Shown: in pieces, positions 1 to 38,942 of the stretch
How the letters are laid out: the number at the start of each line of letters is the position of its first letter
How positions within the stretch are numbered: the stretch's first letter is position 1
Origin: Candidatus Sulfotelmatobacter sp.
Lineage (GTDB): Bacteria; Methylomirabilota; Methylomirabilia; Methylomirabilales; DASPOZ01
Length of the DNA: 38,942 bases
Assembly: GCA_035625755.1 (NCBI GenBank)
Contig: DASPOZ010000101.1
Coordinates: 1-38,942 of the forward strand
Direction: 5' to 3'
Notes under the pieces: model-generated
Seen by the model: the letters and a program-made list of their open reading frames with translations, nothing else
Databases searched by the model: none
Told to the model about the DNA's origin: nothing
Position numbers and translations under genes: made by a program

Positions 1-311
1 GGCGACCCCAATTCTCCGGGTCAACCGTTGTGGGCGCCGTACGATCCCGTGTCTGACGAGCGCCTATCCCTTCTTCCCCCGGAACCGGTGGTCGAGTCGG
101 GATTCGCGACCGATCACCAGTGTACTACCTTCTGGGACCTCCTCTGAGCGACGAGTGCCCCCCTGCCCGGGCCCCGCATCCGGGCCGGGTCGAAATGGAC
201 ACTTGTCTCTTCAGGTCTGGCCGAAGGCGGCCACCTCGGCCAGGCCGAGCCGTGTGACGAGGTCGCGGATGGCGGGGAACTCGGGGCCGGCGAACTGGCC
301 CCCTCCAATGG

Positions 312-512
312 CCCGAGCTGGCTCCTGAAAAAGGGCCACCCCGCCTGAGGCGTCCAAGTTGCGGCGTTGCCTCGCTGGTGGGGCGCTGCCCCGTACGAAC
401 CGAGCACGCTTCCGACCCACTGGCCGTGGACTCCCACCCCGCGCCCCTCCCCGTGCACTTGCGCCCTCTAGCGCGCCCTGGACAAGAGCATCTCACAGCA
501 TCCGCGCGGCCA
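312..512 (-). repeat. Degenerate copy (reverse orientation) of the CAGGCTGCTGAAAAAGG palindromic repeat family
   Basis: GAGCTGGCTCCTGAAAAAGGGCC ... GCGGCGTTGCC..GGCGCTGC..GTACGAACCGAGCACGC ... CTGGACAAGAGCATC aligns by eye with the reverse-orientation copies at 20509 and 31259, with many substitutions and indels. Boundaries are approximate. Confidence 0.4.
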
Positions 513-571
513 TGCCAAGCCGATTTCAACTGCCGCAGGCTCGAGCGCGTCGGGGGCATACGGTTTGGCAA

Positions 572-753
572 GATGCTGAGGAACCTGTTTTGACCCAGGC
601 TGCTCAAAAGGTCCAGATGCAAGGCGGCGCGTGATGCGAGGCGCGAGGCGTACTGGGTGCGTACGTCGCAGCGCCGCGCGAGCGCGCCAACGCCCCACCC
701 ACTGCCGCCGGGGCAGGGGGGAGAGACGTTGGGCCTTTTTCAGCAGCCTGTTA
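572..753 (+). repeat. Palindromic MITE/REP-like repeat, copy 1 (long form)
   Basis: Diverged outer left arm (GATGCTGAGGAACC). Inner left arm CCCAGGCTGCTCAAAAGGTCCAGATGCAAGGCGGCGCG. Central palindrome GCGAGGCGTAC..GTACGTCGC..GCGCGAGCGCGCCAACGCC. Extra hairpin CTGCCGCCGGGGCAG. Right arm GGGCCTTTTTCAGCAGCCTG followed by TTA. Confidence 0.85.
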
Positions 754-875
754 ATGGTTCCCGGCGCCCTCCGGGCGCACCGCGCTGGGGGGGGCGGGGC
801 ACGCTTGAAATCGCCGGAGTGGGAAGTTATCATGCCTGGTCGTTTGGCCCAATCGCGTGCGGAGGGGAGACGCGG

Positions 876-1847
876 ATGATCGAGGTCCAGAATCTTACCA
901 AGTCCTACGGGCCCGTGACGGCCATCGAGGACGTCAGCTTCACGGTGGGCCGGGGGGAGATCGTGGGCTTCCTTGGGCCCAACGGGGCCGGCAAGACCAC
1001 CACCATGCGCATCCTCACGGGATACATGCCGCCCACCACCGGCACGGCGCAGGTGGCCGGGTTCGACGTGCTGGCCCAATCCCTGGAGGCCCGGCGCCGG
1101 ATCGGATACCTGCCGGAGAGCGTGCCCCTCTATGGGGAGTTCCGCGTGCGGACCTACCTGGATTTCGTGGCGGAGGCGAAGGGCGTGCCCTCACGGGACC
1201 GCCGTGCCCGCGTGGACGAGGCCATGGAACGCTGCGCCGTCACCGACGTGGCCGGAAAGCTGGTGAGCACCCTCTCCCGCGGCTACCGGCAGCGGGTCGG
1301 CCTGGCGCAGGCCCTGGTGAACGATCCCGAGGTCCTCATCCTGGACGAGCCCACCGTGGGGCTGGACCCGCAGCAGATCGTGGAGATCCGCCGGCTCATC
1401 AAGGGGCTGGCCGGGCGGCGCACCATCATCCTCTCCACCCACATCCTGCCCGAGGTCAGCATGACCTGCGATCGGGTCATCATCATCAGCCGGGGGCGGA
1501 TCGTGGCCGTGGACACCCCCGGGAACCTCACGGCCCAGGTGCAGAAGTCGGCCAACGTGCTGCTGCAGGTGGAAGGGCCGCCGGACCGGGTCATGGCCGA
1601 GATCCGCCGGCTGGAGGGGGTGCAGCGGGTGGCCCCGCGGGGCGATGCGGTGGACGGGCGCCGGACCTACCTGGTGGAATCGGAGCGGGGGCGGGACGTG
1701 CGTGTGGCCCTGGCGGCCGCCATGGTGAAGAACGGCTGGGGCCTCTACGAGCTCCGCCCCGCGGACCTGTCCCTGGAAGAGATCTTCCTCCACCTGGTCA
1801 CCGACGAGGCGGCGGCCCACCAGCCCGGCCGGGCGGCGGAGGCCTAG
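876..1847 (+). CDS. ABC transporter ATP-binding protein (ABC-2 / GldA-like)
   Basis: ATG 876 with GGAGGGGA at 861-868. Walker A GPNGAGKTT, signature LSRGYRQRV, Walker B LILDEP. The tracked ORF start at 657 runs through repeat copy 1 and is rejected. Confidence 0.9.
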   Translation: MIEVQNLTKSYGPVTAIEDVSFTVGRGEIVGFLGPNGAGKTTTMRILTGYMPPTTGTAQVAGFDVLAQSLEARRRIGYLPESVPLYGEFRVRTYLDFVAEAKGVPSRDRRARVDEAMERCAVTDVAGKLVSTLSRGYRQRVGLAQALVNDPEVLILDEPTVGLDPQQIVEIRRLIKGLAGRRTIILSTHILPEVSMTCDRVIIISRGRIVAVDTPGNLTAQVQKSANVLLQVEGPPDRVMAEIRRLEGVQRVAPRGDAVDGRRTYLVESERGRDVRVALAAAMVKNGWGLYELRPADLSLEEIFLHLVTDEAAAHQPGRAAEA

Positions 1848-1849
1848 CC

Positions 1850-2620
1850 GTGGCACACATCCTGGCCATCTTCAAGAAAGAGATCCGAGCCTACTTCGTC
1901 TCTCCCGTGGCCTACGGGGTCCTCACCATCTTCGCCCTGGTGGCCGGGTATTACTTCTGGATCGTCGTGGGCGTGTACCAGCGGGCCGGCTTCCAGAGCA
2001 TGATGAACCCCCAGATCGCCCAGGGTCTGAATCCCTCCGACTGGGTGTTCCGTCCCCTCTTCAGCTTCCTCTCCGTCATCGTCCTTTTCCTCATGCCGGC
2101 CATCACGGCGCGGCTTTTCGCGGAGGAGAAGCGGCAGGGGACGGCCGAGCTCCTCTTCACCTATCCCATCCGGGACGTGGAGCTCCTCCTGGGCAAGTTC
2201 TTCGCGGCCACGGCCCTGGCCCTGGCCATGCTGGGCCTCACGCTGGCCTACCCGCTCCTCCTGGGCCTCTTCGTGCCCATCGAGTGGGGACCCACCCTCA
2301 CGGGGTACCTGGGCATGGCCCTGATGATGATGGCCTTCCTGGCGGTGGGCACCCTGATCTCGTCCCTCACCGAACACCAGCTCATCGCCTTCACCGTCAG
2401 CTTCGGGGCCGCCCTGCTCCTCTGGCTCATCGGCTGGGCGGCGGACGGCGCGGGCCCCACGGGCCGGGCGGTCCTGAAGCACCTCTCGCTGCTGGAGCAT
2501 CGCGAGAGCTTCGCCAAGGGCGTGCTGGAGACCAAGGACATCATCTTCTTCCTGAACTTCACCTTCTTCTTCCTTTTCCTCACGCTCCGTTCTCTCGAAT
2601 CCAAGCGCTGGCGGGGCTAG
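1850..2620 (+). CDS. ABC-2 type transporter permease (GldF-like)
   Basis: GTG 1850 lies 2 nt after the ATPase stop. Multi-pass hydrophobic protein (VAHILAIFKKEIRAYFVSPVAYG...). The upstream 857-1849 part of the tracked ORF is an out-of-gene shadow frame. Confidence 0.8.
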   Translation: MAHILAIFKKEIRAYFVSPVAYGVLTIFALVAGYYFWIVVGVYQRAGFQSMMNPQIAQGLNPSDWVFRPLFSFLSVIVLFLMPAITARLFAEEKRQGTAELLFTYPIRDVELLLGKFFAATALALAMLGLTLAYPLLLGLFVPIEWGPTLTGYLGMALMMMAFLAVGTLISSLTEHQLIAFTVSFGAALLLWLIGWAADGAGPTGRAVLKHLSLLEHRESFAKGVLETKDIIFFLNFTFFFLFLTLRSLESKRWRG

Positions 2621-2645
2621 CCCCGGGGTGCCGGGGGGAGTGCGC

Positions 2646-4373
2646 ATGTCGCTGCAGAAGCTGGGGACTCTCGCGGGCGCCGCCGGCGCCCTGCTGCTGG
2701 TGCTGGGGGGGATCGTCTATCTCTTCCAGCCGGCGCTGCCGGGTTGGCTGGTGGCCGTCCTGCTGGCGGGGGCGATCCTGCTCCTGTTCGGGGCCTACGC
2801 CCACTTCGGCGCCATCGCGCGCCAGTTGGCCCGGCGCCAGACCCGCTACGGCCTGAACGTGCTCGCCATGGCGGTGTTGCTGATGCTGGTGATCGGGTTC
2901 GTGGAGTTCTTCTCTGCCCGCTACAACAAGCGCCTGGACCTCACCGAGGGGCGCCGCTACACCCTTTCGCCCCAAACGGTGAAGGTGGTCAGGGAACTGA
3001 AGAAGCCGGTGAAGGCGGTGGCCTTCTTCCGCGCCGGCGGCACGGGCGCCGTGGAGGACCGGCGCGCCGCCGAGGACCTGCTGCGCCAGTACGCGGACCT
3101 CTCGTCCAACTTCCGCTACGAGTTCGTGGACCCGGACAAGGACATCGGGCTGGCCCGCCGGTACAAGATCACCATGTACGGCACGGTGGTGCTCGAAACG
3201 CCGGAGGAGGACCCGGGGCTGGCCGCCGCCAAGCCCCTGACGCCCGAGGAGGCCCCCGCCCCCGCCACGGGGGACGCCAAGGCGGCCAAGGCCGCCCCAG
3301 AAGCGGCGGCGAAAAAAGCGGGCGCCGCCCCGGCCGTGGCCGAACGGGCCATGCGCGAGGAGCAGCTCACCGAGGTCAGCGAGGAGCGCCTCACCAACGC
3401 CGTGGTGAAGCTCACCCGCAGCGGCCGCCGCACCATCTACTTCAGCCAGGGCCACGGCGAGGGGGGCATCACGGACGCCGGCGAGCGCGGCTTCGGCCTG
3501 CTGCGGCAGGAGGTGGAGAAGAGCAACTACGTCGTCAAGGACCTGTTGCTGGCGCGCGACAAGGAGGTGCCGCAGGATGCCACCGCGGCGGTCATCCTGG
3601 GGCCGCAGAGGGACATTCCCGAGGCCGAACTCGCCGTCTTCGACGCCTACCTGGCCCGGGGCGGCAAGCTGCTGATCATGACGGACCCCCTCACCGGCGC
3701 CTCCCTCAAGCCCTTCCTGGCCAAGTACGCCATCAGCCTCGGAAACGACATCGTGATCAGCCGCCAGTTCCCGCTGGGCACCGGCCCCCAGGTCCCCGCG
3801 GTGAACCGGTACGGGAACCACCCCATCACCCGGGACCTGCAGGGGATCCTGACCATCTTCCCCCTCGTCCGCTCGGTGGATGCGGCCGAGAAGCCGGGCG
3901 AGGGGGTTTCGGTGGAGAAGCTGATCGAAACCCCGGCCTACCCGGTGAGCTGGGCCCAGCCCGACTCGCAGCGCGAGATCCAGTACGACGCCGCGCGGGA
4001 CCGCAAGGGCCCGGTGCCCATCGCCCTGGTCGCCACCATCGGGGGGAAGGCGGCGGCCGCGGGGGACGCCCGGAAGCCCGAGCAGGCCCCGCGGCCCGCC
4101 AAGGCGCGCGTGGTGGTCTTCGGGAACTCCCGCTTCGCCAGCAACCCCCTCCTCCGCCTGGAGGGCAACCGCGACCTGGTGATGAACGCCATCTCCTGGC
4201 TGGCGGAGGAGGAGGACCTCATCGCCATCCGCCCGCGGGACGCCAAGTCCGCCCCGCTCCTCCTGGCCGAGACCCAGGCGAAGGTCTTCTGGTTCGTGCC
4301 GCTCGTCGTCCTGCCCGCCGCCGTGGCCGGCGTGGGCGTGGGCGTCTTCGTGCGCCGGAGGCGCTACCGGTGA
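2646..4373 (+). CDS. GldG-like ABC-transporter auxiliary protein
   Basis: ATG 2646 with GGGGGAG 6 nt upstream. N-terminal TM helices and one C-terminal TM helix flank a large soluble region. The position after gldA/gldF-like genes is typical. Contains an Ala/Pro/Lys low-complexity insert. Confidence 0.7.
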   Translation: MSLQKLGTLAGAAGALLLVLGGIVYLFQPALPGWLVAVLLAGAILLLFGAYAHFGAIARQLARRQTRYGLNVLAMAVLLMLVIGFVEFFSARYNKRLDLTEGRRYTLSPQTVKVVRELKKPVKAVAFFRAGGTGAVEDRRAAEDLLRQYADLSSNFRYEFVDPDKDIGLARRYKITMYGTVVLETPEEDPGLAAAKPLTPEEAPAPATGDAKAAKAAPEAAAKKAGAAPAVAERAMREEQLTEVSEERLTNAVVKLTRSGRRTIYFSQGHGEGGITDAGERGFGLLRQEVEKSNYVVKDLLLARDKEVPQDATAAVILGPQRDIPEAELAVFDAYLARGGKLLIMTDPLTGASLKPFLAKYAISLGNDIVISRQFPLGTGPQVPAVNRYGNHPITRDLQGILTIFPLVRSVDAAEKPGEGVSVEKLIETPAYPVSWAQPDSQREIQYDAARDRKGPVPIALVATIGGKAAAAGDARKPEQAPRPAKARVVVFGNSRFASNPLLRLEGNRDLVMNAISWLAEEEDLIAIRPRDAKSAPLLLAETQAKVFWFVPLVVLPAAVAGVGVGVFVRRRRYR

Positions 4374-5728
4374 GCTTCCGCACCACCGGCATCCTGGCGG
4401 TCCTCCTGGCGGTCCTGTTGGGCGCCTACTACTTCGCCGAGGTCCGCGGCGGCAGGAAGGACGCGGACGAGGCCGGGCGCCTCTTCACGGCCAAGCCGGA
4501 GGACGTGGAGGCCCTGGAGCTCCATGCCGGCGGGGCCGACATCCGCCTGCAGCGCCAGGACGGGGGCTGGCGCATCGAACAGCCGGTCCAGGCCAGGGGC
4601 GACGGCGCGGCTATCGGGGCCCTGGCCGCCAGCCTGCTGGGCGCCCGCGCCGAACGCACCCTGGAAGAGCTGCCCAAGAGCCTGGCCGACTACGGGCTGG
4701 ACAACCCGGAGCTGGTCGTGCGCTTCCGCGCGCGGGGCGATTCCCAGTGGCGGCGCCTGGAGTTCGGCGGCAAGAACCCCACCGGCGCCTGGGCCTACGC
4801 GCGGGTGGACGAGAAGCCGCAGGTGATCCTGGTGCCCGACACGCTGCGGGGCGAACTGCGCAAGACCGCCCTGGACCTGCGCGATAAGTCCGTAATGGAC
4901 GTGGAGGCGGAGAGGGTCACGCGCCTGGTGGTGCGGCGGGGGGCGCAGGAGCCGCTGGAGCTGAGGCGGGGGGCCCAATGGGAGATCGCGGGGCCGGTGA
5001 AGGTCCGGGCGGACGAGTGGCGCGTCTCCGGGCTGGTGCGCCGGCTGGCCACCGCCAAGGCCAAGGCCTTCGCCGCGGAGCCTGCCGCGGACCTGAAGCC
5101 CTACGGCCTGGACCGGCCGGCGGTGCGCCTGGAGCTGTGGGAGAAGGACGCGGCGTCCCCCAAGGTGCTGGCCCTGGCCGAACCCAAGGATAAGCCGAAT
5201 CTCCTTTACGGCCGCAACGAGGCCACCATGACCGTCGTGGAGCTGGACAAGGCCCTTATGACGGACGTGCCCAAGGACGCCTGGGAGATCCGAGACAAGA
5301 GCCTGTTCCGCTACGCCACCAGGGACGTGAAAAGGCTCCGCCTGGCCTGGGGGGGCACGGCGGTGGCCGTGGAACGCGAGGGGGAGGCGAAGTGGAAGGT
5401 CGCCGAGCCCGCGGCGGGCGCGGCCGACGAATCCCGGGTGAGGGACCTGCTCTTCAAGCTCACCGTCCTCCGGGCCGACGGCGTGGCCGCCGAGCAGGCG
5501 GGGACGCTGGACCGCTACGGGCTGGACCGGCCGGAGCTCACCATCACCGTCACCGGGGCGGACGGCAAGGCCCTGGGCACCCTGCTGGTGGGCAAGCAGG
5601 AGCGGGACGAGCGATACGTGCAGATCCAGGGGGAGCCGGCCGTGTACACGGTTCCCTCCAAGGACTTGCAGGACCTCCCCCGGGCGCCGGATGATTTCCG
5701 CGAGAAGAAACCCGAGAAGAAGGCATAG
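4370..5728 (+). CDS. DUF4340-like protein (N-terminal TM anchor, repeated beta-rich modules)
   Basis: GTG 4370 overlaps the upstream stop (GTGA). VSFRTTGILAVLLAVLLGAYYF anchor. Internally repeated ...YGLD.P...V modules. Usual partner of gldG-like genes. Confidence 0.65.
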   Translation: MSFRTTGILAVLLAVLLGAYYFAEVRGGRKDADEAGRLFTAKPEDVEALELHAGGADIRLQRQDGGWRIEQPVQARGDGAAIGALAASLLGARAERTLEELPKSLADYGLDNPELVVRFRARGDSQWRRLEFGGKNPTGAWAYARVDEKPQVILVPDTLRGELRKTALDLRDKSVMDVEAERVTRLVVRRGAQEPLELRRGAQWEIAGPVKVRADEWRVSGLVRRLATAKAKAFAAEPAADLKPYGLDRPAVRLELWEKDAASPKVLALAEPKDKPNLLYGRNEATMTVVELDKALMTDVPKDAWEIRDKSLFRYATRDVKRLRLAWGGTAVAVEREGEAKWKVAEPAAGAADESRVRDLLFKLTVLRADGVAAEQAGTLDRYGLDRPELTITVTGADGKALGTLLVGKQERDERYVQIQGEPAVYTVPSKDLQDLPRAPDDFREKKPEKKA

Positions 5729-5773
5729 CGCTCCGCTGTTCAAATGCTATCCGCTCAGGCTGTCAGCCGGGCC

Positions 5774-5821
5774 AAATCCCCCCATTCCCCCCTTTGCCAA
5801 AGGGGGGCGGAGGGGGGATTT
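5774..5821 (+). terminator. Long G/C-tract hairpin (AAATCCCCCC..CCCCCCTTT-GCC-AAAGGGGGG..GGGGGGATTT) downstream of the DUF4340 gene
   Basis: Outer 10-bp and inner 9-bp stems read directly from the sequence, followed by only a short TTT. Possible terminator or REP-type hairpin. Confidence 0.4.
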
Positions 5822-5876
5822 GAACAGTATTGGCGCTGAGGCCAGGCCGGCCGCGCGGCCGGCCCATGGGGCGTCC

Positions 5877-7157
5877 ATGCAGCCGACGAAGCGGTTCCAT
5901 TACGCCTGGATCGTCATCGGGGTCACCTTCTTCGCCCTCATGGCGGGTATGGGGGTCCGGTCCAACTTCGGCGTCTACATCAAGCCGCTGGAGGCCGAGT
6001 TTCACACCACCCGCGAGCCCATCTCCCGGATCAATTTCCTCAGCTTGCTCCTCTTCGCCCTCGTGCAGCCGGTCATCGGGATGGTCCTGGATCGTTATGG
6101 GCCCCGCGTCGTCCTGGCGGGCAGTATGCTTCTGGCCGGGCTGGGGACCGTCGGGCTGGCCTACGCCCCCAGCCTCTTCTGGGTCGGCGTGCTCTACGCC
6201 ATCGTCGGCGGGATCGCCTCCGGGGGCGCGGCGGTGACGGCGGGAACCTCGGTGGCCACGCGCTGGTTCGTGAAATCCCGCGGGCTGGCCATCGGCATCG
6301 CGGGGGCGGGCAGTTCCACCGGGCAGCTCATCTTCTTCCCCCTAGCCACCTGGCTGCTCCTGAAGACCGACTGGCGATTCAGCTACCTCCTCCAGGGGAT
6401 CCTGATGGCCGCCGTGGCGTTCCCGTTGGTGGCCTGGCTGGCCCGCAGCGACCCGCGGGACCTGGGGATCGCGCCCTACGGCGCCGACGAGGTGCCGGTG
6501 GGGTCGGCCGGTACCGTCGCACCGCTCGGCGCGGCGAGAGAGCGCCGCGTCGGCCTCGCGGAGGCCGCGCGCAGCCGGGACTTCTGGCTGCTGGCCATGG
6601 GTTTCTTCGTGTGCGGCTATACCAGCACGGGGCTCATCCAGTTCCACTTCATCCCGTACGCCATGGACCACGGGTTCCACGCCATGGAAGCGGCCAACGC
6701 CCTGGGCCTGATGGGCGCCCTCAACATCGTGGGCACCATGCTCTCGGGGCGGCTCTGCGACCGGGTGGGCAACCGGATCCCCCTCAGCGCCGTCTACTTC
6801 CTGCGGGCGCTGGCCATCCTCTTCCTGCTCCTGGTGCGGGACGGGGTGATGCTCACCGTGTGGGCCATGACCTTCGGCCTGACGTATATCGCCTCCGTGC
6901 CCCCCACCTCCGGCCTCACGGCGGATCTGTTCGGAAGGCTCTCGGTGGGAAAGCTCTTCGGCTGGATCTTCCTGAGCCACCAGGTGGGCGCCGCGCTGGG
7001 GTCCTGGATCGGCGGGTACCTGTACGACCGCACGGGAAACTACGTGGGGGCGTTCCTCTCCGCCGCGGCCCTGGCCTTCGTCGCCTCCGCCCTGAGCTAC
7101 GCCATCCGCGAGAGCCCGCGGGCCGTCCCGGTCCCCGCCGCGGCCGTGGGATCCTAA
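5877..7157 (+). CDS. MFS transporter
   Basis: ATG 5877 (MQPTKRFHYAWIVIGVTFF...). About 12 hydrophobic segments with a central loop. The ORF-track start at 5691 runs through the hairpin region and is rejected. Confidence 0.85.
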   Translation: MQPTKRFHYAWIVIGVTFFALMAGMGVRSNFGVYIKPLEAEFHTTREPISRINFLSLLLFALVQPVIGMVLDRYGPRVVLAGSMLLAGLGTVGLAYAPSLFWVGVLYAIVGGIASGGAAVTAGTSVATRWFVKSRGLAIGIAGAGSSTGQLIFFPLATWLLLKTDWRFSYLLQGILMAAVAFPLVAWLARSDPRDLGIAPYGADEVPVGSAGTVAPLGAARERRVGLAEAARSRDFWLLAMGFFVCGYTSTGLIQFHFIPYAMDHGFHAMEAANALGLMGALNIVGTMLSGRLCDRVGNRIPLSAVYFLRALAILFLLLVRDGVMLTVWAMTFGLTYIASVPPTSGLTADLFGRLSVGKLFGWIFLSHQVGAALGSWIGGYLYDRTGNYVGAFLSAAALAFVASALSYAIRESPRAVPVPAAAVGS

Positions 7158-7236
7158 CCGGCCGCCGAAAAGGGCCGATACCTTTCGCGGCTGCCTCGGC
7201 GACACCGAGTGGGCCGTTGGCGCGCTCGATCCCCAG

Positions 7237-7278
7237 AAAAAAATCACGGCCCGGCAGCGAGATGCACTGCCGGGCCGT
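7237..7278 (-). terminator. Rho-independent terminator (minus strand)
   Basis: Minus strand reads ACGGCCCGGCAG-TGCATCTCG-CTGCCGGGCCGT, a perfect 12-bp stem, then GA and TTTTTTT. It lies 20 nt downstream of the 7298 stop. Confidence 0.85.
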
Positions 7279-7297
7279 TCGCTTTGCGAAGCCGGGC

Positions 7298-7495
7298 TCA
7301 GGTCTGGGGCGTTTCGGGGGGTTCGGCCGGGGGGAGGCCCTGATCCTCGGGTCGCACCGCCTCGATGGGCGGCCCCTTCTCCCCCGTGGCGGTCCGGGCC
7401 TGGCGCCGTGCGCGCTTCTCCTCCTGGCGCTTCTTGCGGGCTTCTTCTTTCCGGCGCTTATCCCCTCGGTAGGCCTGTCGAGATCGCCCGGGCAT
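7298..7495 (-). CDS. Small Lys/Arg-rich basic protein (65 aa), function unknown
   Basis: ATG 7495 preceded by GGAGGGGAGC and followed by a strong terminator. No family recognised. Confidence 0.5.
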   Translation of the reverse strand: MPGRSRQAYRGDKRRKEEARKKRQEEKRARRQARTATGEKGPPIEAVRPEDQGLPPAEPPETPQT

Positions 7496-7566
7496 GCTCC
7501 CCTCCGGATCCGGCCCCCCCTAGGACCGTAACTTCAGCGGAATCGTGCGAGCCCGCCTCCGGCGGA

Positions 7567-7896
7567 CTAGTAGCCCCGCCGGCCTCCCCCGCCGCCGCCG
7601 CGCCGCCCCCGGTCGCCGCCCCCGCCGAAGCCCCCGGTGCGCGGCGGGCGCTCCCGGGCCTCGTTCACCGTGAGGGCGCGGCCGCCCAGGTCCCGCCCGT
7701 TCAGCGCCCGGATGGCGGCCTCGGCATCCGAATCGCTCCCCATGTCCACGAAGCCGAACCCCCGGGGCCGCCCCGTGTCCCGATCCACCACGATGGTCAC
7801 GCTGGTGACCTGGCGGCCTCCCTCCTCGAACAGGGTGCGAAGCTGGTCCTCCGTAACGCCGAAGGACAGGTTTCCGACGAATAGGCGCGTCCCCAT
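7567..7896 (-). CDS. RRM-type RNA-binding protein with C-terminal RGG tail
   Basis: RNP2 LFVGNL and RNP1 RGFGFVDM. Gly/Arg-rich C-terminus. ATG at 7896 (MGTRLFV). Confidence 0.9.
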   Translation of the reverse strand: MGTRLFVGNLSFGVTEDQLRTLFEEGGRQVTSVTIVVDRDTGRPRGFGFVDMGSDSDAEAAIRALNGRDLGGRALTVNEARERPPRTGGFGGGGDRGRRGGGGGGRRGY

Positions 7897-7975
7897 TCCC
7901 TGCCTCACTTCCTCAACGGCGGGCCCGTCCGTGCGGCGCCCCCGTGGTTGTGGGAAGGCCCCAAAGGCCTCCCCC

Positions 7976-8281
7976 CTACAATCCCGTCTCGCTCCGGCGC
8001 GGCCGCAGGGCCCGGGCCTTCTGACGGCGCAGGCGGCGGGCCGCCTCCCGGACCTTCCGCCGCCGTCGCTCACCGGGCTTCTCATACCGGCTCTTCCGCG
8101 TAAAATCGCGGAGGATGCCATCCCGCATCACCAGGCGCTTGAACGCGCGCAGCGCGCTCTCCACGCCCCGTTCGTCCACGGCCACCTCGAGGGCGCGCCC
8201 CCGGGGACCCCCCGACCCGTGGGGGCGATCCCCCGACCCGTGGGGACGATCCCCTGAGCCCGCGCGGAGCGGCTCGGCCAT
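7976..8281 (-). CDS. rpsU: 30S ribosomal protein S21 with N-terminal repeat extension
   Basis: Core VESALRAFKRLVMRDGILRDF..YEKPGERRRRK. ATG 8281 preceded by GGGAAGGGGAGGGAAGGC. About 25 extra N-terminal residues include the GDRPHGS tandem repeat. Confidence 0.85.
   Translation of the reverse strand: MAEPLRAGSGDRPHGSGDRPHGSGGPRGRALEVAVDERGVESALRAFKRLVMRDGILRDFTRKSRYEKPGERRRRKVREAARRLRRQKARALRPRRSETGL
8209..8250 (-). repeat. Two in-frame 21-nt tandem repeats (with a partial third) inside the rpsU 5' end
   Basis: cccccgacccgtgggggcgat / cccccgacccgtggggacgat on the plus strand, encoding GDRPHGS twice. Confidence 0.9.
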
Positions 8282-8310
8282 GCCTTCCCTCCCCTTCCCG
8301 ACAACGGGTT

Positions 8311-8351
8311 CAAAAACAACGCGCCGCGAGGCCCCTGGTCCTTGCGGCGCG
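8311..8351 (-). promoter_or_regulatory. Terminator-like hairpin in the moaD-like/rpsU intergenic leader
   Basis: Minus strand reads CGCGCCGC-(16 nt loop)-GCGGCGCG followed by TTGTTTTTG. It lies between the predicted rpsU promoter and the rpsU RBS. Confidence 0.45.
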
Positions 8352-8400
8352 GCGTGTTCGGAGTGCCAGGTGAAAACGTCGTCTGCCAGAACCGAAGTGA

Positions 8401-8429
8401 AGTGTAGAGGGTTTCTCCTCGCCTGTCAA
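8401..8429 (-). promoter_or_regulatory. Sigma70-like promoter for rpsU (TTGACA-17-TACACT)
   Basis: Hexamers and the 17-nt spacer read directly from the minus strand. The -35 hexamer contains the stop codon (8426-8428) of the upstream moaD-like ORF. Confidence 0.5.
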
Positions 8430-8818
8430 TGGCCGGGCCGGAATCCGGCAGCAACCCCTCCAGCCGGCCCCCGGGCCACGGCGGGGAGCCGGCCGGCCGC
8501 GCCAGCCCCGCCAGCGCTGGCCGGGACGCCACCGCCCTTGCCTGCACCTCCCGCAATGGCGGGAACGATGCTCACCTGGTCCCCCGCCTTCAGCGGCGTC
8601 TGGGCCCCTTGCAGGAACCGGATGTCCTCCTCGTTGACGTAGATGTTGATGAAGCGGCGGAGCTGGCCATGATCGTCACAGAGACGGGCGCGCAGCCCCG
8701 TGTACTGGCCCTCCAGCGCCTCGATCAACTCCGCCACGGATGCAGCGGAGGCCTTCACCTCACCCTGCCCCCCGGTGAGGCCCCGCAGCGGCGTCGGGAT
8801 CCGCACGGTCACGCTCAT
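8426..8818 (-). CDS. MoaD/ThiS/CysO-family sulfur-carrier (Ubl) protein with a 39-aa extension after the Gly-Gly
   Basis: ATG 8818 with AGGGAGGAAAAG upstream. A 91-aa beta-grasp-like domain ends in VPAIAGG (GG codons 8551-8546). The frame continues as [39 protein letters not shown]. Confidence 0.8.
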
Positions 8819-8874
8819 CTTTTCCTCCCTAGTCCAGGGTCCCGAGTCCAAAGTCCCGAGTCGCGGGCGCGGCA

Positions 8875-10125
8875 TCAACGGGCGGCGGCCAGGACGCCGG
8901 CGGCGGCCAGCGCGCCGTCGAACGACTTGAGGGTGGGCTTGATCTGCAGGGGGGCCGGCAGCGCATCCACCACGGCCTCCTGGGTCTTCAGCCCGTGCCC
9001 CGTGATGCACACGACGAGGCTCTCGTCCCGGGGGATGCGCCCCTGCGCGATGAGGCGCATGGCCGCGGCCAGCGTCACCCCGCCGGCCGTCTCGGCGTAG
9101 ATCCCCTCGGTGGCGGCCAGCAGCTTCATGGCCTCCACGATCTCGGCGTCACTGGCGTGCTCGCCCCAGCCTCCGCTGTCCTTCACCACCTTGTAGGCGT
9201 AGTAGCCGTCGGCCGGGTTGCCGATGGCCAGCGACTTGGCGATGGTCCGGGGCCGCACGGGCCGGATGGTCTCCGAGCCTTCCTTGACCGAATTCACGAT
9301 GGGGCCGCACCCCTCCGCCTGGGCGACGTACATCCGGGTGGGCACGTCCGCGATCAGTTCCAGGGTGCGGAGCTCCTGCAGCCCCTTCCAGATCTTGGTG
9401 ATCAGCGACCCGCCGGCGGCGGGCACCACGATATGCTGCGGGGCGCGCCAGCCGAGCTGCTCGGCGATCTCGTAGCCGAAGGTCTTGGACCCCTCGGCGT
9501 AGTAGGGGCGGATGTTGATGTTCACGAAGGCCCAGCCGTACTTGTCCGCCACCTCGCTGCAGAGCCGATTCACCTCGTCGTAGTTGCCTTCCACCGCCAC
9601 CACGGAAGGGTTGTAGATGGACGTCCCCAGTACCTTGCCCTGCTCCAGGTCCGCCGGGATGAAGACGAAGCTCTTTATCCCGGCCTCGGCGGCGTGGGCC
9701 GCCACGGAGTTCGCCAGGTTGCCGGTGGAGGCGCAGGCCACCACCTGAAATCCCATCTCCAGGGCCCGGGTCACCGCCACGGCCACCACGCGGTCCTTGA
9801 AGGAGAGGGTCGGATGATTGACCGTGTCGTTCTTGAGGTAGAGTTCCCGCACGCCCAGGGCACGGGCCAGGTTTCGGGCCCGGATCAGGGGGGTGAAGCC
9901 GCATGCCCGGCCCACCGCCGCCTCGCCCTCGATGGGCAGCAGGGGGCGATAGCGCCAGATGCTGGGTGGCCCCGCCTCGACGGATCGGCGCGAGACCAGG
10001 CGCCGCAGGGCCTCGTAATCGTAGGCCACCTCCAGCGGCCCGAAGCAGAACTCGCAGACGTGGAGCGCTTTGGCCGGGTACGGCCGCCCACACTCGCGGC
10101 ACTTCAACCCCTTGATCGTTCCCAT
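8875..10125 (-). CDS. Threonine-synthase-family PLP enzyme (ThrC-like; predicted homocysteine-forming MetM-like role)
   Basis: N-terminal zinc ribbon CRECG...CEFC. PLP-lysine motif TLSFKDR. ATG 10125 (alternative ATG 10143). Lies in the SAM-riboswitch operon. Confidence 0.85.
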
Positions 10126-10187
10126 CCTGGATCCTACTCCCATCCCGCGGCCCCCGGCGAGGGGGGCCAGCGGCCTCGCCCCGGGGA

Positions 10188-10421
10188 TTATCCCCGGAGC
10201 TCCTCCACCCGGATCCCCAGCCCCGAGAGGAACGCGATGCCGCGCGCCACCTCGGCCGGATCGCCCTTGAGTTTCACCGTAACCTCGCCCGAGGCCTCGG
10301 TCACCCGGGCCTTGCGGATGTTAGGGACGATCTCGAATTCCTTGCAGAGGCGGTACAGCACCGGCTCCGTGACCAGGGAAGACGGGTAGGTCAGCTTCAC
10401 CGTGCGCGTGACTGCAGCCAT
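10188..10421 (-). CDS. NIL-domain protein (77 aa)
   Basis: ATG 10421 with GGGAGG 7 nt upstream. VKLTYPSSLVTEPVLYRLCKEFEIVPNIRKARV resembles the NIL domain of the MetN C-terminus. The tracked start at 10460 lies inside the riboswitch terminator and is rejected. Confidence 0.75.
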   Translation of the reverse strand: MAAVTRTVKLTYPSSLVTEPVLYRLCKEFEIVPNIRKARVTEASGEVTVKLKGDPAEVARGIAFLSGLGIRVEELRG

Positions 10422-10441
10422 GTGCCGCCTCCCGGGACCAT

Positions 10442-10482
10442 AAAAAAAACCCCTCCTCATCCATAGGCAATGAGAAGGGGTT
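10442..10482 (-). terminator. Riboswitch expression-platform terminator
   Basis: Minus strand reads CCCCTTCTCAT-TGCCTATGG-ATGAGGAGGGG followed by TTTTTTTT. Confidence 0.85.
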
Positions 10483-10500
10483 GCATTGACCCTTATCTTG

Positions 10501-10632
10501 CCTCATCTCTCATCCCGCCGGTACAGCACTACGAAGCGGGATGTAGGAGTTGGCACCGGACCCCCGCCATGCTGGGCGGGGCGGTTGCCGTGGCGTCGTC
10601 GGGCCAGTCCCTCAGCCACTCTGGATGAGTTT
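10501..10632 (-). promoter_or_regulatory. SAM-I (S-box) riboswitch aptamer
   Basis: Minus strand reads CTCATCCAGAGTGGCTGAGGGACTGGCCCGACGACGCCACGGCAACC...GGTGCCAACTCC...GGGATGAGAGATGAG. The P1 strands and the conserved GAGGGA / GGCCC / GCAACC / GGTGCCAA blocks are all present. Confidence 0.9.
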
Positions 10633-10638
10633 CGCGTA

Positions 10639-10667
10639 TTTATAGGTGATGCGTCCCGCCCTGTCAA
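10639..10667 (-). promoter_or_regulatory. Sigma70 promoter TTGACA-17-TATAAA driving the riboswitch operon
   Basis: Near-consensus hexamers with an exact 17-nt spacer. The predicted transcription start lies at the riboswitch P1. Confidence 0.75.
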
Positions 10668-10718
10668 CAAGAAACTTTGCGGCCTGCCTCCTCGCGCCGC
10701 CGCCGCGGGGCGGCGGGG

Positions 10719-10958
10719 CTATTCCACGATGTCCTGCTCGATGGGCGCGACCTTGATCCCCTTCTCCTCCAGCCAGCGAACGCCGCGGTCCAGGGCCTCG
10801 TCGTCGCCTTCCAGTTGGAGCATCATCCAGCCGACGCTTTCCGCCATATCCGCCTGGCGGATATTGAACACCACGTCGAAGTCCCGGCAGAGCTGCCACA
10901 TGATGGGCTCGTCCGCCAGGGTCCCGGGAAACGTCAGGTGCACGCGCCGCCTGGCCAT
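10719..10958 (-). CDS. NIL-domain protein (79 aa), paralog outside the riboswitch
   Basis: ATG 10958 (MARRRVHLTFPGTLADEPIMWQLCRDFDVVFNIRQADM...). Same fold signature as 10188-10421. Confidence 0.7.
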   Translation of the reverse strand: MARRRVHLTFPGTLADEPIMWQLCRDFDVVFNIRQADMAESVGWMMLQLEGDDEALDRGVRWLEEKGIKVAPIEQDIVE

Positions 10959-10967
10959 ATCGCCTGT

Positions 10968-10996
10968 ATTATACGGGTCATTGCCCGGTCCGTAAA
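10968..10996 (-). promoter_or_regulatory. Possible promoter TTTACG-17-TATAAT just upstream of the first NIL gene
   Basis: The -10 hexamer is perfect and the -35 is weak. The -10 ends only about 9 nt before the ATG, which implies a very short leader. Confidence 0.35.
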
Positions 10997-11269
10997 GCGC
11001 GAAGGCCGCCCGACGGCGTAACCGTGGATGGGCGGTCCGCCGCTCACCCCAGGCCGGCACGGTCCTCCTCCCTCTGGCGGACCGCAAACGCAATCCGTTC
11101 CACCTCCAAGGCCGGAGTCCAGGGGTCCTCGAGTATCTCGACCGAGACGAGGGGGTCGCGCCCCTCCCCCCTTCCCAGCACCGTCAGTTCCCGCGCGGTG
11201 TCTGCCACCAGCATCACGCCATCCTCCACTGATGACCCCGGGCGGTCACCCACCCCGATAACTTCGGGT

Positions 11270-11488
11270 CTACCCCGGGAAGAACGTGGAGCCCACCCAA
11301 ACGAGTCCCCCCAGCAGCACCAGGCCCAGAATCAGGCTCCACGCCACCAGCCGGTTCTCCACCGGCAGGAAAGGCTCGTGCGGGGCCTTCGCCAGCTCCT
11401 CGGCGACCCCCAGCGCCGTTCCCGTTCGCGATCCCCTGGGCTCCGGCCGAGCCTCAACCCCCAGCGGCGCCGCAATTTGCGTTCCCAT
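11270..11488 (-). CDS. Small single-TM protein (72 aa), unknown function
   Basis: ATG 11488 with GGAAGGGAG upstream. C-terminal hydrophobic helix LVAWSLILGLVLLGGLVWVG. Follows the transporter gene. Confidence 0.4.
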   Translation of the reverse strand: MGTQIAAPLGVEARPEPRGSRTGTALGVAEELAKAPHEPFLPVENRLVAWSLILGLVLLGGLVWVGSTFFPG

Positions 11489-11563
11489 GGCAACCTTTTC
11501 TCCCTTCCGGGCCCGCCCGCCCCCGCGGGCGGATGCCCCTGCATCCCCGGCGAAGGCCGGGCT

Positions 11564-13006
11564 TCACGCGCTAGGCGGGGCGATCCCATGGAAGAAGATC
11601 CATGAGATGACCAGCCCGATCCAGATGATGAAGCCGAAGAGGGACACAACGTAGACGAGCGCCAGCTTCCCGATGCCTTCCTCCCAGAGCTTCTTGAAGT
11701 TGGACATGAGGCCGATGGTGAAGAACGTCATGACGAAGAACAGCACGCGGAAGATGTTGCTCTCCGCCGTGGCGAGCCTGGCCGCGCCCAGCAGCCCCGG
11801 CGCCCGCAGGGCGAGGACGAGCATCGCGAGGAAGGTCAGGAAGTATCCGAGCACGAACTTGGGAAACCGCTCCCATATCTCACGGGGCGAGACCCGCTCT
11901 CCCGGCTTCTTGTCGATGGCGTACACCCAGACCAGGGCCAGCACGAAAGCCCAGATGCCGATGAAGATGTCGATGAACACCTTCACCGTGGTCGCCGTCA
12001 TCAGGACCCAGCCCTCCTTGTACGTCACGCCGGCCGTGGCCAGGACCTTGGCGCGGATGAGGGCATCCGTGATGGCCCCGCTGGCTACCGCCGCGCCGTC
12101 CGTCTTGACGGCCAGGCCCATCCATGCCCCGGCCACCAGGGGCTCGTGGGCGAGGAAGGCCTGCGCCACGAAAGGCAGGAACAGCAATTCGACCACCGCA
12201 AAGATCACCACCAGCGAAGAGACCATCACGGGGACCACCGGCCGGGCCCTGATGGCTGCGCCGGTCGCGATGGCCGCCGAGACGCCGCAGATGGAGATCC
12301 CGGACGCCAGGGGGGCGGCCCATTCCCGACTGAACTTGAAGCCCCTCCGGGCGACGAGGTACACCAGGGCCCAGTAGATCAGGTAGGCCTCTAGGATGGC
12401 GGCAAACCCGCGGAACATGACCGCCTTGGCCAGGCCCGTGGCGCCGGCCGCCTGCATCCCGAGGGACGCCCCCAAGATCACGATGGCGGCCTTGATGTAC
12501 CACTCCGGCCGGGTCGCCTCCTTGAGGAAGGCCGCCAACCTGGGCCAGAAATTACCGATGATCAATCCGGCCAGGAGGGCCACGATGAACCCGGCCTCCC
12601 CCGTCAGCCCCAGGGACCAGGGGATCCTGAGCGCCTTCAACTTGTCAGGGGTCGCCGCGATGTACGCGTAGTTGCCGATGAGCCAGCAGGCGTAGCTCAC
12701 CCAGAAGATCACGGTGAAGCCGGCGGCGAACGCCTTGGCATCGAACTTCAGCGCCTTGGCCCCCAGCCCCAGGATGACCAGCATGAACAAGTAGGTGAGC
12801 ACCAGGGCCCCGACCCCAGGGAGGCCCACATAGGCCTTCGAGACCGGGGCCAGGGCCTTGCCGATGTCTAGCCACACACTCGTGGCCACACCCCAGCCGA
12901 GGAGGTCCCTTCCCCCGAGGGGGGCGAGGGAAAGCAGGAAGACGGCGAGCCCGATCCAGAGGGCCCACCAGTCTTCCGTGTTCTGAATCCATCGTTTCCT
13001 CTCCAT
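11564..13006 (-). CDS. Multi-pass membrane transporter, YeiH/UPF0324 (putative sulfate-exporter) family-like
   Basis: ATG 13006 with GGGAGGGCAGG upstream. More than 10 TM segments. The family call rests on recalled resemblance only. Confidence 0.65.
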   Translation of the reverse strand: MERKRWIQNTEDWWALWIGLAVFLLSLAPLGGRDLLGWGVATSVWLDIGKALAPVSKAYVGLPGVGALVLTYLFMLVILGLGAKALKFDAKAFAAGFTVIFWVSYACWLIGNYAYIAATPDKLKALRIPWSLGLTGEAGFIVALLAGLIIGNFWPRLAAFLKEATRPEWYIKAAIVILGASLGMQAAGATGLAKAVMFRGFAAILEAYLIYWALVYLVARRGFKFSREWAAPLASGISICGVSAAIATGAAIRARPVVPVMVSSLVVIFAVVELLFLPFVAQAFLAHEPLVAGAWMGLAVKTDGAAVASGAITDALIRAKVLATAGVTYKEGWVLMTATTVKVFIDIFIGIWAFVLALVWVYAIDKKPGERVSPREIWERFPKFVLGYFLTFLAMLVLALRAPGLLGAARLATAESNIFRVLFFVMTFFTIGLMSNFKKLWEEGIGKLALVYVVSLFGFIIWIGLVISWIFFHGIAPPSA

Positions 13007-13054
13007 CCTGCCCTCCCGTTCCCTGTCCCTGGGTCCGATCCGTCGAGCACCTCA

Positions 13055-13183
13055 CAGGGCATTGAAGAACTCTCGCATACCCGGGCTGCTCAAAAAGGTG
13101 CAGATGCAAGGCGCCGCGCGGATTCCGCAATCCGCATTCCGCATTCCGCAATGGAGAGGTGGGCCCTTTCCAGCAGCCTGCTA
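13055..13183 (+). repeat. Palindromic repeat, copy 2 (variant core)
   Basis: The arms are conserved (CCCGGGCTGCTCAAAAAGGTGCAGATGCAAGG ... GGGCCCTTTCCAGCAGCCTG-CTA). The GC-palindromic core is replaced by ATTCCGC-type short tandem repeats at 13121-13150. Confidence 0.8.
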
Positions 13184-14995
13184 CGACGCGCATTCCCCGG
13201 GGCCGGTGTGCACGCCGAAGGCCTCGGTGCCGCCCCAGTCGAGGTAGGCATCCGGCGCCTGGGCGTGCGCCGGGAGCTCGGTCAGATCCCTGACCGCCTC
13301 CCGGATCCTGGCCAATCCGAGGCGATCCACGAACGCCTCGAACGTTTCCCCGCCCCGCCGCTCCGCCCGGTAGAGGTCCAGCAGGCGGCCCACTAGGGCC
13401 GGGGCGTTCTTCGCCGGTACCTTCAGCGCGGGGCGCGCGTACCGCGTCCCCTCCAGACTGAGGGATGCGCCCAGGAAGACCTGGTAGGTCGGCACCTGCT
13501 TCCCGTCGAACACCTTCGACCCGCCGGAGAAGCCGATGCCGGCGATGTGATGGTGGCCGCAGGAGTTCGGGCAGCCCGAGATCTTGATCCGGATCCCCGC
13601 CTCGTCGGCCACATAGGCGTGGCCGTTCCGGCAAATGTCGCCGATGGCCGCCGCCAGGCCGCGCGACGAGGTGATCCCGAGCTGGCAGGTATCGGCGCCG
13701 GGGCAGGCGGTGACGTCCGCCAGGCGGTCGGCCGAGGGCGCGGCCAGGCCCGCCCCCTTGAGCAGGCGATACACCGGCGGCAGCTTGGCGCCGGGGATCC
13801 AGCGCAGGAGGATGTTCTGCTGGTTCGTCGTCCGGAGCCACCCGTCACCGAACTGGCGGGCGAGGAAGGCAAGGACCCGGAGTTGCGGGCCCGTCACGTC
13901 GCCCAGAACCAGGCGCGCGTTGACCATGAAATAGCCCCGCTGCTTCTGCGGCCGCACGTTCGTGGCCCACCATCGACCGGATTCGGGGTCGCCGTTCGGC
14001 ACGGCGGCCAGGTCCGCCGGCGACGGAGCGCGCCGCGACGCCTCCGGCGGGACATCGATGGACGGGATCCTCCCGGCCAGCACCCCGCGCAGGCCTTCGC
14101 GCTCCCCCAGGACGAGGGCGCGGAACGCCTCCATCCCGAGCTTCCGGACGACGAACTTCAGGCGGGCCAGATTGCGGTTGTCCCGATTGCCGAGCCGATC
14201 GAACACGCGCACGATGGCCGCGATGGTGACCAGCAAGTCCTCGGCCGGCGTGAAGTCCTCCAGGGGCTGCGCCACCTGGGGCGATGGGCCGAGACCGCCG
14301 CCGACATAGAGGCGGAACCCCCGCAGCCCTTCCGCGCCTTGGTGGCGCAGCGCCGCCACCGCGCCGATATCCTGGATGGGCGCGAGCCCGCAGAGGTCCC
14401 GGCACCCCGAGAAGCTGATCTTGAATTTCCGGGGCAGGTTCTGGTTCATCGGATTGCGCAGGAGGAAGCGGGCCGTGGCCTCCGCGTAGGGCGTAACGTC
14501 GAAGGGCTCGTCGGGCGCCACGCCGGCGTGGGGGCAGGCCACCACGTTGCGGACGGTGTTCCCGCAGGCCTCGCGCGTGGTGAGGCCCACCTCGGCCAGG
14601 CGCGTGAGCGTCGGCGTCAGTTCCTCCGGCTTCACGAAGTGGAACTGGATGTTCTGGCGCGTCGTGACGTGGCCCACCCCCCGCGGCGCCGCCTCGGCCA
14701 GCTCGGCCAGGCGCTCGACCTGCTTCGCCGTGAGGCCGCCCCAGGGGATCTTCACCCGCACCATGTGCACCCCCTCCTGCCGCTGGCCATAGACGCCATG
14801 CTGCAGGCGGAAGCGCTTGAACTCGTCCGGCGTGATCTCGCCGCGCCAGAAGCGATGAACGAACCGGTCGAAGGTATCGATCTCGCCGGCGTCCGCCCAG
14901 GATTCCGGCTCGTGCACGGCCTGCCCGGGGAGTTCCTCGGCGTCCGGGATGTGAAGGTGGGGTCGCCTCGTCTCGGTCGTCACCTCGTCGTTCAT
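13181..14995 (-). CDS. sir: Ferredoxin-dependent sulfite reductase (siroheme/[4Fe-4S] hemoprotein)
   Basis: ATG 14995 with GGAGGG upstream. Duplicated nitrite/sulfite-reductase half-domains. Cys cluster TACPGADTC ... SGCPNSCGHH. Confidence 0.9.
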   Translation of the reverse strand: MNDEVTTETRRPHLHIPDAEELPGQAVHEPESWADAGEIDTFDRFVHRFWRGEITPDEFKRFRLQHGVYGQRQEGVHMVRVKIPWGGLTAKQVERLAELAEAAPRGVGHVTTRQNIQFHFVKPEELTPTLTRLAEVGLTTREACGNTVRNVVACPHAGVAPDEPFDVTPYAEATARFLLRNPMNQNLPRKFKISFSGCRDLCGLAPIQDIGAVAALRHQGAEGLRGFRLYVGGGLGPSPQVAQPLEDFTPAEDLLVTIAAIVRVFDRLGNRDNRNLARLKFVVRKLGMEAFRALVLGEREGLRGVLAGRIPSIDVPPEASRRAPSPADLAAVPNGDPESGRWWATNVRPQKQRGYFMVNARLVLGDVTGPQLRVLAFLARQFGDGWLRTTNQQNILLRWIPGAKLPPVYRLLKGAGLAAPSADRLADVTACPGADTCQLGITSSRGLAAAIGDICRNGHAYVADEAGIRIKISGCPNSCGHHHIAGIGFSGGSKVFDGKQVPTYQVFLGASLSLEGTRYARPALKVPAKNAPALVGRLLDLYRAERRGGETFEAFVDRLGLARIREAVRDLTELPAHAQAPDAYLDWGGTEAFGVHTGPGECAS

Positions 14996-15007
14996 GGTCC
15001 CTCCAAG

Positions 15008-15040
15008 AAAAAAGGCCAACCCGCTCTCTGCGGATTGGCC
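15008..15040 (-). promoter_or_regulatory. Terminator-like hairpin immediately upstream of the sir RBS (possible attenuator)
   Basis: Minus strand reads GGCCAATCCGC-AGAGA-GCGGGTTGGCC followed by TTTTTT, then CTTGGAGGGACCATG. Confidence 0.55.
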
Positions 15041-15303
15041 TCCAGTTGACTGGTCAGCCTGTTATCGGCGGCGGGGGCTACACGGGCCCGACCACCGCGC
15101 AGCACATGGCGGCATCCATGTGCCCCGCACGATTGCTCCGAATCTCCCTCGGGTTACCGGACATTTGGCGCCAAAAAAAACCTTTCCAGCCTGAGCGACA
15201 CCACATGCCCATCGTGCGACATCCCCCTCTCATCAAGGCAACGGCACCCTTTTCCAAGTGTTGCGCGCCATCCGCTTCGCGACCCGCCCGGCGTCTCCAC
15301 ACC

Positions 15304-15582
15304 TCAGGCCTTGGGCAGGAACAGCTCGTAGAACCGCCTGGGGCGGATGGCCTCAAGGCAGTTCGCCACAGCCTCCTCCACCGTATCGCCAGTCTTGCTG
15401 AACTCCGGCCTCGTCACCAGCTCCGCATGCTCGGGCCGCGCCGTGCAGCGCGGGGTCTCGGGTGGCACCGGGCCCAGGGCCTCTTCCACCAGCAGTTCGA
15501 TGCTGCTCTGGCCGCATCCCATCGCCTTCCAGAAGCGAAACCGGTGAACGCGCAGCAGCCGTTCACCCTGGCGCAGCTCCAT
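15304..15582 (-). CDS. Hypothetical protein with weak HicB/UPF0150-like C-terminal half
   Basis: ATG 15582. ...RPEFSKTGDTVEEAVANCLEAI resembles the PGC..G.T.EEA..N..EAI signature only loosely. Confidence 0.3.
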   Translation of the reverse strand: MELRQGERLLRVHRFRFWKAMGCGQSSIELLVEEALGPVPPETPRCTARPEHAELVTRPEFSKTGDTVEEAVANCLEAIRPRRFYELFLPKA

Positions 15583-15596
15583 GACACCTCGCTCAA

Positions 15597-15751
15597 CAGG
15601 CTGCTGAAAAACCTTCTCTTGCCCAGGCTGCTCAAAAAGGTCCAGATGCAAGGCGGCGCGCGATGCGCCGAGTGAGGCGTACTTCTGGTACGCCGCAGCG
15701 AATGCGCGAGCGCGCCAACGCCGCAGATGGGCCTTTTTCAGCAGCCTGCTA
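15597..15751 (+). repeat. Palindromic repeat, copy 3 (short form)
   Basis: CAGGCTGCTGAAAAACC-TTCTCTTGCC-CAGGCTGCTCAAAAAGGTCCAGATGCAAGGCGGCGCGCGATGCG...GCGCGAGCGCGCCAACGCCGCAGATGGGCCTTTTTCAGCAGCCTG-CTA. Confidence 0.9.
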
Positions 15752-16597
15752 CGGCTTTTCCACGGGCACGCCCACCAGGCTCCCGTACTCGGTCCAGGAT
15801 CCGTCGTAGTTGCGGACCCTGGGATAGCCCAGGAGCTCCTTCAGGGCGAACCATGTGAGCGAGGAGCGCTCACCGATCCGGCAGTAGGCCACCACCTCCT
15901 TGTCGGGCGTGACCCCCTTGCCCGCGTAGAGGCTCTTGAGCTCGTCCGCCGACTTGAAGGTGCCGTCGGGGCGGCAGTTCTCGCCCCAGGGGATGTTCGC
16001 CGCGCCGGGCACGTGGCCGCCCCGCTGCGCCCCCTCCTGGGGCAGGTTCTCGGGGGCCAGCAATTCGCCGCTGAACTCGCGGGGCGAGCGCACATCCACC
16101 AAGGCGCGGTTCCGCCTGAAGGCCGTCTCCACCACCAGGTCCCGGGCGGCGCGGACGGAAGGATCGGGGTCCTTGGCGCTGTAGCGCACGGGGGCGATCT
16201 TGGTGGCCTCCTTGGTCAGCGCGCGGCCCTCGTCGATCCATTTCTTCCGGCCGCCGTTCATGATCTGCGCGTCGGAGTGGCCGTAATGCTTCAGCAGCCA
16301 GTAGGCGTACGTGGCGAACCAGTTATTGTTATCCCCGTAGAGGATGACCTTGGTATTGGTGCCCACCCCCGCCTGGCCCAGGAGCTGCTCGATCTTGGCC
16401 TTGCTGGCGATATCGCGCACGGGGTGCTCCTCCAGGTCCCGGAACCAGTTCAAGGCTACCGCCCCGGGGATGTGGCCCTGCTCGAAGGCGGCGGTATCCA
16501 CGGAGACCTCGATGACGCGAAGGTTCGGGTCCTTCAGATGGTCCGCCACCCATGCCGTCTCCACGAGCACCTGAGGGTTCGCGTACGCCGTCGCCAT
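15749..16597 (-). CDS. Thiosulfate/3-mercaptopyruvate sulfurtransferase (tandem rhodanese)
   Basis: ATG 16597 with AAGGGAGGGGG upstream. Two rhodanese domains. Active-site loop CRIGERSS. Confidence 0.9.
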   Translation of the reverse strand: MATAYANPQVLVETAWVADHLKDPNLRVIEVSVDTAAFEQGHIPGAVALNWFRDLEEHPVRDIASKAKIEQLLGQAGVGTNTKVILYGDNNNWFATYAYWLLKHYGHSDAQIMNGGRKKWIDEGRALTKEATKIAPVRYSAKDPDPSVRAARDLVVETAFRRNRALVDVRSPREFSGELLAPENLPQEGAQRGGHVPGAANIPWGENCRPDGTFKSADELKSLYAGKGVTPDKEVVAYCRIGERSSLTWFALKELLGYPRVRNYDGSWTEYGSLVGVPVEKP

Positions 16598-16641
16598 GGC
16601 CCCCTCCCTTCGTCCGGTCGGCTCGGACCGGACCACCGAAT

Positions 16642-16830
16642 CTACGCCAGTCGCACCTTCTCCGTGGTGTCGATCTGCACCACCCGCGAGTCCTGGATGA
16701 TGATCTGCACTTGCCCGTGACGGACGGACCGGATGGCCTCCACGATGCGCCGCAGCACCTCGCGGTCCTCGGCCCCCTCGCCGGGCGCCGGGCCCGGGGC
16801 ACCGAGATTCGCGGGCCTCTGGAGTTTCAT
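16642..16830 (-). CDS. YezD/DUF2292-family small protein
   Basis: ATG 16830 with GGGGGAG upstream. HGQVQIIIQDSRVVQIDTTEKVRL matches the family signature as recalled. Confidence 0.7.
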   Translation of the reverse strand: MKLQRPANLGAPGPAPGEGAEDREVLRRIVEAIRSVRHGQVQIIIQDSRVVQIDTTEKVRLA

Positions 16831-16855
16831 GGGCTCCCCCCCGGCCCCCGCGGGC

Positions 16856-17344
16856 TCAGGATCCGTCCGCCCCCGCGATGGGGGCCTCCAGGAATTCCCC
16901 GGCCGCCTCATCCCAGCGGAACGCCCTCACCTCGCGGACCGCCGCCGCGTCCAGGGCCACGATCAGGTAGGCCGTGTCGGGGTAGACCGGCTCGCCGTCG
17001 AACAGGGCGCGGTCCCTGTCCTCCTGGGAGAAGTAGGCTGCGTGGTCCGGGTGCGAGTGGTAGAACGCGGCCACGGCCCACCCGTCCCGGTCCACCTCGT
17101 TGAGCACGTCCAGCAGCTCCTTGCCGTCCATGTAGTAGGCGATGCGGGCGACCCGGGGATACCGCTCCGGGTCCCGCGCGTGCAGCTGGTCCTGGATGTT
17201 GCGCACGCGGCGCACCGCCTCGGCGCCGTCCCGCCGCAGGATCAGGCCGCAGCACTCGTCCGGATAGGTCTCGCGGGCGTGCGCCGCCACGGCCTCCAGC
17301 GTGGAGGTCCGGAATCGCACCGCCGTCTGCGCGCCTGTGGTCAT
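16856..17344 (-). CDS. JAMM/MPN+ metallopeptidase (Mec+/CysO-hydrolase-like)
   Basis: Catalytic Glu in PDECCG. JAMM motif HSHPDHAAYFSQED (H-x-H-x7-S-x2-D). An alternative GTG start at 17362 overlaps the cysM stop. Confidence 0.85.
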   Translation of the reverse strand: MTTGAQTAVRFRTSTLEAVAAHARETYPDECCGLILRRDGAEAVRRVRNIQDQLHARDPERYPRVARIAYYMDGKELLDVLNEVDRDGWAVAAFYHSHPDHAAYFSQEDRDRALFDGEPVYPDTAYLIVALDAAAVREVRAFRWDEAAGEFLEAPIAGADGS

Positions 17345-17355
17345 GTCCCGTCCCG

Positions 17356-18288
17356 CTACCACCAGATGTGACTGGCCACGTCCTCCGGGATGTCCGCGGT
17401 GTCCTTCTGCCAGACGCCGAGGCTCACGTACTTCCAGCCGCCGTCCGCCAGCAGGACCACGATGTTGCCCCGATCCATGCGGCGGGCCACCCGCAGGGCG
17501 CAGTGCAAGGCCGCGCCGGACGAGACGCCGGCGAAGATCCCCTCCCGGCGCATCAGATCCTTGGTGGCGGCGAACGCGCAGCGTGAGTCCACGAGGATCT
17601 TGCCGTCCAGGAGGCCCAGGTCCAGGATGGGCGGAATGAACCCCTCCTCCAGGCTCCGAAGCCCCTGCACCGCGTCCCCCGGGTGCGGCTCCGCGGCGAT
17701 GACCTTCACCCGCGGGTTATGCTCCTTGAGCCGACGGCCCACGCCCATGAGCGTGCCGCCGGTCCCCAGCCCTGCGATGAAGGCGTCTACCTCCGGCATA
17801 TCCCGCACGATCTCGGCCCCGGTGGTCTCGTAGTGGGCCCGGGGGTTGGCCGGGTTGCCATACTGGTACAGCAGGCAGAAGCGGGGGTCCTCCGCCATCT
17901 TCTGGGCCAGCTCGATGGAGCCGTTGGTCCCCCGGGCCGGGTCCGAGAAAACGATCTCGGCCCCATAGAGGTCCAAGAGCTGCCGCCGTTCCACCGTGAC
18001 GTTCTCGGGCACCACCACCGTGATCCGGTAGCCTCTCCGCCGGGCGATCATGGCCAGGGCGATCCCCGTGTTGCCGCTGGTGGGCTCCAGGATGGTCTTC
18101 TCCCGCGTGAGCTCGCCCGACCGCTCGGCGGCCTCGATCATGGACCTGGCGATGCGGTCCTTGAGGCTGCCCGTGGGGTTGTTCCCCTCGAGCTTGGCGA
18201 AGAGACGCACCCCGGGCTTGGGGCTGAACCGCGGCAGCTCCACCAGCGGGGTGTTCCCGACGGCCTCCAGGATGTCCCGAGCGATCAT
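17356..18288 (-). CDS. cysM: Cysteine synthase B-type PLP enzyme (CysM-like)
   Basis: NPTGSLKDR PLP-lysine motif and TSGNTG. GAGGGAACGGC precedes ATG 18288. Confidence 0.9.
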   Translation of the reverse strand: MIARDILEAVGNTPLVELPRFSPKPGVRLFAKLEGNNPTGSLKDRIARSMIEAAERSGELTREKTILEPTSGNTGIALAMIARRRGYRITVVVPENVTVERRQLLDLYGAEIVFSDPARGTNGSIELAQKMAEDPRFCLLYQYGNPANPRAHYETTGAEIVRDMPEVDAFIAGLGTGGTLMGVGRRLKEHNPRVKVIAAEPHPGDAVQGLRSLEEGFIPPILDLGLLDGKILVDSRCAFAATKDLMRREGIFAGVSSGAALHCALRVARRMDRGNIVVLLADGGWKYVSLGVWQKDTADIPEDVASHIWW

Positions 18289-18396
18289 GCCGTTCCCTCG
18301 CGCGGTCCGGCCGCCGCCACCGCGGCGGCGGATCCGGTGCAGTCCATATGCTCCCGCCCGCCCCCCGCCCGTTCTCGTCCCCGCAGGGTCTCGGTC

Positions 18397-19494
18397 CTAC
18401 CCCTCCGGGACCCCGGCCGCCGCCGGGATGCCACAGAACTGGTTGTAGTCGATCAGGTCCGTGATGGTGGGCCGGTCGCCGCAGACCGGACAGTTCGGAT
18501 CTCGGCGGAGCTTTACCTGGCGGAACTCCATCCCCAGGGCATCGAAGAACAGCAGCCGGCCGGCCAGGGATTCCCCTAGGCCCAGGAGGAGTTTGATGGT
18601 CTCGATCCCCTGGATGGAGGCGATGATGCCGCACAGCACGCCCAGCACGCCGGCCTCCGCGCAGCTGGGTACCAGGCCGGCCGGCGGCGGCGCCGGGTAG
18701 AGGCACCGATAGCAGCCCAGCCCCGGCTTGAACACGGTGACCTGTCCCTCGAACTTGAAGATGCTGCCGTCCACCAGGGGCTTCTGCAGGAACACCGCGG
18801 CATCGTTTGCCAGGTAGCGGGTGGGGAAGTTGTCCGATCCGTTCACGATCACGTCGTACTCGGCGAAGATCTGCTTCGCGTTCGCCGAGGACAGCTGCGT
18901 GGCGTAGGGCACCACCTTCACGTCCGGGTTCATGTCCGCAATGGTGTCGATGGCCGAATCCACCTTGGGGCGCCCCACGTCGTGGGTGTGGTGGAGGATC
19001 TGGCGCTGGAGGTTGCTGAGGTCCACCTTGTCGAAGTCCACGATGCCCAGGGTGCCCACGCCGGCCGCCGCCAGGTAGAGGGCCGCCGGAGACCCCAGGC
19101 CCCCCGCGCCGATGATCAGCACCCGGCTGCCCAGCAGCCTCTTCTGGCCGCGCCCGCCCACCTCCGGCAGGATGATGTGGCGGCTATAGCGCCGGATCTG
19201 CTCCTCGGTCATGGCGCCCGCGCCGCCGGCCAGGGCGGGGATCAGGGCCACCTCGTCGCCGTCCCGCACGGTGGCCTCGAGGCCGCCCAACTCCTCCACG
19301 GCCAGGTTGTTCACGTAGACGTTCACGTGGTGCAGGATCTCGCCGCGTCCGTCCAGCACGCGGCCGCGCAGGCCGGGGTAGCGCCCCTCCAGTTCGCGCA
19401 GGACGCCGGCCACCGTGGCCTGCCCCGCCTCCACCCGGGCCTGATTGTCCGTGAATTGGCGGTAGGGCGTCGGAATGTACACCGTGATACTCAT
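18397..19494 (-). CDS. Translational fusion of a MoaD/CysO-like Ubl domain (aa 1-91, ...ALAGG) with a MoeB/ThiF-type E1 adenylyltransferase (aa 95-365)
   Basis: The reading frame across the junction is GCC GGC GGC GCG GGC GCC ATG ACC, with no stop. E1 part: MTEEQIRRYSRHIIL, GAGGLGSP Rossmann motif, CYRC and CPVC zinc pairs. No C-terminal rhodanese domain. Confidence 0.85.
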   Translation of the reverse strand: MSITVYIPTPYRQFTDNQARVEAGQATVAGVLRELEGRYPGLRGRVLDGRGEILHHVNVYVNNLAVEELGGLEATVRDGDEVALIPALAGGAGAMTEEQIRRYSRHIILPEVGGRGQKRLLGSRVLIIGAGGLGSPAALYLAAAGVGTLGIVDFDKVDLSNLQRQILHHTHDVGRPKVDSAIDTIADMNPDVKVVPYATQLSSANAKQIFAEYDVIVNGSDNFPTRYLANDAAVFLQKPLVDGSIFKFEGQVTVFKPGLGCYRCLYPAPPPAGLVPSCAEAGVLGVLCGIIASIQGIETIKLLLGLGESLAGRLLFFDALGMEFRQVKLRRDPNCPVCGDRPTITDLIDYNQFCGIPAAAGVPEG

Positions 19495-19521
19495 CGCTGG
19501 GGTTCCTCCCCCGCCCCCGCT

Positions 19522-19549
19522 CCCCCGCCCGGCGCGCGCCGGGCGGGGG
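19522..19549. repeat. Perfect 28-bp GC palindrome between cysK and the Ubl-E1 gene
   Basis: CCCCCGCCCGGCGC|GCGCCGGGCGGGGG read directly from the sequence. No U-tract on the minus strand. Confidence 0.9.
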
Positions 19550-19567
19550 AACCATCGGGGCGGGCCG

Positions 19568-20482
19568 TCAGATGGTCTCGCGCAGGTAGCGTTCGCCGGT
19601 GTCCGGCAGCATGGTGACCACGGTGCGGCCGGGGCCGAGGCGCGCCCCCACCTGCAGGGCGGCCACCACGTTGGCCCCGGCGGAGACGCCCACCAGGAGG
19701 CCCTCCTCCCGTGCCAGCCGGCCGGCCATGGCCCTGGCGTCCGCGTCGTGGACGCCGATGATCTCGTCCAGCAGGGACCGATCCAGCACGCCGGGGACGA
19801 AGCTGGCCCCGATCCCCTGGATCCCGTGGGGCCGGAAGCGCCCGCCCTGGAGCACTGGCGACGCGGCCGGCTCCACGGCCACGATCCGCACCCCGCGGAC
19901 CTCGCGGCGGAGCACCTCCGCCACCCCGGTGATGGTCCCCCCGGTGCCCACGCCGGCCACGAAGGCGTCCACCTCGCCGCCGGTGGCCTTCAGGATCTCC
20001 TGGGCCGTGGTGCGCCGGTGCGCGTCCGGGTTGGCCGGGTTCTCGAACTGCTGCGGCATGAAGTAGGCCGGGTTCTTTCGCACCAGCTCCTGGGCCGCGA
20101 AGACGGCCCCGGTCATCCCTTCGATGGCCGGGGTGAGGACCACCTCGGCCCCGTACCGCTTGAGGAGGGCGCACCGTTCCGGGCTCATGTCCTCGGGCAT
20201 GGTGAGGATCAGACGGTAGCCCTTCACGGCGGCCACCATGGCCAGCCCCACGCCCGTATTGCCGGAGGTGGGCTCCACGATGGTGGCGCCGGGCTGGAGC
20301 CGCCCCGCCCGTTCCGCCTCCTCCACCATGGCCAGGGCGATCCGGTCCTTCACGCTGCCGGCTGGGTTCAGGGACTCGAGCTTCGCCAGGACGCGCGCGC
20401 CCCCCGGCGGGACCGCGCGGCGCAGGCGCACCAGGGGCGTGTCCCCGATGAGGTCGAGCACCGAATCCGTGATGCCACGCAT
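19568..20482 (-). CDS. cysK: Cysteine synthase A (O-acetylserine sulfhydrylase)
   Basis: ATG 20482 ([20 protein letters not shown]). NPAGSVKDR and TSGNTG. The tracked N-terminal 32 aa derive from repeat copy 4 and are rejected. Confidence 0.9.
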
Positions 20483-20508
20483 GCTGCGCCCCGCCCCGCC
20501 CGGCAGCT

Positions 20509-20661
20509 TAGCAGGCTGCTGAAAAAGGCCCATCTGCGGCGTTGGCGCGCTCGCGCGGCGCTGCGACGTACGGACCAAGTACGCCTCGCGCCTCGCCGCG
20601 CGCGCCGCCTTGCATCTGGACCTTTTTAAGCAGCCTGCGCAAAATGTTCGGCATCCTGTTA
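20509..20661 (-). repeat. Palindromic repeat, copy 4 (short form, reverse orientation)
   Basis: TAGCAGGCTGCTGAAAAAGGCCCATCTGCGGCGTTGGCGCGCTCGCGC...GCCTTGCATCTGGACCTTTTTAAGCAGCCTG...CATCCTG-TTA. Sits between the Rrf2 stop and the cysK start. Confidence 0.9.
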
Positions 20662-21108
20662 GATCTGGTAGGTCACCCGCCCCGCCCCCTGCTTCGCGCG
20701 AAGGCGCTGGCTGATGTCTTCCAGCGTGGTGGTGTCCACCACCTTGCCCACGGCGTCCCGCACTTCGGCCCAGAGGTCCTGCAGGGCGCAGAAGCCCTCC
20801 TTGGGGCAGAGCTCCCGCTGGCCATCCGTCACACAGAAGATGGGCGCGACGGGACCGTCCACCGCGCGGAGCACCTCCCCAATGGTGATCTCGTGGGGCG
20901 GCTTCGCCAGGTAGTAGCCGCCGTTGACGCCGCGCCTGCTTCGCAGGAAGCCGGCTCGTTTGAGCATGAGGAGGACCTGCTCGAGGTAACGCACCGGGAG
21001 CCCCTGGCGCCGGGCGATCCCCTCGATCTGGACGGGGCCCTGGTCATAATGCATCGCCAGGTCCTGAAGGGCTCGGGTTGCGTAATCAGCCTTTGTTGAC
21101 ACAAGCAT
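20659..21108 (-). CDS. Rrf2-family transcriptional regulator (IscR/CymR-like, three-Cys cluster site)
   Basis: [14 protein letters not shown] wHTH N-terminus. C-x7-C-x5-C in [17 protein letters not shown]. The SD sequence is weak. Confidence 0.85.
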
Positions 21109-21149
21109 ATAATACTCGTTAAAGTCGATAAGGTTAGTCGACAATTGGT

Positions 21150-21178
21150 ATTCTACATCTCCGCCATCGGCCTGTCAA
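21150..21178 (-). promoter_or_regulatory. Sigma70 promoter TTGACA-17-TAGAAT for the Rrf2-cysK... operon
   Basis: Hexamers and spacer read directly from an unusually AT-rich intergenic region. Confidence 0.65.
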
Positions 21179-21231
21179 GACCTATACTCAGGTATATTAG
21201 AGGCTGACTTTTCATCATCTCATGCGGCGGA

Positions 21232-21260
21232 TTGACAGCCCCATCATCACCACCTAGAGT
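21232..21260 (+). promoter_or_regulatory. Divergent sigma70-like promoter TTGACA-17-TAGAGT for AMMECR1/pur genes
   Basis: Read directly from the sequence. The tracked TTG start at 21232 is in fact the -35 hexamer. Confidence 0.5.
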
Positions 21261-21294
21261 CGCTTCTGGAGGACGCTGGCCGTGGACGATCGGC

Positions 21295-21834
21295 ATGCTT
21301 GACCAGGGATCCCGCAACTACCTCTTAGCTGTGGCGCGGGACGCCATCGCGCGGCGACTCAGCCTTCCCACTTCTCCGCCGGAACCCGTTCCGATCCCAG
21401 AGGCCCAGGTCCGTGGTCCGGTCTTCGTCACCCTCACGCTGGGGGACAGGCTGCGCGGCTGCGTGGGCAACATGGAACCCTCGGGCTCGCTCCCGGAATC
21501 CATGGCCTCCTGCGCCGTGGCCTCCGCCACCGCCGACCCGCGCTTCCCCCCCCTCGCCCCCGGCGAGCTCGCCAAGATCCGCATCGAGATCTCGATCCTC
21601 TCCCCGCCCGTGCCCGCGGCGGGCCCCCAGGATATCGTCCCCGGCACCCACGGGATCATCGTGAGCCAGGGCCCTCGCCGCGGCCTCCTGCTCCCCCAGG
21701 TGGCCGCGGAGCACGGCTGGACGGCCGAGACCTTCCTCTCCCAAGCCTGCGTGAAGGCCGGCCTCTCTCCGGACGCGTGGCACGCCGGGGTGCACATCGA
21801 GATCTTCACCGCCGAGGTCTTCGCGGAAGCGTAG
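21295..21834 (+). CDS. AMMECR1-domain protein
   Basis: LRGCVGN motif. ATG 21295, though the start is uncertain because the SD is weak. Confidence 0.75.
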   Translation: MLDQGSRNYLLAVARDAIARRLSLPTSPPEPVPIPEAQVRGPVFVTLTLGDRLRGCVGNMEPSGSLPESMASCAVASATADPRFPPLAPGELAKIRIEISILSPPVPAAGPQDIVPGTHGIIVSQGPRRGLLLPQVAAEHGWTAETFLSQACVKAGLSPDAWHAGVHIEIFTAEVFAEA

Positions 21835-21963
21835 GAGGTCTCCGGCCGGGTCGCCCTCCGAATCCCGTTGCCTCCCCCTCCCCTTTTTTGTTACGATGCG
21901 CCGGCTCGCAGCATCGCGAACCGCCGCCGGAAACCTGGAGACGCCCCTGCGTCGTCGCCTCCC

Positions 21964-23007
21964 ATGTCGGCATTGACCTACAGAGCGTCCGGGGTGGACA
22001 TCGACGCCGGCGAGGCGCTGGTGGCCCGCATCCGGGAACTCGCGGCGGCCACCGCCCGGCCGGAAGTGGTGGCCGGAATCGGCGGGTTCGCCGGCGCCTT
22101 CGCCCTCCCACCCGGCCGGTACACCGACCCGCTTTTCCTCGTGGCCACGGACGGCGTGGGGACCAAGCTCAAGGTGGCCGTCCTGGCCGGCCGTTACGAC
22201 ACCGTGGGCATCGACCTGGTGGCCATGTGCGCCAACGATGTGCTGGCCGCGGGCGCCGAGCCTCTCGTCTTTCTGGACTACTTCGCCACCGCGCGCCTCG
22301 ACCTGGCCACGGCCGAGGCGGTCCTGCGCGGCATCGCCGAAGGCTGCCGCCAGGCGGGCTGCGCGCTCATCGGCGGCGAGACGGCCGAGATGCCCGGCAT
22401 GTACGCCGCCGGCGACTTCGACCTGGCCGGCTTCGTGGTGGCCGTGGTGGAGCGGGCGCGCCTGCTGGACGGCCGGCGGATCGCCCCGGGAGATGCGGTG
22501 ATCGGCCTGGCCTCCAGCGGCCTGCACAGCAACGGCTACTCGCTGGCCCGCAAGGCCTTCCTGGAGACCGCCGGCTGGACGCTGGACCGGCACGTGTCCG
22601 AATTGGGGTGCACCTTGGGCGAGGAACTCCTCCGCCCGACCCGCATCTACGTGCGGCCGGTGCTGTCCCTGCGGGACCAGGTGGACCTGCGCGGCATCGC
22701 CCACATCACCGGCGGCGGCATCCCCGGCAATCTCCCCCGCATCCTGCCCGAGGGGTGCGGCGCCCGCCTCCGGCGCGAGGCCTTGCCGCGCCCCCCCATC
22801 TTCGGCCTGATCCAGCGCCTGGGGGATGTGCCCGAGGCGGACATGGAGCGCACCTTCAACCTGGGGATCGGCCTCGTCCTCGTGGTCCCCCCGCAGGAGG
22901 CGGATGCCGCCCTGGCGGCCTGCGCCCGGCTCGGCGAACGGGCCGTGGTGCTGGGCGAGATCCAGGCGGGCCCGCCGGGGGTGACCTGGGCGGGGCCGGC
23001 GGGGTGA
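21964..23007 (+). CDS. purM: Phosphoribosylformylglycinamidine cyclo-ligase (AIR synthetase)
   Basis: MSALTYRASGVDIDAG..., GIGGFAG and DGVGTK motifs. Confidence 0.92.
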   Translation: MSALTYRASGVDIDAGEALVARIRELAAATARPEVVAGIGGFAGAFALPPGRYTDPLFLVATDGVGTKLKVAVLAGRYDTVGIDLVAMCANDVLAAGAEPLVFLDYFATARLDLATAEAVLRGIAEGCRQAGCALIGGETAEMPGMYAAGDFDLAGFVVAVVERARLLDGRRIAPGDAVIGLASSGLHSNGYSLARKAFLETAGWTLDRHVSELGCTLGEELLRPTRIYVRPVLSLRDQVDLRGIAHITGGGIPGNLPRILPEGCGARLRREALPRPPIFGLIQRLGDVPEADMERTFNLGIGLVLVVPPQEADAALAACARLGERAVVLGEIQAGPPGVTWAGPAG

Positions 23008-23014
23008 ACCGGCC

Positions 23015-23671
23015 ATGACCCCTATCGCCCTGGGGGTGCTGGCATCGGGCCGGGGCAGCAACCTGCAGGCCATCATGGATGCCTGCGCGGATCCCGCCTT
23101 CCCGGCCCGCGTCCGCCTCGTGGTGAGCGACGTGGCCACGGCCCACGCGCTGGAACGGGCACGCGGCGGCGGCGTGGAGGCGCGGCACCTGGACCCCAAG
23201 GCGTACCCCACGCGGCGCGATTTCGACCGGGCGGTGGTGGCCGCGCTGCGGGAGGCCGCCGTGGACCTGGTGTGCCTGGCCGGCTTCATGCGCCTCCTGG
23301 GGGCGGAGTTCGTGGCGGCCTACCGCAACCGGATCATGAACATCCACCCGGCCCTCCTGCCGGCTTTCCCCGGCCTGCACGTGCAGCGCAAGGCCGTCGA
23401 CTACGGCGTGAAGGTCTCCGGGTGCACCGTGCACTTCGTGGACGAGGGGACGGACACGGGGCCCATCATCATCCAGGCCGCCGTCCCCGTGTACGACGAC
23501 GACACGGAGGAAACGCTGGCCGCGCGCATCCTCCGCCACGAGCACCAGATCTACCCGCAGGCCATCCGGCTTTTCGCCGAGGGCCGCCTCCAGGTGCAGG
23601 GGCGGCGCGTGATCTGCCGGGGCGCGCCCACGGCCGGCGAGGCGCCCGCGGTCGCCTTCGTCAACCCATAA
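23015..23671 (+). CDS. purN: Phosphoribosylglycinamide formyltransferase
   Basis: LASGRGSNL, NIHPALLPAF and HFVDEGTDTGPII motifs. Confidence 0.92.
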   Translation: MTPIALGVLASGRGSNLQAIMDACADPAFPARVRLVVSDVATAHALERARGGGVEARHLDPKAYPTRRDFDRAVVAALREAAVDLVCLAGFMRLLGAEFVAAYRNRIMNIHPALLPAFPGLHVQRKAVDYGVKVSGCTVHFVDEGTDTGPIIIQAAVPVYDDDTEETLAARILRHEHQIYPQAIRLFAEGRLQVQGRRVICRGAPTAGEAPAVAFVNP

Positions 23672-23749
23672 CCCGGGGGCCCGGCCGCCCGCCCCTCCTC
23701 AGGCGACGGCGGGAGGCCCGGGCCTGGAACCCAGGGGGATCTCGGCGCC

Positions 23750-25321
23750 ATGACCACACGAGTTGAACGGGCGCTGCTCAGCGTCTCGAATAAGTCCGGG
23801 CTGGTGGACCTGGCGCAGGGCCTCGCCCGCCTGGGGGTGGCCCTCATCTCCACGGGGGGCACGGCCAAGGCCCTGCGGGACGCCGGGCTGGCCGTGACCG
23901 ACGTGAGCGCCGTCACCGGCTTCCCGGAGATGCTGGACGGACGGATCAAGACCCTGCACCCGAAGATCCACGGCGGGATCCTGGCCCGCTGGGAGGACCC
24001 CAATCACGCCCAGCAGTGCGCCCGCCACGGGATCGACCGCATCGACATCGTGGTGGTAAACCTCTACCCCTTCGAGGCCACGGTGGCCCGCCCCGGCGTC
24101 ACCCGGGCCGAGGCCATCGAACAGATTGACATCGGGGGGCCGGCCATGGTCCGGTCGGCGGCCAAGAACCACGCGCACGTGGCCGTGGTGGTGGACCCGG
24201 CGGACTATCCCGGGGTGCTGCGCGAACTGGAAGCGGGCGGCGGCGCGCTCTCCGACGCCACCCGCGCGCGGCTGGCCCAGAAGGCCTTCGCCCACACCGC
24301 GCGGTACGATGCGCTCATCGCCGAGTACCTGGCCCCCGGCGCCGGGGGGCCCGGCGGGCCGGCGGCGGGCACCTGGCCAGAGACCCTGGCCATCCGGCTG
24401 ACGCGGCTGCAGGGGCTCCGGTACGGCGAGAACCCGCACCAGTCTGCCGCCTTCTACCGGTGCGAGGGGGAGCCGCCCTACGGCCTGGCCGCGGCGGCGC
24501 AGCTCCAGGGCAAGGAACTTTCCTTCAACAACCTGGTGGACCTGCACGCCGCCTTCGAGTGCGCCCTGGAGTTCGAGGCGCCGGCGGCGGTGATCATCAA
24601 ACACACCAACCCGTGCGGCGTGGCCGTGGACGCCGCGCAGGCCGAGGCCTACCGTCGCGCCCGCGCCTGCGACCCGGTCTCCGCCTACGGCGGGGTGCTC
24701 GGCTTCAACCGGCCCCTGACGGCCGAGACGGCCCGCGAGATCGCCGGCACGTTCGTGGAGGCCGTGGCGGCTCCGGACTACGAGGCCGAGGCCCTGGCGG
24801 TGCTGCGGGACCGGAAGAACCTCCGCCTCCTGCGGGTGCCCCCGCCGCCGGACCCGCGCGCGCCCTACCGCGAGGTCCGCCGGGTCCGCGGGGGCCTCCT
24901 GGTGCAGGCCAGCGACGCGGCCGACCTGGACGAGGCCGCCCTCAAGGTGGTGACCGCGCGCGCGCCCAGCGACGCCGAGATGCGCGCCTTGCGCTTCGCC
25001 TGGCGGGTGGCCAAACACGTGAAGTCCAACGCCATCGTCCTGACCCGCGAGCGGGAGACCGTAGGGATCGGTGCAGGGCAGATGAGCCGGGTGGACTCCG
25101 TACGGATGGCCGTGATGAAGGCCCAGAGCCCCACCGCGGGCACCGTGATGGCCTCGGACGCCTTCTTCCCCTTCCCGGACGGGATCGAGACGGCCGCCGA
25201 GGCCGGCGTCACGGCGGTGATCCAGCCGGGCGGGTCGGTGCGGGACGCCGAGGTGATCGCCGCCGCGGACGCGCGCGGCATGGCCATGGTCACCACCGGC
25301 ATCCGCCACTTCCGGCACTGA
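23750..25321 (+). CDS. purH: Bifunctional AICAR transformylase / IMP cyclohydrolase
   Basis: ALLSVSNKSGL and KTLHPKIHGGIL. C-terminal AICARFT domain ends ...TTGIRHFRH. Confidence 0.92.
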   Translation: MTTRVERALLSVSNKSGLVDLAQGLARLGVALISTGGTAKALRDAGLAVTDVSAVTGFPEMLDGRIKTLHPKIHGGILARWEDPNHAQQCARHGIDRIDIVVVNLYPFEATVARPGVTRAEAIEQIDIGGPAMVRSAAKNHAHVAVVVDPADYPGVLRELEAGGGALSDATRARLAQKAFAHTARYDALIAEYLAPGAGGPGGPAAGTWPETLAIRLTRLQGLRYGENPHQSAAFYRCEGEPPYGLAAAAQLQGKELSFNNLVDLHAAFECALEFEAPAAVIIKHTNPCGVAVDAAQAEAYRRARACDPVSAYGGVLGFNRPLTAETAREIAGTFVEAVAAPDYEAEALAVLRDRKNLRLLRVPPPPDPRAPYREVRRVRGGLLVQASDAADLDEAALKVVTARAPSDAEMRALRFAWRVAKHVKSNAIVLTRERETVGIGAGQMSRVDSVRMAVMKAQSPTAGTVMASDAFFPFPDGIETAAEAGVTAVIQPGGSVRDAEVIAAADARGMAMVTTGIRHFRH

Positions 25322-25343
25322 GCGCAGCGCAAAGGCGTTCGAC

Positions 25344-25427
25344 CGTTCGACGGTGCGACGGCTCGCTCGCCCGCCGTGTCCCACCGAACGGTCGTACGAT
25401 CGTACGTTCGTACCGTCGAACGTTTTT
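25344..25427 (+). promoter_or_regulatory. Structured purH-purD intergenic element (11-bp stem + T5, internal 14-nt palindrome)
   Basis: CGTTCGACGGT (25344-54) pairs with ACCGTCGAACG (25412-22), followed by TTTTT. CGTACGATCGTACG at 25393-25406 is a perfect palindrome. Confidence 0.5.
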
Positions 25428-25439
25428 CAGGGAGCGTGC

Positions 25440-26720
25440 ATGAAGATCCTCGTGGTCGGCGGCGGCGGGCGCGAGCACGCCCTCGCCTGGAAGCTGAAGC
25501 AGAGCCCGGCGGTCACCAAGCTCTACGTGGCCCCGGGCAATGCCGGCATCGCCGAGCTGGCCGAGTGCGTGGACATCAGCGTGTCCGACGTCCGCCCCCT
25601 GGCCGACTTCGCCGAGCGGCACGCCATCGACCTCACGGTGGTGGGGCCGGAGCTGCCGCTGACCATGGGCATCGTGGACGAGTTCGGGCGGCGGGGCCTC
25701 CGGATCTTCGGGCCGGGCCGCGAGGCGGCGGCCCTGGAGGGCAGCAAGGTCTTCGCCAAGCGCTTCATGAAGCGGCACGGCATCCCCACCGGCTTCCACC
25801 AGGAGTTCGACCGCCCAGAGGACGCCCGCCGCTACATCCGCGAGGTGGGAGCGCCCATCGTGGTGAAGGCGGACGGGCTGGCCGCGGGCAAGGGCGCCAT
25901 CGTCTGCCGCACGGTGGAGGAGGCACTGGACGCGCTGGCGCTGATCATGGAGGCCCGCGCCTTCGGGGACGCCGGCAACCAGATCGTGGTGGAGGAATTC
26001 CTCCAGGGCGAGGAGGCGTCTTTCCTGGCGGTGACCGACGGCACCACCGTGCTCCCCCTGCCCTCGGCGCAGGACCACAAGGCCGCCTTCGACGACGACC
26101 GGGGGCCCAACACCGGCGGCATGGGGGCCTACTCCCCCGCCCCGGTGGTCACCGAGGCGGTCCACCGAAAGGTCATGGAGCGGATCATGGTGCCCACCGT
26201 GAAAGGCATGGCCGCCGAGGGGCACCCCTACCGCGGCGTCCTCTATGCGGGCCTGATGATCCACAACGGCGAGCCCCGCGTCCTGGAGTTCAACGCCCGC
26301 CTGGGCGATCCCGAGGCCCAGCCCCTGCTCGTCCGCATGGCGTCCGACCTGGTGACCGTCCTCGAGGCGGCCATCGCGGGACGCCTGCACGAGGTGGAGA
26401 TCGCCTGGCGCCCGGAGCCCGCCGTCTGCGTGGTGCTGGCCGCGGGCGGGTACCCGGGACCCTACGAGAAGGGGAAGCCCATCACGGGGCTGCGGGCTGC
26501 GGCCCGCCTGAAGGACGTGGCCGTCTTTCACGCCGGGACGGCCCTGCAGCAGGCCCGGGTGGTGACGGCCGGCGGCCGCGTCCTGGGGGTGACGGCCCTG
26601 GGGAACCCCCTCCGCACCGCCATCGATCGGGCCTACCGGGCCGTGCGCAAGATCCACTGGGAAGGCATGCACTTCCGGACGGACATCGGACGCAAGGCCC
26701 TGGAGCGGGGGGCCGCATGA
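25440..26720 (+). CDS. purD: Phosphoribosylamine-glycine ligase
   Basis: MKILVVGGGGREHALAWKL with AGGGAG upstream. ATP-grasp core. Confidence 0.92.
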   Translation: MKILVVGGGGREHALAWKLKQSPAVTKLYVAPGNAGIAELAECVDISVSDVRPLADFAERHAIDLTVVGPELPLTMGIVDEFGRRGLRIFGPGREAAALEGSKVFAKRFMKRHGIPTGFHQEFDRPEDARRYIREVGAPIVVKADGLAAGKGAIVCRTVEEALDALALIMEARAFGDAGNQIVVEEFLQGEEASFLAVTDGTTVLPLPSAQDHKAAFDDDRGPNTGGMGAYSPAPVVTEAVHRKVMERIMVPTVKGMAAEGHPYRGVLYAGLMIHNGEPRVLEFNARLGDPEAQPLLVRMASDLVTVLEAAIAGRLHEVEIAWRPEPAVCVVLAAGGYPGPYEKGKPITGLRAAARLKDVAVFHAGTALQQARVVTAGGRVLGVTALGNPLRTAIDRAYRAVRKIHWEGMHFRTDIGRKALERGAA

Positions 26721-27253
26721 CGAGGAAACCGCAGGTGGGGATCGTGATGGGGTCCGACTCGGACCTGGAGGTGATGCGGGAGGCAGCCGTGGCGCTGGAG
26801 GGATTCGGCATCCCCCACGAGGTGCGCGTCTGCTCGGCGCACCGCTCGCCCCGGCTCGCGTTGCGCTACGCGCGGGATGCGGAGGCGCGCGGCCTCAAGG
26901 TCCTCATCGCCGGCGCCGGGTGGGCGGCCCACCTGGCGGGCGTCCTGGCGGCCGCCACCACGCTGCCCGTGATCGGGGTGCCCATCGAGTCCAGCCCGCT
27001 GCGGGGCCTGGACGCCCTGCTCTCCACGGCGCAGATGCCGGGCGGGGTCCCGGTGGCCACCATGTCCCTGGGGCGGGCGGGGGCGCGCAACGCGGGCGTC
27101 CTGGCGGCCCAGATCCTGGCCACGGCCGATGGGGATCTGCGGGCCCGGCTCCGCGCCTATAAGGCCCGCCTCGCCGCCGAGGTCGCCGCCCGGGACCGGC
27201 GGGTGCGCGCCGGTGTGTCCCCCCGCCGCGGGCGAGCCCGCGCGAAGGCCTAG
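26717..27253 (+). CDS. purE: N5-carboxyaminoimidazole ribonucleotide mutase
   Basis: ATGA overlap with the purD stop. VGIVMGSDSD and AGWAAHLAGV. The stop TAG at 27251-53 is the first triplet of repeat copy 5. Confidence 0.9.
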   Translation: MTRKPQVGIVMGSDSDLEVMREAAVALEGFGIPHEVRVCSAHRSPRLALRYARDAEARGLKVLIAGAGWAAHLAGVLAAATTLPVIGVPIESSPLRGLDALLSTAQMPGGVPVATMSLGRAGARNAGVLAAQILATADGDLRARLRAYKARLAAEVAARDRRVRAGVSPRRGRARAKA

Positions 27254-27441
27254 CAGGTTGGTCGAAAACACGCTCTTGCCCAGGCTGCTCAAAACGGCCC
27301 AGGTGCAGGGCGGCGCGCGATGCGCCGACTGAGGCGTACGTCGGTTACGTCCCGGGGAGTGCGCGAGCGCGCCAACGCCGCACCCGCTGCCGCCCTGACG
27401 GCAGAGGGAAGAGATGCCGGGGCATTTTCAGCAGCCTGCTA
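27251..27441 (+). repeat. Palindromic repeat, copy 5 (long form)
   Basis: TAG-CAGGTTGGTCGAAAACAC-GCTCTTGCC-CAGGCTGCTCAAAACGGCCCAGGTGCAGGGCGGCGCGCGATGCG...GCGCGAGCGCGCCAACGCC...CTGCCGCCCTGACGGCAG...GGGGCATTTTCAGCAGCCTG-CTA. Confidence 0.9.
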
Positions 27442-27451
27442 GCGGCCGGGC

Positions 27452-29077
27452 GTGATCCCCTACCGCATCATGACCCTCGGCCTGGTGGGGGCCATCACCC
27501 TCTTCCGCCTCTGGTTCCTCACCACCGGCGCCTGGGAACTGAGCCCCGAGGAGGCCCAGTACTGGGACTGGTCGCGCCACCTGGACTGGAGCTACTACAG
27601 CAAGGGCCCCGGCATCGCGTACCTCATCGCCCTGGCCACGCGGCTCGGGGGGGATTCGGTGCTGGCCATCCGCCTGCCCGCCCTCCTGGCGGGCGCCCTG
27701 CTCGCCCTCCTGGCCTCCCGCCTGGCCAGGGAAACCACCGGGAGCGACCGAGCCGCCTTCTGGTCCGTGGTCCTCCTCACGGCCATGCCGCTGTACGGCG
27801 CGGGGGGCCTGCTGATGACCACGGATGCGCCCCTGCTGGTCTGCTGGGCCGCCGCCGTGTACGCGGTCTGGCGGGCGGCCGCCGGGGCGCCCGGCAGCGC
27901 CTGGTGGCACGCCGCCGGCGCCGCCCTCGCGGCGGGCCTCCTCATCAAGTACACGATCCTCCTTCTGGCGGGGTGTCTCGCCGGGTTCCTCTTCACGCAC
28001 CCCCGGCGCCACGTCCTCCTGCGCGGACGCGGCCCGTGGATCGTGGCGGCGTGGGGCGTGCTCGGCGCGGCCCCCATCCTGTACTGGAACTGGCGGCACG
28101 ACTGGGTGTCCTTCCGGCACGTGGTGGGCCAGGCCACGGGCGGCGCCGCCCTCTGGTGGCAGACCTTGGGGGAGTACCTGGGCGTGCAGGCGGCCGTGGT
28201 CTCGCCCCTGCTCTTCGCCGCCCTGGTGGCCGGCATCGCCTCCGCGGGCGGGCGGGGCCTGCGTGAGCGCCAGCCCGCCGCGCTCCTCCTGTTCTGGACG
28301 TCGGGCCCCGTGCTGCTCTTCTTCTTGTTCTGGAGCCTGGGGGCCAAGATCCAGGGGAACTGGCCCGCGCCCGCCTACCTCACGGCCGCGGTCGCCGCTG
28401 CGGCGTGGGCCGCGGAGCGGCTGCAAGAGCGGCAGCGGCGGGCCGGGCGCCGGCAAAAGGCCTTGCTGCTCTTCGGCGCGGCCTCTATAATCCTCGGCAT
28501 CGCCGTGCAGGCCGGCGCCATGTGGCCGCGGCCGGTGCATGCGCTGGGCGCATCCCTCAGCCGTCTGGGCCAACGGGCGGGCCCCGGCGCGGCCGGCCGG
28601 CTCCTGCGCCGCGGCGGGCAGCTCCTGGCCGAAGGGCTGGATCCCTGCAAGCGGCTCTGCGGGTGGCGCCAGTTGGCCGCCCGTGTGAGCGCCACGCAGG
28701 CGGCCATCCCGGGCGGGCCCCCGCAGGGCACCCGCGAGGCCGCTCCGCCCTTCATCGTCAGCGACCGGTACCAACTCGCCAGCCTCCTGGCGTTCTACGT
28801 GGAGGGACAGCCCCGGACCTACACGGCGGACCTGGGCGGCCGCTTCAGCCAGTACGACATCTGGGGCGGCCTGGACGGGCAGCGCGGCCGGAACGGGATC
28901 TTCGTGACCTACGGGTACCAACCGCTCCCGCACGAGGTGGAGCGCGCCTTCCGGCGCGTGGAGCTGGAACCCCGGGTGGTAGTGATGGATGACGGCCGGC
29001 TCCTGCACGGTTTCTTCATCGTGCGCGGGTACGATTTCCTGGGCTTCCCGCCCCCCCCCGCGCCGCCGCGCTACTGA
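27452..29077 (+). CDS. GT39-family (ArnT/PMT-like) membrane glycosyltransferase
   Basis: Multi-TM N-terminal half (YYSKGPGIAYLIA, TTDAPLL) and soluble C-terminal domain. GTG 27452, or ATG 27470 as an alternative. Confidence 0.75.
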   Translation: MIPYRIMTLGLVGAITLFRLWFLTTGAWELSPEEAQYWDWSRHLDWSYYSKGPGIAYLIALATRLGGDSVLAIRLPALLAGALLALLASRLARETTGSDRAAFWSVVLLTAMPLYGAGGLLMTTDAPLLVCWAAAVYAVWRAAAGAPGSAWWHAAGAALAAGLLIKYTILLLAGCLAGFLFTHPRRHVLLRGRGPWIVAAWGVLGAAPILYWNWRHDWVSFRHVVGQATGGAALWWQTLGEYLGVQAAVVSPLLFAALVAGIASAGGRGLRERQPAALLLFWTSGPVLLFFLFWSLGAKIQGNWPAPAYLTAAVAAAAWAAERLQERQRRAGRRQKALLLFGAASIILGIAVQAGAMWPRPVHALGASLSRLGQRAGPGAAGRLLRRGGQLLAEGLDPCKRLCGWRQLAARVSATQAAIPGGPPQGTREAAPPFIVSDRYQLASLLAFYVEGQPRTYTADLGGRFSQYDIWGGLDGQRGRNGIFVTYGYQPLPHEVERAFRRVELEPRVVVMDDGRLLHGFFIVRGYDFLGFPPPPAPPRY

Positions 29078-29080
29078 GGG

Positions 29081-29236
29081 ATTTTCGATTGTCGATTTTC
29101 GATTGCCGATTGTGGATGGGGACAGCGCACCGATGCTGGAACCGGTATCGGACAGTGGCGACTGCCGCTACGCCCGCGTCACCCGAAAACACGTCGGCCA
29201 GATCGACAATCGAAAATCGTCGATCGGCAATCGGCA
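29081..29236. repeat. Intergenic block flanked by oppositely oriented arrays of TTTTCGATTG / CCGATTG motifs
   Basis: TTTTCGATTG at 29082-91 and 29096-105, and CCGATTG at 29106-12. The reverse complements CAATCGAAAA (29207-16) and CAATCGG (within 29224-35) lie just before the GT2 ATG. Confidence 0.7.
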
Positions 29237-30205
29237 ATGAGTGAGGCGCTTCCGCTTTCGGTGGTCATCCCCGTCTTCAACGAAGAGGAGACGGTGCCCC
29301 ACCTCTATGGCGAGGTGCGGGCGGCCCTGGACAAGCTGGGCACCCCCTACGAGGTCCTGGTGGTGGATGATGGCTCCACCGATGGGAGCCTGCCCCGGCT
29401 GCTGGCCTGCACCAAGGAGGACCCGCGCTGGCGGGTGATCGCCCTGCGGCGCAACTTCGGCCAGACGGCGGCCCTGGCCGCCGGCTTCGATTACGCGCAG
29501 GGCGACGTGATCGTGACCCTGGACGGCGACCTCCAGAACGACCCGGAGGACATCGGCAAGCTCCTGGCCCAGGCCAAGGACCACGATGTGGTCAGCGGGT
29601 GGCGCCATCCCCGGCACGACCCCTTCCTCTCCCGGCGGCTCCCCTCGCTGCTGGCCAACGGACTGATCTCGAAGGTGACGGGCGTCCGCCTGCACGACTA
29701 CGGCTGCACCCTGAAGGCCTACCGGCGCGAGGTGATCCGCCACCTGCGCCTCTACGGCGAGATGCATCGCTTCATCCCGGCCATCGCCAGCTGGATGGGC
29801 ATCTCCCTCGCCGAGGTGCAGACCAACCACCGCCCTCGGCGCTTCGGGCGTTCCAAGTACGGCATCCTCAGGACGTTGCGCGTGTTCCTGGACCTCATCA
29901 CGGTGAAGTTCCTCCTCAGCTTCTGGACGAAGCCGATCCAGGTCTTCGGCCTCGCGGGCCTGGTGATGACCGGGGCCGGGGGCGCCATCACCGCCTACCT
30001 GGCCGTCCTCAAGCTGGCCGCCGGCGCCGAGATCGGGGGCCGGCCGCTCCTCCTGCTGGGGGTCCTCCTGCTGCTCTTGGGGGTGCACGCCATCGGGATG
30101 GGGCTCCTGGGGGAGATGCTGGCCCGCGTGTACCATGAATCGCAGGGCAAGCCCATCTACATGGTGAAGCACGTCCTGTGGAAGGGCGAGCCATCGGACC
30201 GGTAG
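29237..30205 (+). CDS. GT2-family polyprenyl-phosphate glycosyltransferase (ArnC/GtrB/DPM1-like)
   Basis: VVIPVFNEEETV, VVDDGSTDGS and LDGDLQND. Two C-terminal TM helices. Confidence 0.88.
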   Translation: MSEALPLSVVIPVFNEEETVPHLYGEVRAALDKLGTPYEVLVVDDGSTDGSLPRLLACTKEDPRWRVIALRRNFGQTAALAAGFDYAQGDVIVTLDGDLQNDPEDIGKLLAQAKDHDVVSGWRHPRHDPFLSRRLPSLLANGLISKVTGVRLHDYGCTLKAYRREVIRHLRLYGEMHRFIPAIASWMGISLAEVQTNHRPRRFGRSKYGILRTLRVFLDLITVKFLLSFWTKPIQVFGLAGLVMTGAGGAITAYLAVLKLAAGAEIGGRPLLLLGVLLLLLGVHAIGMGLLGEMLARVYHESQGKPIYMVKHVLWKGEPSDR

Positions 30206-31245
30206 GCGGGCCGCCGCGCGCGCCGCTCCCGGCCGCACCCTCCTCCCCCCCGCCGCCGGCCGCCGGGGGACGCGGCGCGTGGGGGCTGGTCCTCAAGGCG
30301 GGGGTGAGCGTCGCCCTCCTCGCCCTGCTCTTCTCCCGCGTCGATCGCGCCCAATTGGCCGCCGCCCTGCGCGGCGCCTCCCTGCCGCTCATCCTGTTGT
30401 GCCTTCCCCTCTACGCGGTGGGGCAGACCCTCAGTACGTGGCGCTGGCAGATCCTGCTGGGCGCCGAGGGGATCCGCGTCCCGCTCCGGCGGCTGCTGGC
30501 GCTCTATCTGGAGGGGATGTTCTTCAACCTGTGCCTGCCCACGGCCGTGGGGGGGGACGTGGTGCGGGGCTACCGGATCTGGCACCTCAGCCGGGCCGGC
30601 GAGGGGGCGGTAGCCTCCATCCTGGTGGAGCGTGTGACCGGGTTCGTGGCCATGATCGGCATCGCCGTAGTGGCCACCGCCGCGGCCTTCAGGTCTGGAA
30701 CGCTGGGGGACCCCCGCATCGGCCTCTTCGTGGCCGCGGTGGCTGCTGCGCTGGCCGCGGCCGTCGTGCTGATCAGCAGCCCGTGGGCGCTGGGCCTGGC
30801 GGAGCGCCTGGCGGGCCGGCGGGCGGCCGGCGGGATCTTCCAGGCGGTACGCCGCTTCGGGGAGGCGGTGCAACGCTACCGCGGCCACCGGGCCGCGGTG
30901 GGGGCGGCCCTCGGTATCTCCCTGGCCTTCCAGATGCTCCTCATCTTCCTAGTGTTCCTCGTGGCGGTGGCCTTGCATCTGCCGGTCACCTTCGGCCAGT
31001 TCCTGATTTTCATCCCGATCCTGAACGTCCTATCCATGCTCCCCATCTCGTTGGGAGGGCTGGGGGTACGTGAAGGGGGTGCCGTGATCCTCCTGGGCAA
31101 GGTAGGCGTGGACCCGGCGGGGGCGCTCACGCTCTCGCTCCTCTGGTTCGCGATCGTGGCCGTTGCCAGCCTCCCCGGCGGCATCATCTTCCTCTGGGGC
31201 GGGCACCGGGCCAAGGCCCGGCCCGCGGCGGTGGTTGCGGAATGA
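30178..31245 (+). CDS. UPF0104 / lysylphosphatidylglycerol-synthase-TM-region (flippase-like) membrane protein
   Basis: ...FNLCLPTAVGGDVVRGYRI... signature with about 8 TM segments. The start is uncertain: GTG 30178 overlaps the GT2 gene by 28 nt and there is no in-frame ATG. Confidence 0.7.
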   Translation: MEGRAIGPVGGPPRAPLPAAPSSPPPPAAGGRGAWGLVLKAGVSVALLALLFSRVDRAQLAAALRGASLPLILLCLPLYAVGQTLSTWRWQILLGAEGIRVPLRRLLALYLEGMFFNLCLPTAVGGDVVRGYRIWHLSRAGEGAVASILVERVTGFVAMIGIAVVATAAAFRSGTLGDPRIGLFVAAVAAALAAAVVLISSPWALGLAERLAGRRAAGGIFQAVRRFGEAVQRYRGHRAAVGAALGISLAFQMLLIFLVFLVAVALHLPVTFGQFLIFIPILNVLSMLPISLGGLGVREGGAVILLGKVGVDPAGALTLSLLWFAIVAVASLPGGIIFLWGGHRAKARPAAVVAE

Positions 31246-31258
31246 ACCACCGAGACCC

Positions 31259-31416
31259 TAACAGGCCGCTGAGAAGGCCCATCTGCGGCGTTGGCGCGCT
31301 CGCGCGACGCTGCGACGTACGACCCCAGTACGCCTCGCGCCTCGCATCGCGCGCCGCCTTGCATTTGGACCTTTTTGAGCAGCCTGGGCCGAAACCAGTT
31401 TTTCAGTATCCTGCTA
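31259..31416 (-). repeat. Palindromic repeat, copy 6 (short form, reverse orientation)
   Basis: TAA-CAGGCCGCTGAGAAGGCCCATCTGCGGCGTTGGCGCGCTCGCGC...GCCTTGCATTTGGACCTTTTTGAGCAGCCTGGGCC..TTTTTCAGTATCCTG-CTA. Confidence 0.9.
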
Positions 31417-31666
31417 AGGACCTATCCCAAAACCCTTCAGTGACCCGTGACGGGGGCCAGCCCCGGCCCCGTCCTCGGCGCTCCGCGGGCCCATCATCTC
31501 CTGCTGGAGGGCCTTCCCCAGCAGGCTGGGGCCCCGGCGCAATCGGATGGGCACAACCGTCGCGCGCCCGCGCGCGGCGGGACGCGATGGGCTCACGCCT
31601 GCAGGCGGCACCAGGGCATGACCCCCTAAGCGCTCGGAGGTCGAGGTTTTGGGATAGGCCCTAAGG
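31414..31666. mobile_element. Candidate second MITE: 14-bp perfect terminal inverted repeats flanked by a CTAAGG direct repeat
   Basis: CTAAGG-A-CCTATCCCAAAACC (31421-34) ... GGTTTTGGGATAGG (31645-58)-CC-CTAAGG (31661-66). The ~210 bp interior is non-coding with internal hairpin CCTGCTGG..CCAGCAGG. Single copy in this window. Confidence 0.5.
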
Positions 31667-31722
31667 CCATCGGGGAAATCCGAATCGCACCGGGTGCCCG
31701 TCGTATCTGATGTGGATGGCGG

Positions 31723-32313
31723 ATGGCGGATCGTTTGATCGGGTGGGACCGGTGGCTCTTCGAGGCGGTGAATCACGGCCACCGGAACGCGGTGTTCGAT
31801 GCGGTCATGCCGGCGCTGGAGCGGAAGGCCACCCTCTTGCTCGCCGCGGTCCTGGCCGGCGCCGCCCTGTTGGTGTGGGGTGGGGCGAAGGGACGGTGGA
31901 CGGCCGCGACGGCGGTCCTGGCGATCCTGCTGGCGGATCAGGCGGCGGGTTGGGTGAAGTTCCTGGTGGCCCGGCCACGGCCCTGCCACGTGCTGCCCGC
32001 GGTGACCTTGCTCAACACCGGCTGCACGGGTTCGTACGCCTTCCCCTCCAACCACGCCACGAACCTCTTCGCGCTGGCGGTGGTGGTCGGGGGCCTGTAT
32101 CCGCGATGGGCCTGGGCTTTCGTGCCATTCGCGGCCGCCGTCTCCTACGCCCGCGTCTACGGCGGGGCTCATTACCCGGGTGACGTGCTGGGCGGCGCGG
32201 TCTTGGGAGCGGCGCTGGGCGCGCTGGCCCTGGCCGGCACGCAGGCGATCCGGCGCGCGCTGGGGCGGGCGCCTCGGGCGGGCGGCGCGACGTCCCCCAC
32301 CCGCGACCCCTGA
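31723..32313 (+). CDS. PAP2-family lipid phosphatase
   Basis: KFLVARPRP, PSNH and SYARVYGGAHYPGD (three PAP2 motifs). Several TM helices. Confidence 0.88.
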   Translation: MADRLIGWDRWLFEAVNHGHRNAVFDAVMPALERKATLLLAAVLAGAALLVWGGAKGRWTAATAVLAILLADQAAGWVKFLVARPRPCHVLPAVTLLNTGCTGSYAFPSNHATNLFALAVVVGGLYPRWAWAFVPFAAAVSYARVYGGAHYPGDVLGGAVLGAALGALALAGTQAIRRALGRAPRAGGATSPTRDP

Positions 32314-32326
32314 GGGCGCCCGCCGA

Positions 32327-32356
32327 TTGGACCCGCCGCCCCGAACGCAGTATAGT
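32327..32356 (+). promoter_or_regulatory. Possible promoter TTGGAC-18-TATAGT upstream of selD
   Basis: Read directly from the sequence. It would place repeat copy 7 inside the selD 5' UTR. Confidence 0.35.
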
Positions 32357-32433
32357 AGCGGTAGAATCACATCGCACGGCAGCAGCTTCGCCGACCACCG
32401 ACCCGCCGCACCGCGGGACTGCGCCCGGGCACC

Positions 32434-32615
32434 TGAGAGCCTGTGAAAAGATCCTTCAGGCTGCTGAAAAAGGCCCAGGTGCAAGGCGGCGCGCGATGCG
32501 AGGTGCGAGGCGTACTCGGTCCGTACGTCGCAGCGCCGCGCGAGCGCGCCAACGCCCCACCCGCTACCGCCGAGGCAGCGGGGAGGAACGGTGGGCCTTT
32601 TTCAGCAGCCTGTTA
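32434..32615 (+). repeat. Palindromic repeat, copy 7 (long form)
   Basis: TGA-GAGCCTGTGAAAAGATCC-TTCAGGCTGCTGAAAAAGGCCCAGGTGCAAGGCGGCGCGCGATGCGAGGTGCGAGGCGTAC..GTACGTCGCAGCGCCGCGCGAGCGCGCCAACGCC...GGGCCTTTTTCAGCAGCCTG-TTA. Confidence 0.9.
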
Positions 32616-32632
32616 GGGGAAGGAGCAGCGCC

Positions 32633-33694
32633 ATGGCAGAGACCACGCCGGTCCGCCTCACCAGCCTCTCGCACGGGGCGGGGTGAGCCTGCAAGATCGG
32701 TCCCAGCGACCTGGCTCAGGTCCTGAGCCAGCTACCCAAGTTCGAGGACGCCAACGTGCTGGTGGGCGCCGAGACCGCCGACGATGCGGCCGTGTATCGC
32801 CTGGGGCCCGACCTGGCCCTGGTACAGACATTGGACTACTTCACGCCCATCGTGGACGATCCCTACAGTTTCGGCGCCATCGCCGCCGCCAACGCCCTGA
32901 GCGACCTCTACGCCATGGGTGCCACGCCCCTCTTCGCCCTCAACGTCGTCGGCTTCCCGGTGAACAAGCTGCCGCTGGCCGTGCTCAAGGACATCCTGCG
33001 GGGCGGCGCGGACAAGGCCCGGGAGGCCGGCATCGGCATCGTGGGCGGCCACAGCATCGACGACGCCGAACCCAAGTACGGGCTGGTGTGCACCGGCCGC
33101 GTCCACCCGGACCGGATCTGGAAGAACGTGGGGGCCCGTCCGGGCGACGACCTGGTGCTCACCAAGCCGCTGGGGATGGGCATCATCAGCACCGCCATCA
33201 AGCGCGAGAAGGCGGCGCCGGCCCTGATCCAGCGGGCCATCGAGATCATGGCCACCCTGAACCGTGGCGCCGCGGATGCCGTGGCCGCGTGCGGCGGGGC
33301 CGACGCCGTGACGGACGTCACCGGGTTCGGCCTGCTGGGGCACCTGCGCGAGATGACGGCGGGGAGCGCCGTGGGGGCGCGCCTGCGCCTGGGCGACGTC
33401 CCGATCCTGGAGGGCGTCTGGGACCTGGCGCGGGCAGGCCTGGTGCCGGGCGGGACGCAGCGCAACTTCCAGCACCTCCAGGCCACCCACGCCGTGGAAT
33501 GGGGCGCCGGGATCACGGAACTGGAACAACTCGTCCTCAGCGACGCGCAGACCTCGGGGGGCCTGCTGGTGGCCGTTCCCCACGCGCGCACAGTCGCCCT
33601 GCTGGACCACCCCCGCGCCGCCCGAACGCCCGCCGCCGCCCGCATCGGCGAGATTGTGGCAGACCCATCCGGCCGCATCTGGGTGGACCGCTAG
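32633..33694 (+). CDS. selD: Selenide, water dikinase (selenophosphate synthetase), Sec-containing form
   Basis: ATG 32633 with GGAAGGAG upstream. Reads MAETTPVRLTSLSHGAG-[TGA 32684-86]-ACKIGPSDL..., then joins in frame with the tracked ORF 32756-33694. The TGA sits exactly at the catalytic Cys/Sec of the SHGAG(C/U)GCK motif. Confidence 0.88.
32711..32731 (+). promoter_or_regulatory. Candidate bacterial SECIS hairpin
   Basis: CTGGCTCAG-GTC-CTGAGCCAG, a 9-bp perfect stem with AGGUCC at the apex. It begins 24 nt after the UGA. Confidence 0.55.
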
Positions 33695-33973
33695 TCCCCC
33701 GTCCCCGCCCCTCCTGCATCTCGCAGCGCCATGGGCCCTCACCCCCTCGTGGCGCCGCCCTCCCGCGATTGACCGCCTGAAAACGGCGGCATCCGTGCCC
33801 GTCTGAGGCGGGCGGAGTGGTGGGATCAGTCGGTTGAGCCCCCGGGGCGGCGTTGTCCGGGGCGTCAGCAGAACGGTGCTCATGCCCTTCGGGAGGATCT
33901 ACTCAACCAGGCAGCCCCGGGGGCACGCCCTCAACCGCTCTGGTGCATTTTCGTGAGGTGGGGGTCGGACGGA

Positions 33974-34342
33974 TCACACGGCGGCGAGCCAGCGGCGGAT
34001 GGCGTAGTCGGGCTCGATGAGGCCGGTGCGGAGGAAGGGGTCCGCCTCCATGATGCGGTGGGCCTCGCGCTCGTCTGGAACGTTGCAGAGATACATGCCG
34101 TCCTTGAGGTCCGCGAAGGGGCCGGCGCCGCGCAGGATGCCGGCCTCGCGCAGGCGGAGGAGGTACGCCAGGCGTTCGACGAACAGGCGGGCAAACTCCT
34201 CGGGCTGGCCCAGGGCCGTCAGCGCGGCCACGGACGGCGCGCTCCCTCCCCGCGCGGCTTCCGCCACCGCGTCCATCACCCCGGGGCGGGACAGGTTCGC
34301 CGTGGCCGCCGGGGCCAGGCGGAGGAAGATGGCGCAGAGCAC
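33974..34342 (-). CDS. YciI-like protein
   Basis: GTG 34342 preceded by AGGAGGG (6-nt spacer). ...LRLREAGILRGAGPF... The family call is tentative. Confidence 0.55.
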   Translation of the reverse strand: MLCAIFLRLAPAATANLSRPGVMDAVAEAARGGSAPSVAALTALGQPEEFARLFVERLAYLLRLREAGILRGAGPFADLKDGMYLCNVPDEREAHRIMEADPFLRTGLIEPDYAIRRWLAAV

Positions 34343-34409
34343 GTTGGACCCTCCTGCTTCGGGAGCGTGCACGGATACGGGTACGGGAACGGAGCCGGGG
34401 GAACTCCTG

Positions 34410-35132
34410 CTACGGGGCCAAGTGCTGGAGGAAGAAGGCCAGGGTGCGGCGCCAGGCATCCCGGGCGAACTCGGCACGATAGGCATCCTTGCGGGTGTTG
34501 TTGAAGAAGGCGTGCGGGGCCTCGTAGGTGACCACCTCGCCGGGCTTCCCGAACCGGTCCAGGGCCGCCCGCAGGCGGTCCACATCCCGCCGGGTGATCC
34601 ACTGGTCCTGCGTCCCGTGGAAGTAGAGGATGGGACAGGTGAGGCCGCGGAGGGGCTCCGGCGGGTCCGGCACCTGGCCGTAGAAGGGCACCGCGGCCCG
34701 GATCCCCTTGCGCACGCACGGCAGGAGCAGGGCGTAGGTGCCGCCCATGCAGAAGCCCACCACGCCGATGCGCCGCCGGTCGGCAGCCGGCTGCGCCTGG
34801 AGGAAGCGCAGGGCCGCCCCCAAGTCCGCCAGGGCGTCCTTCGGCGCGAGCCGCCCCATGAGGCGGGCGGCCTCGGCCGGGTCCTTCGTGACCCGGTTCC
34901 CCTGGCGCGAATACAGGTCCGGAGCCAGCGCCACGTAGCCCTGGCGGGCGAAGCGGGCCGCGACGTCCATGATGTGCGGGTTCAGGCCCCACCACTCCTG
35001 GATCACCAGGACGCCGGGGAAGGGCCCGCGCCCCCGCGGGCGCGTCAGAAAGGCGCGCACGCTGCGGCGGCCGCTGGGAAAGGACACCATCCGCTTCGAG
35101 ATCGCCGCCGCCTGCGCCATCATGGCCGTCAT
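34410..35132 (-). CDS. Dienelactone hydrolase family protein
   Basis: VLVIQEWWGLN. Nucleophile elbow GFCMGG. C-terminal HAFFN. ATGA overlap with the upstream gene. Confidence 0.85.
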   Translation of the reverse strand: MTAMMAQAAAISKRMVSFPSGRRSVRAFLTRPRGRGPFPGVLVIQEWWGLNPHIMDVAARFARQGYVALAPDLYSRQGNRVTKDPAEAARLMGRLAPKDALADLGAALRFLQAQPAADRRRIGVVGFCMGGTYALLLPCVRKGIRAAVPFYGQVPDPPEPLRGLTCPILYFHGTQDQWITRRDVDRLRAALDRFGKPGEVVTYEAPHAFFNNTRKDAYRAEFARDAWRRTLAFFLQHLAP

Positions 35133-36319
35133 TCCGTGTAGAGGATGAGTTGCAGCGCCAGGGCCAGCGTGAAGCCCGGCCACGCGACGGCCGCCGCGCG
35201 CCCCCGCCAGAGCCCCCAATCCGCCAGGATCTTGGTCACGCCGATCAGGATCGCCGTGAGCCCCTCGGTCACGTGGGGAAGGTTGGCGCGTCCCAGGTAG
35301 CCGAAGTTGCTGACCGCGTGCTGGTGCTGCAGCAGGATGGCGCCCGCGCCGATGGAGAGGACCGGGAGGAACAGCCCCCAGACCCGGGACCGCAGCGCCC
35401 CGCGCAGGCGCAGGAACTCCACCAGGCCCAGGGCCAGCACGATCACGCCCGAGAGCTTGTGTTCGCGCACCTCCTCGCTGGCCAGGCTCTGCGCCAGCGT
35501 CAAGTCCCCCACCGGCCATCCCTCGGGATCGCTGAAGACCAGGATGAGCACCCCGATGGCCATGGCCAGGATCGTCCACGCCGGGCGGAGCCGGGGCCAG
35601 AACCGCCCCTGGAAGGCCTGCGGGAGCATGAGGCCCCCAATGAGCAGGACGATCCACCCTGCCACATGGTGGTTCCGGTTGGAATATTCCGCATCCGCGG
35701 CCCAGGCATCCCAAGTCCAGAAGCCGCCGGGGGGCAGGCTGTGGTCGTCGAACGGGGCCAGGAGTGGGTTCACGCGGGCGAACATCCCCGACGGGTTCGG
35801 ATACCAGACCCAGACCCGGATGGACCAGTAGGCCGGCTGCCACGCGGCCAGGGCGGCGCCCTCGGGATGCGTGGCCGGGCACCGATCCCGGGCGCGCTCC
35901 TGGAGTTCGTGCCAGTCGGCGTAGCGGCAGACGGCGGGCTCCCACGTCCACCGGATGCCGGGGAAGGGTTCCACCGCCGGGCGCCCCTCCCCCGCCACGG
36001 CATACTCCACCCCGGCGAGCTGCCATCGCTCGCCCTGCTTCAGGTAGAAGAGCGCCGCGGGCCGATCGAAGGCGACGGCCGTGATCCCGGGCTGCGCGAA
36101 GCGGTATCCGAGCAGCGGAAGGTTGCCCGAGGCCTGGACGTAACCGGCCGCGCGGGCCGCCGCCGGGTCCTGGAAACGGGCCGTGGCATCGCGGATCTCG
36201 GCGATGCGCTTGGCCAGGTACACGTCCTTGGGCGGCTGCGCCCCGAAATGGGCGGCGGCGGGAGCGGCGGCGGCGAGGAACACCGGAAGCCACGCGACCG
36301 TGCGCAGGAAGGGTGTCAT
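35129..36319 (-). CDS. Secreted/membrane protein: signal peptide + periplasmic domain + C-terminal His-rich multi-TM domain, unknown function
   Basis: MTPFLRTVAWLPVFLAAAAPAAAHF signal-like N-terminus. The TM region carries NHHVAGW, EHKLSG, QHQHAV and PHVTEG. No family recognised. Confidence 0.7.
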   Translation of the reverse strand: MTPFLRTVAWLPVFLAAAAPAAAHFGAQPPKDVYLAKRIAEIRDATARFQDPAAARAAGYVQASGNLPLLGYRFAQPGITAVAFDRPAALFYLKQGERWQLAGVEYAVAGEGRPAVEPFPGIRWTWEPAVCRYADWHELQERARDRCPATHPEGAALAAWQPAYWSIRVWVWYPNPSGMFARVNPLLAPFDDHSLPPGGFWTWDAWAADAEYSNRNHHVAGWIVLLIGGLMLPQAFQGRFWPRLRPAWTILAMAIGVLILVFSDPEGWPVGDLTLAQSLASEEVREHKLSGVIVLALGLVEFLRLRGALRSRVWGLFLPVLSIGAGAILLQHQHAVSNFGYLGRANLPHVTEGLTAILIGVTKILADWGLWRGRAAAVAWPGFTLALALQLILYTE

Positions 36320-36355
36320 CGCTCTCCGGGGTTGAGGCACGCGGGCGACGCGGCG

Positions 36356-36384
36356 ATTGTTACGATTTTCCGCGACAGCGTCAA
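36356..36384 (-). promoter_or_regulatory. Possible promoter TTGACG-17-AACAAT
   Basis: Read directly from the minus strand between the cupin stop and the membrane-protein start. Confidence 0.3.
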
Positions 36385-36444
36385 GGTTTTTTCGCCCCGC
36401 CGCCGGGGTCGGGTTGGCCCGCGCAACCCGCGCTACCTGGCCGT

Positions 36445-36768
36445 TCAGTGGGCGATGGGTGGGGCGATAAAGACCAGGAGGCGAAGGTTGGTTGGCCCCG
36501 GGTTGCTGACCCCATGCTCCACGCCGGCCCGCGCCAGGACGGCGCGGCCAGGACCCAGCGTGACCTTCTCCCCCGCCACCTGGAAGTCCCCCCGCCCCTC
36601 CAGGACCACGTACACCTTGTCCTCGGCAGCGTGCACGTGGGGCCGCTGGCTCTGGCCCGGCCCCAGGCAGTACAGGTCCGTCATGGACCGCTGCGTGTCG
36701 AACAGGCTCACCTTTTGCATCTTTTCCGGCGCGTAGCGGGCCCGCGCCACTAGATCCGCCGTCTCCAT
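36445..36768 (-). CDS. Cupin-domain protein
   Basis: ATG 36768 with GGGGAGGGG upstream. Cupin motifs G.G...PHVH...E and G....H. Confidence 0.75.
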   Translation of the reverse strand: METADLVARARYAPEKMQKVSLFDTQRSMTDLYCLGPGQSQRPHVHAAEDKVYVVLEGRGDFQVAGEKVTLGPGRAVLARAGVEHGVSNPGPTNLRLLVFIAPPIAH

Positions 36769-36899
36769 CACCCCTCCCCTCGCCCCCGTCGACAGGCGCT
36801 CCCCCGCCGCGCGACGTCCTCCCCTGCCGGGCATCCGCCACTCCCCAAAGGAACCGAACCGCCCAACGATCCAACCACCGAACGGCCGGAAGCATGCGC

Positions 36900-36937
36900 A
36901 AAAAACGAAGGCCCCGGCCGGACGGGCCAGGGCCTTC
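36900..36937 (-). terminator. Rho-independent terminator after the SOD gene
   Basis: Minus strand reads GAAGGCCCTGGCCC..CCGGCCGGGGCCTTC followed by GTTTTTT. Confidence 0.8.
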
Positions 36938-36958
36938 CCGTGCCGTCGGTGGAGGGGG

Positions 36959-37585
36959 TTACCGGACCCACTTCTTGTAGCGCGCGTTGACACGGCCCCA
37001 GTGCAGGTTCCCCAGGAAATTATCGATGTACTTGGCGCGGCCGGGGCCGTCCTTGTGGTAATAGGCGTGCTCGAACACGTCGCACGAGATGAGGGGGATC
37101 CCCCCCCAGATGGCGCCGTAGTGATGTTCGTCCACCAGCACGTTCAGGAGCCGGTGCGAATACAGCGCGTCGTAAACCAGCACGGACCAGCCCGAAAGCT
37201 TGGCCGAGATACCCGCGGCCTTGAAGTCGGCCTTCCACGCGTCGAAGGAGCCGAATTCCTTCTCGATGGCGGCCTTCACGTCCGGCCCCTTGCCGGGGTC
37301 GCCGTCGCCGCCCATGACCTCCCAGTACACGTCGTGCAGCACCGTCCCGCCGTGGTTCCAGGTCATGCGGCGCTTCAGCTCGCCCACGTGGCTGTAGTTC
37401 CCGTTCGCCTTGGATCGGTCGGCCGTCTCCAGCTCCTTCTCGATGTTGTTCAGGAACGTCACGTAGCCCTTGTGGTGGGTGTTGTAGTGCCAGTCGGTGG
37501 TCTCCGGGCTCACGACGCTCTTCAGGAGCTCTTTCGCCTCCTGGTCCGAGTACGGGCGCGGGTTGAACTTCCACTCATAGGCCAT
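36959..37585 (-). CDS. Fe/Mn-family superoxide dismutase
   Basis: HYNTHHKGYV metal-ligand region and DVFEHAYY C-terminal motif. Strong GAGGAGGAG RBS. Confidence 0.9.
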   Translation of the reverse strand: MAYEWKFNPRPYSDQEAKELLKSVVSPETTDWHYNTHHKGYVTFLNNIEKELETADRSKANGNYSHVGELKRRMTWNHGGTVLHDVYWEVMGGDGDPGKGPDVKAAIEKEFGSFDAWKADFKAAGISAKLSGWSVLVYDALYSHRLLNVLVDEHHYGAIWGGIPLISCDVFEHAYYHKDGPGRAKYIDNFLGNLHWGRVNARYKKWVR

Positions 37586-37657
37586 GCGGATCTCCTCCTC
37601 GTGATGTGCGGGGTCGGGCCTTCAACCTGACGTGGGTCGAAGCAAGCCTCCGCGCGT

Positions 37658-37861
37658 TCAGGGCTTGACCTGCGCGTGCCAGGCCAATTGGATGGCCTCC
37701 AGCTTCCCTTCGCTGGCGCGGCTCGGATCGTCCGCGAAGTCGGCGAGCTCACAGATCATGCGGTGCAGGGTGGGAAAGTCCAGGTCCGTCGGGTCCTGAC
37801 CGGGATGGGCCCCCAGCAGTGCGTCCGCGATATCCTCGGCGTCCTCCCAGTAGAGCGGCAC
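37658..37861 (-). CDS. iscX: IscX (YfhJ)-like Fe-S assembly accessory protein
   Basis: ..WEDAEDIADALLGAHPGQDPTDLDFPTLHRMICELADFADDP.. parallels E. coli IscX as recalled. GTG start. Confidence 0.7.
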   Translation of the reverse strand: MPLYWEDAEDIADALLGAHPGQDPTDLDFPTLHRMICELADFADDPSRASEGKLEAIQLAWHAQVKP

Positions 37862-37874
37862 GGCGCGGCTCCGG

Positions 37875-38354
37875 CTAGGGGGTGTGGCGATGGGGACCCG
37901 TCCCCACCAGGTCGGGGCGCTGCTTCAGGGCCTCCCGCAGGGGGAGCAGCATGCGCTCCTTGTCGTAGATGAAGTCCCGGCGGCCGTACGAGGAGAACTC
38001 GTACTCCTTGCCCATGAAGATGGCGTCCTCGGGGCAGGCCTCCTCGCAGTAGCCGCAGAAGATGCAGCGGAGCATGTGGATCTTGTACACCTGCGCGTAC
38101 CGCTCGCCCCGGGACACGCGCCGCTCCTCGGTGTTCTCCGCCGCCTCGATGTAGATGGCGTCGGCGGGGCAGGCCACGGCGCAGAGCTCGCAGCCCACGC
38201 AGCGCTCCAGACCGTCCTCGTCCTTGATCAGGATCTGGCGACCCCGGTAGCGGTCCTGCAGGGGGGGCCTCACCTCCGGATACGGGATGGTCACCTCTCG
38301 CTTGAAGACGTGCTTCAGGGTCGTCCAGAGCCCCTTGACCAGCGCCAAGACCAT
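37875..38354 (-). CDS. nuoI: NuoI-type 2x[4Fe-4S] ferredoxin subunit (NADH-quinone oxidoreductase subunit I), orphan
   Basis: TLKHVFKREVTIPYPE N-terminus. CVGCELCAVACP and CIFCGYCEEACP. No other nuo genes adjacent. Confidence 0.85.
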   Translation of the reverse strand: MVLALVKGLWTTLKHVFKREVTIPYPEVRPPLQDRYRGRQILIKDEDGLERCVGCELCAVACPADAIYIEAAENTEERRVSRGERYAQVYKIHMLRCIFCGYCEEACPEDAIFMGKEYEFSSYGRRDFIYDKERMLLPLREALKQRPDLVGTGPHRHTP

Positions 38355-38383
38355 GGGTCCGGTTCCTTATGCCGCGCGGCCGC

Positions 38384-38857
38384 TCAGGCGCTCTTCCCCG
38401 CCGCGGCCAGCACCTCGGCGTAATTGGGCTCCACCTTGGGCTCGGGGGCCACCCACCGGTAGCGCACCACGCCGCCCCCGTCGATCAGGAAGACGGCCCG
38501 CTTGGCCACCGTGAGGCCCTTGATGCCGGCCAGGTCCGGGAAGACGACGTCGTAGGCCTTGATCACGTCCCGGTTCACGTCGCTGAGGAGCGGGAAGGTG
38601 ATGCCGTTCTCTTTACCGAAGGCCTTGTTGGCGAAGGGGGTGTCCGTGCTGATCCCCAGGACCTGCGCGTTGGCGCTGCCGAGCTGCGCCAGGCTGTCCC
38701 GGAAGGTGCACATCTCCTTGGTGCAGACGCCGGTGAAGGCGGCGGGATAGAAGGCCAGGATCACCTTCTTCCCCTTGAATTCGCTCAGACTGCGATCCTT
38801 CAGGTCGGTGTCCTTCAGGGTGAATGCCGGGGCCGCCTGGCCCACCTCGACCGCCAT
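38384..38857 (-). CDS. Peroxiredoxin (AhpC/TSA, Bcp/PrxQ-like)
   Basis: PAAFTGVCTKE peroxidatic-Cys motif. GGAAGGAGGAG RBS. Confidence 0.9.
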   Translation of the reverse strand: MAVEVGQAAPAFTLKDTDLKDRSLSEFKGKKVILAFYPAAFTGVCTKEMCTFRDSLAQLGSANAQVLGISTDTPFANKAFGKENGITFPLLSDVNRDVIKAYDVVFPDLAGIKGLTVAKRAVFLIDGGGVVRYRWVAPEPKVEPNYAEVLAAAGKSA

Positions 38858-38942
38858 GGGGACTCCTCCTTCCTTCCGTGGGTGGAGGGCCCGCCGCCGC
38901 CTCGACCTAGAGGCGGACGGCGAGGCCCTGTTGCTCGATGGG

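Follow-up and report, generated by a model that had tools for sequence, protein, structure and literature searches.

Palindromic intergenic repeats in Methylomirabilota, probably a non-autonomous MITE of the IS5 family

The stretch of Methylomirabilota DNA studied here (38,942 nt, hereafter the window) contains many short palindromic repeats, and the question is whether these are mobile DNA, RNA genes or structures which serve their host. In total nine copies were found, seven clear and two degenerate. They measure 130-196 nt, encode nothing and make up 3.9% of the window. Judging from their ends, their flanks and their distribution, they very probably represent a non-autonomous MITE of the IS5 family. 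This kind of element is well known; the family is not described before, and in the literature on NC10, Methylomirabilis or Rokubacteria repeats, or on the terminal sequence, we found no earlier description.

Copies and architecture of the repeat

A 14-nt arm motif occurs 17 times in the window with at most two mismatches, against 0.16 occurrences expected from shuffles. The seven clear copies were recovered independently by a repeat search, by MAFFT and by an nhmmer profile (E = 1e-11 to 7e-47). These seven and a degenerate copy at about 312-512 had already been listed in the initial annotation and could all be recovered, but its total of eight was one too low, as the copy at about 7154-7300 on the minus strand had been missed (Table 1). 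The first two copies lie head-to-head. As had been stated from the beginning, all copies are intergenic with respect to the genes called by GC3 periodicity and Pfam, and none of the window genes encodes a transposase according to Pfam.

Table 1. Copies of the repeat in the window. Coordinates of the seven clear copies include the 4-nt flanks.
Position	Strand	Form	Flanks and neighbouring gene	Evidence
314..509	-	degenerate long form		nhmmer 316-502 (E = 4e-9, minus strand best); alignment with long forms
565..754	+	long form, extra CTGCCGCC..GGCAG hairpin	right flank TTAA	repeat search, MAFFT, nhmmer, fold
7154..7300	-	degenerate long form	right arm adjoins CTAA 7154-7157, which contains the TAA stop of an MFS transporter gene (5691-7157)	repeat-search pairs and alignments; below nhmmer threshold
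13051..13184	+	short variant, non-palindromic centre GGATTCCGCA(ATCCGCATTCCGCA)TTCCGCAATGGAG	right flank CTA 13181-13183 is the TAG stop of the minus-strand sulfite reductase gene	alignment, nhmmer
15593..15752	+	standard	flank 15749-15751 is the TAG stop of the minus-strand rhodanese gene	outer-left arm from 15597, inner-left arm from ~15624, right arm end 15748
20508..20662	-	standard	CTAA at both ends as direct repeat; flank 20659-20661 is the stop codon of the Rrf2 regulator gene	nhmmer, flank analysis
27250..27442	+	long form	CTAG at both ends; TAG 27251-27253 is the purE stop codon	nhmmer, flank analysis
31258..31417	-	standard	TTAG at both ends as direct repeat; 13 nt past the stop codon of the LPG_synthase_TM gene	nhmmer, flank analysis
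32433..32616	+	long form, decayed outer-left arm		repeat search, alignments, nhmmer

The element proper begins with CAGG, ends with CCTG and lies between two YTAR tetranucleotides. It consists of an outer-left arm, a spacer of 8-12 nt, an inner-left arm, a GC-rich central palindrome and a right arm, and the long forms contain an extra hairpin. This architecture is the one first described, except that the TA(G/A) then counted as part of the arm belongs to the 4-nt YTAR flank, which is present at both ends. The terminal inverted repeats, CAGG(A/C)TGCTGAAAAA and TTTTTCAGCAGCCTG, are complementary at 14-15 of 15 positions in the consensus, and each element carries three terminal-repeat-like arms, two of them at the left. 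That the right arm can pair with either left arm was likewise confirmed by folding the plus strand of the consensus, where the pairing with the inner-left arm gives -90.8 and that with the outer-left arm -79.6 kcal/mol. The predicted structure is a long branched hairpin followed by a U5 tract, on both strands. For the copy 565..754 a folding energy of -101.7 kcal/mol (z = -3.9) was obtained, and for 15593..15752 one of -87.6 kcal/mol (z = -5.4). The arms are not equally conserved: in the window copies the outer-left arm shows mismatches at 21 of 105 positions, compared to 11 of 210 in the inner-left and right arms together (p = 1e-4). In the last copy of Table 1 the inner-left arm is even perfectly complementary to the right arm.

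Flanking tetranucleotides and stop codons

Flanks were analysed in 25 copies with NTAN at both ends, and 21 of them show identical 4-mers at the two ends. Terminal repeats paired automatically over all loci do not enter this sample, since inner and outer arms were mixed up in that procedure. Where the flanks are not palindromic, they are repeated directly in eight copies (four CTAA..CTAA and four TTAG..TTAG), inverted in one and neither in three; the preference for direct over inverted matches has a permutation p of about 1e-5. The two ends also co-vary at position 1 (Fisher, p = 0.006) and at position 4 (p = 0.002). IS5 is known to duplicate a 4-bp 5'-YTAR-3' target (PMC5009759). The direct repetition of the 4-mers therefore indicates that the YTAR flanks of the MITE represent a 4-bp target-site duplication of the IS5 kind, while the flanks of full-length insertion sequences with the same ends (see below) partly fit 2 bp.

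Alternatively, the elements could be RUP-like MITEs of the IS630/Tc1-mariner type with the termini RCAGG...CCTGY, in which the duplication within a CTAG-like target would be confined to the central TA. CTAG with a duplicated TA is the classical target of IS630. The flanks of the full-length elements are mixed. Besides 47 CTAG/CTAG pairs there are non-palindromic pairs, of which thirteen (CTAG/CTAA 7, TTAG/CTAG 4, TTAG/CTAA 2) fit a 2-bp TA duplication with G..C termini and three to four a 4-bp duplication, and the insertion point of two copies (L139 and L062) is the TA in the middle of a perfect palindrome, which also fits TA duplication. Because metagenome assemblies of a repeated 1.3-kb insertion sequence may be chimeric, the duplication length of 4 rather than 2 bp within YTAR remains provisional. 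For the MITE copies, however, the direct co-variation of both outer flank positions is a pattern which a 2-bp model cannot produce. Moreover, the transposases found behind the same ends are of the IS5 type and not of the DDE_3 type expected of IS630 elements. On these two grounds the IS630 origin was dropped, and we consider it very unlikely.

The position of the flanks relative to genes is conspicuous. In 22 of 44 copies the flanking TAG or TAA is precisely the stop codon of a high-GC3 open reading frame. YTAR sites are rare in the window, with 35 observed and 214 expected (a six-fold depletion), and those outside the elements comprise six stop codons and six intergenic sites, which means that about half of the tolerated sites are stop codons. 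The location of the MITE at stop codons is thus explained by the availability of YTAR targets alone.

Relation to IS5-family elements and distribution

An abundant clade of insertion sequences of 1.26-1.53 kb has, by sequence comparison, the very same 15-nt terminal repeat as the MITE. The exact terminal repeat together with the transposase motif HPLRAIR was found at at least 120 metagenome loci; at 80 of these both ends could be located, 1.26-1.53 kb apart and in most cases next to CTAG. On rhizobial plasmids there are full-length elements whose terminus, CAGGCTGTTGAAAAA, is nearly the same (14/15) and whose transposase is annotated as IS5 family (L062 and L063). The one rhizobial copy scanned with Pfam (L062) encodes DUF772 (1e-22) and DDE_Tnp_1 (2e-13), and the same two domains are given by the precomputed Pfam annotation of the two transposase clades searched. 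The agreement extends somewhat beyond the repeat in individual elements, as the right end of L075 equals the MITE right arm (20/20) and the left end of L078 the outer-left arm over 19 nt. The terminal sequence of the window elements, CAGGCTGCTGAAAAA, is not known from E. coli IS5 itself. Many members of the clade carry a small second ORF without a Pfam match. In addition, other MITE families were found which have the same ends and flanks and unrelated interiors.

Beyond about 20 nt the interior of the MITE does not match any of the insertion sequence copies retrieved. The two clades with the closest ends bear in one case an actinobacterial name and in the other alphaproteobacterial names, not NC10 ones. 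A tblastn search with four diverse transposases found no homologue in 321 kb of NC10 sequence containing more than 50 MITE copies, and a search of the NC10 loci for solo terminal repeats or a parent insertion sequence yielded only a truncated MITE. From the shared ends we infer that an autonomous partner inside Methylomirabilota would carry a transposase of the DUF772 and DDE_Tnp_1 type.

The MITE itself is widespread in this phylum. Near-identical elements of 161 nt are present in many Methylomirabilota/NC10 MAGs, which account for 31 of the 35 loci among the matches listed. A check for insertion polymorphism had been proposed in the initial annotation, and presence and absence at orthologous sites is indeed seen between relatives. 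The site at the rhodanese stop codon carries the element in the window and in L036 and is empty in L038, a relative with 87% identity in sulfite reductase; the site at the sulfite reductase stop is again occupied in both the window and L036, while L038 and L039 have TGA without an element. At the single empty rhodanese site the duplication is not directly readable, because the intergenic sequence of L038 is too diverged. Insertions common to relatives have diverged, and orthologous copies have lost half of the hairpin or have the palindromic centre swapped for a non-palindromic one.

Alternative functions and proposed mechanism

Since the elements are intergenic, palindromic, GC-rich and present in high copy number, they could also be palindromes of the REP/REPIN type, moved by a RAYT (Y1 HUH) transposase, or a family of structured non-coding RNA genes. 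REP and REPIN sequences do not duplicate their target and rely on RAYT transposases. The present elements have 15-nt terminal repeats of the DDE type and duplicated YTAR flanks, the latter contradicting such an origin, and no Y1 transposase is found among the window genes. Therefore, of the initial label "MITE/REP-like" the second half is unsupported, whereas the first agrees with terminal repeats, YTAR flanks, polymorphism and IS5 ends. Against an RNA family speaks that Rfam 15, a comparison foreseen from the start, gave no match to the elements at gathering level and only a best relaxed match with E = 9. A scan for tRNA and tmRNA genes found none. The covariation analysis proposed for the two alternative pairings gave no signal either: over 41 copies the term is about 0 (0.1), with only scattered compensatory changes, which is attributable to the family being too uniform. 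Both variants, REP/REPIN and RNA genes, we regard as extremely improbable.

Another possibility is that the elements are primarily structures of the host, i.e. intrinsic terminators working in both directions, hairpins that stabilise mRNA or an attenuator with two pairings, which are kept by selection and whose transposon-like ends are incidental or ancestral. Such a role would agree with the very stable hairpin (-88 to -102 kcal/mol, z = -3.9 to -5.4) closed by a U5 tract on either strand, with the two energetically feasible pairings, with the better conservation of the inner-left and right arms, with the position at gene 3' ends and with the high similarity across many species. Several observations speak against it. 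Besides the flat covariation term, copies are found pointing either way with respect to the gene upstream of them, and in the more frequent orientation (16 vs 6, p = 0.05) it is the less stable strand that enters the mRNA. The loss of half of the hairpin and the exchange of its centre in orthologous copies are likewise difficult to reconcile with selection for the structure, and a terminator scan of the consensus does not flag the elements. Several copies are placed between genes that seem to form operons (rhodanese-ORF92-sulfite reductase-PF03601 gene; purE region); a strong terminator would do damage there, which argues against such an activity. The stop-codon position, finally, needs no more than the supply of YTAR sites. 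We hold a primary host function to be improbable. A more restricted proposal, namely that selection and/or gene conversion between copies preserve the inner hairpin throughout the phylum while decay affects the outer arm, which is competent for transposition, is somewhat less remote but still improbable. If it were true, Methylomirabilota would have domesticated REP-like RNA hairpins inside operons, acting as partial terminators or mRNA stabilisers, and this system would have been seeded by an IS5-type MITE which regenerates stop codons upon insertion.

Taking the non-autonomous IS5-family MITE as the preferred explanation, the ends CAGG(C/A)TGCTGAAAAA and TTTTTCAGCAGCCTG would be the sites at which a DDE transposase of the DUF772 and DDE_Tnp_1 type, probably supplied in trans, binds and cuts. 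The insertion target would be YTAR, a rare tetranucleotide, with CTAG used more frequently than CTAA or TTAG, and after insertion it would be repeated on both sides. In a genome of 70% GC, TAG and TAA stop codons would be among the few YTAR sites tolerating insertion, and the duplication would recreate the stop codon, so that copies would pile up exactly at gene ends, including those between the genes of an operon. Decay after insertion would mainly hit the outer-left arm, which is unpaired; the copies would also lose segments and, it appears, exchange central modules with one another. The long inner hairpin would be a by-product of the palindromic structure, with a possible incidental influence on the 3' ends of mRNAs.

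The Correia elements of Neisseria and RUP of S. pneumoniae are also MITEs that form hairpins and occur at high density at the borders of genes. Both can alter transcription, and for Correia elements promoter, terminator and RNase III effects are documented; both duplicate TA and belong to other lineages of insertion sequences. REP/BIME/REPIN and ERIC sequences of Proteobacteria are similar as abundant intergenic imperfect palindromes, conserved across relatives and often located inside transcription units; REP/REPIN differ in lacking the DDE-type terminal repeats and duplicated YTAR flanks of the present family. With IS5 of E. coli and its family the window elements share the 5'-YTAR-3' target, with the tetranucleotide at both ends (PMC5009759), and, with the clade of 1.26-1.53 kb whose rhizobial members are annotated as IS5 family, the 15-nt terminal repeat; in contrast to these they are non-coding and only 130-190 nt long. 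Chunjie from Geobacter uraniireducens and other prokaryotic MITEs, which have been reviewed (PMC10969869), are likewise short, multi-copy and mostly intergenic, with conserved terminal repeats and direct repeats, variable size, many truncated copies and insertions into operons without obvious destruction. Chunjie differs from the window family in host phylum and sequence, and the three terminal-repeat-like arms, two of them left, as well as the fact that half of the copies coincide exactly with a stop codon set the window family apart.

The general understanding of MITEs is not changed by this family. Its practical importance lies in annotation, because the elements make ORFs look longer than they are, contribute genuine stop codons and interrupt the assembly of Methylomirabilota from metagenomes. 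Methylomirabilota are important in the cycling of methane and nitrogen, and nearly all knowledge of this phylum comes from MAGs. Gene calls would be improved by a profile of the family, and strains could be told apart by the insertion polymorphisms. Furthermore, one 15-nt terminal repeat is tied to a very widespread IS5-family clade, which would be the source of several unrelated MITE families in different phyla. The family offers an example of how a YTAR-targeting transposon in a GC-rich genome may be funnelled onto TAG and TAA stop codons and regenerate them.

Copies in the window and their genomic context

Repeat detection, multiple alignment and an nhmmer profile made from related sequences found all seven copies listed in the initial annotation and also its degenerate copy, whose best score is on the minus strand (nhmmer E = 4e-9). 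Repeat detection and alignment added a ninth copy, a degenerate long form which had been missed. The copies add up to 1,519 nt (3.9% of the window). Allowing for two mismatches at most, the 14-nt arm motif is present 17 times in the window, compared to 0.16 occurrences expected from dinucleotide-preserving shuffles. The proposed architecture is correct: outer-left arm, spacer, inner-left arm, GC-rich palindrome and right arm, to which long forms add a hairpin. Folding of the family consensus reproduces the two alternative pairings of the right arm. On the plus strand the minimum free energy fold pairs it with the inner-left arm (-90.8 kcal/mol), and with the inner arm blocked it pairs with the outer-left arm (-79.6 kcal/mol). 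On the minus strand three G·U pairs of the consensus turn into A·C mismatches, and its fold is weaker by about 13 kcal/mol as a result.

The window has a GC content of about 70% and carries a run of housekeeping genes, defined by GC3 periodicity and Pfam: ABC and MFS transporters, a PLP enzyme under SAM-riboswitch control, a cysteine cluster of the sulfur-assimilation and sulfur-carrier type, purM/N/H/D/E and glycosyltransferases. As stated before, no transposase is among these genes and all elements sit between them. The nearest homologues of the window sulfite reductase are 93% and 87% identical, and its lower-ranked named relatives belong to Methylomirabilota/NC10.

Upstream of the PLP enzyme gene, at a distance of about 360 nt, is the SAM-I riboswitch (Rfam RF00162, 79 bits). 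The gene product has a NinF-like zinc ribbon at its N-terminus; the arrangement is the same in the orthologous loci L036 and L038, with NIL-domain genes close by. An AT-richer inverted repeat of CGATTTTCGATTG-like units (arms of 31 nt, 84% complementary, 91 nt apart) immediately upstream of a glycosyltransferase gene bears no relation to the MITE and could be regulatory. A 32-nt inverted match with poly-G/poly-C (GCGCTGGGGGGGGCGGGGC…) is found downstream of two different elements or genes.

Coordinates of features in the window and in the compared loci
Feature	Locus	Position	Remark
Degenerate copy	window	about 312-512 (-)
Ninth copy, degenerate long form	window	about 7154-7300 (-)
PLP-dependent enzyme gene	window	8875-10143	422 aa
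SAM-I riboswitch	window	10500-10631 (-)
AT-richer inverted repeat	window	29080-29232
Glycosyltransferase gene	window	start 29237
Poly-G/poly-C match	window	782-813 and 29032-29063	32 nt
7-nt tandem array	window	13095-13150	short variant
7-nt tandem array	L036	1396-1463	short variant, different orthologous site
MITE of another family	L060	2504-2664	165 nt
Second ORF	L062	3367-3711	114 aa
Second ORF	L063	3384-3728
IS copy in a perfect palindrome	L062	2181-2204 / 3708-3731

Distribution and shared ends with insertion sequences

An exact scan for the 22-nt core motif, with one genome per species, gave at least 35 loci. Among the 35 matches listed, many different Methylomirabilota/NC10 MAGs account for 31, all complete elements, and a MAG labelled Candidatus Coatesbacteria for one more; the last three arose by chance in other taxa, two within coding sequence. 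The Coatesbacteria element, a complete long form of NC10 type on a 3.3-kb contig, may reflect a mis-binned contig or a transfer beyond the phylum. The consensus with flanks has 161 nt (cTAG CAGGATGCTGAAAAACCCGTTTTCGCC CAGGCTGCTCAAAAAGGTCCAGATGCAAGGCGGCGCGCG … GCGCGAGCGCGCCAACGCCGCAGATGGGCCTTTTTCAGCAGCCTG CTAg), and several sub-families differing in the apical module are common to more than one species.

The 15-nt terminus and its YTAR flank recur in unrelated contigs of 40-71% GC, where they delimit further small elements (117-168 nt) whose interiors are unrelated. These ends and flanks are common to at least five MITE families besides the present one (IMG/VR contigs L040, L048, L051, L053 and L057, and L060). 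On the Paracoccus plasmid L060 the flank is the stop codon of a gluconokinase gene, and L053 has two inverted copies 6.9 kb apart. On rhizobial plasmids, 1.5-kb elements annotated as "IS5 family transposase" have a nearly identical terminus, CAGGCTGTTGAAAAA, at their boundaries. The transposase of one of them (L062) has DUF772 and DDE_Tnp_1 domains (Pfam), and another (L063) has CTAG at both flanks. In the longer clade members of about 1.5 kb (L062, L063, L130) the transposase gene is followed by a second, overlapping ORF (about 111-114 aa), which extends into the right terminal repeat and has no match in Pfam.

A metagenome pattern of the exact terminus, a gap of 120-145 nt and back-translated HPLRAIR, which cannot match a MITE, found at least 120 loci. 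In 80 of those listed both ends could be located, giving elements of 1.26-1.53 kb, most with CTAG flanks. One IS end (L075) matches the MITE right arm at 20 of 20 positions, and for L078 the match is to the outer-left arm and extends over 19 nt. By these matches the MITE carries the ends of an abundant IS5-family clade. No transposase homologue, and with it no partner resident in NC10, was found in 321 kb of NC10 sequence with more than 50 MITE copies; the transposase clades carry actinobacterial (L078-type) and alphaproteobacterial (L075-type) names.

Target sites and stop codons

The element proper, CAGG…CCTG, lies between NTAN 4-mers. Of the 25 copies whose flanks are intact, 13 have CTAG on both sides, and the 12 non-palindromic ones are informative: eight show direct repeats (CTAA…CTAA and TTAG…TTAG four times each, each at a different locus), one an inverted repeat and three neither (permutation p ~1e-5 for the direct excess). 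The outer flank positions co-vary directly between the element ends (Fisher p = 0.006 and 0.002), so we rejected the flanks as an extension of the inverted repeat; a 2-bp TA duplication is contradicted for the MITEs by the same co-variation of both outer positions. The flanks are a target-site duplication of YTAR, a pattern reported for IS5 (PMC5009759), and its length within YTAR is probably 4 bp rather than 2 bp. The flanks of full-length IS copies are mixed, including 47 CTAG/CTAG pairs, and their non-palindromic pairs more often fit a TA duplication with G…C termini. We give the short MITEs more weight, since flanks from separate copies can become joined when a repeated 1.3-kb IS is assembled. 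Some full-length IS copies (L062, L139, L153) interrupt a perfect palindrome (16 to over 40 nt long) exactly at its midpoint, the target being hairpin- or terminator-like or a further repeat. Here the flanks are compatible with a 2-bp TA duplication, unlike those of the NC10 MITEs with their 4-bp signal.

Half of the full copies (22 of 44) have a flanking TAG/TAA that is the exact end of a high-GC3 ORF without internal stop. In the window this holds for the genes of sulfite reductase, rhodanese and Rrf2 and for purE. The count leaves out the degenerate copy at 7154, where by this criterion the MFS transporter gene ends in a like manner. YTAR is six-fold under-represented in the window (35 sites versus 214 expected), and six of the 12 non-coding sites outside elements are stop codons. 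Target availability and loss of insertions into coding sequence therefore explain the 50% coincidence without any function. TAG makes up 17 of 39 provisional stop codons in the window, unusually many for a 70% GC genome, and element flanks account for five of its TAG/TAA stops.

A role as RNA or terminator was considered as well. Genes enter via the right end more often than via the left (16 versus 6, p = 0.05), which puts the less stable strand into the mRNA. The elements match nothing in Rfam, a consensus terminator scan does not pick them up, and across 41 copies the covariation term is close to zero. Both orientations occur, the hairpin is lost from some orthologous copies and several copies lie within apparent operons. 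A weak influence on the 3' ends of mRNAs is possible; a 2024 review of prokaryotic MITEs regards such effects as only conceivable (PMC10969869).

Insertion history and class

The rhodanese stop-codon site is empty in L038, the locus with 87% sulfite reductase identity (CCG TAG GGGTGGGCC ATG), and filled in the window and L036 (93%), where an element directly follows the same TAG. The sulfite reductase stop is a TAG flanking an element in the window and L036, and TGA without element in L038 and L039. Outer arms and spacers of the two insertions common to the window and L036 are site-specific, and therefore these were inherited. Their centres are swapped: at one of the sites each genome has the standard centre, at the other a short non-palindromic one ("GGATTCCGCA…"), which suggests gene conversion between copies. 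The short variant contains a small tandem array of the 7-nt unit GCGGAAT/ATTCCGC. Mismatches in the window copies affect 21 of 105 positions of the outer-left arm versus 11 of 210 in the inner-left and right arms (p = 1e-4); such a difference is compatible with conversion or hairpin-internal repair, or alternatively with selection on the hairpin.

We found no description of the family or its terminal sequence, nor of repeats in NC10/Methylomirabilis/Rokubacteria, in the searchable literature. With the YTAR target-site duplication, the shared IS5-clade ends and the empty site in L038, the MITE label holds and the family is an ordinary MITE in kind. The class is already known, and the family is a new addition to it, noteworthy for its three-arm layout, very high copy density and stop-codon regeneration. 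A widespread IS5-family clade with the same ends has produced several MITE families.

Follow-up and report, generated by a model that had tools for sequence, protein, structure and literature searches.

A probable modular locus for sulfur assimilation in a Methylomirabilota (NC10) bacterium, with predicted cysteine, homocysteine and sulfite-reductase modules

Results

Within the window, that is, the whole stretch of 38,942 nucleotides analysed here, 15 genes and a SAM-I riboswitch follow one another on the minus strand, from the promoter of an Rrf2-family regulator (21178) to the stop codon of a Ubl gene (8426), as a sequence-only reading had claimed for the co-directional run 8426-21178. Genes were called from third-position GC together with Pfam and NCBIfam profile matches, and all features given below lie on the minus strand, except for three palindromic repeats that carry no strand. 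Upstream, the locus is bordered by plus-strand genes (AMMECR1 and pur), and downstream by rpsU and a gene for an RRM protein; none of these is related to the locus, and the boundaries drawn in that reading are therefore right. Profile searches also upheld its domain calls, with the sole exception of one labeled "HicB-like". Furthermore, L085, a separate contig from a metagenome, aligns colinearly with positions 17099-7718 of the window at 94% identity, and the architecture is thus not an assembly artefact. The sulfate-activation genes sat and cysH were not found in the window.

The run opens with a sigma-70-like promoter (21150-21178, TTGACA-17-TAGAAT) at the place previously proposed, matching the consensus at 11 of 12 positions; the promoter scan returned six such sites in the region, where shuffles predict 0.7. 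The Rrf2-family regulator (20659-21108, Pfam Rrf2 140 bits) comes closest to CymR and IscR without reaching either cutoff (CymR, 106 bits against 195), and carries a C-x8-C-x5-C arrangement whose Cys92, Cys101 and Cys107 are possible Fe-S ligands. It is followed by a conventional O-acetylserine sulfhydrylase A, CysK (19568-20482, TIGR01139 422.6 bits, cutoff 350.95), with the PLP lysine motif SVKDR. Next comes an in-frame Ubl-E1 (ThiS+ThiF) fusion (18397-19494, ThiS 52 bits, ThiF 278 bits), in which a CysO-like beta-grasp domain (19222-19494, residues 1-91) ending in ALAGG and matching the CysO structures 4n6e_B and 3dwg_C is joined, through the sequence GG|AGAMTEEQ, to an adenylyltransferase of the MoeZ/MoeB type assigned by profile matches (18397-19221). 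The latter scores 409 bits against MoeB PRK08762 and 390 bits against MoeZ, both under cutoff, and shows the motifs GAGGLGS, CYRC, CPVC and SCAEAG; it lacks the rhodanese domain that MoeZ possesses.

The CysM-like protein (17356-18288, PLP motif SLKDR) finds its best solved relative in the O-phosphoserine sulfhydrylase CysM of Mycobacterium tuberculosis (3DKI/3DWG, 312 bits; runner-up, 250 bits). The alignment is full length (residues 5-309), and GLRS 209-212 aligns with the M. tuberculosis ALRN that contains Arg220, the equivalent of which is retained. Behind it lie a Mec/HcyD-like JAMM/MPN+ metallopeptidase (16856-17344, Prok-JAB 70 bits, structures 2KKS and 2KCQ) with an intact motif, ECCG plus HSHPDHAAYFSQED (HxHx7Sx2D), and a small DUF2292 (YezD/OscA-like) protein (16642-16830, PF10055 54 bits; OscA model, 34 bits, cutoff 85), whose gene occurs in some sister contigs and is missing in L081. 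A tandem-domain rhodanese of the thiosulfate sulfurtransferase type (15749-16597) matches Thermus thermophilus 1UAR (348 bits) and the M. tuberculosis CysA2-type 3AAX (310 bits), with its active-site loop CRIGERS at 239-245. The JAMM peptidase, the E1, the rhodanese and the sulfite reductase (Sir) described below all keep intact catalytic motifs.

For the "HicB-like" call, a Pfam search to E<=10 and a fold search gave no match. Its ORF (15078-15356) was rejected, the real gene being that of a conserved 92-aa protein, orf92 (15304-15582, GC3 0.85), which likewise matched neither a Pfam family nor a fold. Its homologues form 35 clusters, all of NC10 type, with invariant Cys23, Cys46 (in the motif PRCTARPDH) and His52, and the gene adjoins a rhodanese gene in every locus.

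Downstream of orf92 stands a reductase of the siroheme/[4Fe-4S] NirA/SirA type (sir, 13181-14995; NIR_SIR and NIR_SIR_ferr, two copies each), whose structural matches are plant NiR and M. tuberculosis NirA/SirA 1ZJ8 and which contains the motif CPGADTC...CPNSC. In sister loci sir lies beside PAPS reductase, ATP sulfurylase and HEM4, and it is by this gene context that we assign the enzyme to sulfite, the sequence alone fitting a nitrite reductase equally well. The sir leader (14996-15303) was aligned with that of L085 and folded; its last ~110 nt are nearly invariant between the two, and it is closed by a terminator-like 14-bp hairpin with a U-run (15043-15011), which 16 nt separate from the sir ATG. 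The leader has no Rfam match at E<=1, and no sir promoter was found in the promoter scan of the region. The cassette continues with a 480-aa Cons_hypoth698/YeiH-like membrane protein of the PSE family (11564-13006, PF03601 72.5 bits; TIGR00698 reaches only 30 of the 233 bits required) and a 72-aa protein (11270-11488) with one C-terminal hydrophobic (TM) helix, which profile searches matched to no family and whose gene is also present in L085.

Two stand-alone NIL-domain proteins flank the riboswitch. NIL1 (10719-10958, 79 aa, PF09383 69 bits), whose orthologue group is kept across the NC10 loci, is preceded by a promoter-like site (10968-10996, TTTACG-17-TATAAT) with its -10 element 9 nt before the ATG, and this site is kept in L085, L083 and L081 regardless of the upstream content. 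The SAM-I (S-box) aptamer (10500-10631, RF00162 79.2 bits, gathering score 44.4) occupies the same position in L001, L002, L003 and L008; directly upstream of it lies a dedicated promoter (10639-10667, TTGACA-17-TATAAA), likewise in place in those four loci, L083 and L085, and an intrinsic terminator (10448-10482, 14 bp plus U8) forms the expression platform of the riboswitch. NIL2 (10188-10421, 77 aa, PF09383 53 bits) is the first gene of the SAM-controlled unit. After it comes a ThrC-like PLP enzyme of MetM type (8875-10125, PALP 242 bits; PRK08197 295.5 bits, cutoff 303) whose N-terminus bears a 4-Cys zinc ribbon, and then a MetO-type Ubl (8426-8818, ThiS 64.5 bits; CysO structures, 84 and 83 bits). 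The mature part of the latter (8546-8818) ends in AIAGG. A correction is needed here to the earlier description of this Ubl, as a ~40-aa tail (8429-8545) extends beyond the Gly-Gly, with a non-coding-like codon-position GC of 0.90/0.83/0.71 against 0.70/0.46/0.88 in the core; every NC10 MetO orthologue carries 1-38 residues past the GG.

Across NC10, many public MAGs as well as metagenome contigs share the joined cysteine and methionine cluster. The order Rrf2-cysK-UblE1-(cysO)-cysM-JAMM-...-NIL-riboswitch-NIL-MetM-MetO recurs in L001, L002, L003, L008, L081, L082 and an ENA contig, and the full version containing sir in L085 (94% identity), L083 and JGI contig 3300043331. The slot between orf92 and NIL1 is variable: some loci leave it empty, the window and three sister assemblies have sir with the transporter gene there, and others carry a complete sat–cysH–sir cassette.

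Discussion

Taken as a whole, the run is best explained, with a probability of about 0.7, as a modular locus for sulfur assimilation in a Methylomirabilota (NC10) bacterium, the biochemistry being inferred from homology and gene context with 39 kb of genome in view. We do not regard it as one transcription unit, because conserved dedicated promoters precede both NIL1 and the riboswitch; the sequence suggests four or more co-directional units of transcription rather than one operon. Unit A would run from the Rrf2 promoter to orf92 and encode the regulator, CysK, the Ubl-E1 pro-protein, CysM, the Mec-type JAMM peptidase, the DUF2292 protein, the rhodanese and orf92. Unit B would be the lineage-variable cassette, here sir with the YeiH-like and small TM proteins, unit C would be NIL1 by itself, and unit D would comprise its own promoter, the terminator-type riboswitch, NIL2, MetM and MetO. 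The cysteine genes would be regulated by the Rrf2 protein and the homocysteine genes by SAM.

The cysteine branch matches the CysO/CysM/Mec route of M. tuberculosis, as had been suggested, with M. tuberculosis CysM as the closest solved relative of CysM and with an intact JAMM motif. Both Ubls match CysO best, and not MoaD or ThiS, scoring 57-84 bits with CysO structures but no more than 41 bits with MoaD or SAMP; identity to M. tuberculosis CysO is 42% for the fused Ubl, the most divergent of the three Ubl classes, and 53% for MetO. The pairing of the E1-fused Ubl with CysM stands less firmly than had been supposed, given that sister genomes carry an additional free CysO-like gene, located between E1 and cysM, which the window lacks. 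Ubl genes are joined to E1 in one reading frame in 20 loci and otherwise end, at the position of the fusion point, 1-10 codons past the GG. A JAMM gene lies near 23 of the 24 fused or split Ubl-E1 loci that have at least 4 kb on each side, and a CysM/K gene likewise near 23.

We infer that both Ubls require processing by the JAMM peptidase, which would cleave Ubl-GG|AGAM...E1 as well as MetO-GG|AGKG...tail and so bare the Gly-Gly termini; MoaX similarly requires cleavage at GG (PMC4326299), and DRJAMM cleaves MoaD-MoaE (PMC8832034). The single rhodanese-less E1 of the window would then adenylate the carriers, sulfur would come from sulfide made by Sir, which the unit B cassette would provide, or from rhodanese persulfide, and CysM and MetM would pass it to phospho-esters, MetM using O-phosphohomoserine and MetO-thiocarboxylate for homocysteine, after which the JAMM peptidase would free Cys or Hcy from its carrier. 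That one E1 and one JAMM peptidase would be common to both carriers, as previously proposed, has precedent in MoeZR, which acts on more than one carrier (PMC3227635), and in the GapMind summary of Hasebe 2024.

It is unlikely, in our view, that the modules are adjacent yet functionally independent, with a fused Ubl that is regulatory or structural rather than a sulfur carrier, as Iyer et al. proposed for Ubl-ThiF fusions occurring together with free ThiS, and with CysM and/or MetM served by carriers, a rhodanese-bearing MoeZ-type E1 or a peptidase encoded elsewhere, or else with a CysM that works with free sulfide. The separate promoters and different regulators (Rrf2, SAM) fit such independence, our view is of one genome window, and sister loci hold both a fused Ubl and a free CysO-like gene, which are thus not simply redundant, an argument that Iyer et al. 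2006 also made. Nevertheless, in Acidobacteriota and Verrucomicrobiota the fused or directly adjoining Ubl is the sole Ubl beside CysM-JAMM-E1, fused and split forms alternate at one position, the fused Ubl retains its C-terminal Gly-Gly and CysO-like sequence, and the cysteine and methionine modules are linked across NC10 genera and also in Nitrospinaceae L044.

For homocysteine, the sequence-only reading had invoked the Wolinella succinogenes HcyS/HcyD/HcyF/Sir route, where sulfide from Sir loads HcyS and the O-acetylhomoserine sulfhydrylase MetY makes HcyS-homocysteine. The rhodanese-less E1, the presence of the JAMM peptidase and Sir within the locus, carrier residues past Gly-Gly that need trimming as in HcyS-Ala, and the class 4e operons of Iyer et al., which join ThiS/JAB/E1 to Sir, all agree with this route. 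We nonetheless hold it to be improbable here: profile searches found no O-acetylhomoserine sulfhydrylase (Cys_Met_Meta_PP family) in the locus or window, and Sir is a variable insert, missing in several sister clusters that retain MetM and MetO. Judged from the sequence, the homocysteine branch is instead probably the O-phosphohomoserine-dependent MetM/MetO route (Hasebe 2024), because the terminal enzyme is ThrC-like, adjoins a Ubl and stands behind a SAM riboswitch; the GapMind 2026 preprint outlines this pathway and its use of Mec and MoeZ. The ThrC-like enzyme would accordingly act as an O-phosphohomoserine-dependent homocysteine synthase. In S. albulus, metM has a SAM riboswitch upstream and metO adjacent (PMC12172450); the likeness to S. 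albulus is one of layout, whereas the 51% identity (over 402 aa) is to a ThrC-like protein of the actinomycete Nonomuraea, itself situated in a SAM riboswitch-ThrC-like-ThiS unit.

Least probable is that the Ubls, E1 and JAMM peptidase serve molybdopterin, thiamin, tRNA-thiolation or SAMP-like conjugation, next to an ordinary threonine synthase. The top NCBIfam names of the E1 are indeed MoeB, MoeZ and UbaA, both Ubls score close to the SAMP1 and MoaD_arch cutoffs, the peptidase matches a "desampylase" model, and ThrC models reach 295 bits. However, all scores stay below the equivalog cutoffs of MoeB, MoeZ, ThiF, SAMP1 and desampylase; MoaE, ThiG, TtuA and NcsA were not found within the window, the Ubls favour CysO over MoaD or SAMP by the scores given above, and the CysM/CysK linkage is kept across phyla; it would go unexplained why a SAM riboswitch should control a threonine synthase and why a Ubl should accompany it, while MetM explains both. 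The MoaD/MoeB phylogeny proposed earlier as a refutation is ill-suited to this question, because E1s of the MoeZ type act for Moco as well as for CysO.

The cluster thus juxtaposes two known carrier-protein routes, to cysteine and to homocysteine, with a sulfite-reductase cassette, and the chemistry is already known. The novelty once attached to the combined architecture is reduced accordingly, as many NC10 copies are public and Iyer et al. 2006 had catalogued both Ubl-E1 fusions and ThiS/JAB/E1 neighbourhoods with cysteine synthase, sulfite reductase and homocysteine synthase. The new elements are modest: a NIL pair specific to the lineage, a conserved 92-aa Cys protein, the lack of a free cysO gene in the window and the probable need of both Ubls for JAMM processing.

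Additionally, the window has a long REP/MITE-like palindromic repeat, of which seven copies lie between genes and whose hairpin has an MFE of -91 kcal/mol. Copies lie between the Rrf2 gene and cysK (20505-20650) and between the rhodanese gene and orf92 (15597-15748), and a partial copy lies between sir and the transporter gene (13063-13180). The repeat is also found in the NC10 loci L001, L008, L083 and L085, the last of which has a full copy at the sir/transporter gap, where the window has the partial one.

Gene content and authenticity of the cluster

Since the window has about 70% G+C, coding frames were picked by third-position GC, and the products were scanned against Pfam and NCBIfam, from which the gene names used below are taken unless stated otherwise. 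The gene calls bear out the sequence-only reading in that every gene from 21178 down to 8426 is co-directional on the minus strand, where all cluster features described here lie, and the promoter it placed before the Rrf2 regulator gene (21178-21150) agrees with the consensus in 11 of its 12 positions. The cluster is flanked upstream by AMMECR1 and purM/N/H/D on the opposite strand, and downstream by rpsU and a gene for an RRM protein. Taken together, the gene calls, the promoter match and the unrelated genes on both flanks indicate that the cluster and its boundaries had been drawn correctly. Furthermore, L085, an independent metagenome contig from ENA, is colinear with window positions 17099-7718 at 94% identity, with the same gene lengths throughout, so the architecture is not an assembly artefact. 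In a scan of one genome per GTDB species, the best matches of the Ubl-E1 protein, a beta-grasp (ThiS/MoaD-fold) sulfur carrier (Ubl) fused to its adenylyltransferase (E1), came from Methylomirabilota (NC10) MAGs, at 72-83% identity.

A probable MetM/MetO-type route to homocysteine

The homocysteine branch had been taken for the HcyS/HcyD/HcyF/Sir route of Wolinella succinogenes, an assignment that does not fit the genes found. Pfam scans of the window genes detected no O-acetylhomoserine sulfhydrylase (MetY; Cys_Met_Meta_PP family); instead, a gene for a ThrC-like PLP enzyme whose N-terminus bears a four-Cys ribbon (MetM, 8875-10125) adjoins a ThiS-family carrier gene (MetO, 8426-8818) behind a SAM-I riboswitch (RF00162, 10500-10631; 79.2 bits against a gathering score of 44.4). 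In S. albulus, metO adjoins metM and a SAM riboswitch lies upstream (PMC12172450). According to the GapMind 2026 preprint on Hasebe et al. 2024, MetM is a threonine-synthase homologue that turns O-phosphohomoserine into homocysteine, and MetO, matured by Mec and loaded by MoeZ, gives it the sulfur. The window holds exactly the S. albulus triad of SAM riboswitch, ThrC-like gene and adjoining Ubl gene, and, judged by this gene content, its homocysteine branch is probably of the MetM/MetO and not of the Wolinella type.

As the actinomycete comparator, in place of S. albulus MetM, we used the Nonomuraea gerenzanensis chromosome (from the plasmid collection), in which a SAM-I riboswitch (69 bits) is followed by a ThrC-like protein and then by a Ubl ending in GG. 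The window MetM is 51% identical to the Nonomuraea protein over 402 residues and has the same zinc ribbon, and the two Ubl proteins share 50.5% identity. MetO of the window matches CysO structures at 84 and 83 bits, against 41 bits at most for MoaD/SAMP proteins. Every named protein among the best 120 database relatives of MetM is labelled 'threonine synthase'.

By the same preprint, MetM/MetO depends on a Mec-type peptidase and a MoeZ-type E1 in common with the cysteine route, a dependence that the window unit is predicted to share. The window unit nevertheless differs from MetM/MetO as known in having one NIL-domain gene between riboswitch and metM and a second just upstream, and in being physically joined to an E1/JAMM/CysM module and a sulfite-reductase cassette. 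With the HcyS/HcyD/HcyF/Sir/MetY system of W. succinogenes (Krishnamoorthy & Begley 2011, as cited in PMC5764234), the window shares a rhodanese-less E1, a JAMM peptidase that here would likewise trim past Gly-Gly, and a linked sulfite reductase (Sir) as the presumed sulfide source. The place of the Wolinella O-acetylhomoserine sulfhydrylase is taken in the window by the ThrC-like enzyme, whose expected acceptor is O-phosphohomoserine, and Sir is a variable insert rather than a fixed member of the cluster.

The putative cysteine branch and the Rrf2 regulator

The claim of a CysO/CysM/Mec-type cysteine branch fared better. For the CysM-like PLP enzyme (17356-18288), the top PDB matches were M. 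tuberculosis CysM, 3DKI and 3DWG (312 bits; runner-up 250 bits); the alignment spans residues 5-309 including the C-terminal tail, and GLRS stands opposite the ALRN that holds Arg220, with the Arg220 equivalent retained. The enzyme is accordingly similar in sequence to an O-phosphoserine sulfhydrylase using CysO-thiocarboxylate (PMC11361707), and is predicted to be of this O-phosphoserine-specific, CysO-thiocarboxylate-dependent type. The Prok-JAB (JAMM) peptidase (16856-17344) retains its ExnHxHx7Sx2D zinc motif intact (ECCG + HxHx7Sx2D), and a small DUF2292 gene follows it (16642-16830). The Mtb-type CysM, a CysO-like Gly-Gly carrier and the intact JAMM motif together support a putative branch of the M. 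tuberculosis kind, and a conventional cysK (19568-20482; TIGR01139 above cutoff) does stand in the same cluster, CysK alongside CysM being normal in M. tuberculosis (PMC11361707).

The resemblance to M. tuberculosis has its limits, however. The window carrier forms the N-terminal part of the E1 protein, a ThiS+ThiF fusion of 365 aa (18397-19494), its Ubl domain comprising the first 91 residues, which end in ALAGG and match CysO structures 4N6E_B (60 bits) and 3DWG_C (57 bits); the junction reads GG/AGAMTEEQ. Beside cysM we found no free ThiS/MoaD-fold carrier gene, the sole Ubl near it being the fused one. While M. tuberculosis MoeZ joins adenylation and rhodanese domains, the window E1, with its GAGGLGS nucleotide loop, two CxxC pairs and SCAEAG cysteine, has no rhodanese domain within its 365 residues (the MoeZ model covers 5-277 only, 390 bits versus a cutoff of 647), and the gene for a separate tandem rhodanese (15749-16597) follows that of the E1 five genes downstream. 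This rhodanese is of the thiosulfate-sulfurtransferase type, with the motif CRIGERS; its matches to T. thermophilus 1UAR and to the Mtb CysA2-type 3AAX reach 348 and 310 bits, respectively. The E1 gene lies within the cluster, whereas in M. tuberculosis it is unlinked, and the regulator of the window is an Rrf2 protein.

The Rrf2 regulator (20659-21108) stays below the cutoff of the CymR NCBIfam equivalog (105.7 versus 195 bits) and passes only that of the Rrf2 superfamily (129 versus 73). It carries C-x8-C-x5-C, possibly Fe-S ligands. The Rrf2 gene is always paired with cysK, both in NC10 loci and in those from Chloroflexi (L026, L031), and the pairing recalls, by analogy, the CymR-CysK regulatory complex of B. 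subtilis.

Proposed carrier processing and the carrier of CysM

Fusion of the carrier raises the matter of how its Gly-Gly end is exposed. True in-frame Ubl-E1 fusions were present in 20 of the 80 fetched loci, and in many others the Ubl gene stops 1-10 codons past GG, directly before the E1 gene. Among the fused or adjacent Ubl-E1 loci that extend for 4 kb or more to both sides, the JAMM gene occurs in 23 of 24 and a CysM/K gene likewise in 23 of 24. MetO, unlike the Nonomuraea protein that ends at GG, also runs on for about 40 residues past it (GG/AGKGGG...), and all NC10 MetO orthologues bear 1-38 extra residues. The alternation of split and fused carriers with a constant JAMM gene leads us to argue that the peptidase would expose the Gly-Gly ends of both carriers, the cleavage itself being predicted from gene arrangement. 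There are precedents: Mtb MoaX needs cutting after GG (PMC4326299), and Deinococcus DRJAMM cleaves MoaD-MoaE (PMC8832034).

The MetO tail (8426-8548) was rejected as a conserved domain, as its GC at the three codon positions (0.90/0.83/0.71, against 0.70/0.46/0.88 for the MetO core) is not coding-like and it diverges from the related locus L081 after about 13 residues. It is G/A-rich and holds a second AGGAG, and the MetO stop codon lies within TTGACA (8429-8424), the -35 hexamer belonging to a promoter-like site for rpsU.

Which carrier serves CysM is a separate matter. The closest relatives by MetM identity (90-92%) and JGI contig 3300043331 have one more CysO-like gene, a free one, between those for E1 and CysM, as do the fetched loci L001 and L008, and it is missing from L002 and L003; its presence thus varies among NC10 genomes. 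In the window, a clean 108-nt gap (18289-18396) occupies this place, a clean indel against L081:2984-3765. In sister genomes the GG of the free Ubl is followed by a further 30-55 aa or so, and this tail overlaps the start of cysM. The Ubl proteins fall into three classes, namely fused, free CysO-like and MetO, with 42%, 54% and 53% identity to Mtb CysO, respectively. As the window has no free cysO, three carriers come into question for its CysM: the fused Ubl once released, MetO, or one whose gene lies elsewhere. For MoeZR it is documented that a single E1 can serve several carriers (PMC3227635). A single carrier for both enzymes is at least plausible as well, since in the Nitrospinaceae locus L044 one Ubl sits between MetM and E1-CysM, which suggests that in Nitrospinota one carrier may serve both CysM and MetM. 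This locus (L044:7825-12125) and L010 are compact cysK-MetM-Ubl-E1-cysM clusters with neither NIL genes nor a SAM riboswitch, and their Ubl ends in GGAHR or GGR.

Probable transcription units and RNA elements

Several elements divide the co-directional genes. A promoter, TTGACA-17-TATAAA (10667-10639), lies directly upstream of the riboswitch and is kept at the same position in six related loci; the SAM-I aptamer is full length (model positions 1-108) and is followed by a terminator, a 14-bp hairpin plus U8 (10482-10448), and then by the ribosome-binding site and ATG of the second NIL gene (NIL2). The first NIL gene (NIL1) has its own promoter, TTTACG-17-TATAAT (10996-10968), which is kept in L085, L083 and L081 whatever sits upstream. 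The sulfite reductase gene, sir, is preceded by a leader of 308 nt (14996-15303), whose final stretch of about 110 nt is almost invariant relative to L085, the upstream part being divergent, and which ends in a 14-bp hairpin plus U-run (15043-15011), 16 nt 5' of the sir ATG. Within this leader we found no promoter and no match to an Rfam family; it may be an attenuator or a cis-regulatory element of a new kind. An ORF at 15078-15356 was rejected as non-coding (GC3 0.68).

Searches for further elements were negative. Neither the 311-nt gap before NIL1 nor the sir leader contains a second riboswitch or other known RNA, the Rfam matches at E<=1 being chance-level snoRNA/miRNA only, and a 12-mer search of the intergenic regions for a shared operator motif, allowing at most one mismatch, returned only G+C-rich low-complexity matches.

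From these elements we infer at least four units: Rrf2 to orf92 (the 92-aa gene that follows the rhodanese gene); sir, transporter and small protein; NIL1; and riboswitch-NIL2-metM-metO. As far as promoters and terminators can tell, the locus is probably not one operon. The sequence-only reading had named independent transcription together with unresponsiveness to sulfur status as evidence against its proposal, and the first of these probably applies; control by sulfur status, via the Rrf2 regulator and via SAM, is likely.

NIL proteins and orf92

NIL1 (10719-10958) and NIL2 (10188-10421) are stand-alone NIL-domain proteins forming two distinct conserved orthologue groups, which among the loci examined occur only in NC10; phmmer and a custom HMM found no NIL gene outside NC10 in any fetched locus, including the Nitrospinota MetM loci. 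A large-database search (word index) with NIL2 returned 21 relatives, all close. The NIL1 promoter looks constitutive, and NIL2 stands behind the SAM riboswitch. The NIL domain is otherwise found in the methionine-transporter ATPase MetN and in the methanogen homocysteine factor MA1822 (PMC5764234), and a literature search yielded nothing tying NIL domains, riboswitches and methionine together. A role as persulfide carrier was rejected, the sole Cys not being conserved. Our best guess is a small-ligand regulatory role; the two proteins could be regulators that bind methionine, homocysteine or SAM, or they could serve MetM, MetO or the E1 as adaptors.

The label 'HicB-like' that orf92 (15304-15582) had received was rejected, since Pfam gave no match at E<=10 and Foldseek against the PDB none below E=1.9. 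Its family consists of 35 clusters (54-97% identity), all from Methylomirabilota, always with a rhodanese gene adjoining, and homologues lie at L081:6337-6633 and L090:10001-10288. Cys23, Cys46 (in PRCTARPDH) and His52 are invariant, and a C-terminal RPRRFYELF is conserved. AlphaFold2 modelling from a 25-sequence alignment is of marginal reliability, one of five models exceeding pLDDT 60. The protein is a candidate sulfur-relay or redox partner.

Joining these observations gives a tentative overall picture, to which we would assign a probability of about 0.3. NIL1 and NIL2 would be unrecognised dedicated components of MetM/MetO in Methylomirabilota, orf92 would add a new sulfur-relay step, and a carrier-making E1/JAMM core, with the Ubl-E1 as pro-protein, would feed two amino-acid branches under control split between protein and RNA level.

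A plastic sulfur island and its relation to known classes

The fetched loci L001, L002, L003 and L008 show the order Rrf2-cysK-UblE1-(Ubl)-cysM-JAMM-NIL-riboswitch-NIL-MetM-MetO without sir, and L081 and L082 have the same order plus a rhodanese gene and an orf92 homologue. Compared with L081, the window carries a 4.35-kb insertion (15308-10959) that comprises the sir leader, sir (siroheme sulfite/nitrite reductase, 13181-14995), a YeiH-like membrane protein (11564-13006; Pfam Cons_hypoth698, 72.5 versus 24.5 bits, and TIGR00698 at 30 versus a cutoff of 233 bits) and a 72-aa protein with a single hydrophobic helix (11270-11488). Some loci have nothing in the slot that lies between orf92 and the NIL1 promoter, and others have sir-transporter, sir-transporter-HEM4 or sir-HEM4-sir2-TauE-cysH-sat. 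JGI contig 3300043331, otherwise like the window all the way from purH to the RRM gene, has sir-41aa-Cons_hypoth698-HEM4 in this slot, and L083 has sir-Cons_hypoth698-HEM4-sir2-TauE-PAPS reductase-ATP sulfurylase. The more distant NC10 MAG locus L090 runs Rrf2-cysK-UblE1-YeeE-like transporter-rhodanese-TusA-rhodanese-orf95 and continues with cysM-JAMM-sir-HEM4-PAPS reductase-TauE; its YeeE-like and TusA thiosulfate-uptake genes lie near rhodanese. This comparison points to a plastic sulfur island in which the core is fixed and the sulfate/sulfite/thiosulfate cassette varies. Sequence alone does not separate sulfite from nitrite reductase for the window enzyme, which is called sulfite reductase mainly because PAPS reductase, ATP sulfurylase and HEM4 stand beside it in relatives.

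The combined architecture had been put forward as possibly undescribed, a claim that earlier work weakens. Iyer, Burroughs & Aravind (2006) had already defined class 4c (Ubl, E1, JAB and cysteine synthase) and class 4e (Ubl, JAB and rhodanese-less E1 with sulfite reductase, PAPS reductase, ATP sulfurylase and O-acetylhomoserine sulfhydrylase), as well as N-terminal fusions of Ubl domains to ThiF-type E1s, which co-occur with free Ubl genes (PMC1779556). Class 4e, however, always has a SirA/TusA protein and O-acetylhomoserine sulfhydrylase, where the window has MetM and a tandem rhodanese, and the NIL pair, SAM riboswitch and orf92 fall outside both classes (PMC1779556). Specific to this locus are the physical linkage of both branches, CysM and MetM, with their shared E1 and JAMM peptidase, the NIL pair split by a riboswitch with a promoter of its own, orf92, the variable cassette and the absence of free cysO.

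Two putative protein-thiocarboxylate routes, from O-phosphoserine to cysteine and from O-phosphohomoserine to homocysteine, lie side by side with one E1, one JAMM, one rhodanese and one sulfide source. The locus is a compact natural test bed for the way in which several carriers are served by a single E1 and a single peptidase, and it suits further reconstitution questions, such as loading by sulfide versus rhodanese persulfide and whether the Ubl-E1 fusion is a true pro-protein. The MetM/MetO route, described only recently, would also extend to an uncultivated phylum in which the enzyme is uniformly annotated 'threonine synthase', and this bears on the reconstruction of metabolism and the prediction of auxotrophies; accessory functions may fall to the conserved NIL pair and orf92, which are candidates for them. 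Current understanding is not overturned, for the chemistry and the general operon types were already known; the locus is useful for annotation and as a reconstitution system, but would not surprise a specialist.

Repeats and neighbouring redox genes

A REP/MITE-like palindromic repeat, some 130-150 nt long and with CAGGCTGCTSAAAAAGG...CCTTTTTCAGCAGCCTG as its arms, occurs in seven copies within the 39 kb, all intergenic (360-754, 13063-13183, 15597-15751, 20505-20650, 27254-27441, 31259-31413 and 32457-32615), three of them in gaps within the sulfur cluster. When folded, the copies give long hairpins (-84 to -91 kcal/mol), and the repeat is common to other NC10 genomes at 77-91% identity (L001:11201-11353, L001:14143-14295, L008:1498-1650, L083:2690-2855 and L085:3872-4031). 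Termination, mRNA stabilisation and recombination are possible roles for it. Additionally, a run of redox and Fe-S genes lies at the far end of the window (36959-38857, minus strand), encoding Fe/Mn superoxide dismutase, an IscX-like protein of the Fe-S assembly type, a 2x[4Fe-4S] ferredoxin and an AhpC/TSA peroxiredoxin, of which the ferredoxin could be a candidate electron donor to a ferredoxin-type sulfite reductase.

Follow-up and report, generated by a model that had tools for sequence, protein, structure and literature searches.

Sulfur carriers of the ThiS/MoaD type are prokaryotic relatives of ubiquitin for which a free Gly-Gly end is essential. The locus analyzed here raises the question why a carrier of this type is encoded with 39 further residues behind its Gly-Gly, and what becomes of these residues. 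The window, i.e. the whole stretch of 38,942 nucleotides that was analyzed, belongs to a Candidatus Sulfotelmatobacter genome for which the reference genomes compared include no other member of its family. According to our analysis the protein is probably the precursor of a MetO/CysO-type carrier, the tail of which comprises two modules copied from its own end as well as a stretch of read-through of promoter DNA and would be removed after G91. The carrier, its tail and the adjoining promoter are arranged as follows:

8426 to 8818, minus strand: open reading frame of the carrier precursor, a ThiS/MoaD protein of the MetO/CysO type with 130 residues followed by TGA.
8546 to 8818, minus strand: beta-grasp domain, residues 1 to 91, ending in motif copy 1, VPAIAGG (nucleotides 8546 to 8566).
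8507 to 8545, minus strand: repeat unit 1, residues 92 to 104, with the spacer AGKGGG and motif copy 2, VPASAGG, in which the Gly-Gly is kept.
8468 to 8506, minus strand: repeat unit 2, residues 105 to 117, with the spacer AGAAGR and the decayed motif copy 3, LPAVARG, in which the Gly-Gly is lost.
8429 to 8467, minus strand: distal 13 residues, 118 to 130, reading through into conserved DNA upstream of the promoter.
8401 to 8429, minus strand: promoter-like site of rpsU, TTGACA-17-TACACT, matching at 10 of 12 positions with 0.0 sites expected in shuffles.

The carrier frame starts with the ATG at 8818, which is preceded by the ribosome-binding site GGGAGG. Pfam ThiS (PF02597) covers residues 5 to 91 with an E-value of 1.3e-17 and 64.5 bits against a cut-off of 22.5. 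The nearest solved structures are CysO in 3DWG (3DWG_C, E 2e-22) and the carrier in 4N6E (4N6E_B, E 7e-23), aligned over residues 1 to 91, and both of these carriers terminate at the Gly-Gly itself without extra residues. In the AlphaFold model, calculated from a 77-sequence alignment, the beta-grasp fold (residues 1 to 86) reached pLDDT values above 90, and residues 90 to 130 stayed below 50 and were unstructured. P86, A87, A89, G90 and G91 are invariant across the 77 homologs. The initial annotation regarded the carrier domain as a paralog of the ubiquitin-like (Ubl) domain of the E1 fusion encoded in the same window. This was confirmed, as the two share 45% identity over residues 1 to 93 (E 3e-22) and the Ubl domain ends with IPALAGG at the matching position. 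The protein length of 130 residues and the position of the Gly-Gly at residue 91 followed by a tail of 39 residues were borne out as well. With regard to ThiS/MoaD membership, the fold and the Gly-Gly at the domain end are present, and a Gly-Gly as free end of the primary product is absent. The 39 residues after G91 thus point to processing rather than to exclusion from the carrier family. Moreover, an assembly frameshift is unlikely because independent assemblies encode the identical frame of 130 residues (P0001 with 97% identity, P0002 with 94%).

The tail had been described as 39 low-complexity Gly/Ala/Pro residues. Its length is correct, but it is not of plain low complexity, since with a period of 13 residues it repeats the C-terminal heptapeptide of the carrier. 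The repeat unit follows the profile [A/T]-[G/S]-[D/N/E]-G-[G/R]-G then V-P-A-I-A-G-G, and its Gly-rich spacer is predicted to be disordered. In the window, 6 of the 7 third codon positions of copy 2 and only one of its amino acids (I to S) deviate from copy 1, and in copy 3 the Gly-Gly has changed to RG. A 39-nt repeat was not detected by TRF in the DNA of this tail, so that the periodicity is visible at the protein and codon level only. On this ground recent slippage was rejected for the window's carrier gene.

The same module was found in many relatives. At least one extra motif, defined by at least 5 of 7 matches to VPAIAGG, is present in 41 of 57 homologs with tails of at least 13 residues. 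In 39 of these 41 cases it lies at an offset of 6, and successive copies are invariably 13 residues apart, as in the proteins ending with ...VPAIAGG-TGDAGG-VPAIAGG-L (105 aa) and ...VPAIAGG-TREDRG-VPAIAGG-TSDHGD-VPPIAGG-R (118 aa). In an unbiased protein set with 56 tails of at least 13 residues, an exact VPAIAGG was seen in 20, a retained Gly-Gly in 36 and at least 5 of the 7 residues in 39. In this set the domain had a mean pairwise identity of 0.76, copy 1 of 0.985, the spacer of 0.37 and copy 2 of 0.54; the copy-2 motif has decayed in about 30% of the clusters. It had been proposed to align orthologs in order to see whether the tail is conserved in length or sequence. This is true for the 13-residue register and the extra motif, kept in 39 of 56 tails, but not for the spacer, the length and the distal part. 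Tail lengths range from 0 to 50 residues among close relatives. At least one residue follows the Gly-Gly in 110 of 133 orthologous loci, and most reference genomes of the same order have 0 to 2 residues there. When homologs were searched again with the focus on the tail region, only the same Methylomirabilota-type clade was recovered, and among the homologs found in other phyla there was no sign of the tail repeat, the tails being short or NIL-domain fusions.

The number of modules is variable. Identical carrier domains carry tails of 26 or 39 residues, and the tree requires 37 or more changes of the tail state. We propose that the module of 13 residues, i.e. a Gly-rich spacer of six residues and a copy of VPAIAGG, would have originated from a tandem duplication of the 3' end of the gene, and that the arrays would grow and shrink by unequal crossing-over. 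In the related locus L193 one more unit is present at the 5' end of the array, and copies 2 and 3 of L193 match copies 1 and 2 of the window in their DNA. Such copies in shifted register read as the signature of unequal crossing-over. A tree of the 91 domain columns, which is poorly resolved, places the tail-bearing proteins in two clades; a single origin of the tail is neither supported nor refuted by this tree.

Besides, several other variants of carrier ends were observed. In a CysO-type paralog upstream of cysM (L198:309-683, G004:C229) the protein's own end has been duplicated independently, with LPAVAGGRP followed by VPAVAWGRP; the ortholog in a sister genome (L199:430-915, G026:C24) is without a C-terminal duplication. 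On Planctomycetia-type and other contigs (L043, L050, L053, L129, L140, L161, L167, L175) a Lys-rich linker joins the Gly-Gly of the carrier to a fused NIL domain, resulting in tails of 81 to 96 residues. Carrier and NIL protein of the operon would be made there as one precursor, reminiscent of the fusions of ubiquitin with ribosomal proteins. Furthermore, P0015, P0016 and P0024 (190-192 aa) as well as P0105 (201 aa) contain two whole carrier domains in tandem, both with a Gly-Gly at the end, and thus resemble polyubiquitin in their arrangement.

We then compared 20 extra motif copies with copy 1 of their own gene. They differ at 8, 3 and 89 of 140 positions at the first, second and third codon position, respectively, and the extra copy of L114 differs at 7 of 7 third positions without a single amino acid change. 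The following pN/pS values are pooled Nei-Gojobori estimates over orthologs and are rough, as the pairs are non-independent:

Domain: 0.31 with 12 loci, 0.28 with 16 loci.
Copy 1: 0.00 with 12 loci, 0.015 with 16 loci.
Spacer: 1.02 with 12 loci, 0.95 with 16 loci.
Copy 2: 0.08 with 12 loci, 0.32 with 16 loci.

The set of 12 loci was partly picked by eye for visible repeats, and four loci with a decayed-looking copy 2 were added to obtain the set of 16. Since the differences are mostly at third positions and pN/pS of copy 2 is 0.08-0.32 compared with about 1 in the spacer, the extra motif is translated and selected in many lineages. Judged by these substitution patterns it is read in the carrier frame, and purifying selection has acted on it during much of the clade's history. 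It is dispensable, as it has decayed or been lost in other lineages. The window seems to belong to these lineages. Between the window and L196 the domain shows eight synonymous changes and one nonsynonymous change, and the whole tail nine nonsynonymous and two synonymous changes. The window's tail thus evolves about neutrally now and may be functionless; it is probably a largely decaying, disposable version of the module. In another pair, L206 and L114, copy 1 and the spacer are identical in DNA and five substitutions fall in three adjacent codons of copy 2 (GCC ATC GCG vs GGC ATG GTC), which may be due to a multi-nucleotide event or to an assembly artefact.

The last 13 residues have a different history. 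As described in the initial annotation, the TGA of the carrier (8426-8428) lies inside the TTGACA (8424-8429) of the predicted rpsU promoter. The promoter-like site is kept 5' of rpsU in L191, L192, L193, L196 and L197, and in an alignment from the Gly-Gly to rpsU the conservation in L191, L192, L193 and L196 extends over the promoter and about 20 nt on its upstream side (ggattccggcccggccaTTGACA). In L191 an in-frame TGA closes the carrier frame 16 codons before the position of the window's stop, and the DNA of the window's distal 13 codons is untranslated there. The carrier frame of L193 ends earlier still: the unit homologous to unit 2 of the window reads AGRRRA-APAAGARG and is directly followed by TAG, with the promoter-proximal DNA lying in a different frame. 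Because L191 and L193 keep this DNA untranslated, residues 118-130 are read from DNA that is conserved for non-coding reasons. Between the window and L196 these residues show three nonsynonymous and no synonymous changes. In our model, translation in the window lineage would simply run on without an earlier stop until it ends at the TGA inside TTGACA.

The annotation had offered two readings of the tail, a genuine pro-peptide or the loss of an ancestral stop with translation into intergenic DNA. Each of them holds for one part. The former applies to residues 92-117, made of 13-residue modules that are widespread in the clade and the motif half of which is maintained by purifying selection in many relatives, but not to residues 118-130; the latter applies to residues 118-130, the DNA of which is untranslated in L191 and L193, but not to the translated and selected repeat units of residues 92-117. 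By their register and codon pattern residues 92-117 are best regarded as a genuine translated pro-sequence and not as intergenic read-through. That the whole tail arose by a lost stop is accordingly extremely unlikely. The homology of the last 13 codons to untranslated DNA in L191 and L193 is what this explanation has in its favour, but dozens of relatives with other genes downstream (e.g. L195 and L194, without rpsU) have translated, selected units that align in register with residues 92-117. For residues 92-117 it was refuted by the in-register repeats and the codon-position pattern.

Some further features were noted around rpsU and the carrier start. The rpsU gene (7976-8281) encodes an N-terminal extension of ribosomal protein S21 with two in-frame 21-nt repeats (GDRPHGS twice; window 8209-8250, minus strand); L191 and L197 lack this repeat and L193 has a variant of it, i.e. 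close relatives differ in the copy number. Behind the promoter, the leader of rpsU contains a GC-rich hairpin (window 8312-8351, minus strand; GCCGCGCCGC...GCGGCGCG) followed by UUGUUUUU, and this hairpin is conserved in relatives. This hairpin may serve as the end of the metM/metO operon and in rpsU attenuation. The folding energy of the leader was no better than that of shuffles (z = 0.32), and a terminator-like hairpin is present in the centroid structure. A search of 7900-8900 against Rfam gave only a sub-threshold, implausible snoRNA match. Between the ThrC-like gene and the ribosome-binding site of the carrier (window 8826-8862) there is a 14-nt tandem repeat with a 7-nt sub-period, TCCCGAGTCCAAAG x 2.6.

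What the carrier may be used for can be judged from the genes in its vicinity. The following features of the window are relevant:

10500 to 10631, minus strand: SAM-I riboswitch (Rfam RF00162, 79.2 bits against a gathering score of 44.4), 5' of the NIL, ThrC-like and carrier genes.
10188 to 10421, minus strand: NIL-domain protein (Pfam NIL), first gene of the riboswitch operon, called as 77 aa in relatives.
8875 to 10143, minus strand: ThrC-family PLP enzyme with an N-terminal zinc ribbon (Pfam PALP; NCBIfam thrC, 287 bits), candidate for a MetM-like homocysteine synthase.
16856 to 17362, minus strand: Mec-type JAMM/Prok-JAB metalloprotease (Pfam Prok-JAB, E 2.5e-19), the presumed remover of the tail.
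18397 to 19494, minus strand: Ubl-E1 (ThiS-ThiF) fusion, best ThiF-family match in the genome and presumed activating enzyme.

The ThrC-like gene is located directly upstream of the carrier. A higher-scoring thrC is found on another contig, hence the ThrC-like gene is not the housekeeping thrC. Further upstream on the same strand there are a second NIL gene and genes for a YeiH-like membrane protein, sulfite reductase, tandem rhodanese, the Prok-JAB protein, a CysM-like enzyme and the Ubl-E1 fusion. The metal-site motif of the JAMM protein, E...HSHx7SxxD, is intact, and it is the only strong JAB match in the genome. On another contig of the same genome (G000:C187:3008-4042) a weaker second ThiF-family match lies beside a weak JAB match, and this pair may represent a separate Ubl/E1/JAB system. 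Close relatives have kept the order NIL-NIL-ThrC-like-carrier-rpsU-RRM, and a NIL gene accompanies the ThrC-like/carrier pair in every relative locus examined. In L195 the JAMM, cysM-like, Ubl-E1 and rhodanese genes are also found together, and the carrier tail is paired with a JAMM there as well. The features known from MetM/MetO systems are thus present, namely an adjacent ThrC-family gene that is not the housekeeping one, a SAM-I riboswitch, and a Mec-type JAMM and a ThiF-family E1 in the genome. Gene context and the descriptions of MetM/MetO suggest that the operon encodes a MetM/MetO-type pathway to homocysteine and hence methionine.

In the mechanism that we propose the carrier would serve a SAM-regulated, thiocarboxylate-dependent synthesis of homocysteine by the adjacent ThrC-like (MetM-like) enzyme. 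In CysO-type systems a JAMM protease hydrolyses the amide between the carrier's Gly-Gly and the amino acid in each catalytic cycle. From the chemistry of the family we infer that a JAMM which hydrolyses carrier-GG-homocysteine in every cycle would also remove anything else that follows the Gly-Gly. The Mec-type JAMM (16856-17362) would cut the whole tail off after G91. The free carboxylate of G91 would be needed for adenylation by the E1, and the Ubl-E1 fusion together with the rhodanese (15749-16636) would adenylate and thiocarboxylate this residue. Removal by the nearby JAMM appears to be the most likely fate of the tail. A general removal of residues behind the Gly-Gly would explain the extra residues in 110 of 133 loci as well as the fusions of the Gly-Gly to NIL domains or to a second carrier. 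The earlier claim that activity depends on C-terminal processing would likewise fit the family, with residues behind the Gly-Gly at these loci and an intact JAMM in the window. It counts against our explanation that the JAMM gene, about 8 kb from the carrier, belongs to the cysteine branch and not to the riboswitch operon, and that the signal of selection on the extra motif is uneven.

Several other explanations were weighed against this one. If the JAMM clips after G91, the 3' end of the gene would be unconstrained and the repeats might be functionless products of slippage throughout the clade. This is possible but not likely. Tail lengths of 0 to 50 residues among close relatives, the decay of about 30% of the copy-2 motifs, the excess of nonsynonymous changes in the window's tail compared with L196 (9 to 2) and a spacer pN/pS of about 1 would all be expected of such junk. 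However, the amino acids of the extra motif were kept while the third positions came near saturation (89/140) and the first and second positions remained almost unchanged (11/280), and pN/pS of copy 2 is well below that of the adjoining spacer. Recent slippage, moreover, predicts near-identical DNA copies, but TRF found no 39-nt repeat, and between copies of one gene as many as 7 of 7 third positions are different. At the other extreme, the tail might be retained as a disordered docking arm, e.g. for the NIL proteins or the ThrC-like enzyme, with a carrier that acts without a free C-terminal thiocarboxylate. The fusion of the carrier through its Gly-Gly to a NIL domain in other phyla and the NIL gene that always lies beside the pair could be seen in this light. 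We nevertheless consider it very improbable, as the PAxAGG end is invariant like that of proven thiocarboxylate carriers, the E1, rhodanese and JAMM genes are present, and the tail beyond copy 2 is not conserved.

The extra motif itself allows for a further alternative, in which a distal Gly-Gly (G104 in the window, the last intact copy in relatives) is the terminus that is used, with trimming there or stepwise and a long-armed carrier as the result. In known carrier complexes it is the motif residues that lie in the tail-binding clefts of the partner enzymes, i.e. of the E1, the JAMM and the PLP enzyme, and it is on the motif and not on the spacer that conservation falls. The Gly-rich, presumably disordered spacer would suit a long arm, and 10 of 36 tail-bearing proteins end one residue past the last extra Gly-Gly, which is also the commonest ending in relatives with a single copy. 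However, genes with a decayed motif have their stop at the unchanged position, so an ending of this kind is not specific, and we dropped 'GG plus one residue, then stop' as a sign of a working distal end. Copy 1 is invariant everywhere, which fits G91 as the working end, and in the window copy 3 has lost its Gly-Gly and copy 2 carries the change of I to S. In addition, known E1 and JAMM enzymes dock the beta-grasp domain at a fixed distance from the terminus, as in the MoeB-MoaD and JAMM-SAMP complexes. A distal terminus as the used one is therefore quite improbable.

Processing after G91 remains our preferred explanation. For the extra motif, our best guess is that the tail clefts of JAMM, E1 and PLP enzyme which bind copy 1 would also accept this motif, which would act either as an alternative terminus or as a second site for processing. 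That the extra VPAIAGG modules are in fact working JAMM sites or activatable termini, and that their copy number tunes the timing of activation, the reach to E1, rhodanese and PLP enzyme or the number of uses, is a more speculative proposal which we regard as unlikely. If true, working extra termini would give ubiquitin-like sulfur carriers a novel design principle, with arrays that expand and contract in evolution as minisatellites do. The retention of the first extra copy beside a drifting spacer in many Methylomirabilota-type lineages would point to an undescribed contact of a second pseudo-terminus with the JAMM, the E1 or the MetM-like enzyme. For annotation two rules could be derived: a ThrC-like gene together with carrier and NIL genes behind a SAM riboswitch would mark a methionine operon, and carriers with a tail behind the Gly-Gly would have to be read as precursors and not as errors.

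A thiocarboxylate route to homocysteine in Streptomyces albulus was reportedly described by Hasebe and colleagues in AEM in 2024. In the literature that outlines this system, MetM, MetO, Mec and MoeZ convert O-phosphohomoserine into homocysteine and a SAM riboswitch is present (GapMind 2026, PMC13759103; PMC12172450). Mec is reported there to be necessary for the maturation of MetO (GapMind 2026, PMC13759103). Compared by description, the locus studied here is similar in having a MoaD/ThiS-type carrier beside a ThrC-family PLP enzyme, an upstream SAM riboswitch, a Mec-type JAMM and an E1 of the MoeZ type. In contrast to S. albulus, the window's carrier bears a tail of 39 residues with repeats of its own end, and the operon includes a NIL-domain gene. 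Besides, the E1 of the window has an N-terminal Ubl domain and no rhodanese domain, unlike that of S. albulus. The same PAxAGG end is found in the CysO-CysM-Mec+/MoeZ system of Mycobacterium tuberculosis (3DWG/3DWM) and in the carrier of A. orientalis (4N6E). However, these two carriers end at the Gly-Gly, and their partner is CysM and the product cysteine.

Precursors matured by JAMM-type proteases have been described for HcyS-Ala with HcyD in Wolinella, for QbsE-CF with QbsD in Pseudomonas and for MoaD-MoaE fusions, which are cut by DRJAMM or in MoaX (PMC8832034, PMC4326299). In all of these, residues or domains behind the Gly-Gly need to be removed by a JAMM-type metalloprotease before activation, as we infer for the window's carrier. 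Their extensions consist of one or two residues or of a functional partner domain, whereas that of the window's carrier is made of repeats of its own motif. In the literature searched, including Iyer et al. 2006 (PMC1779556), we found no description of tandem copies of a carrier's own C-terminal motif or of selection on them. Eukaryotic polyubiquitin and the bacterial polyUbl proteins (Iyer et al. 2006, PMC1779556) are similar in that they have head-to-tail repeats, several Gly-Gly sites per product and a cap after the last Gly-Gly. In contrast to polyubiquitin, however, the carrier repeats the tail module of 13 residues only and not the beta-grasp domain. Taken together, the tail of the carrier would fit the known scheme of JAMM maturation, and what appears to set it apart is a cap built from the carrier's own recognition heptapeptide.

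Follow-up and report, generated by a model that had tools for sequence, protein, structure and literature searches.

The window, that is the whole 38,942-nucleotide stretch of DNA that was analysed, carries on its minus strand a riboswitch-controlled operon of three genes. These encode, in this order, a small NIL-domain protein (NIL1), a pyridoxal phosphate (PLP) enzyme of the threonine synthase (ThrC) family resembling MetM, and a sulfur carrier resembling MetO. A second standalone NIL protein (NIL2), whose gene lies a short way upstream of the promoter, is not under riboswitch control; the two NIL genes flank the riboswitch, one on each side. The following features were assigned:

10719..10958, minus strand: NIL2, the second standalone NIL protein; 79 aa; Pfam NIL (PF09383) 70.9 bits; ends in QDIVE
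10639..10667, minus strand: sigma-70-type promoter, TTGACA-17-TATAAA, read directly from the sequence
10500..10631, minus strand: SAM-I (S-box) riboswitch aptamer, Rfam RF00162 covariance model
10440..10482, minus strand: intrinsic terminator (expression platform), a 14-pair stem at 10482-10448 followed by a T-run
10188..10421, minus strand: NIL1, standalone, the first riboswitch-controlled gene; 77 aa; Pfam NIL 53.6 bits; ends in EELRG
8875..10143, minus strand: predicted MetM-type homocysteine synthase, a ThrC-family PLP enzyme; 422 aa; PALP 242 bits
8426-8818, minus strand: MetO-type sulfur carrier, whole gene; ThiS 64.5 bits, SAMP1 55 bits
8546..8818, minus strand: ThiS/MoaD beta-grasp part of the carrier, residues 1-91, ending in AIAGG
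8426..8545, minus strand: 39-residue Gly/Ala-rich tail of the carrier and the stop codon, the frame being open past Gly90-Gly91

The promoter, riboswitch, terminator and gene identities were established directly in the window. The promoter, the S-box aptamer and the terminator with its T-run had been recognized in an earlier, sequence-only reading of this DNA and lie on the minus strand where that reading had put them. The three genes that it had placed directly 3' of the riboswitch (a 77-residue NIL protein, a ThrC-like enzyme and a carrier) are likewise all present, with Pfam matches. In an exact pattern search, TTGACA-17-TATAAA was the sole match in the window, also when one mismatch was allowed, and was matched in none of 100 shuffles. 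A generic promoter scanner missed this promoter because it demands a T at the last position of the -10 box. The end of the -10 box is separated from the first base of the riboswitch by about 7 nt.

The covariance-model search proposed earlier for the aptamer gave a significant match to RF00162, with a score of 79.2 bits against a gathering score of 44.4 (E = 3.4e-17), spanning model positions 1-108 of 108. In 24 MetM-linked homologues 93.6% of the cells of the SAM-I fold were found to be paired, compared with 40-51% in slid controls, the alignment having been fitted to the model, which favours a high pairing result. Compensatory changes were found at 22 of the 35 pairs. The terminator begins 18 nt past the aptamer, stops about 20 nt short of the NIL1 start codon and forms the main hairpin when the leader is folded at minimum free energy. 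NIL1 has a ribosome-binding site, GGGAGG, 6 nt before its ATG. The riboswitch is of the OFF type, with SAM binding and SAM-dependent termination being predicted. Among 80 species-level MetM loci that were surveyed, a SAM-I element lies upstream of MetM in 19, which belong to several phyla.

The earlier description of the second gene product as a ThrC-like enzyme with an N-terminal zinc ribbon agrees with its PALP match and with the conservation of its Cys4 cluster (Cys15/18/30/33). In a 15-sequence alignment C15, C30 and C33 are invariant, while C18 is found in at least 90% of the sequences. The Schiff-base lysine is present within an SFKDR motif, and this residue, K116, is invariant. Translation probably starts at the ATG at 10125, giving a protein of 416 residues.

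A neighbour-joining tree of the ThrC family, which the sequence-only reading had called for, places the window enzyme outside canonical ThrC and groups it with MetO- and riboswitch-linked homologues, including that of the actinomycete Nonomuraea (locus L084), which was used as the actinomycete reference for the MetM clade. A long branch parts the MetM clade from the canonical ThrC clade. A protein search of a plasmid collection found no Streptomyces locus, returning only haloarchaeal thrC and one Nonomuraea record; the latter, used as the stand-in, is a chromosome filed as a plasmid. The window enzyme has 50.7% identity to Nonomuraea MetM, but 35-37% to canonical ThrC. The two clades are discriminated by 31 positions, at which the window enzyme has the MetM state. 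The motifs STGNTS, NPYR and GNAGN of canonical ThrC are all altered (PYR to PYY, STGNTS to STGNLA, GNAGN to AAGGSL), and these shifts presumably replace residues of the phosphate site of ThrC. Judged by its sequence, the enzyme is a member of the MetM clade and not of the canonical ThrC clade.

It is highly improbable that the enzyme is nevertheless a threonine synthase proper, with or without a second activity as threonine deaminase, and that its carrier neighbourhood is incidental or serves some other purpose. Its score against TIGR00260, the NCBIfam threonine synthase (thrC) equivalog, is 287.5 bits, well past the cutoff of 167, and the database names of all homologues read threonine synthase. 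A cyanobacterial family member, from Microcystis, was found in vitro to be a threonine deaminase with weak threonine synthase activity, in assays without a thiocarboxylated carrier (PMC12172450). However, passing TIGR00260 is a misannotation to be expected for MetM, which according to GapMind (10.1101/2024.10.14.618325) is often misannotated as threonine synthase. The 31 discriminating positions also speak against threonine synthesis, as does the carrier gene, which is situated directly 3' of MetM in 73 of the 80 related loci (after a gap of 56 nt in the window). Furthermore, in Nitrospirota loci a canonical ThrC adjoins the MetM-MetO-NIL genes; this true paralogue, in locus L013, scores 508 bits against Aquifex ThrC, the window enzyme only 201 bits. 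Finally, a switch that SAM turns off would be ill suited to supplying threonine; the earlier argument, that control by SAM speaks for the synthesis of methionine and not of threonine, stands.

The carrier had been described as a bona fide GG-type ubiquitin-like protein. It is indeed of the ThiS/MoaD type, but its Gly-Gly is not terminal: where a MetO/CysO-type carrier would need a free C-terminal Gly-Gly for adenylation, 39 encoded residues come after Gly90-Gly91. Proteolytic trimming is therefore needed before the carrier can function. The tail is a cap that requires removal, and its cleavage by a JAMM protease is predicted from the gene content. An assembly error was rejected as the origin of the tail, as tails differ in length and sequence among the closest relatives and short caps are found in many taxa. 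In the closest relative (L085) the tail is likewise 39 residues long, but of different sequence; the carrier of another close relative has 107 aa, and those of L001 and L003 end in Gly-Gly followed by Arg. The actinomycete carrier (L084), unlike that of the window, ends in a free Gly-Gly. A sequence search found the nearest solved relatives to be CysO of M. tuberculosis and of Amycolatopsis, with 48% identity to the carrier half of a modelled carrier-NIL fusion homologue (P0315). The model of this fusion superimposes on CysO with a TM-score of 0.84-0.88, normalised to the target.

Genes that may serve to mature and charge the carrier belong to the same sulfur cluster; among them, those for the JAMM protease and the E1 lie about 8-10 kb upstream, outside riboswitch control:

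13181..15019, minus strand: NirA/Sir-type sulfite reductase, sulfide source; NIR_SIR and NIR_SIR_ferr matched twice each; NirA model 272 bits
15749..16636, minus strand: two-domain rhodanese, candidate persulfide donor for the E1; Rhodanese 119.7 bits, two matched stretches
16856..17362, minus strand: JAMM/Mec-type metalloprotease, candidate for trimming carrier tails; Prok-JAB 69.7 bits; HSHPDHAAYFSQED motif
17356..18288, minus strand: CysM-like PLP enzyme, candidate partner for thiocarboxylate-dependent cysteine synthesis; cysKM subfamily model 347 bits
18397..19494, minus strand: second carrier fused to a ThiF/MoeB-type E1 adenylyltransferase; ThiS 52 bits and ThiF 278 bits in one open reading frame

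The start of the JAMM gene overlaps the end of the CysM-like gene, and CysM-JAMM-E1 synteny is seen in related loci. The carrier half of the fused protein is 45% identical to MetO and is joined to the E1 at ...ALAGG-AGAM.... An E1 fused to a MetM-like enzyme also exists (P0229). The cluster thus contains both a cognate E1, as judged by the ThiF match, and a sulfur source, in the rhodanese and the sulfite reductase, as befits a MetO-type carrier. The sequence-only reading had left the sulfur donor open, having observed that neither NIL protein ends in Gly-Gly (EELRG and QDIVE). That observation holds, and the question is largely answered: the donor would be the carrier itself after removal of its tail.

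A pathway of this kind is known from Streptomyces albulus (Hasebe et al. 2024, AEM 90:e01247-24). In secondary accounts of it (10.1101/2024.10.14.618325, PMC12172450, 10.64898/2026.09.15.751699), MetM is described as a ThrC homologue with a SAM riboswitch upstream of its gene and MetO as a ThiS/MoaD-type carrier, which is matured by the JAMM protease Mec and activated by MoeZ. MetO is thus a ubiquitin-like carrier, and its earlier description as a NIL-domain protein was wrong. The novelty formerly seen in the addition of a carrier to a MetM/NIL pair is consequently gone: carrier and ThrC-like enzyme are the known pair and the NIL proteins are the extra parts. As the pathway, including its upstream SAM riboswitch, has already been published, what sets the window apart is the two standalone NIL proteins and the capped carrier.

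The window shares with S. albulus the ThrC-homologous PLP enzyme, the ThiS/MoaD-type carrier directly downstream and the upstream SAM riboswitch, and its cluster contains the JAMM protease and an E1, corresponding to the Mec and MoeZ-type E1 which the Streptomyces system requires. The Nonomuraea locus has exactly the order described for S. albulus (riboswitch, MetM, MetO), and its enzyme shares a clade with that of the window, although their identity is only about 51%. In contrast to S. albulus, metM is separated from the riboswitch in the window by a NIL gene, and another NIL gene lies just upstream. Its E1 differs from MoeZ in lacking a fused rhodanese domain and in being fused to another carrier.

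Two further systems resemble the locus in part. In the CysO-CysM-Mec-MoeZ system of M. tuberculosis, too, a beta-grasp carrier in thiocarboxylate form works with a PLP enzyme of fold type II whose substrate is an O-phospho amino acid, and a JAMM protease and an E1 take part. Among solved structures CysO is nearest to carriers of this type, and the window itself contains a CysM/JAMM/E1 set. That system, however, makes cysteine from O-phosphoserine by an enzyme of the CysK/CysM family and has no SAM riboswitch. In Wolinella succinogenes, the HcyS-HcyD-HcyF-MetY system forms homocysteine from a protein thiocarboxylate, and a capped Gly-Gly is trimmed by a JAMM protease, as proposed here. Its PLP enzyme, MetY, is a fold-type-I O-acetylhomoserine sulfhydrylase, the substrate of which is acetylated and not, as would be the case in the window, phosphorylated.

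The locus, which comes from a member of the NC10/Methylomirabilota-Rokubacteria group, is probably a SAM-repressed operon for the MetM/MetO route from O-phosphohomoserine to homocysteine. The function predicted earlier, thiocarboxylate-dependent homocysteine synthesis, is well supported by the riboswitch, the membership of the enzyme in the MetM clade and the adjoining carrier gene. Transcription would start at TTGACA-17-TATAAA. When SAM is plentiful, the aptamer would fold and the terminator would halt transcription; when SAM is scarce, read-through would allow NIL1, MetM and MetO to be expressed. Gene content suggests how the carrier is processed and activated. The 39-residue tail of MetO would be cut off by the JAMM protease, whose gene is about 8 kb upstream, the ThiF-type E1 would adenylate the exposed Gly-Gly, and sulfur supplied by the sulfite reductase and the rhodanese would convert it to the thiocarboxylate. 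By analogy with the homologous Streptomyces system, we infer that MetM eliminates phosphate from O-phosphohomoserine with the aid of PLP and adds the thiocarboxylate sulfur of MetO at C-gamma, yielding homocysteine.

The two NIL proteins consist of a NIL domain only, are 40% identical to each other and have no ABC-transporter ATPase attached. An AlphaFold2 model of NIL1 (pLDDT 90.5) shows the beta-alpha-beta-beta-alpha-beta fold of the NIL domain and has its best matches among solved structures in the C2 domain of the methionine transporter ATPase MetN (3tui, 3tuz and 3dhw; TM-score 0.85-0.90). A sequence search with NIL1 against solved structures gave no match, the link to MetN coming from NIL2 and the predicted fold only. 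NIL2 aligns with residues 270-338 of E. coli MetN, including Asn295, which forms a hydrogen bond to the bound L-methionine (PMC6233128). The NIR.A.V motif of the dimer-interface strand (NIxxAxV) is kept in at least 80% of the MetM-linked NIL domains. The likeness to MetN C2 comprises the same Pfam family, the predicted fold, the methionine-bonding Asn and the dimer-interface strand. Unlike MetN C2, the window proteins are free-standing (77-79 aa; carrier-fused in other taxa), without ATPase or transporter, and lack the four-residue MetN loop. A role of NIL as a persulfide carrier was rejected, there being no conserved cysteine.

In the survey, a NIL gene adjoins MetM/MetO in 34 of the 80 loci and is absent from the other 46, including the cyanobacterial and actinomycete loci; in 7 the NIL domain is fused to MetO. 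Its position between MetM, MetO and E1 is kept in at least seven phyla. The C-terminal PIExDhhE motif of NIL2 is common to NIL domains adjoining or fused to MetO in other phyla. NIL was also considered as a substitute for the riboswitch, which the distribution does not support (both in 9 loci, NIL only in 25, SAM-I only in 10). It is very unlikely that the NIL genes are unconnected with MetM/MetO, being leftover or independent methionine-binding proteins, such as transport regulators, that merely share methionine-related regulation. In favour of this, the domain is familiar chiefly from the MetN transporter ATPase, NIL2 is not controlled by the riboswitch, and more than half of the loci have no NIL gene. 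Yet no MetNI-type methionine ABC-transporter genes adjoin the NIL genes in the window, and both the conserved position and the fusions argue for a connection.

The reading favoured here, although it is somewhat doubtful, is that the NIL proteins dimerise in the manner of MetN C2, with methionine or a closely related compound as ligand, and exert post-translational feedback on MetM or on the maturation or activation of the carrier. The wider proposal, that NIL is a third, unrecognised part of sulfur amino acid synthesis via thiocarboxylates, a methionine or homocysteine sensor controlling the carrier, is more tentative and rather unlikely. The control point might be JAMM-dependent removal of the cap, activation by the E1 or hand-over to MetM, which would provide feedback at the protein level on top of the riboswitch. 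No papers tying NIL to MetM/MetO or to ThiS/MoaD carriers were found, with incomplete coverage of the literature, which is weak evidence of novelty.

Alternatively, the NIL proteins would be structural or adaptor subunits that dock or protect the carrier without any small-molecule regulation, for instance by keeping MetO, capped or not, in place for the JAMM protease or the E1, or by passing it on to MetM. This appears unlikely. The recurrent MetO-NIL fusions fit such a role, having linkers of only 3-20 residues after the Gly-Gly. With one fusion as the query, the best 120 clusters of 3,044 database matches were all full-length and had both Pfam domains, and the modelled fusion folds as two domains (pTM 0.75). 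NIL also goes together with capped carriers and with nearby JAMM and E1 genes, in association statistics that ignore shared ancestry. Moreover, the NIL/ferredoxin protein of the DUF39 homocysteine pathway is genetically required and not merely regulatory (PMC5764234). An adaptor role leaves unexplained, however, why the methionine-binding residues of MetN (Asn295, the NIxxAxV strand) are conserved, and actinomycetes and cyanobacteria have the pathway without NIL.

The DUF39 (COG1900) pathway of methanogens and Desulfovibrio resembles the locus in linking a NIL domain with the formation of homocysteine. It differs in starting from aspartate semialdehyde, in having NIL fused to a 4Fe-4S ferredoxin and in using neither a ThrC-like enzyme nor a ubiquitin-like carrier; no DUF39 match was found among the approximately 35 window proteins scanned. 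If NIL is a sensor of methionine or homocysteine, the MetO-NIL fusions would be self-regulated carrier precursors, and the three-protein system could reveal the role of NIL in the DUF39 pathway. The free-standing NIL proteins represent a small system for NIL function outside the MetN transporter, and the recurrence of NIL beside the carrier, sometimes fused to it, points to a possible further level, regulatory or accessory, in sulfur transfer by ubiquitin-like proteins.

The enzyme family, labelled threonine synthase in public databases and predicted here to be a SAM-regulated homocysteine synthase, is widespread, occurring in Methylomirabilota, Nitrospirota, Planctomycetota, Chloroflexota, Verrucomicrobiota and Cyanobacteria. 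If the label is left uncorrected, methionine auxotrophy would be miscalled in metabolic reconstructions of these mostly uncultured groups.

The leader, the genes behind it and a second NIL gene on the far side of the promoter all lie on the minus strand:

10719-10958, minus strand: NIL2, a free-standing NIL-domain protein of 79 aa, directly upstream of the promoter
10639-10667, minus strand: promoter TTGACA-17-TATAAA (exact pattern search)
10500-10631, minus strand: SAM-I riboswitch (Rfam RF00162, full-length model match)
10482-10440, minus strand: intrinsic terminator, a 14-pair hairpin with a T-run (hairpin search)
ATG at 10421, minus strand: NIL1, a second free-standing NIL-domain protein, 77 aa, with a GGGAGG ribosome-binding site in front
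8875-10143, minus strand: ThrC-family PLP enzyme (MetM), 422 aa (profile search)
8426-8818, minus strand: ThiS/MoaD-family carrier (MetO) (profile search)

The near-consensus promoter, S-box aptamer and terminator recognized in the sequence-only reading are all present, as is the trio of genes (77-aa NIL, ThrC-like enzyme, MoaD-like carrier) downstream of the riboswitch. No second site of this kind occurs in the window, even when one mismatch is tolerated, and none of 100 shuffles matched. The riboswitch starts about 7 nt 3' of it. The covariance search with RF00162 was significant, with a score of 79.2 bits versus a gathering score of 44.4 (E = 3.4e-17 in the window), and the terminator hairpin is the dominant element in the minimum-free-energy fold of the leader. 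Across 24 MetM-linked SAM-I copies, in an alignment fitted to the model (which favours pairing), 93.6% of cells are paired, compared with 40-51% in slid versions. Compensatory changes occur at 22 of 35 pairs, and this covariation gives the structure strong support. The logic of a SAM-responsive OFF switch makes sense for methionine synthesis, not for threonine synthesis.

Homologues of 416 aa suggest that the true start of MetM is probably the ATG at 10125. Between NIL1 and MetM (10144-10187, minus strand) there is a G+C-rich inverted repeat, CCCCGGGGCGAGG...CCTCGCCGGGGG, without a T-run. This hairpin is lineage-specific, because the NIL1 and MetM genes abut in the related locus L003. A promoter-like TTTACG-17-TATAAT (10968-10996, minus strand) ends only 10 nt 5' of the NIL2 start codon; it may give NIL2 a separate, almost leaderless transcript that does not depend on SAM. 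The window has a G+C content of 70% and is most closely related to NC10 / Methylomirabilota-Rokubacteria sequences from metagenomes.

The identity of the ThrC-like enzyme was examined in 80 species-level loci from many phyla, with relatives at 57-73% identity, to which three close NC10 loci and one actinomycete locus, Nonomuraea L084, were added. L084 consists of a SAM-I riboswitch (68.7 bits), MetM and a MetO with a free AVAGG end, and has no NIL within 6 kb. In a neighbour-joining tree where L084 stands in for the Streptomyces enzyme, L084 is nested in the clade containing the window enzyme, and three canonical ThrC paralogues form a long separate branch. The window MetM is 50.7% identical to that of L084 and 35-37% identical to canonical ThrC; against Aquifex ThrC it scores 201 bits, compared with 508 for a canonical paralogue (L013). 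In Nitrospirota a canonical ThrC gene directly follows MetM-MetO-NIL (L013 5862-6956, L015 2138-3268, L017 1936-3018). The two paralogues therefore coexist, and two O-phosphohomoserine-consuming enzymes are encoded side by side.

At 31 positions the MetM clade has a residue that is conserved to 90% or more and differs from canonical ThrC. Relative to ThrC, SFKDRGM becomes SFKDRVV, STGNTS becomes STGNLA, GNPxSW becomes GNPADG and GNAGN becomes AAGGSL in MetM, NPYRIEGQK is altered, and eight residues are inserted. Several of the discriminating positions are presumably ligands of the substrate phosphate in the Thermus ThrC structures. ThrC keeps the phosphate to steer water to C-beta; the loss of these ligands in MetM would be consistent with a change to gamma-replacement. 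Of the 80 loci, 73 have a carrier gene directly behind MetM and 19 have a SAM-I riboswitch in front of it. An E1 (ThiF-type adenylyltransferase) is fused to a MetM-like sequence in the protein fragment P0229. Among ThrC-like proteins at a greater distance (36-42% identity), fusions to a LeuA allosteric domain or a PadR DNA-binding domain occur (P0250, P0251, P0262, P0227, P0230). The ThrC-like family has gained regulatory or carrier-handling domains repeatedly.

The carrier-dependent synthesis of homocysteine predicted for this locus is well supported, and is a pathway already published. The GapMind 2026 preprint (10.1101/2024.10.14.618325) sums up the MetM/MetO work of Hasebe et al. 2024. According to PMC12172450, a SAM riboswitch lies upstream of S. 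albulus metM and the adjoining metO belongs to the sulfur-carrier family. The same account of metM/metO is given in a 2026 preprint (bioRxiv 10.64898/2026.09.15.751699). The statement in the sequence-only reading that MetO is a NIL protein was mistaken, since these sources (GapMind 2026, PMC12172450) make it the sulfur carrier, and the novelty claimed for adding a carrier to a MetM/NIL pair falls with that precedent. In view of the S. albulus layout, a riboswitch combined with a ThrC-like enzyme and a ubiquitin-like carrier is not new; L084 has the same order, riboswitch-MetM-MetO. The locus, which comes from an uncultured phylum, represents a novel version of MetM/MetO: it departs from the published system in its accessory NIL proteins and in a carrier that would need trimming.

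The Gly-Gly of the window MetO is at residues 90-91 and is followed in frame by 39 further residues. The protein is therefore not the ready-made GG-terminal carrier it had been taken for, and presumably must be trimmed before use. A free Gly-Gly end is found in cyanobacteria and in L084; elsewhere the Gly-Gly of MetO is extended by 1-7 residues, by a NIL domain or an E1, or by a long tail like that of the window. The MetO proteins of the closest relatives are also tailed, with tails that diverge in length and sequence, so the tail is real and poorly constrained. The end of the tail in the window shares sequence with a promoter-like TTGACA-17-TACACT (8401-8429, minus strand), which overlaps the MetO stop codon and is directed toward the gene of ribosomal protein S21 (7976-8281).

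In L085, the locus of the closest relative, the public annotation overlooks the MetO gene (7312-7704) and places a 71-aa ORF on the other strand instead; such carrier genes may be missing from the annotation of other metagenome assemblies of high G+C content. The Thermus thermophilus "MoaD related protein" (PDB 1v8c, 168 aa), solved by structural genomics, has a MoaD-like domain, an internal Gly-Gly and a C-terminal domain whose start has a weak similarity to the first strand of NIL (FPPWLLE versus FPPKLIK). This protein may be a capped carrier fusion of known structure, capped meaning that residues or a domain follow the Gly-Gly.

The order NIL2, riboswitch, NIL1, MetM, MetO is kept in the NC10 relatives. 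NIL adjoins MetM/MetO in 34 of the 80 loci (0 of 26 cyanobacterial, 34 of 54 others), usually after MetO or between MetM and MetO. In seven loci it is fused to the MetO C-terminus straight after AIAGG, and the best 120 protein clusters listed from 3,044 database matches to one of these fusions were all full-length with both Pfam domains. Over a wider range, conserved modules include, in Nitrospiraceae, CysM-E1-MetM-MetO-NIL-E1-JAMM and, in Syntrophaceae, MetM-MetO:NIL-E1-JAMM-CysM, JAMM being a candidate (Mec-type) protease for carrier tails. By Fisher tests that ignore the phylogenetic kinship of the loci, NIL is associated with a capped or fused carrier (25/34 loci with NIL, 5/37 without; p = 3e-7, or 0.017 without cyanobacteria), a nearby JAMM gene (14/34, 0/46; p = 9e-7) and a nearby E1 gene (16/34, 3/46; p = 3e-5).

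In fold, the NIL1 model (pLDDT 90.5) comes closest to the regulatory C2 domain of MetN, an E. coli ATPase (top matches: TM 0.85-0.90, rmsd 1.2-1.9 Å), and NIL2 aligns to MetN residues 270-338. L-methionine bound across the C2 dimer of MetN forms a hydrogen bond with N295, and the N295A mutant no longer binds it (PMC6233128). The equivalent Asn and the next strand (consensus NIR.A.V) are conserved in 80% or more of the NILs linked to MetM. For the role of NIL, the leading candidate is tentatively a methionine-type ligand sensor that would act on MetM, or else on the maturation or activation of the carrier. Its main rival, a ligand-independent adaptor for the carrier, is less likely. NIL is not required for the chemistry, because the pathway is present without it in actinomycetes and cyanobacteria. 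A persulfide carrier was also considered; the search for a conserved cysteine among MetM-linked NILs found none, which argues against it. The DUF39 homocysteine pathway requires a NIL/ferredoxin protein (PMC5764234; PMC12068725). The accessible, incomplete literature contained no paper connecting NIL with MetM/MetO or ThiS/MoaD carriers.

Upstream of the operon, on the same strand, is a sulfur-assimilation cluster:

18397-19494, minus strand: second carrier, fused to a ThiF-type E1 (junction ...ALAGG-AGAM...)
16856-17362, minus strand: JAMM/Prok-JAB protease
16642-16911, minus strand: small DUF2292 / OscA-like ("sulfur starvation response") protein, with JAMM on one side and the rhodanese on the other
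within the cluster, minus strand: CymR-like Rrf2 regulator
within the cluster, minus strand: CysK
within the cluster, minus strand: CysM-like enzyme
within the cluster, minus strand: two-domain rhodanese
within the cluster, minus strand: NirA/Sir-type sulfite reductase
within the cluster, minus strand: YeiH-family membrane protein

This gene content provides a full set for carrier maturation, adenylation and sulfuration within about 11 kb. The DUF2292 / OscA-like gene has an identical position in a close relative. The carrier-E1 fusion is a single reading frame with the carrier Gly-Gly at the junction; it also occurs in the related loci L001 and L085, and in L034 an E1 is fused to the very carrier that follows MetM. 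In such a fusion the carrier would need to be cleaved off the enzyme that activates it. An additional free-standing carrier precedes CysM in L085 (1771-2214) and in the contig of the related protein P0001; these two proteins measure 147 and 126 aa, including the long tail behind their Gly-Gly. The window has only the E1-fused carrier at this place.

The MetM finding corrects a widespread misannotation, and the MetM/MetO-NIL loci offer a lead, open to testing, to what NIL does.

Follow-up and report, generated by a model that had tools for sequence, protein, structure and literature searches.

The window analysed here, a 38,942-nt stretch of DNA, carries on its minus strand a 365-aa open reading frame (18397-19494) in which a CysO-like sulfur carrier is joined to a MoeB/MoeZ-type E1 enzyme. 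The frame runs from an ATG, with a GGAGG Shine-Dalgarno sequence 10 nt upstream of it (19505-19509), and contains a ThiS domain (Pfam PF02597, aa 5-91, E = 9.5e-14) and a ThiF domain (PF00899, aa 103-337, E = 5.5e-83), so that the uninterrupted carrier-E1 fusion claimed in a preliminary description of this DNA is indeed present. The codons at the junction are GCC GGC GGC GCG GGC GCC ATG ACC, corresponding to A89 G90 G91 A92 G93 A94 M95 T96, which agrees with the GGC GGC GCG GGC GCC ATG junction and the internal ATG (19212-19210) given in that description. After Gly91, the chain continues for 274 residues without a stop.

The first 91 residues (19222-19494) form a ThiS/MoaD-type β-grasp (Ubl) domain that ends in IPALAGG. 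The solved structures that match it best are 4n6e_B, a CysO-type carrier (E = 8e-17), and 3dwg_C, the CysO of M. tuberculosis (E = 1e-15); both alignments run end to end with the terminal Gly-Gly included. The Gly90-Gly91 pair (19222-19227), invariant in our alignments, is the predicted cleavage and activation site, with the cut expected after Gly91. It is followed by the linker Ala92-Gly93-Ala94-Met95 (19210-19221), which is variable among relatives, and by the E1 domain (aa 96-365, 18397-19209). MoeB/MoeZ/UbaA family models match the fusion over aa 85-360, and E. coli MoeB (1jw9_B, E = 9e-61) aligns its residues 4-248 with aa 95-339. Features of the E1 domain, backed by invariant columns in our alignment, are an Arg-finger helix with RYSRH, an ATP loop with GAGGLGS, a catalytic-type Cys278, two CxxC pairs (261/264 and 335/338) and a conserved C-terminal DYxxFCG. 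No rhodanese domain was found in it, the MoeZ model being covered only at positions 5-277 of 392. A Foldseek search of the PDB returned MoeB and ThiF with a TM-score of 0.92; these matches cover the E1 part only, and no solved structure of a fused Ubl-E1 chain was among them. AlphaFold2 models both domains with confidence (pLDDT 83-94 over the Ubl domain), whereas residues 88-93 fall below 50, as would fit a tail at the junction that is flexible and possibly exposed.

The fusion lies in an operon of sulfur-assimilation genes on the same strand. At the head of the cluster, domain models identify an Rrf2-family (CymR/IscR-like) regulator (20659-21144), and a CysK-type cysteine synthase (19568-20578; TIGR01139, 423 bits) is directly upstream of the fusion; the listed TTG start of this CysK extends into a repeat element, and the true start is probably near 20482. 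The same order of Rrf2, PALP and fusion genes recurs in two related loci, L001 and L002. Downstream of the fusion, after 108 nt, is a CysM-type PLP sulfhydrylase (17356-18288), which is predicted to use the thiocarboxylate of the carrier and whose best solved match is the O-phosphoserine sulfhydrylase CysM of M. tuberculosis (3dki, 3dwg; E = 5e-92), the next being a cysteine synthase at 4e-73. The second gene downstream encodes a Mec-like JAMM/MPN+ metallopeptidase (Prok-JAB, E = 2.5e-19), as previously described, which spans 16856-17362 from a GTG start or 16856-17344 from the first ATG. It matches the desampylase model weakly and retains the intact motif, E...HSHPDHAAYFSQED (HxHx7SxxD). The remaining genes, assigned by domain models, encode a small DUF2292/OscA-like protein of uncertain start with its domain in the last 37 aa (16642-16911), a two-domain SseA/3-MST-like rhodanese (15749-16636) that is a candidate persulfide donor, and a NirA/Sir-type sulfite/nitrite reductase hemoprotein (13181-15019). 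We found neither thi genes nor a solo carrier beside the fusion among the window ORFs or by Pfam and HMM searches. In fact, the HMM search of the window revealed only one other carrier domain, at 8426-8818, and the cysteine operon is therefore without a solo CysO.

This second CysO-like carrier (minus strand) is 44% identical to the fused one and has Gly-Gly at aa 90-91 followed by a 39-aa tail. It belongs to an operon of NIL, ThrC-like and carrier genes that is headed by a SAM riboswitch (10500-10631, minus strand; RF00162, 79.2 bits, E = 3e-17). The ThrC-like PLP enzyme (8875-10143, minus strand) carries an N-terminal zinc ribbon, and the family models, the gene context and the riboswitch make it a likely homocysteine synthase of the MetM type, with the second carrier as its sulfur-carrier partner. 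Such a MetM-type pathway has been described (bioRxiv 10.1101/2024.10.14.618325), and the maturation of its carrier MetO is described there as requiring Mec (citing Hasebe 2024). Presumably, the tail-blocked carrier of the window is served by the E1 and the JAMM of the fusion operon for homocysteine synthesis.

In M. tuberculosis, CysO, CysM and Mec (Rv1335, Rv1336 and Rv1334) support thiocarboxylate-dependent cysteine synthesis together with MoeZ. The window shares with this system a CysO-like carrier, a CysM and a JAMM in one operon, a MoeB/MoeZ-type E1 and the context of sulfur assimilation. In contrast to M. tuberculosis CysO, the carrier of the window is in one chain with its E1 and its Gly-Gly is internal; moreover, MoeZ has a rhodanese domain whereas the window E1 has none and a separate tandem rhodanese is present in the operon. 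The E1 gene of the window lies within the operon, that of M. tuberculosis elsewhere, and the gene orders differ. Because the operon matches the CysO/CysM/Mec pathway, a JAMM cut after Gly91 provides the best model, and from the sequence comparisons we give a probability of roughly 75% to the reading that the ORF is a polyprotein precursor of this pathway that is processed in this way.

According to this model, translation of the 365-aa chain would start at a strong ribosome-binding site of its own, and the operon JAMM would cut the chain after Gly91; the products would be a carrier of 91 aa with Gly-Gly at its end and an E1 of 274 aa starting AGAM-TEEQ. The E1 dimer would adenylate the free Gly91 carboxylate, and a persulfide would turn the adenylate into a thiocarboxylate; since the E1 lacks a rhodanese domain, the persulfide would probably come from the separate tandem rhodanese of the operon. 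CysM would then bring the thiocarboxylate onto its aminoacrylate intermediate, an S-to-N acyl shift would give carrier-Gly-Gly-Cys, and the JAMM would hydrolyse this adduct to release cysteine. Cutting between carrier-Gly-Gly and whatever follows would already be a routine job of the JAMM, which would explain why the fusion is tolerated. There would then be little constraint on the sequence past Gly-Gly, and neighbouring genes for carrier and E1 could repeatedly fuse and split.

The junctions of the fused relatives fit this expectation. Gly-Gly is found at the end of the Ubl domain in 174 of 174 fused sequences, followed by a small residue (A in 121, S in 27, T in 11 and V in 9) and by a linker whose length ranges from about 3 to 34 residues. 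The RYxRH motif lies 9 to 39 residues from Gly-Gly, and about 130 residues away in chains with an inserted rhodanese domain. By these features, the junction looks like a cleavage site. The argument that a free Gly carboxylate requires endoproteolysis, made in the preliminary description, gains comparative support from the invariant Gly-Gly and the variable linker, although this falls short of proof.

A different possibility is that the Ubl domain is never removed and serves as a permanent N-terminal domain of the E1 in regulation, scaffolding or partner docking, while a separate protein such as that at 8426-8818 is the working carrier. Such a role was proposed for Campylobacter-type Ubl-ThiF proteins, whose Ubl is described as distinct from ThiS and which are found in thiamine operons beside a solo ThiS, from which the authors proposed a non-carrier function (Iyer et al. 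2006, PMC1779556). The presence of a second carrier in the window would suit this idea, as would the L001 locus, which has no JAMM within 8 kb, and the very short window linker; its 4 residues before the first E1 helix are fewer than in most other phyla, and access of a peptidase to the junction is assumed in our model. However, the Gly-Gly lies exactly at the domain end in every fused sequence while the linker beyond it varies freely, and the domain is a genuine ThiS of the CysO-like kind, unlike the divergent Campylobacter-type Ubl. The context also differs from that described for the Campylobacter type, in that the window fusion belongs to a cysteine operon that includes a JAMM, and no solo carrier lies next to it. 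In addition, close relatives have a stand-alone carrier gene at the same operon position, a further carrier is absent from the vicinity of most fused loci, and the second carrier of the window is itself tail-blocked and belongs to a methionine operon. We therefore consider a never-cut domain unlikely.

Evidence for the protease comes from the gene neighbourhoods. An intact HxHx7SxxD JAMM was present within 3 kb in 31 of 35 fused loci and in none of 24 E1-only loci (Fisher p = 9e-13), and the motif was kept in all 48 JAMM matches of the related loci. The genes are most often arranged as CysM-JAMM-[carrier~E1], and a CysM/K gene neighbours most fused loci. A JAMM also accompanies 14 of 22 split carrier/E1 pairs, so the linkage ties the JAMM to the carrier system in general and is not specific evidence for cutting of the fusion. 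In four of the 35 fused loci no JAMM was found in the available flank (8 kb per side for L001). Some relatives have the peptidase built into the same chain, as JAB-ThiS-rhodanese-ThiF (P0260) or JAB-Ubl-ThiF-rhodanese (P0334), both with the Ubl-terminal Gly-Gly kept. The earlier proposal that the operon JAMM is the likely maturase is strengthened by this linkage and by the JAB polyproteins, without being proved.

The cut after Gly91 might instead be made by another protease or autocatalytically, with the operon JAMM only freeing cysteine from the carrier-Cys adduct. The enzyme that cuts mycobacterial MoaX has been described as unidentified, so a JAMM is not the sole candidate class. The four fused loci just mentioned also point in this direction, and the JAMM association is explained equally well by the known role of Mec in the CysO cycle. 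On the other hand, linear carrier fusions are substrates of the JAMM enzymes DR0402 and HvJAMM1, and the bond to be cut has the same Gly-Gly|Xaa chemistry as Mec-type substrates. The JAMM is also the only peptidase conserved in the fused loci, and in P0260 and P0334 a JAB domain shares the chain with an internal Gly-Gly carrier. Considering these points together, we find a different cutting activity improbable.

It is far less probable that the E1 is translated separately from the internal ATG, the long form being a minor product or a non-functional read-through. An in-frame ATG does stand exactly where the E1 homology begins, but no Shine-Dalgarno sequence comparable to GGAGG precedes it. Moreover, the Met at this position is mostly replaced by Phe in relatives, and a Met anywhere between Gly-Gly and the E1 motif is present in only 30 of 167 fused relatives. 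Nor could a start at the internal ATG yield a free carrier, since the Gly-Gly is not followed by a stop. The preliminary description had likewise judged a separately translated E1 unlikely, and these results reinforce that judgement.

The search for the same fusion in related genomes showed that it is widespread. The ThiS + ThiF architecture was found in 120 of the 120 best database relatives (361-384 aa, down to 66% identity), which come from independent JGI, ENA, NCBI and Logan assemblies; the named matches among them are Methylomirabilales/NC10 MAGs with 72-76% identity. A genome scan revealed the one-ORF fusion in 31 of 80 species-level genome loci among the matches listed, in addition to four metagenomic loci; the scan was ranked by similarity to the fused query and the 31 of 80 are from the best matches listed, so this is not a frequency of the fusion. 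The fused loci span Chloroflexota, Gemmatimonadota, Acidobacteriota, Verrucomicrobiota, Elusimicrobia, Eisenbacteria, Firmicutes-labelled MAGs and Thermoplasmata archaea, and relatives with a ThiS-ThiF-Rhodanese architecture exist as well. Where the genes are split, the carrier gene is directly upstream of the E1 gene and often encodes Gly-Gly plus 1 to 12 further residues, with ends such as GGC, GGD or GGMY before the stop. Some split pairs overlap (a carrier ending GGHV, with an ATG inside this end), so a one-base indel switches between the fused and split forms. In a neighbour-joining tree of the E1s, fused and split forms are intermixed; this tree has no support values, and we place weight only on the close fused/split sister pairs.

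It follows that the orthologs are not universally split, there being 35 fused loci and a window clade that is uniformly fused. A lost stop or an indel introduced by sequencing or assembly is barely credible as the origin of the fusion, for although the data are mostly MAGs and a single-base error could fuse genes that overlap by a few bases in some relatives, the architecture is frame-continuous in all 120 nearest clusters from four sources, the linkers differ among the fused loci and the whole clade of the window gene is fused. The sequence comparisons thus indicate that the fusion is real and old.

Carriers blocked past their Gly-Gly with a JAMM in the same cluster are familiar from QbsE/QbsD and HcyS/HcyD, in which the JAMM trims one or two extra C-terminal carrier residues, as compared with a 274-aa enzyme in the window; the split relatives of the window gene have short extensions of this very kind. 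The preliminary description took such short trimming to be all that known bacterial cases lose, which MoaX (PMC4326299) and the DR0402 substrate (PMC8832034) contradict. M. tuberculosis MoaX, a MoaD-MoaE fusion, is cut between Gly82 and Ser83, its activity needs this cleavage, and a G81A mutation prevented it from being cut (PMC4326299). The D. radiodurans JAMM DR0402 cuts the MoaD-MoaE fusion DR2607 to leave a C-terminal Gly, according to Yang 2018 as cited in PMC8832034, and H. volcanii HvJAMM1 cleaves linear SAMP1-MoaE (PMC4443979). Like the window fusion, these proteins consist of a ThiS/MoaD-family carrier joined via Gly-Gly to a whole folded enzyme; the MoaD-MoaE fusions depend for their function on cleavage past Gly-Gly, for which a JAMM/MPN+ enzyme is the shown or likely protease. 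Their partner, however, is the sulfur-accepting synthase subunit of the molybdopterin pathway, whereas the partner in the window is the activating E1, in cysteine synthesis. In the literature searched, we found no cleavage test of a carrier-E1 fusion.

The premise that bacteria offer no precedent is likewise not supported, since Ubl-ThiF fusions were described in 2006, when JAB peptidases were proposed to free fused ThiS/MoaD (Iyer et al. 2006, PMC1779556), Ubl-E1 fusions were reported in 2010 as common to archaea and bacteria (Makarova and Koonin 2010, PMC2948915), and cleavage has been shown for MoaD-MoaE proteins (PMC4326299, PMC8832034, PMC4443979). The Ubl-ThiF proteins of Campylobacter and of Gram-positive bacteria with a low GC content (PMC1779556) and the Thaumarchaeota Ubl-E1-TBP proteins (PMC2948915) share with the window fusion an N-terminal β-grasp domain and an E1 adenylation domain; the window fusion is set apart from the Campylobacter type, as the latter is described, by its CysO-type ThiS and invariant Gly-Gly. 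Polyubiquitin and ubiquitin-ribosomal protein precursors are similar in that a β-grasp fusion is freed after Gly-Gly, and JAMM enzymes are one deubiquitinase class. This likeness, also drawn in the preliminary description, is an analogy only: what the window fusion is predicted to yield is a sulfur carrier for making an amino acid, with no E2 or E3 and no sign of conjugation. The arrangement is real and widespread but only moderately new, its logic having been predicted in 2006 and demonstrated for similar fusions, and the accepted picture of carrier/E1/JAMM systems is unchanged.

What the window adds is a CysO-type carrier made as a polyprotein in environmental bacteria of many phyla and some archaea, fused to an E1, to an E1 and a rhodanese, or to an E1, a rhodanese and a JAMM. 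Such genes are annotated as plain MoeB, so the carrier is missed and GapMind-like predictors would score it as absent. A carrier-E1 precursor would also be a clean, testable substrate for the JAMM endopeptidase action proposed in bacteria since 2006, and a near-neutral sequence after Gly-Gly, given the normal reaction of the JAMM, may explain the gain and loss of the fusions in evolution.

A further idea, which we regard as doubtful, is that the fusion is a two-way zymogen lock through which JAMM activity gates the whole thiocarboxylate route post-translationally. The carrier would have no free carboxylate until the JAMM cuts after Gly91, and the E1 may be inactive as well, as its Arg-finger helix begins a few residues past the tethered β-grasp domain (Arg105 of the fusion aligns with Arg14 of E. 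coli MoeB). The gated route would comprise the branch to cysteine as well as the methionine branch under the SAM riboswitch, in which the carrier is blocked by its repeated tail. If this were true, a deubiquitinase-like protease would, beyond housekeeping trimming, switch sulfur assimilation on or off as a regulator in many phyla that are uncultured.

We also considered an anti-phage E1/JAB system (CBASS Cap2/Cap3, Bil or 6A-MBL), for which an E1-E2 fusion, a Cap3/JAB partner and neighbouring defence genes would be expected, and rejected it. PADLOC gave partial Rossmann-core matches to E1-E2 models (at most 70 bits over about 100 aa) and no match for the JAMM or the carriers of the window, and the genomic context of the fusion is sulfur assimilation, not defence.

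A less expected item in the window is the tail of the second carrier, whose 39 residues after Gly-Gly comprise three degenerate 13-aa units. Tandem Repeats Finder did not find a corresponding 39-nt DNA repeat; the repeat is too degenerate in the window DNA and is clear only in protein homologues. The relatives of this carrier also include tandem di-carrier proteins (P0139, P0140 and P0148).

The fusion ORF (18397-19494 (-)) encodes a single 365-aa chain from an ATG start that has its own Shine-Dalgarno sequence, GGAGG, at 19509-19505 (-). The junction codons GCC GGC GGC GCG GGC GCC ATG ACC (A89 G90 G91 A92 G93 A94 M95 T96) contain no stop codon in the window sequence, and Pfam places a ThiS domain at aa 5-91 and a ThiF domain at aa 103-337; the in-frame carrier-E1 fusion claimed in the preliminary description is thus borne out. 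The NCBIfam models MoeB, MoeZ and UbaA cover aa 85-360 only and reveal no rhodanese part in this E1. Residues 1-91, terminal Gly-Gly included, align end to end with solved CysO carriers (4n6e_B, E 8e-17; M. tuberculosis CysO 3dwg_C, E 1e-15), and E. coli MoeB residues 4-248 align with the E1 part. The AlphaFold2 model of the fusion gave a TM of 0.92 against MoeB and ThiF, and both domains are confident while residues 88-93 (LAGGAG) have a pLDDT below 50, which fits a flexible, possibly exposed tail. The C-terminal end of the E1 (aa 340-365; 18397-18480 (-)) carries a conserved DYxxFCG motif, of which Tyr350, Phe353 and Cys354 do not vary across 63 sequences. While a rhodanese domain comes after this stretch in MoeZ-type proteins, nothing follows it in the window fusion, and the invariant Cys might take a persulfide from the separately encoded rhodanese.

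The preliminary description proposed looking for the same fusion in relatives, where it proved to be real and widespread. In a search of 5.8 billion clustered proteins, ThiS and ThiF were found in one chain of 361-384 aa in 120/120 of the best matches considered, which come from JGI, ENA, NCBI and Logan assemblies with identities down to 66%; the named relatives are Methylomirabilales/NC10 MAGs. Among 50%-identity cluster representatives, ~15 of the best 150 were fused. A genome scan with one genome per GTDB species yielded at least 80 loci, and carrier and E1 form a single ORF in 31 of 80 among the matches listed, which is not a frequency because the scan was ordered by similarity to the fused query. 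These 31 loci, again among the matches listed, belong to Dehalococcoidia and other Chloroflexota, Gemmatimonadota, many Acidobacteriota, Verrucomicrobiia, Elusimicrobia, Eisenbacteria, two Firmicutes-labelled MAGs and, in the archaea, three Thermoplasmata.

Gly-Gly ends the Ubl domain in 174/174 fused sequences and is followed by a small residue (A 121, S 27, T 11, V 9). Gly-Gly and the RYxRH motif of the E1 lie 9 to 39 residues apart, or ~130 residues where a rhodanese domain is inserted. By these comparisons, the junction has the character of a processing site. Separate translation of the E1 from the internal ATG had been judged unlikely, and we agree: this ATG has no Shine-Dalgarno sequence before it in the window, and Met occurs between Gly-Gly and RYxRH in only 30/167 fused sequences. 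With Met so rarely kept, the ATG is a chance feature of this sequence rather than a second start under conservation, and a free carrier could not arise from internal initiation.

The fusion lies in a sulfur-assimilation island with all genes on the same (-) strand, in the order Rrf2/CymR-like regulator (20659-21144), CysK (19568-20578), fusion, CysM (17356-18288), JAMM peptidase (16856-17362, HxHx7SxxD motif intact), a small DUF2292/OscA-like protein, tandem rhodanese (15749-16636) and sulfite reductase (13181-15019). The nearest solved relative of the window CysM is by far M. tuberculosis CysM (3dki, E 5e-92, against 4e-73 for the cysteine synthase that ranks next), which is an O-phosphoserine sulfhydrylase. 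The island matches the CysO/CysM/Mec pathway in gene content, but its carrier is joined to the E1.

We scored an HMM made from the JAMM matches, all of which keep the catalytic motif (48/48), within 3 kb of E1. Among the matches listed, a JAMM was present in 31/35 fused loci, 14/22 adjacent but split pairs and 0/24 E1 loci without a carrier nearby (fused versus E1-only, Fisher p = 9e-13), indicating that the association is a property of the whole carrier system, not of the fused state alone. The most frequent gene order among these matches is CysM-JAMM-[carrier~E1], and that in the window and NC10 genomes is CysK-[carrier~E1]-...-CysM-JAMM. The JAMM link finds its most direct support in longer chains: ThiS-ThiF-Rhodanese (P0246, P0247), ThiS-Rhodanese-ThiF (P0249), JAB-ThiS-Rhodanese-ThiF (P0260, 634 aa) and JAB-Ubl-ThiF-Rhodanese (P0334, 619 aa). 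Gly-Gly is retained at the Ubl end in 4/4 long chains read (P0246, P0249, P0260, P0334), and the JAB motif is intact in both P0260 and P0334, which would be self-processing, with peptidase, carrier, sulfurtransferase and E1 in one chain.

Anatomy and conservation are what we observe directly; for each chemical step we draw on homology and precedent. The carrier-E1 precursor would be translated and cut by the JAMM after Gly91, the released E1 dimer would adenylate Gly91, a persulfide would be transferred, probably by the stand-alone rhodanese, and condensation by CysM would be followed by release of cysteine by the JAMM. We give this cleaved-precursor model, unproven but with good comparative support, a probability of about three in four. 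Iyer, Burroughs and Aravind (2006, PMC1779556) described Ubl domains at the N-terminus of ThiF, gave examples of operons that combine ThiS/MoaD, E1, JAB and cysteine synthase, and proposed that JAB peptidases release fused ThiS/MoaD; Makarova and Koonin (2010, PMC2948915) listed Ubl-E1 fusions that archaea share with bacteria. The earlier statement that bacterial cases lose no more than one or two residues is wrong, since larger fusions are cleaved: M. tuberculosis MoaX is cut between Gly82 and Ser83, as its activity requires (PMC4326299), and D. radiodurans JAMM DR0402 cleaves a MoaD-MoaE fusion (Yang 2018, cited in PMC8832034). HvJAMM1 cleaves linear SAMP1-MoaE (PMC4443979). Full-text literature searches on carrier-E1 fusion terms turned up no experimental work on this particular fusion. 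The window gene is a new, uncharacterised representative of an already known system type, and its novelty is modest.

In split relatives, the carrier gene is directly upstream of the E1 gene, and the carrier frequently ends in Gly-Gly plus 1-12 residues (GGC, GGD, GGMY, GGAGNKRAR). Some pairs overlap; in the split locus L050, the carrier end GGHV-stop contains the E1 ATG, while its sister L014 reads GG-SVGLEAPPVTLSKEEILRYSRH in a single frame, and a one-base indel switches between the two states. A rough NJ tree built on the E1 domain places fused and split forms side by side as close relatives. In the M. tuberculosis pathway, Mec-type JAMMs hydrolyse the peptide bond between the carrier Gly-Gly and Cys in each catalytic cycle. 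We therefore infer that any sequence after Gly-Gly is tolerated and that selection to keep a stop codon between carrier and E1 is weak. Three split pairs from Anaerolineae and Caldilineaceae (L036, L043, L055) have carriers ending in Gly-Gly plus 1-2 residues (GGR, GGQE, GGQ), no JAMM found within 5 kb of E1 and, ahead of the E1 homology, ~390 nt that hold an open stretch of 129-142 aa; they may have a different N-terminal E1 extension or a trimming enzyme encoded elsewhere.

A SAM riboswitch (RF00162, 79 bits, 10500-10631 (-)) heads a three-gene operon of a NIL-domain protein (10188-10460 (-)), a zinc-ribbon PLP enzyme resembling ThrC (8875-10143 (-)), for which the NCBIfam name would be threonine synthase, and a second CysO-like carrier (8426-8818 (-)), 44% identical to the fused one. 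This operon fits a MetM/MetO-type homocysteine route; MetO is said to be matured by Mec (bioRxiv 10.1101/2024.10.14.618325). Beyond its Gly-Gly, the second carrier is extended by a 39-aa tail that consists of three degenerate 13-residue units, and the carrier's C-terminal VPAIAGG motif recurs in each unit. Among its homologues (P0125-P0244), tails vary from 0 to 50 aa, with at least 10 residues in 58/118 and one or two extra clean PxxxGG motifs in 32/118; the spacing from one motif to the next is exactly 13 residues in 35/37. P0147, for example, reads IAGG-TGDAGGVPAIAGG-L, and P0131 has two full units. We know of no described function for this repeat tail, whose units may offer the JAMM several places to cut or may form a pro-sequence. 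In a relative, locus L085, both carrier systems share a cluster that has just one fused E1 and one JAB. In the window, a single JAMM and a single E1 probably act on both blocked carriers. Three homologues of 190-192 aa (P0139, P0140, P0148) contain a tandem pair of carrier domains, both of which terminate in Gly-Gly, a head-to-tail arrangement resembling polyubiquitin.

The ~730 nt between sulfite reductase and rhodanese (15020-15748) gave neither a convincing gene nor an Rfam match, and are taken up in part by a copy of an intergenic repeat element ~130-190 nt long. Copies in both orientations, 76-100% identical, lie at 565-757, 7168-7228, 13054-13185, 15592-15753, 20509-20642, 27251-27445, 31274-31418 and 32457-32619. 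Copies lie between operon units of the sulfur island, one extends into the TTG listed as the cysK start, and the element looks REP- or MITE-like.
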